Origin: the human T2T-CHM13v2.0 reference genome, Homo sapiens | Strand: one strand, 5' to 3' | DNA length: 64,000 nt | Assembly: GCF_009914755.1 (NCBI RefSeq) | Contig: NC_060947.1 | Part shown: in pieces, positions 1-64,000 of the stretch | Layout of the letters: each line of letters opens with the position of its first letter | Position numbering within the stretch: the first letter of the stretch is position 1 | Translations under genes and position numbers: made by a program | The notes under the pieces: model-generated | Databases searched by the model: none | What the model was told of the DNA's origin: nothing | The model's input: the letters and a program-made list of their open reading frames with translations, nothing else

Positions 1-277
1 GAAAAAACTCTTTATAAATTCTAATATAGGGCATTAATAGAAGCTTTTTTTTAAATTTTTACATTCCACATGAACCTTGGAGTACACTTATTGTCATCTA
101 TTGAGCTCTGAGGCCTAAATGCCCCATGAGTCAATTTATTTCAAGACAATGGATAGTTAGAATGCAGCTGTATATTATAGGCATGTGGTCATTGCTCTGA
201 TGTCACTTCATCAGGAAATGTTCTGTGTAATGAATTTCATCTAAGTGGCTGCAATAATTTGTTAAGATTATAGAACA

Positions 278-300
278 ACACACACACACACACACACACA
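278..300. repeat. (CA)n microsatellite
   Basis: Run of CA dinucleotides read directly from the sequence. Confidence 0.95.
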
Positions 301-1296
301 GCCCACCACCCCAAAATGACAACTTAACAGTACTATATAAGATGCAGTAAAATGGCAGATACAAAGGAGAGATCAGGATATTAACCTTTGGACAGAGCTT
401 TGCAGCCTTCACTGAAAATCAGTTTAATGTAAAATGCGAACCTGTAAATCAGTTCTTTGAAGAAAAAAATGAGCAACTGCCTAGAAAAAGGGCACACTTT
501 ATTATAAATTCATTAGGTGGAGACATTTATTTAAAACTTTATTTGAGTTTAGGTTTCACAGCAATTTTCTCTCTCAATAAGAACTTAGCACTGCACAGAA
601 TTCCAGTTCTCAGGAAAATAGTCTTAGAGCTAAAGAGAGATTAGATTTTATAGAGTTTTAATTAATAAATTTATAAATATTGTTTCTCTTTTGATGTTAA
701 CTGAAGTTAAATGTTTAGAAAAAAGAATAGTTTATTTCAAAAGTGCAACTTCTGGAAAGTGGTGTTACTAGGAATTTTCTGGTACTTACAGTCTCTGGTA
801 CTTTATATCATCTTTGAAATTATTCTAGCTAAAGAAAATATTTATTTTTGTGTTCCAAAAGGCAGACATAAAGCTTTAATATAGCCAAGAGTCCCCAAAG
901 CTTCAGGCAGTATGGCAATCTAAATGACCAGTGTGAATTCCATATTCACTGTATTTTCTGTTATATTTTTCCCCATGGAGTGTTAAAATGCACAGCTGCT
1001 GTAGGTTATTCTGTAAAGAGTAGAAACATCTGTATAGTTCCTGAAGAGGCCAAGTGTCCTGATAAATCAAACACATAAAAGAATATTAATTACCAATTTA
1101 TGAAGGAAGATATTATTTGATTAAGCATAAATTGTGTCCAGTTAAATAAAATTTGCTTGCGTTTTTCCTTGTCCCTTACTTTTTGTCTTGACTTCTAAAA
1201 TAATGAAAACTAGTGATAGAGAAGTCATGATTGAATAGCTATTTCTATGATTTTGGAATAGTAGTCAGATACCTTCTTAGTATGTACACTTTATAA

Positions 1297-2875
1297 TTTT
1301 TTTTTAGGTTCAAGGGTACATATGTAGGTTTGTTATATAGGTAAACTGCATGTCATGAGGGTTTGCTGTACAGAAGACTTCCTCACCCAAGTAATAAGCA
1401 TAGTACCAGATAGGTAGTTTTTTGATTCTCTCCCTCCTCCCACCCTTCACCCTCAAATAGGCCTCAATGTCTGTTGTTCTCTTTGTGTCCACGTGTTCCT
1501 ATTGTTAAGCTCCCACATATAAGTGAGAACATGTGGTATTTGGTTTTCTGTTCCTGTTAGTTTGCTAAGCATGATGGCCTCCAGCTTCATCCATGTTGCT
1601 TCAAAGGACATAATCTCATTCTTTTTTGACTGTGTAGTTTTTCATAATGTACATATACCACATTTTCTTTATCTACTCTACTTCTGATGGACATTTAAGT
1701 TGATACCACATCTTTGCTATTGTGAATAGTGCTAAAATAAACATACACATGCATAGGTCTTTATAGTAGAACAATTTATGTTCCCTTGAATATATACCCA
1801 ATAATGGGATTGCTGGGTTGAATGGTAATTATTTTAAGTTTTTTGAGGAATTGCCACACTGCTTTTCACAATGGCTGAACTAATTTACATTCCCACCCCC
1901 AGTGCATAAGCATTCTCTTTTCTCTGCAACCTTGCCAGTATCTGTTACTTTTTGTAATAATAACCATTTTGTAATAAGAGCCAATGGTATCTCATTGTGG
2001 TTTTGATTTTCACTTCCCTAATGTGAGATGGTATCTCATTGTGGTTTTGATTTGCACTTCTCTAACGATTAGTGATGTTGAGCATTTTTTTATATGCTTG
2101 TTGGCTGCATGTATGTCTTCTTTTGAAACGTGTCTGTTCGTATCCTTTGTCCACTTTTTAATGGGATTGTTTGTTTTACACGTATTAATTTTTTAAGTGC
2201 TATATAGATTCTTTATGTTAGACCTTTGTCAAAGGCATATTTTGCAAAAATTTTCTCCCATTCTGTCAGTTGTCTGTTTACTCTGTTGATAGTTTCTTTT
2301 GCTGTGCAGAAACTCTTTAATTAGATCTCATTTATCAATTTTTGTTTTTGTTGCAATTGCTTTTGCTTTTGGCATCTTTGTCATGAAATCTTTGCCAGTA
2401 TTTATGTCCAGAAAGATATTTCCTAGGTTATCTTCCATGGTTTTTATTGTTTTGTGTTTTGCATTTAAGTCTTTAATCCATCTTGAGTTAACTTTTGTAT
2501 AAGGTGTAAGGAAGGGGTCCAGTTCCAATCTTCTGCATATGGCTATCCAGTTATCCCAGCACCATTTATTGAATGGGGACTCCTTTCCTCATTGCTTTTC
2601 TTTTTTTTTTTTTTGGGACTTGCAAATGTCATATGATTATAGGTGTGTGGCTTTTATTGCCTGAGTTTTCTATTCTGTTTCATTGGTCTATGCACCTGTT
2701 TTTGTACCAGTACAATGCTGTTTTGGTTACTATAGCCTTATAGTGTAGTTTAAAGTCAGGTAATGTGATGCCTCTGGCTTTGTTCTTTTTGCTTAGAACT
2801 GCTTTGGCTATTCAGGCTCTTTTTGATTCCATATGAATGTTAGAATAGTTTTTTTTCTAACTCTGTGAAAAATAT
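1297..2875 (-). mobile_element. 5'-truncated LINE-1 (old L1PA/L1PB-type), 3' UTR plus ORF2 C-terminus
   Basis: Poly-T head and L1 3' UTR text (gggtacatatgtaggtttgttatataggtaaac). Minus-strand ORF 2328-2528 ([21 protein letters not shown]) is L1 ORF2 C-terminal sequence. Confidence 0.93.
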
Positions 2876-3083
2876 CGGTACCAAATAAGTGTCTACTATG
2901 CCTCCTCTTACATTTGAATATTAATTCTGAAATTTTAGTTTAGAAAAGGTTTTCACTATGACTTTCTATTAAGCACAGGTGCTACTAGTAAAGCAATACT
3001 GTCCTCTAAGTGCCTAAGTATACTGTGTTTCATTTTAAATGCAACTGAGAAATTACAACTTTATGATTTGTTTTGCTTTGCAG

Positions 3084-3223
3084 CCAATAACTATAACTAG
3101 TTCAATAACTACAACTAGTTCATCAAGTGAATGTAGATTTCCTCTTCAAGTTGTGTCTCTTCAAAATGAAAGAGTACCTGACAGTTTTGAATATTTTTCT
3201 CCAGGAAAGCTCAACACTCCAAG
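3084..3223 (+). pseudogene. Exon A (140 nt) of an unnamed degraded multi-exon gene: PITITSSITTTSSSSECRFPLQVVSLQNERVPDSFEYFSPGKLNTP
   Basis: Acceptor ttttgctttgcag|, donor AAG|gtaagc, open frame. The phase-2 end joins in frame to exon B. Confidence 0.7.
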
Positions 3224-3651
3224 GTAAGCCTCATTGATAATTGAGTCTACAAATCTTATCATGGAGTAAAATATACACATAGTTTACTTTTATTTTATAC
3301 TACATTTTAACATGATATTCAGCCTCCAGAATAATGATGTATTGATTGGATAAGGACAAGAAAATGGTATATTTGCAAGGAAGTAGCCTAGTCAGGCAAT
3401 TACTTTCAGATGTGCTGTAAAACAGTTAATGTGAGGCAAGATGTAAGTGAGTGTAAAATCTGTGTACACTGATAGTCTTCCAATTTGTTCACAGGAAGTT
3501 TAGTGTTTTATCTTGCTTTCTACAGCCTGAAATATAAAAATATGTACTATATAATGCTTTCCTAAAATAGGATTTTCAACAAAAAAAAGTGTTTGCTAAC
3601 ATTTGATGAATATTTAAACAAGTATTCATTCATGTTTGTCTTTTCTTTAAG

Positions 3652-5139
3652 TAATGAAGAAGCTGTTACTACGCAACAGGATGAAGGAAATGAATCTGAA
3701 ACAGAAGTTTCTCACACAAAAGGTTCTGAAATTTTATCTGGTTCTTTGGACTATAAAAGTCTCCAACATCTGACAATAATTAAAAGTCATAGTCCCCTTA
3801 TGGACTCTGACTCTGAAGGATGTGATTGATTCTGACTCTGATAGAGGCATTGGTTTGGACTCTGACTTAGAACAACACTTGAAAGACTCTGACTCGGTAA
3901 TATGGGGAATGGACTCAGAAAAACATACTAGAGACTCAGACTGTGAAACACCTGCTAGAAGCAGAAAACTACCAAATAGCTTCAGGCTATGCAGAAAACC
4001 CGATGAGAGTTGAACAGTGCCAGGTGGACTCTGACTCTCTGCAACACTGGATGGACTTTGGTTCAGTAAAAATGCTTGGTAGATTCTGACTCTGAAAAAT
4101 ATCTGTATTCTGACAATGAAAGACTGGGGATAGACTCAGACTCTGAAAAATGCCCCATGGCCTCTGCATCTGTGAAACACTTGCTGAAGACAGAGAAATG
4201 CCAAATGGCCTCAGATTCTGTAAAACACCTGATGGACTCTGAAAAAATATTGACTGAGACTGAAAAACTCTGGATGGTCTCTGCTTCTTAGAGGTATCTG
4301 ATGGACTCAGACACAGAGATGGGTGAAACGGTCTCAGCCTCTTTACCTGGGGTACATCTGATGGAGGAAGAAAAATACCAGGAGAAGGCTAGATCTAAAA
4401 GATATATGATGGACTTTAGCTCTGAACCATGTGGGATGGACTTAGATTCAGGAAGATATGGGCTAGGCTTAGCAGCTTTCAAATTTCTCATGAATGCTAA
4501 TACATTCCATTTGAGGACTGACACTGAAGGGCTCTGGATGAATTATGGGTCTGAAAGACGTACAATGGACTCACACTCTGAAAGCCTGGGGATGAGCTCT
4601 GATTCTGGAAAACACATGATAAAGTCTGAAAATTGCCAAAGAACCTCTGAATTGGAAAGATGCTGGACAAGACTCAAGTCTGAATCTGAAAGATATCAGA
4701 TGGACTCTAATAAAATACAGTCAGATTTTGACTATGGTAGATTCTGGGATTGTTCTATAACATAGCAGCATAGGTCTGCAAGACTTTTGAATAGCTCTGG
4801 AAGATATCAGGATGGCCCTCTAAAATATTTGGAAAACTTTGAAAGACATCATGTAGACTCTAATTCTAAAAACACACAAATTCTAAAAAATTAAAGACAA
4901 CAACATTGAGTTTGAAAGTGAAAGACACCTGATGAGGATGCAGAGGGAACAGTGTCTGACACAATTTGCAAATGAGAGACGTCAAATGGATGAAGAGAAG
5001 GAAAATCATCTTATGGAGTCTGACAGTGAAAATGAACACAGAATTGCATTTGACTCTGAACCAGGGGAAAGATATCACCTTGACTCAGAATATGAAGGAA
5101 AATGCCTTGGTGTTCATAGAAAGGATAATCATCCTCAAG
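3652..5139 (+). pseudogene. Exon B (~1.49 kb), Asp/Ser/Glu-rich xDSDSE repeat domain with stops and frameshifts
   Basis: Acceptor ttttctttaag|, donor CAAG|gtaagc. Chained ORFs 3593-3829, 3822-4013, 4076-4291, 4301-4765 and 4932-5192 all carry (M/I/L)DSDSE-like motifs. In-frame TAG at 4289 and 4763. Confidence 0.8.
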
Positions 5140-8100
5140 GTAAGCTTACATGTGTGGTCTTTGAAAGCAGTTTGATTTACAAGTTTAATTAGAAATATTA
5201 TGACACTTCCAAAATGTCAGTAGCTTTGACAAATTTGGGCCTAAGATCATTTTATCAGAAATTCAGAGAATGGGCATCTTAATCCCAGATTTCCAATTTA
5301 CCTTTAAAAATTAGGAAATTATCTTGCTTTAGTTAAATTTTATCTCCTCAAAAGGGGGAAAATTAATTCTTAGCAAAGATGGTTATTCTGGCCTAAGAAA
5401 CACAATGATGAATTTAGCTCTCATCATTCTGGAATGGGTGAATACAGATTGCCCATAAACTTTTTCTCATTATTAGTTACTGTGGAAACAGGTAAATATC
5501 CAAGCCTAACTCTAAAAAGTTTCAAATTATCTTGCTTCTCTCAAAAAGTTACTATCCAAGCTCCATAATTTTTGATAAATAGTTGGCATTTACCTTGCTG
5601 GTCATTTTTATTTTATTACACACAGACTACATTTTCTAATTGAGAATGTTGCTATAACTCAAAGCACCAAAAGAAAACCAAGAACTTTAACCCAAACATT
5701 CCTAAGAAATCTTCCCTCTGAAATTATAACAATGAATTCTGTGCCTCAATAAACCCCTGTGATTCATTTCAAAAACAGAACATTTAAAATAAAATATATT
5801 TAATGTATGATCAATGTTCTCTGTTTTAATACACTATTTCCACATAATGAGCCTTGAAATTTGTTTTAAGTAACACTGACTCATCCATGAGATCATATAT
5901 CTTAAATATGGTGGGCTATTGAATCCTATGAAAATAAAATATACTATATGTGTTCGGGCATTTACCCATACAAAGTGTTATCCAGAGGTTGCACTGGTTG
6001 TTAGACAAGTTATTTTCTCCTGAGCTGAATACCTGTGAAATATTTTAGTTTAACAGTCAGAGGAAAACAGTCATCTGATTTTTCATATTCTCTGAGAATA
6101 ACTCTCTGACCTCTAGTTAGAAATAAAATTATATTTGAAAGGATTAGTAATGTGAGAAAATAATTTCTGAGATCCTCTTATGAGGCAGCTTATTGGTGGA
6201 GTAGTGATAAAGGTCTGTTGTCTTTTATGAGGAGAAAGAAAATAATATTAAAACAAGTTTTCATTGGATTTGGACTTAGTAACACTAAATTAATTCTCCC
6301 CAATCCAATATTATTCTACATGAAGGGTATAAAGATTGGGTATATAAAACAATATATATATAACAATATATATAAAAGGGTATATAAAAACAAGCATCCA
6401 GCTTGTTTTTAATATTTTTAAACACCATCTGATAAATATTCAGTGAAATGGAATAACTACTGCTCAGGGCTAGAAAGACTCATGGGACCCAATGGCATTG
6501 CTGTTGATGTGCTTTATAAAATGTTGTCAATTGAATGCCTACTATGTGCTCAACATATAATAAATACATAAAAGAAAAATACCTTAAATTTATTTAGCAT
6601 CTTTCAACCTTTCAAAATCCATTATTTAAAATTAATCTGCTTGCTCTAGCTAGGACTTCTAGTATTATGTTGAATAGTAGTGGTGACAATGGGCATCCTT
6701 GTGATGTTCCAGATCTTAGGAAAAGGCTTTCAGTTTTTTCCCATTCAGTATGATACCTGCTTCAGGACTGTTGTATATGACTTTTATTAGTTTGAGGTAT
6801 GTTCCTTCTATACCCAGTTCTTTGAAGATTTTTATCATGAATGGATGTTGAATTTTATCAAATTTTTTTTTGGCATCAATTGAAATGATCGTTTTTAAAT
6901 TTTTATTCTGTTGATATGGTGTATCATTGATTTTAATGTATTGTCACATTCAGTTTGCTAGTATTTTGTTGAGAATTTTGCAAAAAATATTCATCAAAGA
7001 TATTGGCCTGTCATTCTCTTTTATTTTGATGTGTCTTTTTCTGTTTTTGGTATCAGGGTAATAATGGTCTTGTAAAATGAGTTTGGAAGTATTTCCTCCT
7101 CCTCTATTTTTTGGAATAGTTTTTGTGGGATTGTTATTAGTTCTTTAAATGTTTGACAAAAATGAGCAGTGAAGCCATTAGGTCCTGAGCTTTTCTTTAC
7201 TGAGAGAGGTTTATTACAGCTTCAACCTTGTTACTTGTTATTGGTCTGTTTAGGTTTTGGATTTCTTCCTGGTTAAATTTTGATAGGCTGTATCTAGAAA
7301 TGCGTTCATTTCTTCTAGATTTTTCAATATTGGCATATAGTTAGTTGCTCACAGTAGCCACTAATGATTATTTGAATTTCTATATTATCAGATGTAATGT
7401 CTCCTTTTGCATTTCTAATTTTATTTATTTGTATCTTCTCTCTTTTTTCTTAGTCTGGCTAAAGGTTTGTCAATTTTGTTTAACTTTTTTTAAAAAACAA
7501 CTTTTTGTTTTCTTGATCTTTTGTATTTTTTTCATTTCAATTTTATCCATTGATGCTCTGATCTATATTTTTTTTCTTCCACTAATGTTAGGTTTGGTTT
7601 TCTCTTGCCTTCTAAATCTTTAAGATGCATCATTAGATTGTTTCTTTGGAGTTTTTCTCTTTTTTTATATATAGGCATATATAGCTATAAACTTTCATCT
7701 TAGTACTGCTTTTTCTGTATCTCATAGGTTTTGGTATCTCATGTTTTCATTATGATTTATTATCAGAAATTTTTCAATTTCCTTTTTGTTTTCTTCATTG
7801 GTCATTCAGGAGAATAGTGTTTTCTTGTTTCTTATTTTATTTTTTTCATTCCTTTATTTATTTATTTTTTATTTTTGTGGGTAGATAGTAGGTGTATATG
7901 TTTAATTGCCATGTGTCTGTGTAGTTTCCAAAATTCCTCCTGTTACTGATTTCTACTTTTATTCTATTGTGGCTTGGAAAGATGCCTAGTATTATTTCCA
8001 ATTTTTGTGAATGTCATAACACTTCTTTGGTGACCTGACCTAACATATGTTCCATCCTTGAGAATAGTCCATGTGCTGAGGAAAAGAATGTTTATTCGGC

Positions 8101-8763
8101 AGCTGTTGGATGAAATGGCCTATAAATATCTATTAGATCCGCTTGGTCTATGGTGCAGATTAAGTCCAATGTTTCTTTGTTGATTTTGTGTCTGGAAGAT
8201 CTGTCCAATGTTGAAAGTGTGATGTTAAAATATGCAGCTATTATTGTATTGGGGCCTGTCTCTCTCTTTAGCTCTAATATTTCCTTTACATATCTGGGTG
8301 CTCCATTATTGGGTGCATATATATTTAAATTGTTGTATTTTCTGGTTGAATTGACTTATCATTATATAGAGACCTTCTTTTGTCTCTTCTTATGTTTTTT
8401 GGTTTTGAAATCTATTTTGTCTGATATAAGTGTAGTGATTTCTGCTCTTTTTTTGGTGACCATTGGCATTGGAATATCTTTTTCCATCCCTTTATTTTCA
8501 GTTATGTGTCTTTATAGGTGAAGTATGTTTCTTGTTGGTATACTTCTTGTTTTTTTATCTATTCAGCCAGTCTGTTTCTTTTGATTGGAGAGTTTAGTCC
8601 ATTTATATTCAATGCTACTATTGATAAGTAAAGACTTACTCCTGCCATATTGTTATTTGTTTTATTTTTGTTTTATAATCTTCTCTTCCTTCCTTTATTC
8701 CTTGTCTTCCTTTAATGTAGGATATTTTCTTTAGTGATAGGATTTAATGTCTTTCTTTTTGGG

Positions 8764-8774
<11 letters not shown>

Positions 8775-8820
<46 letters not shown>
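8775..8820. repeat. (GT)n microsatellite inside L1
   Basis: Long GT run. Confidence 0.95.
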
Positions 8821-8822
<2 letters not shown>

Positions 8823-9883
8823 CTTCAGCACTTTAAAATGTCATGCCCCTCTCTCCTGGCCTGTAAGGTTTTCACCGAAATGTCTGCTGCCAGATGTATT
8901 GAAGCTTCCTTGTATATTATTTGTTTCTTTTCTCTTGCTGTTTTTAGGATCCTTTCTTTACCCTTGGCTCTTTGGATTTTGATTATTGAATGCCTTGAGG
9001 TAGCCTTCTTTGTTTTAAGTCTGCTTGGCATTCTGTAATTTTATTGTACTTGAATATTAATATCTTATTCTAGATTTGAAAAATTCTCTATTATTGTCCC
9101 ATTGAATAAATTTTCTACTCCTATCTCTTTCTCTATCTCCTCCTTAAGGCCAGTAACTTTTAGATTTGCACTTTTTAGGCTATTTTCTAGAACTTGTATG
9201 TGTGCTTTATTGTTTTTTATTCTTTTTTCTTCTGTTTTTTTTTCTGACTGTATATTTTTAAGTAGCCTGTCTTCAAGCTCACTAATTCCTTCTTCTGCTT
9301 GATCAATTCTGCTTTTGTAGGGTTCTGATGCATTCTGCACTATGCCAATTGCATTTTTCAGCTCCAGATTTTTTTCTTGATGCTATTTAATTATTTCAAT
9401 CTCTTTGTTAAATTTATCTGATAGAGTTCTAAATTTATTCTCTGTGTTATCTTGAATTTATTTGAGTTTCCTCAAAAAAACTATTTTGAATTCTCATCTG
9501 AAAGGTCACATATCTCTATTTCCTCAGGATTGTTCACTGGTGGCTTACTTAGTTCATTTAGTGAGGTCATGTTTGCATGGATATTGTTGAGGCTAGCAGA
9601 TGTTCTTTGGTGTCTGAGCATTGAAGAGTTTGATATTTATTTTAGTCCTTGCTATTTGGGCTTGCTTGTTGTAGTCCTTTTTGGGAAGATTTTTCAGATA
9701 TTTGAAAGGACTTGCATGTTGTGATACAATCTGTACTTGCTTTGGGGACACCTCAGCCCTAGTAACACTGTGATTCTTGCAGACTTGTAGAGGTACTGCC
9801 TTAATGCAGTATCTGGGCAAATTCTCTGGATTACCAGGCAGAAACTTTTGTTTTCTTCTCTTACTTTCTCCCAAATATACAGA

Positions 9884-9884
9884 A

Positions 9885-9930
<46 letters not shown>
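9884..9930. repeat. (CT)n microsatellite inside L1 5' UTR
   Basis: Long CT run. Confidence 0.95.
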
Positions 9931-9932
<2 letters not shown>

Positions 9933-12639
9933 GAGACACCTGAAGCTGCAGTTGGAGTGACACAAGTATCCCTGTGGCCATCACCACTATGATTGTGCTG
10001 GTTCAGACTTTAAGCCAGTAGAGCACTGTGCCTCATCCAAGACATGCTATAACCACTCCTTGGATACTGCCTATGTCACTCAAGGCCCTGATGCTCTGTA
10101 ATCAGCAGATGACAAGGCCAGCCAGACCTGTGGCCTTCCATTCACAGTGGCAAGTTCCCCCAGGCCCTGGATATGTCCAGAGATGCCCTCTGGAACTCAA
10201 GAGACCAGAGTAATAAACCTTAGAAGTCTACCTGGTGTTCACTGAAACCACAAGATGCAGTCATTCTCACTCTTTTCTCCCTTTTCCAAAGGCAGAGGAT
10301 CACCCTGTAGCCCCTGCTTGCACAGGTCACAGTGTGGGGTACTGCCAGACTACTGCAGATGTTCTCTTCAGGGCCAAGGGCTCTTCAGTCAGCTTATAGT
10401 AAATGCTACCTGGCCTGGGAGTCCCTCTTCAGGGCAATGGGCTCACCTCTGGCCCAGGGAAAGTTCAGAAATTCCATCCAGATGTCAAGTCCTGGAATTG
10501 GGGACTCCAAGAGCTCACTTGCTTCTCTACTTCCCTGTGGCTGTGCTGGTACCTAAGGTGCAAGACAAAGTCCCCTTCACTTTTGTGTTTGCTTATCTCA
10601 AGCGGAAGTTTCACCTCATAGCCACCTCTGCCAGTAATTACCTGAAGCCAACAAGTCTCAGAGGCTCACCCAGGACCCTCAACGTAGTACCTTGTTATCT
10701 CTGCTGGTTATTTGGGGCCCAAGGGCTCTTCAGTTAGCAGTTGATGTAGGTTGCCAGGACCGAATTATTTCCTTCAAAGCAGAGGGTCATTTTCTGGCCT
10801 TTGATGTGTTTAGAAATGTTGTCTGTGAGCTATGGCCTGAAACGGGGGTCTCATGACTCTGAACAGTGACCTGTCCTGTGGCTGAGCTTAAATCTTAGAT
10901 GTAAGACAGAGTCCTCCTGAAGAGATGGAAAATTCTTCCCTCTTCTCTCCTCAAGCAGAAAGAAAGGGTCTCTTTTGGAGCTGTGAGCTGTGCATCCTGG
11001 GGTTAGGGGAAGGATGATGCCATCACTCCCTCTGCTGCCCCAGCTTGTGTCTCAGTAGGTTTCATGCCCCACCAGTCCACTGTCTCTGGGGCCAGTTCAG
11101 CACTAGGAGTCACTTGAAAGTTGCAGTCCTTTTGGTCTAGACTGCCTTTCATGTTTATTTAGAGATACAAAGCACTGTAGCCTGGGGTGGCAAGGTTTGC
11201 AGGAGCTCAAGTTTCAACCACTGGGATCACTAATTCCCCTTTGGCTAGGGCTGTTTTATCTACTGCCTTTGTGGGCAGGCATCAGCTGAATGTGGTCCAG
11301 TTTTCCTTTCTGCTCTAGCATTACAGTACTGAGTTTGTTGCCTCACAACTGCTGTACTTTCTCTCCCGCAGCACTCGGAGATGCTTTCTGCACCATGCCA
11401 CTGCTGCAGCTGCCAGTGGTAGGGGGAAATGTGTGGCGACGGCGATTCAAGACTTTTTCTACCTCTTCAGTGCTTGTTTCAGTGAAGTTAACACCAGGTA
11501 CTGTAAGGGCTCAACTGATTTTTGTTTCTTATGAAGGATTTTTGTTTGTGTAGATAGTTGATAAACAGGTATCTTTGCAGGGGATATGATCGGTGGAGCA
11601 CTCTATTCTGCCATCTTGGTCAACTCATCTTGGTTTTGATTTGCTTTTATCTGATGATTACTGATGTGAAGCATTTTTTTTTCATTTTTGTTGACTACTC
11701 TTAAGTCTTGTTTTTGAGAAGTGTCTGCTCATCTCTTTCACCCATTTTTAATGGGATTATTTGAGTTTTGCTTGTATAATTGTTTCAGTTTCTTTTACAT
11801 TCTGGATATTAGATCTTTGTCAAATGCATTGTTTGGAAATATTTTATCCCATTCTGTAGGTTTTTTACTCTGTTGATAGTTTCTTTTGCTGTGCAGAAGC
11901 ACTTCAGTTTAATTTGGTCCCACTTGTCAATTTCTGATTTTCTTGCAATTGCTTTTGATGACTTAGTAATAAATTCTTTTTCAAGACCAATCTCCAGAAG
12001 GGTGTTTCCTAGGTTTTCTTCTAGGATTCTTATTGGTTGAGGTGTTACATTTAAATTTTTAATCCATGTTTAGTTAATTTTTGCATACGGTGAAATGTAG
12101 GGGTCTAGTTTTATTCTTCTACATATGGCTAGCCAGGTATCCCAGCAATATTTATTGAATAGGGAGTACTTTCCCCATTATTTATTATCGTCAACTTTGC
12201 CAAGATTACATAGCTGTAGGTGTGCAGCTTTATTTTGGGGTTCTTTTTTTCCCCCTTTGGACTATGTGTCTGTTTTAGTACCGATACCCTGCTGTGTTGT
12301 TTACTGTATCCTTATGGTATAGTTTGAAGTTGGGTAATGTGATGCCTCTGGCTTCATTCCTTTTGCTTAGAATTGCTTTGGCTATTTGGGTCTTTATTGC
12401 TTCCACATGAATTTTAAAATTGTTTTTCTATAAAAAATGACATTGATAGTTTGATTGGAATAGCATTGAATCTGTAGATTACTTTGAGCTGTATCGGCAT
12501 TTTAACAAAACTGACTCTTCTTATTTATGAGCATGGAATGTTTTGCCATTTGTTTGTTTCATCTATAATTTCTTTCAGCAGCAGTGTTTTGTAGCTCTCC
12601 TTGTAGAGATCTTTCACCTCCTCAGTTAGATGTATTCCT

Positions 12640-12962
12640 GTTTTTTTGTTTGTTTGTTTGTTTTGGTTTGTTTTATTTTGTTGAGACGGAGTCTCACTCT
12701 GTGGCCCAAACTGGAGTTCAGTGGCATGATCTTGGCTCACTGCAAACTCTGCCTCCTGGGCTCAAATGATTCTCATGCCTCAGCCTCCTGAGTAGCTGGG
12801 AATACAGGCCCACACCACCATGCCTGGCTAATTTTTTGTATTTTAGTAGATACGGGGTTTCACCATGTTTCCCAAGGTGGTCTCGAACTCCTGAGTTCAG
12901 GCAATCCACCTGCCTTGGCATCCCAAAGTGCTGGGATTACAGGCATGAGCCACCATGCCCGG
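12640..12962 (-). mobile_element. Alu (AluS/J) inserted in L1 with a 17-bp TSD
   Basis: Full Alu body. CAGTTAGATGTATTCCT is duplicated at 12623-12639 and 12963-12979. Confidence 0.95.
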
Positions 12963-15900
12963 CAGTTAGATGTATTCCTAGATATTTTATTTATTTGTGG
13001 CTATTGTAAATGGGATTGTGTTCCGTATTTGGCTTTTGGCTTGAATGTTACTGGTGTATAAAAATTCTACTGATTTTTATATGTTGATTTTGTATCCGGA
13101 AAGTCATTTGCCAGTTCCACAAGCCACTTGGTGGAGTCTTTAGGGTTTTCTAGGTAAAGAATCAATTCATCCATGAGGAGAGATAGCTTGACTTCTTCTT
13201 TTCTTATTGGGATGCCATTTATGCTTTTCTCTTGCCTGATTGCTTTGGCTAAGACTTCCAGTACTATGTTGAATAGGAGGAATGAGAGTGGGCTTCCTTG
13301 TCTTTTTCCATTTTCAAGGGAATGCTTCTGGTTTTTGCCTATTCAGTATGATGTTGGCTGTATGTTGGTCATAGATAGCTCTTATTATTTTGTAACATGT
13401 TCCTTTGATGTCCATGCTGTTGAGTGCCAAGGTTTTTTTTTATCATGAAGGGATATTGTATTTTATCAAAAGCTTTTTTTAATATGTTGAAATGATAATA
13501 TGGTTTTTGTTTTTAATTGTGTTTATGTAGTGAATTACATTTATTGATGTTCATATGTTGAACCAGTCTTGCATCCTAGAAATAAATTCTACTTGATTGT
13601 GCTGAATTAACTTTTTGATATGCTGCTAGATTTAGTTTGCTAGGATTTTATTGAGGATTTTTGTGTTTATGTTCATCAGATGTATTGGTCTGTAGTTTTC
13701 TTTTTTCATTGTGCCTTTGCTGGGTTTTAGTAAGAATGATGCTGGCCTCATAGAATGAGTTAGGGAAGAGTCCCTTCTCCTCAAATTTTTGGAATAGTTT
13801 CAATAGAATGGGTACCAAATCTTTGTTGTATGTCTGGTGTAATTCAGTTATGAATCCATCTGGTCCAGGGCTTTTTTTGGTTGGTAGGTTTTTCATTATT
13901 TATTCTATTTTGGGGCTCAATATTAATTTGATCAGCATTTTAATTTCTTCCTGATTTTATCTTGAGAGATTGTGTGTTTACAGGCATTTATCCATTTCCT
14001 CTAGGTTTTCTAATTTGTGTATGTGTTATCTCTGAGGTTCTTTTGTATTTCTGTGAGATTAATTGTAATGTCACCTTTGTTATTTTTGTATGTACTTATT
14101 TGAATCTTTTCTCTTTTTTTTTTTTTTTTGGTTAATGTAGCTAGTGGTCTATCAATCAATCTTGTTTTCCTTTCAAAAGTCTAACTTTTGGTTTCATTGA
14201 TTGTTTGGATTTTTGGGTCTCAATTTTATTCAGCTCTGCCCTGATTTTAGTTATTTCTTTACTTCTGCCAGCTTTCAGGTTAATTTGTTCCTGTTTTCCC
14301 AGTTCCCTTGTGTGTGATGTTAGACTGTTAATTTGAGATCTTTCTAACTTTTTAAGGTAAGCATTTAATAATATAAATTTTGTCTTGACATGGCTTTTGC
14401 TGCATCCTGAGATTTTGGTATATTGTGACTTTGTTTTTATTTATTTCAGAGATTTATTTATGAATTAACTTTATGGTTAACCCAAAATCACTCAGGAGCA
14501 AGTTGTTTAATTTCTATGTAATCTTGGGGTATATTCTGTGTACAGAAGAGAGGAATGTAAATTATGTAGTAGATGGGTGGAGTAATCTGTAGATGTCTAT
14601 TAGTTTCAATTGGCCAAGTGTCACATTTAATTCCAGAATTTATTTGTTAGTATTCTGCTTTAATGATCTGTCTAATGTTTACAGTGGGGTGTTGAAGTCT
14701 CCCACTATTATCAGGTGGCTGTCTCAGTCTCTTTATAGGTCTAGAAGTACTTCTTTTTGTGAATCCCAGTGCTCCAATGTTGGGTTCATCTATATTTAGG
14801 ATAGTTAACTCTTCTTGTTGAATTGAACCATTTATCATCATGTAATGCTCTTCTTTTTCCTTTTTTACTATTGCTGGTTTAAAGTCTGTTTTATCTAAGT
14901 ATAATGATAACCTCTGCTGTATTTTGTTCTGCATTTGCAATATGACTCTTCAACCCTTTACCTTGGGCCTATGGATTTTGTTACAAGTGAGATGGTTCTC
15001 TTGAAGACAGTAAATTAATGGGTCTTGATTTTTCTTATCCAGATTGCCACTCTGTGCTTTTTAAGTGAGACATTTAGACCATTTACATTCAAGGTTATTA
15101 TTAATATGTGAGGTTTTGTAGCTAGTTCCTCTGTAGTTTCTATTGTGTGGTTGCTTTATAGTGTCTGTGGGCTATGTAATTAGGAGTGTTTTGTGGTGAC
15201 AGGTATTGTTATTTTGTTTCTATTTTAGAACTCTCAAGGATCTCTTGTATGGCTTGTGTAGTGGTTACAAATTCCCTTAGCACTTGATTGTCTGAAAAAT
15301 ATTTTATATCTCCTTCATTTATGAACTTGAGTTTGGTGGGATAAAAAATTATTGGTTGGAATTTCTTTTCTTTAAAGATACTGAATATAGGCCTCCAATC
15401 TCTCCTGGCTTGTAAGGATTTTGCTGAGAAGTCTTCTGTTAGCCTGTTGAGGCTCCCTCCGTATGTCATCTGACCTTTTTCTACAGCTGCCTTTAAGATT
15501 TCTTCTTTAGCATATATCTTGGACAGTCTGATGACTATATGCCTTAGTGATGTTCATTTTATATAGTACCATGCAGGTGTTCTCTGTATTTCTTGAATCT
15601 GGATGTCTACCTCTCTAGCAAGATTATGGAAATTTTCTTGAATGACTCTAATATGTTTTCCAGGTTGTTTGCTTGTTTTCCTCTCTCAGGAAGGCCAATA
15701 ATTCCTAAATTTAGTCATATTACATAATCCCATATTTCTTGGAAACTTTGTTCATTTGTAACAATTATTTTTTCTTTATTTTTCTGACTGGGTTAGTTCA
15801 AAAGACCAGTCTTCAAGTTCTGAAAGTCTTTTTTCTGTTTGGTGCAGCCTACTGATAAAGCTTCCCATTGTATTTTGAAATTCCTTATGTGAAGGTTTCA

Positions 15901-17223
15901 ATTTTAGAATTTCTTATTGGTTTGTTTTTAAGATGTTTATCCCTTCCTTCATTTCCTGGTTTGCTTTAGATTTTTCTTTGTGCTTATTTTCAACCTTGTT
16001 TTCGATCACATTGAACTTCCTTGCAAATTGTGCTATGAATTCTTTAAGCGTCACTTTTGAGTTTCTATTTTGGTTAGACACCATTGCTGGAGGGCTAGTG
16101 CGATCCTTTGGTGGCTTCACTATCTTCAGATTTCTCATGGTGCCAGATTTTTTATGCTGGTTCCTTCTCATTTGGAGATGCTGACACTTCTTATTTTTGT
16201 AACTATTTTCGTGTGGGTGAATTTTTTTCTTTTTCTTTCCTTTCCTATAATTTTATTTTTTTCTTTCCTTTCCCCTTTCTACCTGTCTCTAGCAGGTGCG
16301 ACCGTAGAGAATACTGGGTAGTCTTTTGGCTTTGTCTCTATAGTCCTATGCACTTTATTTTAGGCTGTGCAGTTTAACCTACGAGCCAGTAGATGGCACT
16401 CATGGGTAAGAGCTAGCTGTGGCCTACATGGCGGGCTGTATACTTGATCTTTGTTTACTGGCAGATGCTCTCTGTTGCCTTGGGCATTGAGCTTATTTAG
16501 GGAATATACAGAGGTCTTAGCTTCCTGCTCAGCCCCAGGGGGTTTGTGGCCACAAGGAGTGGGGCCAGACTAGGCAGATCTGCCTACAGGTCCCCCAGTG
16601 GCCGACACAAGAACCTCTTCTGAAGGAGAATTTAGTGGGCAGCACTGAGGTGTACCTAGGTGTGAAGTTAGGAAACATCCTCAATGACAAGTTCTCTGCA
16701 TGAGATTAAGAGGTGGCCTAAACTCCTAATCCATGAGATTGGGTGATCACATGCCTGGATCTCTACACAAGAGGTGTGGGGAAACTCAGGCGGCTGAACA
16801 AGGCAAGCAGGTGCTCATCTGCCTGAGTGTGTAGCAGAGGGCCTCACAGCACCAAATCTATGTCCAGGAAGAGTGGGGCAGCTGAGACTGCTCAGCTAGA
16901 TGAGTGGATGCTCTGAATGCCTGGAGATATGCCTGGGCATAAAGCAGAGAGAGCCTTTATGCACCAGGGTCTCTGCACAGGAAGAGTGGGGAATGTCAGA
17001 ATGCTGATCCAGGTAAGCAGGTACTCCAAATGCATGGAGATCTGCCTGGTGTGGAGCAGAGAGGATTCCCCTGCACCAAATTCTTTTAATCAGCCAGATG
17101 ACATCAAGAAAGCTGTTTGCTGATGTACTCTCCCCCAGGTTCTGGGGTGTCCTTCATGACTCAGGTGGATTTCCATTTTTCCATCTTGAATTAAAGCTCT
17201 CAGAATAGATCTTTATGCACTAT

Positions 17224-17770
17224 TGTTACCGGAAAGGGGTCCAGATACAAACCCCAAGACTGGGTTCTTGGATCTTGCACAAGAAAGAATTCAGGGTGAA
17301 TCTGTAAAGTGAAAGCAAGTTTATTAAGAAATAAAGGAATAAAAGAATGACTGTTCCATAGAGCAGCCACAAGGGCTGCTGGTTGCCCATTTTTATGGTT
17401 ATTTATTTCTTGATTATATGCTAAACAATGGGTGGATTTTTTATGCCTCCCCGTTTTAGACCATAAAGGGTAAATTCCTGAAGTTGCCATGGCATTTGTA
17501 AACTGTCATGGCGCTGGTGGGACTGTAACAGTGAGGATGACCAGTGGTCACTCTCGTAGCCATCTTGGTTTTGGTGGGTTTTGGCCAGCTTCTTTACTGC
17601 AACGTGTTTTATCAACAAGGTCTTTATGACCTGTATCTTGTGCCGATCTCCTATCTCATCCTGTGACTTAGAATGCCTTAACCATCTGAGAATGCAGCCC
17701 AGTAGGTTTCAGCCTCATTTCCCCCAGCCCCTACTCAAGATGGAGTTGCTCTGGTTAATCGCCTCTGACA
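17224..17770 (-). mobile_element. MER41A-type solo LTR (ERV1)
   Basis: Reverse complement starts TGTCAGAGGCG..AACCAGAGCAACTCCATCTTG and ends CCCCTTTCCGGTAACA. ~547 bp, inserted in an L1 5' UTR. Confidence 0.85.
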
Positions 17771-18725
17771 TTATCTTGCTATTTCCAAGTGGCTAAGGAA
17801 CAACAAAAGCCTCTAATCTGCCAAAAAAAAAAAAAATTCTAGATCTTTTAAAATTTCTTTCCACAATGTCTTGAAATTTTTAGAGTAAATTTAAACTTCC
17901 CTTGTTAAATTTGACTCAAATCATTTTATTCTTTCTGATGCTATTCTAAATGGAATTGTTTTCTTAATATAATTTTTTGATTCTCTATTGCATGCATATA
18001 CAAATGCAATTGATTTTTGAACATTGATCTTGTATCTTGAGCTTTGACAAAATTATATATTAGTACTAATAATTTTTAGTAGATTCATTATGATTTTCTG
18101 AATACAATAATATATCATTTGCAAATAAAGTTGCTTTTTTCTTTCCAATTTACATGTTTTTTATTTCTTTTCTTTCCCTAATTTCTCTGGTTAGAAGTTC
18201 CATTACAATGTTGAATAGAAATGAGAAAGTAGCCATCATTGTTTCATTTCTTAGGGGAAAAACATCCAGTATTTCACCATTAAACATGATTTATGTTGTG
18301 AGTTTTTATAGTCTTCTTTTATCAGAGAGTGTTCTGTTTCTAGTTTGTTAAGTGTCTTTATCATAAAAGAGTGTAGAATGTCATCAGATTTTTTTCCACA
18401 TGTATTGATATGACCTTGTGGTTTTGTTTTTTATTCTATTAATATAGTGTATTACATTAATTGATTTTTGCATGTTAAACAAACCTTGCATTTTGGGGAT
18501 AAATCCCAGTCATGATGTATAATCCTCTTAATATGTTGCTGAATTAAGTTTGCTAGTATTGTGTTGAGGATTTTTGCATCTGTTTTCATAAGAGATACTG
18601 GTCTATTCTTTTATTGCGATATCTTTATGTGGCTTTGGAATCAGAGTAATTCTGACTTCATAGTATATATTAGAAAGTGTTCTCTTATATTTCATGAGAA
18701 GAATTGGTGTTAATTCTTCTTTTAA

Positions 18726-19087
<362 letters not shown>

Positions 19088-20789
19088 TGATTACTGACTC
19101 AACCTCTTCAATTATAGGTCTGTTCAAATTCTCTATTTCTTCTTGAGCAAGTTTTGATAGTTTCTTTCTAGCAATTTGTTCATTTCATCTACATTGTCTA
19201 GTTCGTTAGTGCACAAGTGTTCATAATGTTTTTCTATAATCCTTTTTATTTCTGTAAGCACTATAGTAATGCCCCATTTTCATTTCTATTTTTAGTAATT
19301 TGAGTCTTCTCTCTTTTCCTAGTCAGTCTAGCTAAAGACTTGCCAATTTCGTTGATCTTTTCAAAGAGGAAACTTTTGGTTTCATAGATCCTCTCTATTT
19401 TTTTTTTCATTCTCTCTTCAATTTTCTCTCCCCTAATCTTTATTATTTCTTCCATCTTCTAGCTTTGAATTTAACTTGTTCTTTTCCTAATTCTTTGAGG
19501 TATAAGGTGATGTTATTGATTTGAAATCTTTCTTTCTATATAATGTATCAACAACTATACATTTTCCTCCGATCACCATTTTTGCTGCATCCCATAGATT
19601 TTTGTATGCTGTATTTTCACCTTCTTTTGTCTCAAAATATTTGAAAATTTTTCTTTTAACTTGTCTTTGACTCTTGGTTGTTTAAGAGTGTGTTTTTTAA
19701 TTTCCACATATTTGTAGATTTTCCATTTTTCTTCCCCTATTGATTTCTTGTTTCTTTCCATTCTAGTTGGAGAACATAGCTTACATTTTTAACCTTTTTA
19801 AATATATTTGTTTCTTATGCTCTGTCATATAGACTATACTGGAGAATGTTCCATGTAGATTTAACAATAATTTATTTGTTGTTTAGCGGAGTGTTTTATT
19901 GGTGTCTCTTAAGTCTAACTGGTTTTCTATTTATTTTTTGATCTTTCATCTAATTGTTATATCCATTATTGAATATGGGGTATCAAAATGCCCAACTCTC
20001 TCTGTTCATTTCTGTCAAGTTTTGATTCATGTATTTCAGTACTTTCTTATTAAATATATGTATACTTATAATTGTACTATCCCCATGGTGGGTTCAATGT
20101 TTTACCATTAGAAAATGTGTGTGTTTTAAAGTCCTCTGTGTTTAATATTAGCACAGTCACTTAAACTTTCTGTGGCTGCTGTTTGTATGATTTATATTTT
20201 TTCATCCTTTTACATTCAATCATTTTGTATTTTGAAATCTATACTGTGAATTGTCTAGGTGGCATATAGGTGACTCTTATTTTATTATCCCATCTGACAA
20301 TCTCTGCTTTTGACTGGATTGTTTAATCCATCCACATTTAATGTTATTACTGTTACAGTAAGATTTAAGTATGCCATTTTACTTTTTTATTTCCAATTTG
20401 TTTCATGTCTTTTTTCATCCTCTATTTCTTCTTTACTGCTTTCCTTTGCATTAAGTGAATGTTTTCTAATGAAACATTTCATTATTTATCATAACCTTTT
20501 TGTAATTTATTTTTATTTCCTTAGTAGTTGCCCTACAGCTTACTATGCACATTTTAACTTATCAGAATGATCTTCAGATTTATGGCAACTTAATTCCAAT
20601 GAGATATAGAAATGTTACTTCTATAGCACTGTATTATGTTTTTCTCCTTTATGGTATTAGTGTTTTTTATATATGTATATATTGTCTTAATGTTAAAAAC
20701 CCATTAATACATTGCTATAATTATTATTTTATACAAGTTTATGTCATTTAGAGAATCTGAGATAAGAAAGGAGAACAAAGATATATCCT

Positions 20790-21011
20790 CTGGAGAGGAT
20801 GAGCACTGTGTCCTCACATGGCAGAAGGCAGAAGGACAAAAATGGTGCCTTACTAGTTGCCTCCAGCCCTTGTATAAGGTCACTAATCTCATCTATGAGG
20901 GGAGAATTTTCATGGCCTAATTACTTCCTAAAGGTCTTACCTCTTATTAATGTTATATTAGGGATTAAGTTTTAATATAAATTTTGGAAGGGACACATTC
21001 AAACCATAGCA
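20790..21011. mobile_element. MaLR (MST/MLT1) LTR fragment
   Basis: gtcctcacatggcagaagg ... ggacacattcaaaccatagca, typical MaLR text. Confidence 0.65.
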
Positions 21012-21510
21012 GCATCCTTAGTTTTGAACTTCACTATTGCAAATAAAGTAAGTTTATTTGGGAAGAGAAAAGGATCTATCTGTTTTATGGCCTGCTTCTT
21101 CCACCAGGCAAAATCTCTGAGACAGATCTGGAGCTGGGGTTGGAGACAATGACACACTTGTCTTTGAGCAATACTCCTGCTCTAGGAGCTGAGCGCTCAG
21201 TGAATGTGGGGATAGACTTAGGTCTCCTTGACTCACTTCTCCTGTCATGGGACCACTGCCTTATGAGCTGGAGAAAAGGTAATTGGGGCCTCAGTATTCT
21301 AAGCATTACCATATCCAATTTAGAGCCTCCATTCCATGAGTGGGGACTGGCAAGAGAAAATGAGCCTCAACTTTTGGCCATACTCTCCCAACACTTAGCC
21401 TCAGCAACATGGAGCTGGGGGCAGGATAAGAAGTACTGATGTCCTGCTACTCCAGAGAAAGAAGTCCCCTAACTGAGAGCTCTGGGGAAAGGAAACCCTG
21501 TGCTCTTAGC

Positions 21511-22083
21511 TATTGAGAGGAGTTAGCCAGCTTGCTTTAGGCAGACGGTAAAGGAAGGGTCCTGAGAGAACCTCCGACCCACCCAGGTCATTGCCTAATC
21601 CACACATACCGCAAGTGCTTACACTAGATGTTTTGTGCAGATAAGGAAACTTGCACAGGGGGCTTGCCTAAACATGTCCACAGTTACACAGATAAGGGAA
21701 GTTATGCAGGAGACTTACCTAAACATGCCAGAAGTGGAAAATTCCATCCCTTGACACATGTGCAGTAAAGAAAATAAATCAATATGGAGTGACTCAGGCT
21801 AAAGGCCCACATGTGCACTGGAAGGATGGGGTAGAGCCACCAGGAATTTACACCTTAAGCAAATAAGAAACCCAGCCCCATCAGCTTTTATATAAATGAC
21901 TTTATATTCAACTGTGAAATGATAACCTGCCTTCAGGATCCCTCTGTTTTCTGAGAGCTTTCCTTTTGCTTAATAAATTCTACGCTGCCCTACTCACTCT
22001 CCAATGTCAATGTGCCTGATTCTTCCTGATTATGGGACAAGAACTCAGACCTAGCTGAGCTAAGGAGCAGGAAGACTGCAACA
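21511..22083 (+). mobile_element. ERV1 solo LTR, MER61 family (p53-site-bearing type)
   Basis: LTR-like with TATA, AATAAA and ...gactgcaaca end. Its 3' end resembles the MER61 LTRs at 23838 and 34356. Contains tandem p53 half-sites. Confidence 0.7.
21660..21679. promoter_or_regulatory. Perfect p53 response element, zero spacer
   Basis: GGGCTTGCCT AAACATGTCC matches RRRCWWGYYY twice at 20/20. Confidence 0.8.
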
Positions 22084-25000
22084 CCATGTCTGTCTACAAT
22101 GTAGTTTCCTCCATCTTCCTGAATTAGGAGGGAGGGATAAAGGAGAACTCTTATATCAAATACCATAGACTGTCTTTCCTCAATGAATTTTGGTAGATTT
22201 TCTGAATATGTTTCTTCATTTGTTTTATGCTCTTAGGACCATTTTCAGAGACATTAAATAGTTGATTTTTAAAAATAATTTTTACAGGATTCACTGGAGA
22301 GTAGGTCCATGTAGCTCCTCACACTGTCATTCCAGAATTCAATATCCGCAATTACCAGGGTTTTTACTGGAGGCTGGCAATGCAAATACCTTCTGCCTAG
22401 CATATACCAAAATCATAGACTTTCAGAAGGAAAGCAGATGTTTAACATAAACCACTTCATTTGTATAAACAGGTTAGGTACAGTGAGCCACTCTTATGAG
22501 TTTCGGGAATGTTGGGAATTTTTCCCAAATCTGAGTTTCTAGACAGCAGCCAAGGGTCCATCTTGCAAGACCTTTCTAAGTACAGAACTCTGAGAATGTC
22601 TATGTTAACTCTTTTGTGCACAGTCCACCCCACTGGCCCTTAGTCAAGGCATCTTTACACGAAAATTAGTAGTAGGAGGACCCCACACAGCATAATGATA
22701 CCAAACTGCAGTATTGGTCTCAGTTTATGCCCTTCAGGTTTTCTTAATTTAGCCAGTAAAAACAAAAGCCATTAGCCAGAAAGGTCTACCTTAGAAAGTT
22801 GGATTGTGCCCTCAAGTTCCCACATTAACCTTTATTTCTGGCTCTATGCAACAATTGAGACACAGACTAACTCTGGCTAACTTGTAAGCCTTGCAGGCTG
22901 ACCTGAAAGCCTTGCAGGTTGAAGCAGTGTCATAATAGACAGGATACACACATAAGAAGTACAATCCCAGAAGGCACACATGTTACCCTTAGAAACACAC
23001 CCCAAACTGAACATACATTCAGGCAATACAGGTTAAAGGATCCCCAGTGAATTCATCAGGACAAAATCACCATGGGGGACCTTTGCTCTAACATTTTCAG
23101 TCTAGTCCAATTAATTCAGTTTAGTCCTTGGTTTCAGAAGGATTGCCTAAAGACTGTTCCAAACAGTTTTGCTTGCCAATGACACCAGTTTATCCTACTC
23201 AGGACACTGGGAAGTGTTTTTGTGGAAAGTGCAGGAGCTAAGGCCACCCCCTACTGTCTCATAATCAGCATTGTCAGGTATAATCTTAGGCTCAGGAGTC
23301 AATTTTACTTCAAAGGGCTCATAGAAGCTTGGAAAGCCAGCATTGGCAGTCTTCAGGAAGAGAGGAAAGCTTCCAAGAACATTTTTGAAAAGCAAAGATC
23401 AGTAATGCTCTCCCTGATACCCATGCCTCCTCAGTTGTCAGGGTTTGTTTTTTCTCTGCTGTTACATCAGTGTGTTCCACTCATTGATATTTATATTTCA
23501 TATTCAATAATCCCCCACATTTACCCAGACCTTTGTCATGATATGTTGTATGCAAAAGAGACATAAACATTTTTATAGAAAAATGTTTTTTATACAACTT
23601 AATGAGAAAGAAGTTATGTTCAAGAGTTCAGCAGGACAAAAATCATAATTTTTCAAAATAGTCTCACATAATCTTTCACCCTTTTGATCCTAATCATTAA
23701 TCTGATGATCTGCCTAGAAAAGATTAATACATTTATTGGAACAGCAGCATTTAACAATAAAGTGTCTATATTTAATGTGATTACCAGAAGAAAGGTGAAG
23801 GAAGTCAGGCTGTTAGTACATTGTTGTGAACTGCAACTGATAGAGACAGGAGACAGCCAAGGGTCCCTAATGAAACCCCACCATCAAGCCTAAAATAGCC
23901 TGAAGCCTGAAAAACCAGACTGCTGGTCCCAAATGAAGCCTACTCTTTCCTGACTGATTCTCTGTGAATAATGCCCACCTGCTCACTGGGGGAAGGGGAT
24001 GGAGCCACAGGAATTCATGCCTTGTGCAGCGGGGGAGGAGGCTGGCCTCTTCAGTTCCTGTGTGTTGGCCTGGTGTTCAATCTGTGAGTGGGAGCCTGTT
24101 GGCAGGACTCCCTCTCGCTTTGCTGAGAGTTGTTTTTCCTTTTTCCTTTTCACCCAATAAATTCTGCTCTTCACCCTTATATGTGTCCATGAGCATAATC
24201 TTTCTTGGTCGTATGACAAGAACCCAGTTGTAGCAGAACTAAAAAGAAAGTTCTGCAACATTTTTGGCATCCAGACGTGGGGCTTAAGGAGGGGTGAGTC
24301 AGATGTGAACCAAAAAACTGTTTTTCCTTTTGCTTCTAAGACTTTTTGTTCTCAGACTTCTTCTGAGGGTAAATGGTGCACAACCCTACCCTAACGGGTT
24401 TAGGTGAACATGGGATGGATTAGTCAATAGCAGCTCCCCGACTCCCTCCAGGCCAGGGCTGGGGTGCATGGCCCATGATCCAAGGGTGCCCAACGGTAGA
24501 AATCAATTAAGTTTCTCTCCCTGTTGGAGGAACACATTTGTATAAGAATAAGGTTCTTCCCCCAGGCATATTTCCGACCCTGCACTTTAAACCTTTTTAT
24601 CCTTTTCTCTACCCTGTCAGCTGTTAACTTTTAAGTGAGAGGGTTTTTTTTTTTCCTTTTAGAAGATGTTTCACTAAGCCAGGAATGATAAGGATCACAG
24701 TTTATGTTATCTGTAAAGTTTTAATTATGAAAAAGGATTTGTGGGGTTGGTCTTAAGCTGTAGCCAATCTGGTGTGCTTTGCATGACTTTCTGTATGGTC
24801 AGTAGCAAACTTTGCTCCAGGCCTCCATCTTGTTTTACATCCTTGGGAGCGTGACCTGTAACCATGTGACAATGTTTTGTTTAGCCTCTGCCACTTTACA
24901 GTGGTGGCCAGATTCAATCCTGGCTTAGGGAATGAGTATTTTCAAGTTAATATCTATGTGACTTTTGCCATTTTCTGATTCTCTTTGTTAGGGACAAACT

Positions 25001-25438
25001 GCCCCCAAGAAAGCTTCTTGGTGCTGCCCACCCCTCCCCCTAATGCTCTGCAACTCTTCTCCGTGCCCATCCTTCCCCCAAGGCTCTTTACTTTTCTAAG
25101 CCCTTATCTAGGCACCATGGTGAAGCCAGCAGACTTCACTTATCAGACCTTGCTGCAATAAACAAAACCCCAATTACAAACCATCTGGACCACACAGGGG
25201 GAGATTGTGGGAAACATAAACAAACTTTACCTACACCCTTCTGTAATAAATGTCACAAGGTAATATGTGGCAAAATTAACCAGCAAACAATCCCAGGGTC
25301 TTTCTTCCCTCATGTAAACCCCTCATTTTGTATGCTCAGAGCTGCCTCCTCTGTGATGGAGCAGCTGTCAGGTTAATAAACTTCCTCGCCTGACCTTGGG
25401 TCCCTCTCTCATCCTTTCTCTCGGCTGACCTTATATTC

Positions 25439-25456
25439 TGGTGCCGAAACCCGGGA
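25439..25456 (+). promoter_or_regulatory. Primer-binding site complementary to tRNA-Phe(GAA)
   Basis: TGGTGCCGAAACCCGGGA, an 18/18 complement of the tRNA-Phe 3' end, 3 nt after the 5' LTR. Confidence 0.92.
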
Positions 25457-25479
25457 AGGCAATAGATTCTGGCTGGGAC

Positions 25480-25517
<38 letters not shown>

Positions 25518-25889
25518 CCTCCCTCCCCTATCACCCCTCTCCCGGCCAATCTCCTCTTTCCCAAACCTGCCAAAGACCCAGAGAATCTCCTAGACTCTCC
25601 CATTGCTGGCAACCTCATCCACCATCAAAGCCTCCACCAGGGTGAGTGAAAAGAGACTGTTGCCATTCCCCAGAACCCTTGACCATCCATCTCTCCACTT
25701 CCAAAAGACCCAGCGCTGGGCCAAGGGCTTCCTCCCATCTCTGAGCCTCCAGTTCCTCCATTTCAGGGATGCCTGACTCGGTGGTTACCTCCTTTATTCT
25801 GGAGAAGTTCCATGGGAAAGGGGACGCCCTCTCCCACCGTCCTTGTCATCAACAGTCTCTTCTTCCCCTACCCTCCCCTCCTCCATTCA

Positions 25890-27399
25890 CTATAGGAGCC
25901 TCTCAATCTACCCCTTCCAAGACCACCCCCCTGGGTGTCTCCTCCGCAATCTCCATGCTCTCAGCCTCCATTCAGAAATCCATTCTAAGAGGTTTATCTT
26001 TTTCAATGTACTTAAAGACAAACAACTTTTGCCATCGAAATGGGAAATGGTCTGAGATTCCTTATGTTCAGGCTTTCTTCACTCTCTGTAATCACTCTTC
26101 CCTCTGTCAGTCCTGTTCTACTTTCCAAATCCTCTTCACCCACTCCAAACCTGACTTGCCTCCTGCCCCCCTCCCCACAGCCCCAGCTGAAGACTGCTCT
26201 TCCTTCGACCCTGCCAATTTTCCCCTTCCCTGAAAGCATCATGATCCTCCACCAGAGCATCATGATCCTCCACCGTATGTCCCCACTCCAGCTCTACCTC
26301 TCTCCCCTCCTCTCTCCAACCACCCTGCTTCTGACTCTGAGTCCTCTCTCTCTCCACCCCTCACCTCCTCTCTGGCCCAAGATGCTCAGCAACCAGCTCC
26401 CTTGCTTCCTCTCCAGGAAGTAGCAGGAGTCGAGGGGATCATCCATGTCCATGTCCCTTTTTCCCTCTCCGATCTCTCCCAAATTGAGAAATGTCTCAGA
26501 TCCTTCTCCTCTGATCCCGATACTTATATCAAAGAATTTAAATATCTTACCCAATCTAATGAACTCACTTGGCATGATCTCTACATTATCCTCTTTTATA
26601 CCCTCCTTCCAGAAGAGAAGAAAAGAGTGTGGCTCACAGCACAGGCACAAGCTGATGATCTTCATTGGCAAGATCCTACTAAGCCTGTAGAAGCCGCTGC
26701 TGTTACCTGGGAAAAGCCTTCCTGGGAGTACCAACCCACAAACTCCAGCCAAGCATCCCATAACCATATAATTACTTGCGTCACTGCAGGCATTAACAAA
26801 GCTGCCCATAAGGCTGTAAATTTTGAAAATCTTAAAGAAATTTCCCAAAACCAGATGAAAATCTTGCTCAATTCCTTTTCTGCCTTACAGAGGCTTTCCA
26901 AAAATATACCCACATTGACCCTGCCTCCCAGGAAGGAACTATTGTTCTTAATACCCATTTTATCTCCCAATCCACACCCAATATTCGGCACAAGCTTCAG
27001 AAGCTTGACGACAGCCCTCAAACCCCACAACGAGACCTTCTTAATTTAGCCTTCAAAGTCTTTTAACAATCGTGATGAGGAAAGAAAGGCAAAAACAGGC
27101 AGAGTTTCAAACGCTTGCCTCTGCCATCAGGGGCCCTGCAGGCCAACAGGGCCGCAGCTCCACATGGAAGCCTCCTAGCAATCCACCTCCACCTGGTGCC
27201 TGTTTCAAGTGCGGCAGTGAAGGCCACTAGTCCAGACAATGCCCTAACCCAGATAAGCCCACCAGGCTGTGCCCCCTCTGCGGAGGACGCCACTGGAAGT
27301 CAGACTGTGAGTGGCCCCCACAAGGACTGCCCCCATCCCTTCCTGAACTGGCCAAAACCTCCTACTCAGATCTCATCGGCCTTGCCACTGAAGACTGAT
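25890..27399 (+). pseudogene. ERV gag remnant (capsid plus two zinc knuckles)
   Basis: PLQEVAGVEGIIHVHVPFSLSDLSQIEK capsid. Knuckles CFKCGSEGH*SRQC (~27201) and CPLCGGRHWKSDC (~27270). Frameshifts and stops. Confidence 0.85.
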
Positions 27400-29974
27400 G
27401 GTGCCCTGGAACGGACGCCCTGGCAACTACCATCTCTTCATCCGAGCCAAGGGTAACCCTGATGGTGGCAGGTAGGCCAGTATGTTTTTTTTTTTCAATA
27501 CTGGGACAACCTACTCTGCTTTACCTAATTTTTCAGGACCCACCAAGTCCTCCCAGGTCTCTGTTGTAGGAATTGATGGGCAAGTCTCCAAACCCCGAGC
27601 CACCCCTCCACTCTTCTGTTCCCTGCACACCTTTTCCTTCACTCACTCTTTCTTAGTCCTGCCCTCATGTCCAACTCTACTCCTAGGCAGAAACATCCTT
27701 TCAAAAATCCACACTACTCTCCACCTCCATGGTGACCTACTTAGGAATTCAACTTTCTCCTGGGGCCCGGGCTATGACCCAAACCCAAGTGGCACTAATA
27801 GATAAATAATCTGCCCTGCCCTCCTCCAACAGCGAAGTCCTTTCCTTCCTAGGACTAGCAGGCTTCTTTAGAATATAGATTCCCAACTTTGCCCTCCTAG
27901 CTCACCCCCTCTATGAAGTGGCAAAAGGCCCTCTCAGTTAATCCCCAAACTCCTCACATAACATACTCCCCAGCTCCGTGAACTCCAAACTGCTCTTGTC
28001 ACTACACCAGCTCTGTCCTTACCTAGTATCTCCCAACCTTTCATTCTCTATACTGCCGAAAGCCAAGGAATAGCCCTCAGTATCTTAGGGCAGCAGAAAG
28101 AAGACCCTCCTTCCTTTGCCCCTGTAGCCTACCTCTCTAAACAATTAGACAACACAGTCAGAGGATGGCCAACCTGTCTTAGAGTGCTAGCAACAGCAGC
28201 CACTTTAGGTCCAAAAATAACCAGGAAACTAACATTCAGTCAAAATAACACTGTCTACAGTCCTCATAATCTACAGGATTTCCTCTTCTCCTGAGCATTA
28301 GGCTCCCTTCCTCCTTACCGGATTCGATCATTCCATGCCCTCTTTATCGAAAATCCCGAATTCAGTATTGCCAAAAGTGCTCCCCTCAAGCCAGCATCAT
28401 TACTCCCCGTATCCCCTTCCCCTCCTACTCATTCTTGCACTGACATCCTAGATCACCTGCAGCCACACTTTCCAAGCATTTCCTCTGAGCCTCTCACCGA
28501 CCCCAATGACCAACTATTTATAGATGCCTCCTCTTCTGGGCCCACTGGCTCTCCCAAAATTGCTAGGTAAGAGGTTGTTTCCCTTGACCAAGTAATTGAA
28601 GCTAAGCCCCTACCTCCAGGAACCTCCTCTCAAAAAGCAGAACTCATAGCTCTCACCAGAGTCCTAACCCTTTCTAAAGGCAAATGGATCAACATTTACA
28701 CAGACTCCAAATATGCATATCACATTCTTCATTCTCACACCATCATCTGGCAAGAGAGGGGATTCCTCACTGCCAAAGGGACGCCTATCACTAACGGCCC
28801 CTTATTTACCAACTCCTTCAGGCTGCACATCTCCCAACTGAGGCAGGAGTTATACACTGTCGGGGACATCAAACAGAGACAGAAAGGCCTTTGAGGGAAC
28901 AGATTAATCTCAAGAGGGAACAGAAAGGCCAACAAGGCAGCAGAGAACAGAATCTCAGGAGGGAACAGAAAGGGAATCTGAAGAGGGAACAGAAAGGCCA
29001 ATGAGGCAGCAAAAAAGGCCTCCCTTTCTTCCACTCCTGCCTCCCTCCTCCTCATTACCCCTGCAATCCAAGCTCAATACTCTCCCACTGAAAAGGCTTT
29101 ATTACTACAACAAGGAACCTTCCTCCAGGGGGACAGGATAGTTAAGGACCAGAAGCTAGTCCTTCCCCAGCTCCAAACCGACAAAATCCTGACATCTCTC
29201 CACCAATCCTTCCGTGCTGGTGCATGTCCCCTGTATCTCCTCTTCTGCCCATATTTCTTCTCCCCTCACCTATTCACCTCACTAAAAAACATAACTTCAA
29301 ACTGTCATATATACTCTGTCACCTCCTTTCAAAGAGCCCTCCACTCCCCATCTATTCCTACACACCAGCTAAGAGGAGCACTCCCAGGAGAAGAGTGGCA
29401 AATATACTTCAGCCACATGCCTCCTGTCAAAAAAACAAAATTCCTTCTCACTCTTACAAACACCTTCTCTGGGTGGGTGGAGGTATTTCCTACCTCTTCA
29501 AAAAAAGCCACAGTAGTATCCCAGATCCTTATCACAAAAATCATCCCTAGGTTTAGTCTCCCTCACTCCATTCGATCAGACAATGGCCCTGGGTTTATCT
29601 CCCAAATCACCCAACAGGTCTCCCAGTCCCTCGGCGTCCAGTGACACCTTCATATCCCATATCGACCCCAATCATCAGGAAAAGTCAATAGGGCAAATGG
29701 AATCCTTAAAACTCAGTTGACCAAACTCACTCTAGAACTCCAGAGGCCCTGGACTTTCCTCCTACCCGTAGCTCTAGCCTGCATCAGAGCCAGCCCAAAG
29801 GCACTCTCTTTCCTCAGCCCATTTAAATTAATGTATAGACGCCCTTTCCTCTTACAAAATAGGCCTCCTTCTAATTCTCAATCAGGGGAATACCTCCAAA
29901 CACTTTCCCCCATCTGCCATCTCCTCCACAAACAGTCAGACCAGGCCCTCCAAAAACCACATAAAGGCCCTTGA
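27400..29974 (+). pseudogene. ERV pro-pol remnant with the RT core deleted
   Basis: Protease FNTGTTYSAL...LLGRNIL joins directly to VTYLG...SFLGLAGFFR. RNase H (QKAELIALTR, NIYTDSKY) and integrase (FSGWVEVFP, SDNGPGF, PQSSGKV) follow. Confidence 0.87.
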
Positions 29975-30229
29975 CACCTCCCACCTCCTTAACAAAAATT
30001 CAGAGTACTGTAATGGCTGACACCTCCCCTATTTATCCCTCTTCTCTTGGCTCCCCTCTCCATACACCATCCCTATACACACCACCCATGACGGTCTCAT
30101 CCCAACATCCAACAACACTCCCACATGAATCTTAGTAAACAGAAAACGCTTCCTCTTACACTGGGAAAAAAAAAAAAAAAACAAAAGCCTCCCAGCTTAA
30201 ACCAAACACCCTTTTACAACCACTTATAA

Positions 30230-31150
30230 CAGCAGCCCTAGCTGGGACCCTAAGAGTATGGATGCATGAGAATAACAAAATAGTACATCTTTTTAGCATA
30301 CACAACCAGTTCTGTCTACCAAGCCAAGGCATACTTTTCCTATGTATACCTCAACTTATATTTCCCTCCCCTCTAACTGGACAGGCACCTGCACCCTGCT
30401 TTTCCTCAGTCCAAAAATCACTGTTGCCCCAGGAGACCAGCCCCTACTAATCCCAGTTAATATCCCTATCTGACACCACCATACTATACAACTCATACCT
30501 CTGTTAGTAGCCCTCAGAATAACTACAGGAGTTGGAACTGGGATTGTGGGATTAACCACCTCCGTTTCCTATTACCAATCCCTCTCCAAAGACTTCACGA
30601 ATAGCTTGGAAGAGATAGCCAAATCCATTACAACTCTCCAATCACAAATAAATTCTTAGCAGCAGTAGTTCTTCAAAACTGCAGAGGCTTAGACCTATTC
30701 ACAGCCAAAAAAGGAGAACTCTGCCTTTTTCTAGATGAACAGTATTGCTTTTATCTTAACCAATCTGGCGTAATACAAGATACTGTAAAAAGACTAAAGG
30801 ACCGAGCACAAAAAATTAAAGAAAATGTCCCCTGATGGCCAGCGTGGCCCTCCTGGTCCTTTAGTACCTGGTTTCCATGCCTAAAGCCCCTCCTAGGCCC
30901 GGCTGTAACCATTCTTCTTTTTCTAGCATTTGGCCCTTGTCTCCTAGGCCTTCTCACCCAGTTTTTACAGGACCTTATCAGAGCCTTCATCCACGGGACA
31001 ATACAAGATATGATGCTGCTCCAGGAATACCAACGGCTCCAAAAACGGCAGTCCCTGCTGTCTAGCCTTCCCCCACAACCGTTGCCCCTTCCCAGCAAGA
31101 AGCAGCCAGACGACAATGGAGCCCCTCTTCTATTACCTATTAAGAGGTTT
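30230..31150 (+). pseudogene. ERV env remnant (mostly TM)
   Basis: Immunosuppressive domain LQNCRGLDLFTAKKGELCLFLDEQYCFY at ~30671-30753, with several stops. Confidence 0.85.
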
Positions 31151-31960
31151 GAATGTTGGGGACAAACTGCCCCCAAGAAAGCTTCTTGGTGCTTCCCACC
31201 CCTCCCCCTAAGGCATTGAAACTCTTCTCCATGCCCACCCTTCCCCAAGCCTCTTTACATTTCTAAGCCCTTATCTGGGCACCATGGTGAAGCCAACAGA
31301 TTTCACTTATCAGACCTTGCTGCAATAAACAAACCCCAATTACAAACCATCTGGACCGCACAGGAGGAGGTCATGGGAAACATAAACTTTACGGACACTC
31401 TCCTGTAATAAACGTCACAAAGTAATATGTGGCAAAATTAACCAGCAAACAACCCCAGGGTCTTTCTTACCACATATAAACGCCTCATTTTGTAAGCTTA
31501 AGGCTGCCTCCTCTGTCTGTGATGGAGCAGCCGTCAGGTTAATAAACTTCCTCGCCTGACCTTGGGTCTCTCTCATCCTTTCTCTCAGCTGACCTTACAC
31601 TCTTCCTCTCCATGAACAACTTCTAGCTTTTTTTTTTCCTTAAATCTTCCTTTCTCTGGGTTATTTTTAAAGCTTCTAAATTTTGTAAGAACTGCTTAAC
31701 CCCTCTGAAAATACCTCATACAATGGCAGTTAAATCATAATCTTAATTGAGGCTTGTTGGTTTCACCTATGAAGTTACCTTTAGTGAAGTTTGAAAGCCA
31801 GAAATACTGACCACTTGGCATGGCTAAAGTCAGGTAATAAAGAAGTTAAAAGGATTTTCTTAAAGATCACTCAGCTTAATTGCAAGTGGATAGTGGATAC
31901 CCAAGTTATAGGTACATTTAAAAGGCCTTTATGTTTTTCTTTTCTTATATATATATATAT

Positions 31961-32248
<288 letters not shown>

Positions 32249-35200
32249 ACTTGTATCTTCTTTTACTGGAAAAAGTGTTTTTTTCTTAGTTGACTGAATT
32301 CTCTTTTCTCTATTTTGTCTTGCCACTCTTAATGCATGCACGAGTGGCCAATAATCCACTTCTTAGGAGATTGGCAAATGAAAAATCTTATGGCTGCTGT
32401 GTTTTCTCCTGCCTGTCTGTGTAGTTATGTATGTATTGTGTGATGTCTATAAAAAAAAAAGAGCTCTAATTAATTGGTCTAAAAGACAAGCGCTTGAATC
32501 AAATATTTTTTAAAGGGGAGATAAAAGCTGTGGTACCTTTTAGTTCATGTGACTTTAATCTTTGTGAAATAAAAAAACCTTAAAGATTATTGGTGAAATA
32601 CAGTTGTTGTCAAAATGTAAATAGGTGAACTAAATTATGCAGATCAGACACTAGGTTTACTAAATGTTTTAAGGTTATAAACTGCCTTTTCAGTTTTTGA
32701 TAATGTTTTAACTTGCTGGCTTCACAATTGGTAAAGCCTGGAAATATATGAAATTAACCACATCCTTAATTATGCAGGAAGGAGTTAAACCTTTGCTGCA
32801 CCTAGCACATAATTAAACCAATTTACCAGGTTTTACATTAAAGTTAAAATTTGCTAGGAGTTACCATTATAAGATGTAATTGAAACTACTGGAAATAGAT
32901 TTACATGCAAGGTGTGTGAGAACAGTAAGATGTATTTTTAGTAAAAGATTATAAGAAGGTGTTGAAATGTAAATTCTTGCCTAGGGTTAAAAGATTATTT
33001 TGAATTAGATAAGAAAAAGCTGAAGGTTTAAACGAGTTGTGGAAGAATTGTAAAAAAATTAATCTTGCAAAAGAAATTCCATGTGTGAACATATTGACTA
33101 AATTTAAAAGGGTATTATATGGTTTTCTGTAAATTGAGCATTGAAATAAAAGCACAACAAAGTATGTTTAAGACACTACTCTGCTCTTTAGCAAAATTTG
33201 TATAGGGTTATAAAAGGCTTTTGCTTTTTTAAAATTCTGAGTCATCATTTTGGCAAAATAAATAACTTATGGTAATCTGAAATTCTATTTCATAACATCA
33301 TGTTTTAAACCTCTAAAATATTTAACAGATCCAGAGGCAGATGATAATGGAAGTTAAAAGGCAAAGCATAGGTGAGCATGACTGATTCCTTCCAATTAAG
33401 CCACACTTCCCATTTCAAGGATAAAGGTCACGCTAGCATCCATGGCATAAATGAGGTCTAGGGAATTCAAAGGCTACTGACATCAGGAGAGATAGGGTGT
33501 ATGTGGGTAAAAGTGGGTTCTCCCACCCCCAAGGCCCCCCATTAACTTGGGTGAAAGCCACTTTCACACCCATGGGTGGCACAGTCACTGGGACTCAGGG
33601 ATACAAGGACGGAGGAAAGAAAAAGGAATGCCTCACTTTCCCTCCCTCATGTACTCAGGGTATTTGCTAGAAAGAGAAAGGAACCAGGGATGCCTGCTCA
33701 CCTCTTTCTAGATGAATAGCCATTTATCTTCAGTCTGTGCCCTTTTTTAATGCATCCTGAACCCCTGAGACTCCTTTGAAAAAAAGTCTTCTTTTTTTTT
33801 TTTCCTCCTCTGTCCTCTCTTCACTGATAGGTAATTGTGTCTCCATACTATGGGACACTCCTCAGATGCATCCTCCAAACTGGAAAGAGTTAATTTCCAA
33901 AATCTTACACTGGTTGACTCAGAATTGGGCTGAGGGGATGGGAATACAGAAGATTGACACGCCAGCAAAAAAGGGTAAAAGTGTGTTTTTTTGTTTTTTT
34001 GTTTTACCAGTTGGGCTTTTGGCCTTTCTCTCCCCGTGCAAACTGATAAAAGGTCTTGAGATTTTTGAGCTGTCCTAACCACCCCCAACCTTGTTTTGTG
34101 TTAATACATGTTTTCTAATAACTTGGTTTGTCTTGTCTCGCCTTCAGGCCGTGAAATTCCAAGTGATCATGCAGCCAAAGACTCAGACAATGGCCCCTTT
34201 TACCAGGAGCCCTTAGATAGACTTCTGAGGGAGATCTTACTGCCATTTTCCCAAAACGGTGCCCCCTGTCTGCAGGAAGCAGTTACGATTAGTCTTTGTC
34301 CTTATCTTTATCCTTATTCTAACTGCAGTTAGATGTACTTCTTTAGAGGGGGGAATGATAGAGACAGGAGACAGTCAAGGGTTCCCAGGAAAACCCTGCC
34401 TTCAAGCTTAAAAAAGCCTGAAGGCTGAAAAACCAGACTCCTGGTCCCAGATGAAGCCCACCCTTTCCTGACTAATTCTCTCTGAATAATACCCACTTGT
34501 GCACTTGGGGAAGGGGGTGGCCACATGGGAAGTTCATGCCTTGTGCTGAGGGTAGGAAGCTGACCTCTTCAGTTCCTGTGTGATGGTCTGGTGTTCAATC
34601 TGTGAGGTGGGAGCCTGTTGGCAAGACTCCCATTTGCTTTGCTGAAAGTTGTTTTTCCTTTTTTCTTTTCACCCAATAAATTTCACTCCTCACTCTTCTA
34701 TGTGTCCACAAACTTAATCTTTCCTGGTCGTGTGACAAGAACCCGGTTTTAGCTGAACTAAGGAGAAAGTTCTGCAACACAACTATTCTAAAAAGATAAA
34801 CACAAGTCAGTGGCAGTGAGACATCCCCCAGAGGGTTCCAGAGTCAGATCTGTCAGGGGTGGATGGAGCAGTCATCCTTCTTGTAGCGTTCCCTCCTCCA
34901 ACTTACAAAGAATCACAAGCTAAGAATGTAATTAGTCTCTGTAATGGAAATATAGAGGTTATCAGCATCTTGTTTTGAGATGAACTCATTAAAGGAAAAT
35001 CCCTTTCCTGTGGGCATTGGTGTGTGACCCAAACAGTTGAGCCATCATCCATGATGTTTTCATAGTTTGTGACTGCACAAACCAGTGCATCTGAAACAGT
35101 CCCAGAGTCTGAGTTATTTCCATTGAGTAGAGAGATTTCACCAGATTTTAGTTTCGCACAGCTAGTTCTGGGATTGAAACAGCTAACAGCAGACATAGTG

Positions 35201-35395
35201 ATATTTCATCTTACAGTCAGGTCCAGGCAATAAAGATCTGTAAATTCAGAAATAAATAATAATAAAAAAAAAAGGTAGTGGCTTTCTTTCAGCAGCAGCA
35301 AAGCCTAGATACTGTGGAGCCAGATATCCAGCCAAGGACCAACCTTGCAACAGTCTTTTCTAAGGATAGCAGCCTCAGGCCTGCTATGTTAACTG

Positions 35396-35532
35396 ACCCA
35401 CTGTCTAACCAGCCCCAATGAGATGAGCTGGGTACCTCAAAGGAAATGCAGAAATCACCCGTCTTCTGCACTGATCTCACTGGGAGCTGCAGACTGGATC
35501 TGTTCCTATTTGGCCATCTTGCCAGCCACCTC
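35396..35532 (-). mobile_element. Isolated extreme 5' end of an L1PA element
   Basis: gaaatgcagaaatcacccgtcttctg...gttcctatttggccatcttg is the reverse complement of the first ~135 nt of the L1PA 5' UTR. Confidence 0.8.
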
Positions 35533-37420
35533 TGAGGAAATACTTAAATAAATGAAGAAGCTAGCCATGCAGATGTCTGGGGTAAGGGCACTCTAGGCCA
35601 AGGGAGCAAAATGTCAAAGGCTAGTAATAAAACCGCCTTTGCAAAAATTATAACAGGAAATTATGATAGTGAATGAGATCACACCTGACTGACTCCACCT
35701 TGCTTCCAACCTTTAAGCTGTCCTTGTTCATTCCTGGGCATAGGCCAAACTAACTTTGGGAAGGAATTCATTTCATGGTTTGACTCTGAAATAAAATTTA
35801 TAATAGCCCTTTTCTGAAAAGACACCCTTCTTGCCCAGGACCAGTTTGCCTTGGCAGGACTAACAAGTTAACTACAAGATTAGAAATTATGGTTTAGGAG
35901 TCATGCAGCGTCTGACTTCAAGAGTCTGAACCTTCCCAAATTGCTCCTGGGAATAACAACACTATTGTAAAACCTCAGATCAGTGCTTGAGATATTTTAC
36001 AGACCCTGCACTCAATGGATCTACTGACACCACCCAGATCAGTAATCTGGCTCAACCAGTTCTTCCATCCCACCCAGGAACAGAAGAAAAACTCACTTCG
36101 ACCCCCTATGATTCGATCTCCTCAATATTCCGCACTGCCCAAGCCCCTACCCTTCAAATTATCTTTAAAAACTCTGGTCTCCAAATTCTCAAGGAGAGTG
36201 ATTTGCATAATAAAACTCCGGTCTCCCACACAGCTGGCTCTGCATAAATTACTCTTTCTCCATTGCAATTTCCCTGTCTTGATAAATCAGCTCTGTCTAG
36301 TCAGCGGGCACTGTGAACCCATTGGGTGATTACACTAATGTGAGAAAATGAGAGGAAAATTATTGGAGATAAAGCTAGTAAATTAATAGAGATTCAGATT
36401 ATGTAGTGCCTTGTGGCCTATTATAACATTCTTTGGCTTTTACTCAGAGATACAAATGATCGGAAGGTTCTGACAGAGTTATGACATAATTTCACATACA
36501 TTTTAATAGAATCTCTCTGGATTCGTTTTGAGAATAGACTGTAAGGGGATAAGGGTAGCAGCAAGTAGACTATTTGGAAGGCTATTTCAATAATCCAGGT
36601 GAGAAACGGTAAGGGCTTGTATTCAACATGTAGCAGTGAAGGTGGTAAAAAGTGGTCAGATTTTTGTGAAGTGATCAGAAGTGGTCATATGTTTTTAAAG
36701 GTAGAAGCAACCGGATTTTCTGAGATTTGGATGTAAGAAAAAAGAAAAGAGAGGACTCAGGATATCAAGTGTTTGGTCCTAGTCAACTACATAAGGAAGC
36801 ATTTGCCATTTAATTTAATGGGAAAGACTGAAAAGCAAGTTTAAGATCAGGGGGAAACTGGGAGTTCAGATTTGGACATATTAATATTTAGGTATCAACT
36901 GAAAAGCTAAGAAGTATCAAGTGGGCAGTAATTCATACAGCTCTAAAGTTCATCAAAGCAGACAGAGCTGCAAAAGCACATTTAAGAAATTGTAAATTAG
37001 ATAAATAGATAGATAGATAGGTAATTGATAGATACATAGATTGACTGATATGTAGGTATCTCTGAATAAGATCATCAAAAGCTTTATTATAGAAAAGAGA
37101 ATTCTAAGGACTGATTTATGGGGCAATCCAATAATAAGATGTGAGAGAGATGAGGAAGAACCAGCAAACAAGACTGAGAAGGAGTAGCCAGTGAGATAGT
37201 AGGAAAAAATCATGAGAGTTCATGTGGTGTCAAAGCTAACAAATAAAGTGTAGGGAAGTGTAATCAACTGTATTAAGTGCTAATGATAGGTCAAGGAAGA
37301 TAAAGGATAAGAAATAGCCTTAGATTTAGTAATATTAAGTTGACTGGTGATTTAAAAAAATTAAATAGTATCATGTTGACAAATGTTTGATTGTAGTGAG
37401 CTTTAAAATCTGGTAGAGTG
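35533..37420 (-). mobile_element. L2 element split by LTR8
   Basis: Purine-rich antisense L2 text. Minus-strand ORF 36953-37213 resembles L2 RT (YLTGYSFSV...GLPHKSVL). Confidence 0.72.
35628..36334 (+). mobile_element. LTR8-family solo LTR
   Basis: Starts t(a)aaaccgcctttgcaaaaattata and ends gaacccattgggtgattaca. ~700 bp. Confidence 0.85.
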
Positions 37421-38033
37421 CGGTGGAAAATTGATTCTAAATATTTCCACTTCTACTCCTCAAAACCATACAGAGTTTAGTTATGTATAGAAAAAGGGGA
37501 AAACACCACAAACTACATATTCTGTGATACTAGGAGATAAAGCCTGTAAAGATGTGTAGTCAAAATTGCCCTGTATTAGAGGAGTCTTCACCAGCTGTGT
37601 TGTGATACCATGGTGTTATAACAGGGAAGAATAAAAACAGTGAAGGGGTCTATCAGTGCCAGATCTCAGATATAAACAAAGAAACGTGGAAAACTACTGT
37701 GGCTTTTAGCCTTTATCTTCTTCCAGAGTAGTTGCCTGTTAAGGACTCATTCAGAAAAATTGAAGTTATTCAAACATGAGGCAAAGAAAATTCTGCTTAC
37801 AGTTAGGAAATAAAAGGTTACTAGAGAATTCCCAGGTCAATTTTTATTCCTTACATCCCTTGTTGTATTCCACCTTAACAATAAGATAGCATCATAAATG
37901 CATTTTTTAAAATCAATGAATTGACAATGCAAAGAAATCCGTATGAAGTAATATCAAATGAGAGAAAACTCCTTCCAAGGTAAGGCAAGACCCCCAAGCA
38001 ATGTAATCTCTAAAGGCATAGTGGATAAAGGAG

Positions 38034-38551
38034 TGTATTAATTATCCATTGCCATATAACAAATTACTCCAAACTTAGTGGCTTAAAAAAATAAAGATTT
38101 ACTACCTCATAATTTCTGTGGATCATGGTAGCTTCTTAGGGTGGTTCTGGCTCCAGGGCCTCTCATGAGGTTGCAGTCAAACTGTCAGTTGGGGTTGAAT
38201 GGAGGAGGGTATGTTTCCATGTTTACTCATGTTGGGCCTTTTGGTAGTTGGCCTGAATGATTTCACCACATGACAGCTGATTTCCCTCTCCCTGAGGTTG
38301 TTTTACAACATAGTAGCTAGATTCCACAAGAGTACGTGATTTAAGAGAGAGTGAGAGACAGTACATTCAAGAAAGAAACTGCACTCTTTTTGTAACCCAA
38401 TCTAGGTGGGGCATACCATCATTTCTGCCACAATTTAGTCACTAGAAACTAGTCACTAATTCCAAGACGCTCTCAAGAGGAGGAAATTAAGTTGCACCCT
38501 TTAAAAGGAGGAGTATCAATAATTTGTGGACATACCTTTGAAATTACCACA
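38034..38551 (-). mobile_element. MLT1 (MaLR) LTR
   Basis: tgtatta..taacaaattactccaaacttagtggcttaaaa ... attaccaca. Confidence 0.75.
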
Positions 38552-40197
38552 AATAGTAAACCCAGCAAAATAGTAGATATTTCCAGAATAAAGATAAACC
38601 AACTGAAACTTTAGCAGCACATCTGGGCTGGCAAAAGAGATATCAAACAATTTGACCAATTGACATTTGTAGAACACTTTACTCAAGGACAGCAGAATAC
38701 ATATTCCTGTCTAGTACACATAGAAAATTTACCAAGATACCCCATATTCTAGGCCATAAGACATTTCTCAATAAATTTAAGAGGATTCAAGTCATATAAA
38801 GTATGTTCTCTGACCAGACTGGGATTAAATTAGAAAACAGTAACAGTAAGATTTCTGGAAACAAAAAATACCCATAGCTGTTCAGAAACTAAATAACATA
38901 CTTCTAAGTAACACACAGGTCAATTAAAACCCTCTGGGGAATTAGAAAGCATTTGGGCTGCATTAAAATGGAAATACAACTGATCAAAATGTGTCAAATT
39001 ATGCTAAAGCAGTATGTAGGGGAAAATTTATAGCACCAAACACATATATTGGAACAGAAGAAAGGCCTCAAATAATTGTCCTTTGCTTCCATATTAAGAA
39101 ATTAGAGAATAGAAATTAATGAAATAGATAACATAAAAACAATAGACAAAATCAATGGAAACAAAGTGGTTCTTCAAGAAGATCAATATCATTGATAGAA
39201 AAGATAGAAGGCCCCATATTACCAATACTAGCAAGAAGAGGCATGGCATCACTGCAGGCTCTATTAGATATTAAAAAGAAATGTTTGATGACTTACATGA
39301 AAAGGAAAAATTTCTTGAAAGATAAACTTCAAGAAAATCACTCAAGAAGAAATAGATAACCTGATTATTCCTAATTCAATGAAATGTAATTCATTGTACT
39401 AACAAAGACAAAAAGAAAGACTAAGTCATTATCTCAATAAAGACAAATGAAGCACTGTACAATATCCAAAATCTATTCTCAAAAAAAATGCTCAACAAAT
39501 TAAGAATGAGCTAACACACACACACACACAAACTAGCACTAAGATTATACTTAATGGTAAAAGACTGAATGCTTTCCCCCTAAGATCTGACGTAAGGCTA
39601 GAATTTTGCTCTCACAGTCTGTTATCAATATTTTGTTGGAGATTCTATTCAAGATAATAAGGCAAGAAAACTAGGTTATATTAGAAAAGTAGTGAAACTA
39701 TCTTAATTCACAGACATCATGAATGTCTGCATAGAAAATCTTATGGAATCTCCAACATAGTCTACCAGAACTAAGTGAGCTTGGTAACATTACAGGATAC
39801 AAAGTTGGTATACAAAAATCAATTGTATCTCCATCTGCTATCAATAAACAGTTTGAAATTAAAATTTCTAAAACATATCATTGGCAATAGGATTAAAAAC
39901 ACATGAAATGTGAGAAATAAATCTAACAAAAGACATACTAGATATGAAAAATAAAAGCTAAAAAAGATTTCTGAGATACATTAAACAAGAACAAAATAAA
40001 TAAACGCCCATGTTCATGCACAGGAAGTCTTGTTGTTAAGGTTTTCTTCATACTGATGTGTAGATTCAATGCACTTTTGATCAAAATCCAAGAAAATAAG
40101 TTGTTGTCCAAGATGTTGACAAACTATTTCTGAAATTTGTATGAGAATGCAAAGGACTTAAAATAATCAAAACAACTTTTAAAAAGAACAACACTCA

Positions 40198-40484
40198 GCC
40201 AGGCGCGGTGGCTCATGCCTGTAATCCCAGCACTTTGAGACGCCTAGATGGGCAGATCGCTTGAGCTCAGGAGGTCAAGACCAGCCTGGGCAACATTGCA
40301 AAACCCTGTCTTTACAAAAAATACAAAAAAATAGCGGAGCATGGTGGCACACATATGTATTACTAGCTACTGGGAGGCTGAGGTGGGAGGATCACCTGAG
40401 CCCAAGAGGTCAAGGCTGCAATGAGTGAAGATTGCACTACTGCATTCCATCCTGGGCAACAGAGTGAGATTCTGTCTCAAAAAA
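40198..40484 (+). mobile_element. Alu (AluJ-like)
   Basis: gccaggcgcggtggctcatgcctgtaatcccagc ... gtctcaaaaaa. Confidence 0.92.
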
Positions 40485-40499
40485 CACAAGAGAGTTCCC

Positions 40500-41560
40500 A
40501 CAGACACTGTGCCACCACACAGGCACAGCCTCCTCAGCTGTCAACAACCTGCACCAGAGTGCTACATTTGTTACAATCAATGAATCTATACTGACATATA
40601 ATTACAACCCCAAATCCATAATTTGCATTGAGGTACACTTTACAGGTTTTTAGAAATAAAAATGGCATATATCATATATTTTAGTATCACACAGAATAGT
40701 TTCATTCCCCCTAAAATTCCTCTATGTTCTACCTATTTATCTCTTCCTCTCCTCTTTTTCCTAGCAACCACTGATCCTTTCATTGTTTCCATAATTTTGC
40801 CTTTTCTAGAATGTCATGTGGTTGGAATCATACAGTAAATAGCCTTTCCAAAGTGGTGTCTTTCTTTCACTTAATAATATGCATTTAAGTTTTCGCCATG
40901 GTTTTTCATGGCTTGATAACTCAGTTCTTTTTATTACTGAATAATATTGCATTATGTAGATGTACCACAATTTATTTATACGTTCACCTACTGAAGGACA
41001 TTTTGGGTGCTTCCAAGTTTTTGCAATTGTGAATAAAGCTGCTATAAACATCTTTGTACAGGTATTTTTGTGTAGCCATATATTTCAGTTCATTTGGGTA
41101 AACATAAAAGAGCATAATTGCTGGATCATATGATTAAGAGAATATTTAGTTTTGTAAGAATGTCAATCTATCTTTCAAAGTGGCTGTATCATTTTGTATT
41201 CCCAACAGCAATGAAAGAGAGTTCCTATTGCTTCACATTCTTACCAACATTTAACATTGTCAATGTTTTGGATGTTGGCCATTCTAATGCATGCACAGTG
41301 GTATCTTATTGTTGTTTTAATTTGCAACTCCTTAATGACTTACGATGTTGAACATCTTTTCATATGCTTATTTGCCAAATTTATATATTCTTCGGTGTGA
41401 TGTCCGTTCAAGTCTTTTGCCCATTTTTTAATCAGATTGTTCATTCTATTACTGTTGTATTTTAAGAGTTCTTTGTGTATTTTAGATATCAGTCCTTCAT
41501 CAGATGTGTGTTTTGCAAATATTTTCTCTCAGTCTGTGGCTTATCTTCTCAGTCTCTTGA
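40500..41560 (-). mobile_element. L1MC/L1MD-type 3' end
   Basis: Minus-strand ORF 40806-41051 MFIAALFTIAKTWKHPKCPS is the ORF2 C-terminus, followed by an old 3' UTR. Confidence 0.8.
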
Positions 41561-41672
41561 AGACCCATCTTTTACCAAGGGGCAACATCAATTCAGTGAA
41601 AAAAAAAGTGTTTAAAAAAAATGATGCTGGTACCATTGGATGTCCAAATGTAAAACAAAAACAAAACAAACA

Positions 41673-44249
<2,577 letters not shown>

Positions 44250-44504
44250 AAAACAAAAACAAAACAAACAAAAGAAGAAACTTTAATTATATGCATTTCT
44301 TGCATTGTGTACAAAAATAACTGAGTTAGATCTAAATAACAAATTAGTATGATAATAAATATATAAATAATATATATTAATACATTACTATTTATTTAAT
44401 AAATCCTAAAACTAAAAAAATTGTTGATGAAAACAGAGCAGAAAAATTTTTGTGACCTTGGGTTAGGCAAAGATTTTTTTTGGATGCAAAAATAGAAGCA
44501 TTGT

Positions 44505-45382
44505 ATATTTTAATTAATTTTTATTTTTATTTCAATAGATTTGGGTATATAGGCGTTTTTGGTTACGTGGATAAGTTCTCTAGTAGCGATTTCTGAGATC
44601 TTAGTGAATCTGTCACCCGAACAGTTTACACTGTCCCCAGTATGTAGTCTTTTCTCCCTCACCCCCTCCCAACCGTCCCCATGAGTCTCCAAAATCCATT
44701 ATATCATTCTTATGCCTTTGCATCCTCATGGTTTAGCTCCTACAAGTGAAAACGTACGATGTTTGGTTTTATATTTCTTAGTTACTTCATTTAGAATAAT
44801 GGCCTCCAGTTCCATCCAAGTTGCTGCAAAATACATTATTTCATTCCTTTTTATGGCTGAGTAGTACTCAATGGTGTATGTATATCACATTTAATCCACT
44901 CATCAGTTAATGAGTTAATGAGCACTTAGATTGATTCCATATATTTGCAATTGTGAGTTGTGCCATGATAAACATATGCATGCAGGTGTCTTTTTGATAT
45001 AATGACGTCTCCTTTGAGTAGTTACCCAGTAGTGGGATTGCTGGATCAAATGGTATTTTATTTTCTTGCAGCTATTGTAAAAGTGATTGAGCTTTTGATT
45101 TATTCCCAGCTTGGTCATTGTTGGTGTAGAGCAGTGCTACTGATTTGTGTACATTGATTTTGTAACCTGAGACTTTACTGAATTCATTTATCAAATGTAA
45201 GAGTCTTTTGGAGGAGTGTTTAGGGTTTGTAGGTATACTGTCATATCATCAGCGAACAGCAATTACTTGACCATTTCTTTTCTAGTTTGGATGCCCAGTT
45301 TTTTCTTTCTCTTGCCTGAGTTTTCTGGCGAGGCCTTCCAGTACAATGTTGAGTAGAAGTGGTGAAAGTGGGCATCCTTGTT
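44505..45382 (-). mobile_element. L1PB-type 3' UTR joined to an internal ORF2 segment
   Basis: L1PB 3' end text to ~45056, then RT-region ORF2 text to 45382. Confidence 0.8.
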
Positions 45383-45971
45383 AAAGCTAAGATATTGATA
45401 AATATCATATCTAAATATCCAGAATCATGTGCCAGCAAGTTTTTAATAGCTATGGAAATTGATTCTTGCTATTAAATAAAATATCAAAAAGTTTTCCAAT
45501 TTTGACATATCAAGCCCAAGAATATTATTATCTTCAAACACAGAAATTTTATAAATTATAGCGATTATATTCCATGAAAGAAAAAAATGTAAGTATTACT
45601 AGAGGCAAAATTAACAAGTAATATAGCTCTGTAGTAACCAAGCTATGTAAAACAACCATTTTATTTTGGCCACGTTATTCCAATGAATTCCTATATAGTG
45701 AGTTCTCATCTTAAAAGGAAGATCTGTGAATCTGAAGAGTATAAACATATGAGATAAATGTACACATTTCATTTTTTTATGTTTTAGCAAGCTCAAGTTC
45801 ACACCTACTTGAGGAGAAAATTTAGGATCATGTCTTCCTCTTGAAATATCAGATAATACTGGCAATAACTTACTGAAGGAAATATTTTTTGGCACAGATT
45901 TATGTTGTAATGTCAGCGTCAAAGTCAGATTTCATTATAGTCTTACTTATATTTTACTTGTTTCTCTCCAG

Positions 45972-48918
45972 CATTTTTCATAATTCAACCTGTGAGGTAC
46001 CTCAGTGATTACAAAATTATGGGATTCAAAGAGGTGTCTCCAACTCTCAGAGACAAACAAGAATCACAGCAAAAGTTAAAGGAAAAATGCAGCAACAACC
46101 TTTCCCTAGACCGAAATACTTTCATAGATAACAAGCGTCACATAAATGAAAACCACAAAATTTATCTACATAAGAGCCACTATAAGGACTACAGATATAC
46201 ACATAATTTTCAGAGTTCTGGGTCTCAAATGAATCCTATTCATCTCCTAATTGCTGAGAGTTACAACTCTGGCATTCCACCCAAATTCTGTAAGCCCTAG
46301 GTCTGCTGTACACTCCAAGACTCATAAAAATAACACATATTCTTTGGACATGGGAGCTCAAATATGTCCCAAATGTTTGATGGAAATCAGTAATTCTCTT
46401 TTTCATATATGCCTCATAAATTCTAATGATGATTCAGACCCTGACTATCCTTTACATCTCCAATTTCCCTTAGATTGAAAATATTATCTGAACCCAAATC
46501 TGTTAGACACTGCAAGACTTCTCAAAATAGCCCCTTTTCTCGGTCCCTGGATCCTAAGTCTCCTGTGGGCAACCACTGTCCTCTACACCAGGAAGATTCT
46601 AAATATTCCTTAGGTTCAACTTCTTATTTACATTGTGAAAGTTGCTCAGCTTTCCAAAATCTCTTAGGCTTTACTATTATCTGTACCTTTTTCATGAAAC
46701 CCCAAAATACCATGAGCTGCCATAGTACCCCTGGCCCAGGCAATGTCATCAACCCCAGCAACATTTCTGGTCTTAAAAGTGGCGGAAAGTACAATGTAAC
46801 TTTCAAACCCCAAAATGAGGCCAATCCTAAAAATAAGACTTAACTGATCGGTGCTGGCAATCTCAAAGATAAGACCAATGCCAAAGACAAGTCTTTTCCC
46901 AAAGATTAGTTAGACCATGAGAATAAGACAGAATCTGAAGATGAGACAGATGCTGAAGATGAAACAGACACTGAAGATAAAGACAACAACAAAGATAAGA
47001 AAGATCCCAAAGATAGGTCTGATACTAATGACACTAATCCTAAAGATAGCAATGCTGAAAATTATGTTGATACCAACAATGGTTCTGATCCCAGTGGTGA
47101 TGCTGGCTCTGCAAGTGGTGATAATTCCAACAGTGATAGTGACCCTAATAATGGAACTGACCCCAGCAGTAAAACTGACCCTAACATTTGATATGTCACT
47201 AACAATGATGCAAACTCCAAATATAGCACTGATCCTGAGGAAAACAAATACATCAACAATTCAGACAATGCTTCTGGCTTAGACAATAGTGTTGATAAGG
47301 AAAGTACTGCTGACTCCAACAATGGCACTAATCCAAATCACACCTCTGGGTCCCTAAATAGAACTGGCCAGGACCACACATCTGATTCCAACAATGATGA
47401 CAGCCCTAGCAATGCCACTGAGCCAGGCAATGACATTTTCCACAACAGTGTCCCTGACTCCAAAAATATTAAAAATGGGTCCTAAGAGCCACAGCCCGAG
47501 CAACAATGGCACTGGCCTCAACAACAATTGCCTTGGCCCCAACAATAGCCCTGGCCCCCTAAAAGACCTTGAATCTAAATATAATGCCAGGCTCAATAAT
47601 ACTACTACTCACAACACTGCTATCTGTTCTAATAATGATATCGACCCCAATTACAGTACAGAACTCATTAGTGCTGCTGGATACAACTATGCAGCTGCCC
47701 CAAACTATGACACAGACCTTGACTATGTCCTAGGATTTACCCACACAGTGGATTCTAGCTTTGTAGTTCACCCAAACTATATTGCTAGAAACAGTTTTAT
47801 GTCACCAGCCCTAGCTTTTCAACTAGTGCAGTCAATGCAACTGACATCAACACCACCACTGGTTGTAGTCATGCTATTAGTCCTAGCTATATTGCAGGTG
47901 TCAACTGTGCCTCAGACACAAACTATGTCCTTAGATTTACTCATTTCATTGTCTAACTTTGTCAATGATGGCTCTAACTTTGTCATCAACCCCAATTATA
48001 TGTCATAAATACTCATAAAGCTCATAATTCCACTATTACCATCAATATTAATTTTCCAGAGCCTGAATTAAAAATCCATTCCAGTTTCTCTATTCCTAAT
48101 ATTGTTTATAGAAATTCCCCCAACTTTTGCTGTTGGCACTAACTATACTTCCACTCCTGATAATTTGACCATCTCTAAATTTTCTGATCCATATAAGCTT
48201 GGTAGAAATTATACAATTTTTAATGACCACAAATTTGGTGCTCACTTCAAAGTCTCTGCTGACTGCATGGACTCTGCTAGCTTTAAGCATATCACTGACT
48301 CCAAAGATGTCCTAGATGCCAAGTAGTCTAACTTTTTAACAGATTTCTCTAGGGTCCAGAATCCCATTGGTATCAAGAATCCTGCTAGTTTATAGTTAGA
48401 GCAGTCGTCGGCCAACCTCCCCAACAGCACTTGGGTTTTCCTGTTGAGAGGGGGTACTGAGAGACAGGACTAGCTGGATTTCCTAGGCAGACTAAGAATC
48501 CCTAAGCCTAGCTGGGAAGGTGACCACGTCCACCTTTAAATATGGGGCTTGCAACTTAGCTCACACCCGACCAATCAGGTAGTAAAGAGAGCTCACTACA
48601 ATGCTAAGTAGGCAAAAACAGGGGTAAAGAAATAGCCAATCATCTATCGCCTGAGAGCAGAGCAGGAGGGACAATGATCGGGATATAAACCCAGGTATTC
48701 AAGCCAGCAACAGCTACCCTCTTTGGGTCTCCTCCCTTTGTACGGGAGCTCTGTTTTCACTCTATTAAATCTTGCAACTGAAAAAAAAATCCTGCTAGTT
48801 TAAACTTCCGTGACAATCCAAATATTCCACTCCCTAGTGTTGATATTATAGTAGAAGCTGAACCACCAGATGTTGTGAAGTTTGCCATACCATCAGGTGC
48901 TGTGAATCAGTTTTTAAG
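45972..48918 (+). pseudogene. Exon C (~2.5 kb without the insertion), Asn/Asp/Pro/Thr-rich repeat domain; degraded and interrupted by HERV-W
   Basis: Acceptor ttgtttctctccag|, donor TTAAG|gtaagt. Phase-1 start matches the exon B donor. Stops at 46841, 46907, 47189 and 48324, plus frameshifts. Ends ...DIIVEAEPPDVVKFAIPSGAVNQFL. Confidence 0.78.
48393..48787 (+). mobile_element. 5'-truncated HERV-W processed pseudogene (pre-LTR 3' internal sequence, LTR17 U3-R, poly-A)
   Basis: LTR17 start TGAGAGACAGGACTAGCTGGATTTCCTAGG at 48458. Ends ATTAAATCTTGCAACTG plus an A-run with no U5. 15-bp TSD AATCCTGCTAGTTTA at 48378-48392 and 48788-48802. Confidence 0.93.
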
Positions 48919-49279
48919 GTAAGTTTATATAAGTGTAGATTTTAAATTTCTTCTCATTTCCTATAATTCAGAGTATTAGGTCATTGAACAGAATCTAAAA
49001 CTTCCTTTTTCACTTGGATATATAAGCTATGGAAGAGAGGTAGCAGGATATTCAGTATTACTTCTCCTTTGACCTTTAAAGCCAGCAACATGGTTTTCCA
49101 TTTGAAATATCTATCTGCTGTACAGCTGGCGAGTGGCAAAATGGTCTTGGTTTCTCTGTGGCTGGCTGGTTTTCTACTCTATCAAGGGTTGCATAGTTCA
49201 TAAATGTAAACTTAGCCATAATCTATTGACCTACTTCCTCTTGTCCATACATGGCCTAGTGTTAGTACTTTCCTTCTAG

Positions 49280-49313
49280 GTGCAGAGAGAGAATAAAGCC
49301 AAATGAGCGTTAA
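49280..49313 (+). pseudogene. Candidate terminal coding exon D (R-CRERIKPNER-stop)
   Basis: Acceptor tactttccttctag|. Joining to the phase-2 end of exon C gives 11 codons then TAA. Short, so weak evidence. Confidence 0.4.
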
Positions 49314-50144
49314 ATACCATGGACCAAGCCATTTAAAAACAACCATGTCTCAAAAAATATCATTTTATTAAGAAGACTCTCTGAAATAGCCATGATATTT
49401 TAATCTCTCACTTAAATTCATAGAATTTGAGTTACTTTGATGACACAATAGGCAGGAGCAAAGAACTCCAAATCTTTTCTACTTTTGACTTAAAACTTTA
49501 TCTTATTTTTCCTGAAAATAAGTAAAATTATATTTTTGATGAATAATACATCTTTATCAAATTTTTTCTCTAGCACTCTGAATTGCATACACAAATTAAG
49601 ATTGCTAAGTTTGATAACTATTTTGACAGCAGCAAATATTCTTTTTGATGAAATATTATTAATGTGTTTTCATTGTGGCATAATTAAAATGGTATGCATT
49701 GAATTTTAGCCTTTTTATTCTTCATTAGTCAAGGTAAACAAACATATTTAATTTGGATTATAATGTTTGTGTGCATAAATGTGCGACGTGAAATACTTTG
49801 TTTTCTATTATAATATATAATTGAATGTATCTATACATTTAGATGAGACACAGATTCTTATAACCAAAATGAAAGTATAAAATTGGTATTTCCATAATAT
49901 TTTTACTTTAATAGAGAACAATTTTGTGATGTTTCTAAGAGACCTCATCTCCCAAGAAAGAGTCGTGATTACCTAGTATAGTTTTACACCTTCTCCTTTT
50001 GTAAACTTAAGGGTAATGTTGGCCGCTTATAAGTAATAAATATAATATTGCCCAGATAAAATCCTTAACATTAGAAAAAAGTGACATGTTTTTCCCAGTA
50101 GTTTCTTACAAATGAAACTTTGCAGTAGTATGAAAGTATTTCTT

Positions 50145-53100
50145 TTCATTTTACATTTATTTTAGGTTCATGGATACATATGCTGGTTTGTTATTATATA
50201 AGTAAGCTCATGGCATGGAAGTTTGGTGTACAGATTATTTTATCACCCATGTATGAAGCATAGCACCCAACAGGTATTTCTCTCTGATCCTCTTCCTCCT
50301 CTGACCCTCCATCCCCAATTAGGCCCTAGTGTCTGTTTTTCCCCTCTTTGTGTCCATGTGTTCTCATCATTTAGCTCCAACTTGTAAGTGAGAACTTAGG
50401 GTATTTGCTTTTCTGTTCCTGCATTAGTTTTCTAAGGATAATGGTCTCCAGGTTCATCCGTATTGTTGCACAGGACATGATCTCATTCTCTTTTTATGAT
50501 TGTATAGTATTACATGGTGTATATGTACTACATTTTCTTTATCCAGTCTACCATTGATGGTCATTTAGGCTGACTCCATGTCTTTGCTATTGTGAATAGT
50601 GCTGCAGTGAACATATGTGTTGATGTGTCTTTCTGGTAGAATAATTTATATTCCTTTGAGTATATACCTAGTAAGAGGATTGATGGGTCAAATGATAATT
50701 CTTTTTTTAGGTCTTTGAGTAACCACCACCTTGATTTTCACAATGGTTTAGCCATCTTACACTCCCAAGAGCAGTGTATAACCATTTCCTTTTATCTGCA
50801 ACCTCACCAGCATCTGTTATTTTTTTATTTTTCAATAGTAACCACTTTGACTGGTGTAAAACGATATCTCACTGTGGATTTAATTTGCACTTCTTTAATG
50901 ACTAGAGATGTTGAACATTTTTTCATGTGCTTATTGGCTACTTGTATGTCTTCTTTTGAAGAGTGTTCATGCCTTTTGCCCATTTTTTAATGAGGTTGTT
51001 TTTTGCATGTAAATTTAAGTTCCTTATAGATGCTGTATATTAGACCTTTATCAGATGTGTAGTTTGCAAATATTTTTCCCATTCTGTAGGTTGTCTGTTT
51101 ATTGTGTTGGTAGTTTCTTTTGCTGTGCAAAAGCTATTTAGTTTAGTTAGACCTCATTTGTCAATTTTTGCATTTGTTGCAATTGCTCTTGGTATCTTTG
51201 TCACAAAACCTTTGTCAGTTCCTATGTCCACAATGGCATTTCCTAGGTTATCTTCCAGAGGTTTTATAATTTTAGGCTTTATATTTAAGTCTTTAATCCA
51301 TCTTAAGTTGGTTTTTGCATATGGTGTAAGCAATGAGTCCAGTTTCAATCTTCTGCATGTGGCTAGTCAGTTATCTCAGCACCATTTATTGAATAAGTGG
51401 TTATTTCCCCATTGCTTGATTTTTGTCAGCTTTGTCAAAGATCAGGTGGCTGTAGATGTGTGCAGCATTGTTTCTTGGCTCTCTATTCTGTTTCCTTGGT
51501 CTATGTTTCCGTTTTTGTACCAGTACCATGTTGTTTTGGTTACCATAGCCCTGTAGTATAGTTTGAAATCAAGTAACATGATACATCCAGCTTTGTTTTT
51601 TTCACTAAGGATTGCCTTGGCTATTCAAACTTTTTGCTGGTTTCATATGAATTTAACAATAGTTTTTTTCTAGTTTTGTATAGAATGTTATTGATAGTTT
51701 GATAGAAATAGCATTGCATCTAAACCATTATAAATTGCTTTAGGCAGTATGGCCATTTTAATGATATTGATTCTTCCTATCCATAAGCATGGAATGTTTT
51801 TCCGTTTGTGTGATCTCTGATTTCTTTGAGCAGTGTTTTGTCATTTTCATTGTAAAGATCTTCTGCCTCCCTGGTTAGCTGTATTCCTAGGTTTTTTAAT
51901 TTCTTTGTGGCAGTTGTGAATGGGATCGCATTTCTGATTTGACTCTCAGCTTGGATGTTGTTGGTTTACAGGAATGCTACTGATTTTTGTATGTTCATTT
52001 TGTATCCTGAAACTTTGCTGAACTTGTTTATCAGCTGAAGGAGCTTTTGGGCAGAGACTAGGGGGATTTCTAGATATAGAATCGTGTTATCTGCAAACAG
52101 GGATAATTTGACTTCCTGCCTTCCTACTTGGTTGCCTTTTATTTCTTTCTCTTGCCTGATTGCTCTGGACAGAACTTCCAATACTATGTTGAATAGGAGT
52201 AGAGAGAGAGGGCACCCTTGTCTTGTGCCAATTTTTAATGGGAATGCTTCCAGCTTTTGCTGATTCAGTATGATGTTGGCTGTAGGTTTTTCATAGATGG
52301 ACCTCATTTTTTTTGAGGTATATTCCTTCAACTCTTAGATTACTGAAGGTTTTTAACATCAAGGGATGTTTAATTTTATCAAAAGCCTTTTCTGCATGTA
52401 TTGTGATAATCATCTTGTTTTATTTCTGTTTATGTGGTGAATAACAGTTATTGATTTGCATATGTTGACCCAACCTTGCATCCCAGGGATAAAACCTACT
52501 TGACTGTGGTGGATTAGCTTTTTGATGTGCTGCTTGATTTGGTTTACTAGTATTTTGTTGAGGATTTTTGCATCTATTTTCATCAAGGATGTTGGCCTAA
52601 ATTTTGTTGTTGTTGTGTCTTTGCCAGGTTTTGGTATCAATGATACTGGCCTCATGGAATGGGTTGTTGAGGAGGCCTTTCTCCTCTATGTTTTGGAATA
52701 TTTTCAGTAGGAATGGTACCAACTCTTCTTTGTACATCTGGTAGAATTCTTCGGTGAATCTTTCTGGTGCTGGGCTTTTTTTTTTTTTGGTTGGTAGGTT
52801 ATTTATTACTGATTCAATTTTGGAACTCATCCTTGGTCTGTTCAGTGATTCAGTTTCTTCTTGGTTCAGTCTTGGGGGAATATATTCATCTAGGAATTTA
52901 TCAATTTCTTCTAGATTTTCCAGCTTCTCTGCGTAGAGATGTTTATACTGGTCTCTGATGGTTATTTGTATTTCTTAGAGATGAGTGATAATGTTCCCTT
53001 CATCATTTCTAATTGTGTTTATTTGGTTCTCCTTTTCTTCTTTATTAAGTCTAGCTAGCAGTTTATCTATTTTAATTATTCCAAAGAACCAATTCCTGGA

Positions 53101-53832
53101 TCCATTTATCTGTTATATGTTTTTTTGTGTCTCAGTCTTCTTCAGTTCAACTCTGGTTTTTATTGTTTCTTGTCTTCTGCTGACTTTGGGATTGGTTTGC
53201 TCCTGCTTCATTAGTTCTTCTGGTCATGATGTTAAGTTGTTAATTTGAGATCATTACTTTCTGATGTGGGCGCTTAGTGCTTCATGTTTCCCTCTTAACA
53301 CTGCCTTAGCTGTGTCCCAGAAATTCTGACATGTTTTCTTTTGTTCTCATTAGTTTCAAATAAATTCTTGACTTTTGTCTTAATTTCATCATTTACCCAA
53401 AAGTCATTCAGGAGCAGGTTGTTTAATTTCCATGTGATTTTATGGCTTTGAGGAATTTTCTTTATATTGAAATATATTTTTATTGCACTTTGTTCCAGCA
53501 GTGTTGTTATCATTTCAGGTTTTTAAAAAATTTATTGAAGATTGTTTTACAACTGATTATGTGGTCAATTTTAGAGTATGTGCCATGTGGTGAGGAGAAG
53601 ATTGCATATTCTGTTGTTAATGAATGGAAAGTTCTGTAGATATCTATTAGATTCATTTAGTCAAGTGTTAAGTTCAGGTCCTGAGTATCTTTGTTACTTT
53701 TCTGCCTTGATGATCTGTCTAATACTGTCGGTGGGGTGTTGAAGTCTTACACTATTGTTGTGTGGGAATCTAAGTCTTTTGTAGGTCTCTAACAACTTGC
53801 TTTATGAATCTGGGTGCTCCTGTGTTGAGTAC
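50145..53832 (-). mobile_element. 5'-truncated LINE-1 (old L1PA, ~3.7 kb)
   Basis: 3' UTR plus ORF2 pieces: [27 protein letters not shown] and [17 protein letters not shown]. Confidence 0.93.
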
Positions 53833-56800
53833 ATAAAAGCAACTAAAATATGTTTTATTTTATTGCGTTGATGTTTCCGGCTGAATGAAAATATAAACGT
53901 GATAAATTTTAGATAACTAGTTTTAAATAATGAAGCTTTCATTTTGTATTTCAAATCATAACATGTAAGAACTATGTTTCCTATGTGTGTGTAAAATGTT
54001 ATGTTGATTTTAGATGAAAATGACCTGCAAAGTAAACTGCTTTCACCAGAAAAACAATCAAATTTTTAAAATAGAAGGTATTGATTCCCCCAAAATAGAA
54101 TAATAAAAATTAATTTTGAATAGAATATCTAGTCAAATAAATGCTATGCCCTGGGTACATACAACTTTTGACCTTGACTAGGTAACAGAAATATCTGCAA
54201 CCACTTTCATGATTTTTATTGGAGATTGACAGAACTTCACAATACATTATGAATAACTTAGAAACAATGCTCTACATATGCCTTCACTAGCAAAGCATTT
54301 TCTGGATGAATGGACAATTGCTTTCCCATAGAGCTTTGGTATTTCCATATTTTCCTACTTTCTTATATCCATGTCCATATGTCAATCACAAGCAACTATA
54401 ATTGAGAGAACAGGGGTGCTTTCACACTTAAATAATTTTAAAAGTTAGAAAATCTCACTTTAAAATAAATAAATTTTTTTTCCAACCATAAGTGAACCAA
54501 AACAATCAACTTAATGTCAGAATATATTCATTTTAAAGTGGTCTACCCAGTGTGTAATTTCCTTTCTCCTCATACAGCCATGGGAATAGATGAATAAGTT
54601 TAGTTATTTTAATATTAATCGAAATAAATCTTAGTAATGCTCAACCTTTAGGTGGGTTAAATATAGCACCCACATACTCCAGATAATCAAAGCAACGTCC
54701 AGCCAAATAGCTTCTTAATTAAATATATTTACATACAGATAAACAATTTTTCCATTCCTAGCTTTTTAGGAGTATGCTGCATTTTCTTAAGTGGAAAATA
54801 TGGTTTCTAAGAATTTTTAATCTAAGATACTGCAACACCGTCTTCTACCCAAAGATACAGAGTACTTGCCAAAGGTTTGTTAATTATTAAACTACTTTAC
54901 TAGGGCTATCTGTGAACCAGACCTTTCCATAAAGTCACTCTTTTATATATCGGTTTGATCATATTTCTTCATAATACTAGAGTGCTTCCATTGTCTTCCA
55001 TTGCTGAATTCATTGTCAGATAAAATAGGGTCCTGAAAGTGTTAAACTGAAATACAGTAAATTAAGTTGGAATCTCCTTTTAGGGTAAATTAGTCAAATA
55101 TCTCAAATTGAATGTAATTAATAAATACATATTGAGCAATTCAAAAATTTCCCACTGCTAACAATGTGACCTGTCAATTGTTCTCTGCATAATTAGGGAG
55201 AAAACAATTGTTAATCTGATAAAAGTCTGATGTCTTTAATGGAATCTAGACTTCTTCCTGCATCTACACTATATGTAGTTTTCTGAGCAAACCTACAAAG
55301 ACAGTCCAAATGAGAACCAATTGTTCCAAGCTCAAAGTAAAGACCATCTTTGTTACATCCCCTACTGTAAAAAATATGTGGCAGTGACTTTCTCTCCGCA
55401 GGAATTTCAGAATCATATATCTTCCCTGATGGCTCAAGATTCCTTGGCCCAGCCCTTTCAAATACAGCAACAGGATTAGTGATGCATCATATTCAGGCAG
55501 GAAGAGAAAACCAGACCAAACCAAATTGAGTCCAAAAATTGTTAAAGACTAAATTAGGAGAATTTTAATATTATCTGTCATCATAAATCTCAAATAATTG
55601 ACTAAAGAAGCTGTTTATTCCCCCAAAGGGAATTTACTTAAAATTTTAAATTTCAGAAATATTTGCTGCAGTGACACTAGTATGGATATGGTGCATTCAA
55701 CAGATGCAGGATCTGTGTAATCTGTCATGTTTTTCAGGTTTGAAAGAAACTGAGGTTGCTGTGTTGGAATGTATTGCATTTTCTACACTTAAAGGGACAA
55801 GTAGTGCTCTACATTTTTCAAAGTTTTAAATTCTGTGTCTGAAAGTATTGGGTGTCAAATATAATAAGTGTAAAATTATTAAGCAAGCATGTATGAAGTT
55901 TCTGTTTTGGCCTCTCATAAGTCATGTCAGCCAATCCCCTTCTAAAGATACCCAGATTTATTAAGTGAACTGTTTATTGGATGAAGATTGTTGATCCAGT
56001 GTGTTAGAGTTCCTCAATTAAATAAAGAATGGGTATAAGATTGTAACAGTACAAAGGCAGTATATTGGAGGCAAAGTCAAAGGAAATAATGTTATATGGC
56101 GAATGAGGGAAACTGTGGAATAATAAACATAATTGCTGCAATCTTTATTTTTACTATATTATCAAATCTCAATATGTTCTGGCTAGTCTACGTCCATTTG
56201 TAGTAGAATTGTTTTTCATCTACATTATACTTAGCATATCCTTACCTGCCTCATCTCATCACACAAGCATGGATCCATGCACCTATGTGCACAATTGCGG
56301 ACTTGGACTTTCGTAAGTTGCAAATACCAAAAATGTAAGCACTCTATGTTAACAAACCCTCATTTATTCACTAAATGCTCATCTCTTTCCCATTCTGAGG
56401 TCACTCTGTGTCCCTAATATTCTTGCATCATTCAGAAAGTAACCAAGCTGTTCTGAGCCAACTGACCTCCCTCATTGCTGACTCTGAAACAGCCTCCTGG
56501 TATATCCCTACCACCTCCTTTTTACCCTCTAACAGAAAGCCTATAAAAACACACACATGCACGCACACACCCCACAGAGATAATGTCCTCTGCTTTGGGT
56601 TTACATTGGAGACTATAGCCAACTGGACTTTTACAGTGATTTTAATAAGAAAATAATTTTTAATACAAATAACTGAATTATAAATGAATTTCTGTTGTGC
56701 AGCTCTTTTATAAGTTGAGAACAATCCTTATTTGTTCACACTTGTTATCTTGACTTGTCATACCTCCAGACAGGTAGCAGACAAAGCCTTGGCCCTGATT

Positions 56801-58084
56801 AATGAAAAGAATACCTTGAGATGAAAAAGACAAAGGCACAACCAAGAAGGTTTTGAGGATATGAGCAAATAATTTTGAAAAGTTGCAGAGATCCCTGAGA
56901 AATATTTATTGTATATACATTCACACGTTCCCTTCCCTTTACATGGCCAGGTCTTTATTGTCTATTGGGGCCATCAATGTTCCTCCAAACTACCATGTAG
57001 TAATTGCCCCATCCATCTTATTTGTTTCTAGCAGACTCTGGAATTGGGAAAAGGATACACTGTTAAACCTTGCTAACCTAAAATAATTACTAACATATAA
57101 TATGTCCTTATCAAGAAACTTTAAAGATGAGTGGCCCTTTCTTTAATAGTCATTATTCTGCTTATTATTACTTAATATTTGTTGAAGGAAGTCACACAAC
57201 AGTAGTATTCACACCTTAAAGTTGCCCAACACGTTTAAAATGAATACAATAAGTGCTGCATATGTAAAACTTTATGCCTTCCTTAGCATTGTCAATAAAA
57301 CTCCTTAAAACTGAAGTAATTACAGCTTTCACAAGACTGTATAAATTATCATATTCTGCAACTACAATATGTTGAATATCCATTGATGATTTGGTTATTA
57401 GGTTATCTTTTAAAATAAAGATTTGATTTCAATGTTACATAGCCTTTCAACTGTCTCTATGCCTCTATAATCTCTCTTCACTTCAATTCATCCTCCTGGA
57501 ATAATATTCACCCAATACTCTTTCATTACATATTCCTCAGATACTGACTTTTGCTATTTGATCAGGTCCAATCTCCTCACCCTGATGGTCAAAGAAAATT
57601 TGGCTATGACCTAACAACATTATTTTATTAGACATTATTCTCTTATGAATTCCTCTGTTGTCTGATCTGCTACCTCCCAGTTCCATGCCTACAATGTTCA
57701 TCAACTTCCCTGTGCCTTTCCTAAGACTGCCTGTCCTGTGAAAATAAAAAAAGCATGCTGCCTCGTCACATCTTAACCAAAGGCCTATAGGCCATAGATT
57801 AGAGGCATTGTAAAACTCCTTTGAGTTTATTGATTTTAGCCCCTTTATTGTAGTGAGACCCAGAGAAATTGATTTACTTGTTAAAATTCCTGCATTTAAT
57901 ATGCTTTAGAATCTGGTGCATGGACAAGAGGCCAAGTTGCCTGATGCTCAGTCTAGTGCTCTTTCACTGTATTTCATTTTGCTTTCTTAAAGCTCACACT
58001 ACATATCGTCTCTTTATCTAGCCTATACTGATCTCTTTTGTAAATTCTCATTGTACTTATAATTACCATACCATATTGCACTTA

Positions 58085-58310
58085 TAAATATCATAGAGTT
58101 TAGCACTTGTGTGGCACTAACATATTTTGAGGTCCTACTATATGCAAGGCACTGTGGTTGCCACCTCACGTACATTTGCTCATTAGTTACAGGAACCCAA
58201 GGAGGTAGGCTTTGTATCCCTTTTTTGCTGAAGATCTAAGGCTGAGAGAAACAAATTTTCCCAAATAAGTGATAGAACTTGGAATTAAATACATATCTTT
58301 TTGTTTCAAA
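58085..58310. mobile_element. MIR
   Basis: tactatatgcaaggcactgtg ... aaggctgagaga, MIR core-like. Confidence 0.55.
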
Positions 58311-58490
58311 GTATATGATGTAATTTTCTTCAAGAGTTTCAAGATGTTCATCTTGCCTCTCTTCAAATAGACTGTAAGTATTAGGTTCCTATCTATATAG
58401 AGAAGACCATGGATTAATGCCCCTTTAAGTTATGGTAGAGCTAATAGGTCTGATTACTGGAGGGGATGTATCAGAGGCAAAAGAGAAATG

Positions 58491-58808
<318 letters not shown>

Positions 58809-59287
58809 TCACATCTTTCATAATATATCACTTCTGCTTAGTTAATTTGAGTTATATCAGTCTTTGTTTAGAGTTCTTCAAGGCAAACTGCTATGTCAAT
58901 GTGTTTGAATAATGTATCACCAAACATTAAGTGAAAAATACCAAAAGGACTATTAGAGCCATGGGACATAGTTTTTTCTTGGATATTGAGAACTTTCCTG
59001 ATTTATTTCAAAAAAAATATTTCAGGAAGACCAAGGGAAAAAAAAAACTCTTAAAACTTATTTTGCACAATGGACTGGATTTTTTTAAAAATCTGTATAT
59101 TCTTTATGTGCTTTGCTACTAAAAACTTCAAACATTGCTTTGTAGAAATTTGCAATTAAAACAGATTCATTAAAAGGAAAGTTATTTTTAGGTAATTTAT
59201 GACTACGCAGAAAATGCTCAGAAATCAATGAAGGTTAATTACACCATAGTAGTTGTTTTTGTTCTATGTAAAAATGTAATTTGTCAC

Positions 59288-59579
59288 CTTTTTTTCCCCC
59301 TGAGGCAGAGTCTCACTGTCGCCAAGGCTGGAGTGCAGTTGCACCATCTCTGCTCACTGCTACCTCTGCCTCCTGGGTTCAAGCTATTCTCGTGCCTCAG
59401 CCTCCCGACTAGCTAGGACTACAGGTGTGAACCAACGTACCCGGCTAATTTGTGTATTTTTAGTAGAGAAGAGGTTTTGCTGTTTTGGCCAGGCTGGTCT
59501 TGAACTCCTGGCCTCAAGAGATCCGCCCACTCCAGCCTCCCAAAGTTCTGGGATTACAGGCGTGAGCTGTTGCCCTGGC
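59288..59579 (-). mobile_element. Alu (AluS)
   Basis: Full Alu, flanked by taatttgtcac / taatttgttac. Confidence 0.93.
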
Positions 59580-60299
59580 TAATTTGTTACTTTCTTCTTG
59601 AGGTTTTTCTTCTTTAACTTAACATAAAGGAACAAAATGGCAGAGTTCTGGAAGTCAAAGAAATAGAATTTCTGTTATGAGCATTTTCTCTGAGCTATAT
59701 TACTTTCTGGAACCCATCATTGCTATACAAATGTTCTGGTTTTATGTTATTTACAATTATTGTATCTTTAGCTTTGAACATATTTTTCTTTTTTGTTCCT
59801 TATTTCTATGAGGAATGAAGCTACTATTACCTATGATGATTTTAAAATATCATTGTGAGGATCAAATATTGTGATAATGCTTCATGGAACTGCCAAACCC
59901 ATATAAAAACAAGAAATTCTTAACATTGTGGTATTTATTTTTCCTTCTTCATCTGGGGTATATTAAAGATCAAGGCTTATTGGAGATGAATTTGTGACAT
60001 CACCACCTAGGTATCATGCAGGAATCTAAATGAAAGTAACTAAATGAAATAAAAAGAATGTGAATTCTGTATGTTGGACTGTTTAAACATAAAAACATAG
60101 CTACTTCAAATCTGACATGCTTCCCTAAGTTTTAACTTGATGCTTATTGAGGTTATATTTTCTGTCCTTATACAAGAAAATAAAATAATTTCTTCAGACA
60201 GCATAATATACATTACGTATGTTTTAACCTAGGTGAAAATATTAAGTTGTTCTTTTAAATAACGTGTTGAAAAACCACTGTTGCTCATTCTGGGAACCC

Positions 60300-60469
60300 T
60301 TTTTTTTTTTTTTTTTTTTTTTATTATACTCTAAGTTTTAGGGTACATGTGCACATTGTGCAGGTTAGTTACATATGTATACATGTGCCATGCTGGTGCG
60401 CTGCACCCACTAACGTGTCATCTAGCATTAGGTATATCTCCCAATGCTGTCCCTCCCCCCTCCCCCGAC
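60300..60469 (-). mobile_element. Very short human-specific L1HS pre-Ta insertion
   Basis: Pure T23 tail. Minus strand reads GATGACACGTTAGTGGG (ACG) and CTTAGAGTATAAT (G). TSD TCTGGGAACC(TTTTT). Confidence 0.9.
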
Positions 60470-61336
60470 TCTGGGAACCTTTTTATAAATCTGAGGCTCA
60501 AGGAATTCCATTGCTGTTATTAAAAAAAAAAAAAAAAGCCAAAACTTATTTTCTGGGTAGTATCAGTAAACACTCATTTTCTGTATTAAAATAAATAGAT
60601 AAATGAATAATTTCTGAGCTTGAGTAATTTAACCTTTCTGGGCCTCACTTTCTATATCTGTAAAATTAAGGTTTTCTAAATTCTTGTTCAACTCTAATAG
60701 TTCATGATTTTGTAAATCTATGGTCCATCAAAATATGACTCTATCAAGGAGCCCTAAAGTGTGTAGGAAAAGTAAGGCAGTATATCTCTTATGCAAATAG
60801 AAAACCTGAGACATTTTGATTTTGTTAAAGAATTTTGTGCGAACTTGTGGTGGGGTCAATGGGACGTAAGACCTTTCAGAAAAATCATCCATATGGAAAA
60901 AAAGAACTAAAAACTAGTGGAAAAACTGTGAGGTTAACAGCAGTTGAGAGAAATTCCTTCAATGTGAAAGGTAAAATTTGCAGAGATAGAGCAGGCTGGT
61001 GGGGAGAGGGGAGCAATTAAAATCAGTATGATCCTAGTGCCAAATTAGTACTGATCTAAATATAAACTTTGATCAAAGCTGAACTACCTTTTACTTGTGT
61101 TCATTGCCTGCTATTTTTCAATAAGGGGACACTATATTCACTTTGTGCCTAATGGAGCTATTAGGATTTTCATAAAACCCTTTACTAAGAAGGGGGTATA
61201 TACAATAACAAAAGTCAAATATAAACAAGAAATGAGGGAGTGTGTATGGATAATTATATATTGTTTACCAAAATGACATGAATAAAAAGACCAACAGGCA
61301 AGCCCCTTTACCCTTTTGTAGAATTCACCAGCCCGT

Positions 61337-61618
61337 GAGTACAAATGTAGCTTGATACAAGAAATAAGACCTAGTGTTTGATAGATCAGTAGAGTGACTA
61401 TAGATTATAATAATCTATTGTGTATTTCAAAATACCTAAAAGAGAAGAATTTGGATGTTTTGAGCATAAATAAAATATAACTATTTAAGGTAATGGATAT
61501 CCCAGTTACACTAATTTGATCTTTACATATTATATGAATGTATTAAATTATCACATGTACCCCTAGCATATGTACATCTATTATGTATCAATCAAATTTT
61601 TAAAAATTAAAAGAAAAA
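61337..61618 (+). mobile_element. L1MA-type 3' end
   Basis: L1MA 3' UTR text ending in an A-rich tail. Confidence 0.75.
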
Positions 61619-62325
61619 TATAGAATTAAGCAACCCAAACGTCCAGAGGTTAAGTCCTGTAAGAATTCTAGCAAAACTTTTGGTTTAGATATGAACTACC
61701 CCAAGCCTCTGGAACATTTCATTTAGACTTAGTTAAAAATGGATCATGCTAAACTGTATACACTCTCACACACACACAGAAACACATGAAAATGTGAATT
61801 TTAGCAATTATTACCAAGAAAAAATGAATTTTTGTGTGGAGACCCTGGCTGTGAATGTATAAATCAATGGCCCTTGATACCATCACCAAAAGAAATACCA
61901 ATATTCTACTTGAATATTTTCGGTCAGCAGAAAACACCTTGTTCCTTATTTTTACTACAGCTTTATCAGCGCAAGTTTCTTCAACATCTTCAGAATAATT
62001 CATCTACTAAAGATGTACTATCTTTTCTTTCTCCCAAATTCCTTTCAATATCATATTGATTTCTTTTCAACACTTTGGCTTTTTTTTAGGAAGAAACTTA
62101 ATCTGAGAGATCAACTTTGTTTTTTCCCAAGAACCATAGACCAAACTTGAATATTCAAGATGCAAAGCATAAAAATTATTTTGTTCTTAGTCAGTTAACT
62201 AGTAAACAAGTAAACAGTAGCATAAATACTGGTGAAAAGTATTAAATCATTTAGATTTTAGCATCAATCCATAGCATTTAACTGAGTGCCTAGAGTGCCT
62301 TCTTGGTGTTCAGTTTTGTGTCAAG

Positions 62326-62540
62326 GAGGCAGCATTATGTAATGATTAAGAGCATTGGCTCTGAAAACAGATTGAGTTCAAAATCTGACTCTACTTCATA
62401 TTATTTGTATGACCTTATACAAATCACTTTTTATCTGTGTGACTTAGTTTTTCTGATCTGTATGGAAGAAATGTGATCATATATGTAAGGCAGTTAGAAC
62501 AGTGGCTGGCACTGTTAGCTCCCAATAAGTTATTAGGTAT
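62326..62540 (+). mobile_element. MIR
   Basis: gaggcagcattatgtaatgattaagagcattggctctg ... tgtatgacctt ... cagtggctggcac. Confidence 0.7.
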
Positions 62541-62652
62541 CCTTCTACTTAGGGTGAAAATGGAGATTAAACCATGGTCCATACCCAAATAAACTTAGTC
62601 TACCTAAGAAGACATGACATACATAAATGATACAAGGCCAGAGAATATATAT

Positions 62653-62656
<4 letters not shown>

Positions 62657-62702
<46 letters not shown>
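62657..62702. repeat. (TA)n microsatellite
   Basis: Long TA run. Confidence 0.95.
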
Positions 62703-62703
<1 letters not shown>

Positions 62704-63039
62704 TATTAACAGAAACATTATTAAAGCCATTGGGAGTCAAGAATATAGAAGATAAATGTGGACTGGACTTTTATCTAAACCTCATGGAGAAAATGAATAA
62801 CAGTCTGAATATCTAGAGAGGAATGGGGAAATAGCATAGATTGCATAGTGGCAGGAATTAACATAGCTTGTATTAAAGAAGCTTGATTGCCTAAAAAGGG
62901 AAGATACTGGTGAAGTTACCAACAACAAAAGCAGACATAAAGATGGGATCAAATTATGGAGAATTTTAAATGCCAGTCTAAAGAATTAATATTATTGTAC
63001 CTTTTTTCTTGAAGCATAGTTATACTCTGTGTTGTCGCT

Positions 63040-63250
63040 ATTTGTGCATATGGTTTATCTGCCTTACTTGAGTATAAGCTCCTAGATAGAAGGAACCATA
63101 CTAATTTCATTTCTTGATTCCCGTGTATCCCTCTGACTGTGCTCCACCACATACACACACACACAAACACAAACTCACCATAGTGCCTAGCACTGTGTCA
63201 TGTAGTAGGTGTTGAATATGCACTGAATGTGTAAAAGAATGAGTTAGTTG
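63040..63250 (+). mobile_element. L2 3' end
   Basis: taagctcctaga ... tagtgcctagcactgtgtcatgtagtaggtgttgaata. Confidence 0.65.
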
Positions 63251-64000
63251 ACATACAAGTGATCCGTTGATCAATATGGAGTCACTGAGTTATTTAATTA
63301 AGGCTATGGATTCAGGTAAGTACTATTTCAGAAATATTTACCTCATGTTATTTTACAGGCTTGGTAGGAGAGGGTGATTCTAAAGGTAGGCAAACTAGGA
63401 GGTGGCAGGTTGTCAGTATATACTTGGCAATTAAAACTATACCTAGAATTGCATCAGCAAATGTGCAGTTATGAAAAACAGCAATGTATTTATTCATTTA
63501 TTTGGCCTTTTATTGAGACAAGGAGAGGATAGTTTGTGTAGTATAGGATTTAGAACACTGATAAGTTAAGTGGGAATCACCCAGTGCTCCCTGAGAGGCT
63601 TTTGAAAATACTATGGTAAAGATAAATGCATAAAGAAGTGCCTTTCATTTAAAACATCGCCTTTGACTAGGATGGTTGCCAGAAATGTGTATGTGTTTGT
63701 GTTTTTTCTCATATGATAGTAGCATGAAGCTGACTTCCCTTTTACCGCTAGGCTTGAAAAGTTTCAAAAGTCTTTTTTTTTTTTTAAATCCTCACCCAAG
63801 AAACCATGAAGTTCAAGTCTTTTCCAAAATTGGTTAAATGTATTATTTAATTCTTTATCTCAATTCACAGATAAAGATACATATAACAACTATGTGTTAC
63901 CCTCTCTTGCATCGCAGCTTTCAAAGAGTTTCCTATGGTCTCCTTACTACCAAGGAGGTTGTCAGGGAAAAAGAAAAACAAAGAAAGAACATTCTGGCAC

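What the first reader, a model, noticed from the sequence alone, without database searches (positions are those of the whole stretch)
3084..49313. Unnamed dead multi-exon gene (candidate unitary pseudogene) for a ~1400-aa repeat protein, split by a 41-kb transposon-filled intron
Seen: non-repeat islands bounded by canonical AG/GT sites with consistent phases. A (3084-3223) ends AG and B begins T, giving Ser-Asn-Glu-Glu. B (3652-5139) ends G and C begins CA, giving Ala-Phe-Phe-Ile-Ile-Gln-Pro-Val-Arg, across a 40.8-kb intron. C (45972-48918) ends AG and possibly joins D at 49280. The summed length without the HERV-W insertion is ~4.2 kb. Many stops and frameshifts show it is inactive here, and the introns show it is not a retrocopy. 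Inference: a lost mammalian gene for a large, intrinsically disordered, acidic repeat protein. Giant repeat exons like these are typical of fast-evolving germline, sperm or secreted-matrix proteins. I do not recognise the gene.
Basis: partly seen in the sequence, partly recalled or inferred. Interest (0 to 1): 0.85.

Follow-up and report, generated by a model that had tools for sequence, protein, structure and literature searches.

The report
TEX16P: known dead testis gene
This is the already named and published human pseudogene TEX16P, the wreck of a testis gene that other mammals still have, and it appears to be only the middle of a much larger dead gene of the CNK signalling-scaffold family.

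Summary
The exon islands are real. A (3084-3223), B (3652-5139) and C (45972-48918) have AG/GT borders and compatible phases. Against the intact mouse-lemur model they carry 11 frameshifts, 8 stops and a 397-bp retroelement insertion. The gene is not unnamed. It is TEX16P in RefSeq, and Zhang et al. 2010 list it as a human unitary pseudogene. Relatives named Tex16 match it, and no human paralogue exists.

Three corrections:
- Exon D at 49280 has no orthologue support. The real 3' exons lie at 54014-54077, 54792-54874 and about 56764-56799.
- A conserved exon of 30-32 codons between B and C cannot be found in human.
- 17 of 58 orthologue models add N-terminal SAM and/or CRIC domains, and several add a C-terminal PH domain.

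Collinear broken remnants lie 68 kb upstream and 187-264 kb downstream on the X. TEX16P is therefore probably the middle cassette of a dead CNK-family gene of at least 333 kb. One CRIC exon survives only on chromosome 12.

The finding is already known. The CNK link is in databases, not in the papers searched.

The parts
3084..3223 (+). Exon A. It has no lesion and holds an 18-bp tandem duplication at 3085-3122. The next recognisable exon upstream lies OUTSIDE the window: a 42-nt micro-exon at chrX 83073587-83073628 (window -68414 to -68373). It encodes SDLSHEMESDMIDV and has a perfect AG acceptor and GTAAGT donor.
   Evidence: Exon A: (29/43 identical to lemur residues 172-214). Micro-exon: all 10 of 10 orthologue N-termini hit it; sequence read; profile i-E 3.9e-5 in 264 kb.
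3652..5139 (+). Exon B, with degenerate DSDSE[KR] repeats. It has 4 frameshifts (near 3824, 3942, 4069, 4907) and 3 stops (4289 TAG, 4763 TAG, 4892 TAA).
5140..45971 (+). The 40.8-kb interval between B and C. It holds retroelement remnants, and the conserved middle exon (30-32 codons) cannot be found in it.
   Evidence: SETP4 from the hub table.
45972..48918 (+). Exon C. It has 7 frameshifts, 5 stops (46476 TGA, 46841 TAA, 46907 TAG, 47189 TGA, 48324 TAG) and a probable 1-bp loss just before the donor.
48393..48789 (+). Retroelement insertion inside exon C. It is a 5'-truncated LTR-bearing piece ending in A9, flanked by the direct repeat (AA)TCCTGCTAGTTTA. Its features fit an L1-mobilised HERV-W processed pseudogene.
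   Evidence: 798 first-look candidates; 39 of 39 scored non-self copies are 91-94% identical. The published definition was read. The family name itself is not tool-verified.
54014..54077 (+). Downstream alternative exon d1 (64 nt, MKMTCKVNCFHQKNNQIFKIE), AG/GT flanked.
   Evidence: lemur tail, 62.5% over 24 aa, E 1.6e-7.
54792..54874 (+). Downstream exon d2, read in two frames by different orthologue isoforms. The frame used after d1 has a TAA in human.
   Evidence: Bos tail 56% over 25 aa, E 6e-7; lemur 59% over 22 aa, E 2e-4.
56764..56799 (+). Remnant of the terminal exon d3 of the short isoform (LQTGSRQSLGPD*). No clear acceptor is left. Further remnants of the same unit lie OUTSIDE the window, on the + strand. 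PH-domain exons are at chrX 83328774-83328914 and 83334244-83334306 (window +186774 to +192306). C-terminal exons are at chrX 83389792-836, 83391269-380, 83401611-83402980 and 83405770-83406285 (window +247792 to +264285), with stops, frameshifts and an Alu-like insertion.
   Evidence: d3: (elephant tail 9/11 identical, E 4e-4). Outside remnants: (PH exons 51-60% and 76-86% identical to the orthologue models that matched; last exon 57% to lemur over residues 255-421).

Best explanation
The finding is TEX16P, the human unitary pseudogene of the X-linked, male-germ-cell gene Tex16. It makes no protein. Its three large exons are riddled with frameshifts and stops and one is split by a retroelement.

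The exons in the window are probably not a whole gene. In mammals that keep the gene, they form an alternatively included cassette of very large exons that encode disordered, acidic sequence. That cassette sits inside a bigger gene of the CNK (connector enhancer of KSR) scaffold family: SAM and CRIC domains at the N-terminus, then the TEX16 cassette, then either short alternative ends or a long C-terminus with an IPCEF1-like PH domain.

The whole unit, at least 333 kb in human, decayed together, probably in the anthropoid or haplorhine stem.

Shown here: the identity with TEX16, the lesions, the absence of a paralogue, and the collinear broken CNK-like exon remnants.
Inferred: that all parts were one transcription unit, the date of loss, and a scaffold role in spermatogonia or early meiosis.
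For: Identity and prior publication:
- Zhang et al. 2010 list Tex16 as a human unitary pseudogene on chrX (passages).
- A 2026 paper places T2T chrX 83,190,233 (window 48,233) in TEX16P (passage).
- Of 58 homologues, 4 are named Tex16 or testis expressed gene 16.

Lesions and absence of a paralogue:
- The lesions were counted.
- There is no paralogue: three pieces give self-hits only.

Larger gene, from orthologue models:
- 17 of 58 homologues carry precomputed SAM and/or CRIC domains. This was re-scanned.
- In Peromyscus, locus LOC102912650 gives isoform X1 (SAM-CRIC-TEX16, 1632 aa) and a second 953-aa isoform (labelled X2 or X3, SAM-CRIC-PH) that skips the cassette.
- 7 of 40 models join exon C directly to the CNK-like tail. 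Dipodomys does so too.
- UniProt 'Testis expressed gene 16' entries of rat, Mus spicilegus, Nannospalax and Jaculus are the PH/C-terminal part.
- The best solved relatives are the IPCEF1 PH domain (E 6.5e-27) and CNKSR2 SAM-CRIC (E 8e-19).
- Margolin et al. 2014 report a putative unannotated mouse Tex16 TSS about 200 kb upstream of the annotated 5' end (passage).

Human remnants:
- They lie on the same strand and in protein order, from -68 kb to +264 kb.
Against: - The long orthologue proteins are automatic gene models, and one is flagged LOW QUALITY. Many models start inside exon B, so an internal promoter or a nested gene is possible.
- In human, no SAM exon and only one CRIC exon were found, and that CRIC exon is on chr12, not the X. 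The human 5' evidence therefore rests on a 14-codon micro-exon.
- No PDZ or CNK2_3 domain is present in 36 of 36 models. The one hit elsewhere, in Dipodomys, lies in a Lys/Glu-rich stretch and may be spurious.
- The date of loss was not established here. Figure 5 and the supplements of Zhang 2010 could not be seen (closed).
- Low pLDDT may partly reflect a shallow alignment of 36 sequences.
Confidence: 0.8

Rival explanations
1. TEX16 is a separate gene with its own promoter, nested in the same orientation inside an intron of a CNK-like gene. On this reading the fused SAM-CRIC-TEX16(-PH) proteins are read-through or gene-prediction artefacts. Human then lost two genes, not one.
For: Many orthologue models start with a Met inside exon B, for example P0024, P0026 and P0044. 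SAM-CRIC-PH isoforms skip every TEX16 exon. TEX16 has its own alternative terminal exons at 54.0-56.8 kb.
Against: Exon A opens directly at its acceptor, with no start of its own, and continues the upstream reading frame in the orthologues. 17 of 58 models from several pipelines join the parts. A mouse TSS about 200 kb upstream has been reported.
Confidence: 0.15
2. One reading: an unnamed, previously unrecognised lost gene made only of exons A-B-C-D, encoding a repeat protein of about 1400 aa.
For: The islands, their phases and the lesions are real. The TEX16 part is about 1394 aa in the lemur.
Against: The gene is named TEX16P and was published in 2010. Exon D has no orthologue match. A conserved middle exon and three other 3' exons exist. 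SAM, CRIC and PH domains are attached in orthologues.
Confidence: 0.03
3. A duplicated pseudogene whose intact parent still works elsewhere in the human genome.
For: The flanking domains have distant paralogues. One was confirmed as CNKSR2. The chr6 and chr1 loci are read as CNKSR3/IPCEF1 and CNKSR1 from recalled map positions.
Against: Three TEX16 pieces hit only themselves in the 3.1-Gb T2T genome. The paralogues are only 30-46% identical in the SAM and PH exons and have nothing like exons A-C.
Confidence: 0.01

Closest known systems
TEX16P / mouse Tex16 (testis expressed gene 16)
   Same: It is the same locus and the same gene. RefSeq names 4232-48910 TEX16P. Homologues named Tex16 match at E down to 1e-235. 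It is listed as a unitary pseudogene. The mouse gene is described as premeiotic and repressed later (passage).
   Different: RefSeq's span misses exon A, the first 580 bp of exon B, three 3' exons at 54-57 kb and all the CNK-like remnants outside the window.
CNKSR2 (connector enhancer of kinase suppressor of Ras 2) and Drosophila CNK
   Same: Orthologue models have N-terminal SAM then CRIC in the same order. A solved CNKSR2 chain aligns over residues 11-221 at E 8e-19. Some orthologues are named CNKSR2-like.
   Different: There is no PDZ and no CNK2_3 domain. The TEX16 cassette of about 1400 aa sits where these would be. The human SAM exon of CNKSR2 is only 43% identical.
IPCEF1 / CNKSR3 C-terminal half
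   Same: The PH domain is closest to the solved IPCEF1 PH domain (E 6.5e-27). A chr6 locus matches at 43% identity. Reading that locus as IPCEF1/CNKSR3 is from recall.
   Different: The C-terminal tail after the PH domain matches mainly its own orthologues. The only other human match is a weak one (32% identity) at chrX 21.19 Mb, read as CNKSR2 from recall.
Other human testis unitary pseudogenes (TEX21, TCAM1, TSSK5, CYCT)
   Same: Zhang et al. 2010 list them together as testis-specific genes lost in human relative to mouse.
   Different: They were not examined here.

Membership tests
TEX16 orthologue group | Significant, collinear protein similarity to proteins named Tex16, across both large exons | tested here: met
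   The Tupaia, lemur, dog and other models cover B and C in order at 41-81% identity per piece.
Unitary pseudogene | Disabled reading frame | tested here: met
   11 frameshifts and 8 stops; retroelement insertion.
Unitary pseudogene | No functional paralogue in the same genome | tested here: met
   self-hits only for three pieces.
Unitary pseudogene | Intact orthologue in other species at the syntenic place | tested here: inconclusive
   Intact predicted proteins exist in many mammals. Synteny could not be tested because no other mammalian genome is held. HDX is named as the human neighbour.
CNK (connector enhancer of KSR) family | N-terminal SAM domain | tested here: met
   Met in the orthologue models. 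No human remnant was found.
CNK (connector enhancer of KSR) family | CRIC domain after the SAM domain | tested here: met
   Met in the orthologue models. In human only one CRIC exon is found, on chr12.
CNK (connector enhancer of KSR) family | PDZ domain | tested here: not met
   No PDZ hit in 36 of 36 aligned models at E 0.1 or less, nor in the 16 long models scanned.
CNK (connector enhancer of KSR) family | PH domain in the C-terminal half | tested here: met
   Met in the orthologue models. Broken human PH exons lie at chrX 83.33 Mb.
HERV-W processed pseudogene (the insertion in exon C) | U3-R 3' LTR without U5, a poly(A) tail, and a target-site duplication of 5-15 bp | tested here: inconclusive
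The poly(A) tail and a duplication of 13-15 bp were seen. It is a dispersed family at 91-94% identity. The definition was read.

The most novel reading that the evidence does not exclude
TEX16 is not a stand-alone gene. It is an alternatively spliced cassette of giant exons, encoding disordered sequence, inside a fourth mammalian CNK-family scaffold gene (SAM-CRIC ... PH). Humans lost the whole unit of at least 333 kb. Its 5' SAM/CRIC exons have vanished from the human X, and one CRIC exon survives only as an isolated, splice-site-flanked fossil on chromosome 12. The Tex16-CNK link was found in none of the papers searched. It exists only as automatic gene models.
Probability: 0.6. Interest if true: 0.4.

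Novelty: already known. Interest (0 to 1): 0.25.

Why it matters

The useful additions concern annotation and evolution.
- The human TEX16P record covers only part of the dead gene.
- What humans lost was probably a germ-cell CNK-type signalling scaffold with an optional 1400-aa disordered insert, not merely a repeat protein.
- This bears on how mouse Tex16 results should be read. The classic 1139-aa protein (length from recall) would be a partial product.
- It also adds one more testis signalling gene to those missing in humans.

Tried and rejected
- Pfam on 11 window ORF pieces gave nothing above threshold. The TEX16 part has no Pfam family in 36 of 36 orthologues.
- The middle exon was sought by tblastn with short-query settings and by a 35-sequence profile over six frames of the window. 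Best i-E was 1, so it was not found.
- SAM and CRIC exons were sought three ways: with dog, lemur and squirrel N-termini over the whole genome; by tblastn over the 200 kb upstream plus the window; and by a 19-sequence profile over the same stretch. Only exon A, the micro-exon and the chr12 exon appeared.
- The first exon of the CNK-like tail (LLxxY..., Arg-rich) was not found in window 48919-64000.
- The CNK2_3_dom hit in Dipodomys was rejected as idiosyncratic, because 0 of 36 other models match it.
- The chr12 fragment was checked for a poly(A) tail after the exon as a sign of transduction. None was seen. Its DNA is unique in the genome, and its origin stays unexplained.
- A rough age from the stop-codon load gives d = 0.05-0.07 substitutions per site (95% CI 0.02-0.14). 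That is tens of millions of years and too loose to place on the primate tree.
- The structure prediction gave no confident domain, so no fold search was run.
Full report
**Observation**

The three islands are as described.
- Exon A (3084-3223), exon B (3652-5139) and exon C (45972-48918) each follow an AG and precede a GT.
- The A>B junction reads Ser-Asn-Glu-Glu.
- B ends with one base and C starts with two, so the phases fit.
- Stop-to-stop ORF lists show the coding sense broken over all three frames.

I aligned each island to the intact mouse-lemur model P0019 with a frameshift-aware dynamic programme.

| Island | Identity to lemur | Frameshifts | Stops |
|---|---|---|---|
| A | 29/43 | 0 | 0 |
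| B | 322/481 | 4 (near 3824, 3942, 4069, 4907) | 3 (4289, 4763, 4892) |
| C before the insertion | 516/774 | 7 | 5 (46476, 46841, 46907, 47189, 48324) |
| C after the insertion | 35/42 | 0 | 0 |

The insertion in C (48393-48789) ends in nine A's. It is flanked by a direct repeat of 13-15 bp. It belongs to a dispersed family: 798 first-look candidates, and 39 of 39 scored non-self copies are 91-94% identical. These features fit the published definition of L1-mobilised HERV-W processed pseudogenes: a U3-R LTR, poly(A), and a duplication of 5-15 bp. One HERV-W subgroup is dated mostly 25-35 Myr ago and the other about 8 Myr earlier (Grandi et al. 2016, passages).

The B-C interval holds:
- an ERV provirus remnant (gag p30, protease, RNase H-like domains and integrase on the + strand, 26.2-29.6 kb);
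- an L1 ORF1 piece;
- SETP4, according to the hub table.

**What it is**

The gene is not unnamed.
- RefSeq calls 4232-48910 TEX16P.
- Zhang et al. 2010 (Genome Biol 11:R26; passages and section 9 read) list Tex16 on chrX among human unitary pseudogenes. They name it among five testis genes lost relative to mouse.
- A 2026 paper places T2T chrX 83,190,233, which is window 48,233 in exon C, in 'TEX16P (pseudogene)'.
- Another paper lists HDX and TEX16P as neighbours.

The protein searches agree.
- A 109-aa piece of exon C found 4 mammalian proteins.
- A profile of those found 58 at E 0.001 or less, among 8000 candidates scored.
- Four of the 58 are named Tex16 or testis expressed gene 16: Apodemus speciosus, Nannospalax, Phodopus and Cricetulus.
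- Single proteins (Tupaia, lemur, dog, rhinoceros, cow, rabbit, hamster) cover B and C in order.
- Three human pieces, searched over the 3.1-Gb T2T genome, hit only themselves.

So it is a unitary pseudogene and not a duplicate. The only named primate among the hits is Microcebus murinus, in 1 of 58 and 1 of 46. Absence of predicted proteins in haplorhines is weak evidence, but it agrees with an old loss.

1. Exon A is real. It is 74-75% identical to lemur and rhinoceros over 27-28 aa, with a profile i-E of 1.5e-7. RefSeq's span omits it and the first 580 bp of B.
2. Between B and C, 35 orthologues have a conserved exon of 30-32 codons (FWRP...EEQHSVQQIDNKVS). Neither tblastn nor a profile finds it anywhere in the window. 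The direct B>C junction is phase-compatible but not ancestral.
3. Exon D at 49280 has no orthologue match.
4. Orthologues end exon C in phase 0 (...FFK|). Ten models read through the donor as VSLYKCR.. or a close variant, exactly as the human intron would read. The human 'AG' end therefore looks like a 1-bp loss (inference).
5. The real downstream exons in the window are these:
   - d1 at 54014-54077;
   - d2 at 54792-54874, which is read in two frames depending on whether the 64-nt d1 is included, and the d1-dependent frame carries a TAA in human;
   - a terminal remnant at about 56764-56799 (LQTGSRQSLGPD*).

**The larger gene**

Of the 58 homologues, 17 carry precomputed SAM and/or CRIC domains.
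- My own scans place SAM at about residues 15-77 and CRIC at about 103-185, ahead of the TEX16 part.
- They place a PH domain at 1841-1935 of a 2415-aa hamster model and at 1871-1960 of an Arvicanthis model.

A search with the hamster C-terminus found 46 proteins.
- Six are named connector enhancer of kinase suppressor of ras 2 (or 2-like).
- Four are UniProt 'Testis expressed gene 16' entries (rat, Mus spicilegus, Nannospalax, Jaculus). These are the PH/C-terminal part.

Further evidence that the parts are joined:
- In Peromyscus one locus, LOC102912650, gives two isoforms. Isoform X1 is SAM-CRIC-TEX16 (1632 aa). A second 953-aa isoform, labelled X2 or X3, is SAM-CRIC-PH and splices ...RVQV directly to the LLDNY... 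exon, skipping the whole cassette.
- Seven of 40 models join exon C directly to that same CNK-like tail. Dipodomys does so as well.
- The closest solved relatives are the IPCEF1 PH domain (E 6.5e-27) and CNKSR2 SAM-CRIC (E 8e-19).
- Margolin et al. 2014 note a putative unannotated mouse Tex16 TSS about 200 kb upstream of the annotated 5' end (passage).

No PDZ or CNK2_3 domain is present in 0 of 36 aligned models at E 0.1 or less. One Dipodomys hit lies in a Lys/Glu-rich stretch and was discounted. The gene therefore works like, and is related to, CNK scaffolds, but it lacks one defining domain.

**Human remnants outside the window**

Upstream:
- In the 200 kb upstream that I fetched, all 10 of 10 orthologue N-termini hit one place. 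It is a 42-nt micro-exon at chrX 83073587-83073628 (window -68414 to -68373).
- It encodes SDLSHEMESDMIDV and has a polypyrimidine tract, an AG acceptor and a GTAAGT donor.

Downstream, on the same strand and in protein order:
- PH exons at 83328774-914 and 83334244-306;
- further exons at 83389792-836 and 83391269-380, with a frameshift;
- a large last exon at 83401611-83402980 and 83405770-83406285, with several stops, frameshifts and an Alu-like insertion.

The dead unit thus spans at least chrX 83,073,587-83,406,285, about 333 kb.

The same searches hit three paralogue loci at 30-46% identity:
- chrX 21.0-21.2 Mb, confirmed as CNKSR2 by a PDB match of E 4e-31;
- chr6 155.4-155.7 Mb, read as CNKSR3/IPCEF1 from my recall of map positions;
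- chr1 26.0 Mb, read as CNKSR1, also from recall.

**What is missing, and an oddity**

No SAM exon of this gene was found on the X or anywhere else in the genome. Nor were the first or third CRIC exons, or the exon after the micro-exon.

The middle CRIC exon (HNILTAALKLINMVKMILNILER) is 22 of 23 identical to dog. It exists only on chromosome 12 (T2T 50,694,279-50,694,353, minus strand). It is flanked by ...ttaag and gtaat.... Its DNA is unique in the genome. I found no poly(A) after the exon that would explain how it got there. This stays unexplained.

**Nature of the encoded part**

- The lemur TEX16 part (residues 172-1565) has 15.6% Asp+Glu, 11.9% Ser and 8.2% Asn, with pI 5.0. It has scattered DSDSE[KR] motifs in exon B.
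- There is no DNA-level tandem array apart from an 18-bp duplication in exon A.
- AlphaFold2 on a 1175-aa squirrel orthologue with 36 aligned sequences gave mean pLDDT 34.7, no residue at 70 or more, and almost no secondary structure. The caveat is that the alignment is shallow.

**Age**

Eight stops over 1379 aligned codons imply 0.05-0.07 neutral substitutions per site since constraint was lost (95% CI 0.02-0.14). That means tens of millions of years. It is compatible with an intact lemur gene and with the catarrhine-age insertion, but it is too loose to place on the tree. Zhang et al. dated their pseudogenes in a figure and in supplements that I could not see.

**Mechanism and verdict**

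In human the locus encodes nothing. I did not test whether it is still transcribed.

In other mammals the most likely product is a male-germ-cell CNK-type scaffold whose isoforms include or skip a disordered insert of about 1400 aa. Mouse papers describe Tex16 as expressed premeiotically and silenced by meiotic sex-chromosome inactivation (passages).

The finding as written is already known. The added value is a corrected exon map and the CNK connection. No paper in the searched library makes that connection: 0 papers hold Tex16 with CNKSR2, 0 hold Tex16 with 'cnk', and 0 hold 'CNKSR2-like'. It is visible in automatic gene models.

Noticed in passing
L006/L028 (T2T chr12 50,694,279-50,694,353, minus strand): An isolated 69-nt exon encodes HNILTAALKLINMVKMILNILER, 22 of 23 identical to the CRIC exon of the dog TEX16/CNK-like gene. 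It has splice-like flanks, is unique in the human genome and sits among old repeats. The X chromosome has no copy. How it reached chr12 is unexplained.
   Followed up: partly
window 26234-29641, + strand: A remnant of a gammaretrovirus-like endogenous provirus lies in the B-C intron. Broken ORFs match Gag_p30, RVP, RT_RNaseH, RNase_H and rve. It was described only.
   Followed up: partly
window 15212-15553, - strand: An L1 ORF1 fragment (Tnp_22_dsRBD, E 3e-28).
   Followed up: no
window 3085-3122: An 18-bp tandem duplication (2.1 copies, 95% matches) inside exon A adds ITITSS. It is absent from the lemur and rhinoceros proteins.
   Followed up: partly
window 54792-54874: One exon is used in two reading frames by different orthologue isoforms, depending on inclusion of the 64-nt exon at 54014-54077. 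Cow and deer-mouse models read WK.CFL...; lemur and bat models read ..DMFS.NF.SK...
   Followed up: partly
outside the window, chrX 83402290-83402600 and 83402980-83405770: The last large exon of the CNK-like part is interrupted by an Alu-like poly-T insertion. A gap of about 2.8 kb also separates adjacent lemur residues, which probably marks another insertion.
   Followed up: no
T2T chr11 114.61-114.64 Mb: Dozens of weak tandem matches to the Gly/Val/Pro-rich repeat near the C-terminus of the lemur protein P0083. This looks like a repetitive array and is probably unrelated.
   Followed up: no
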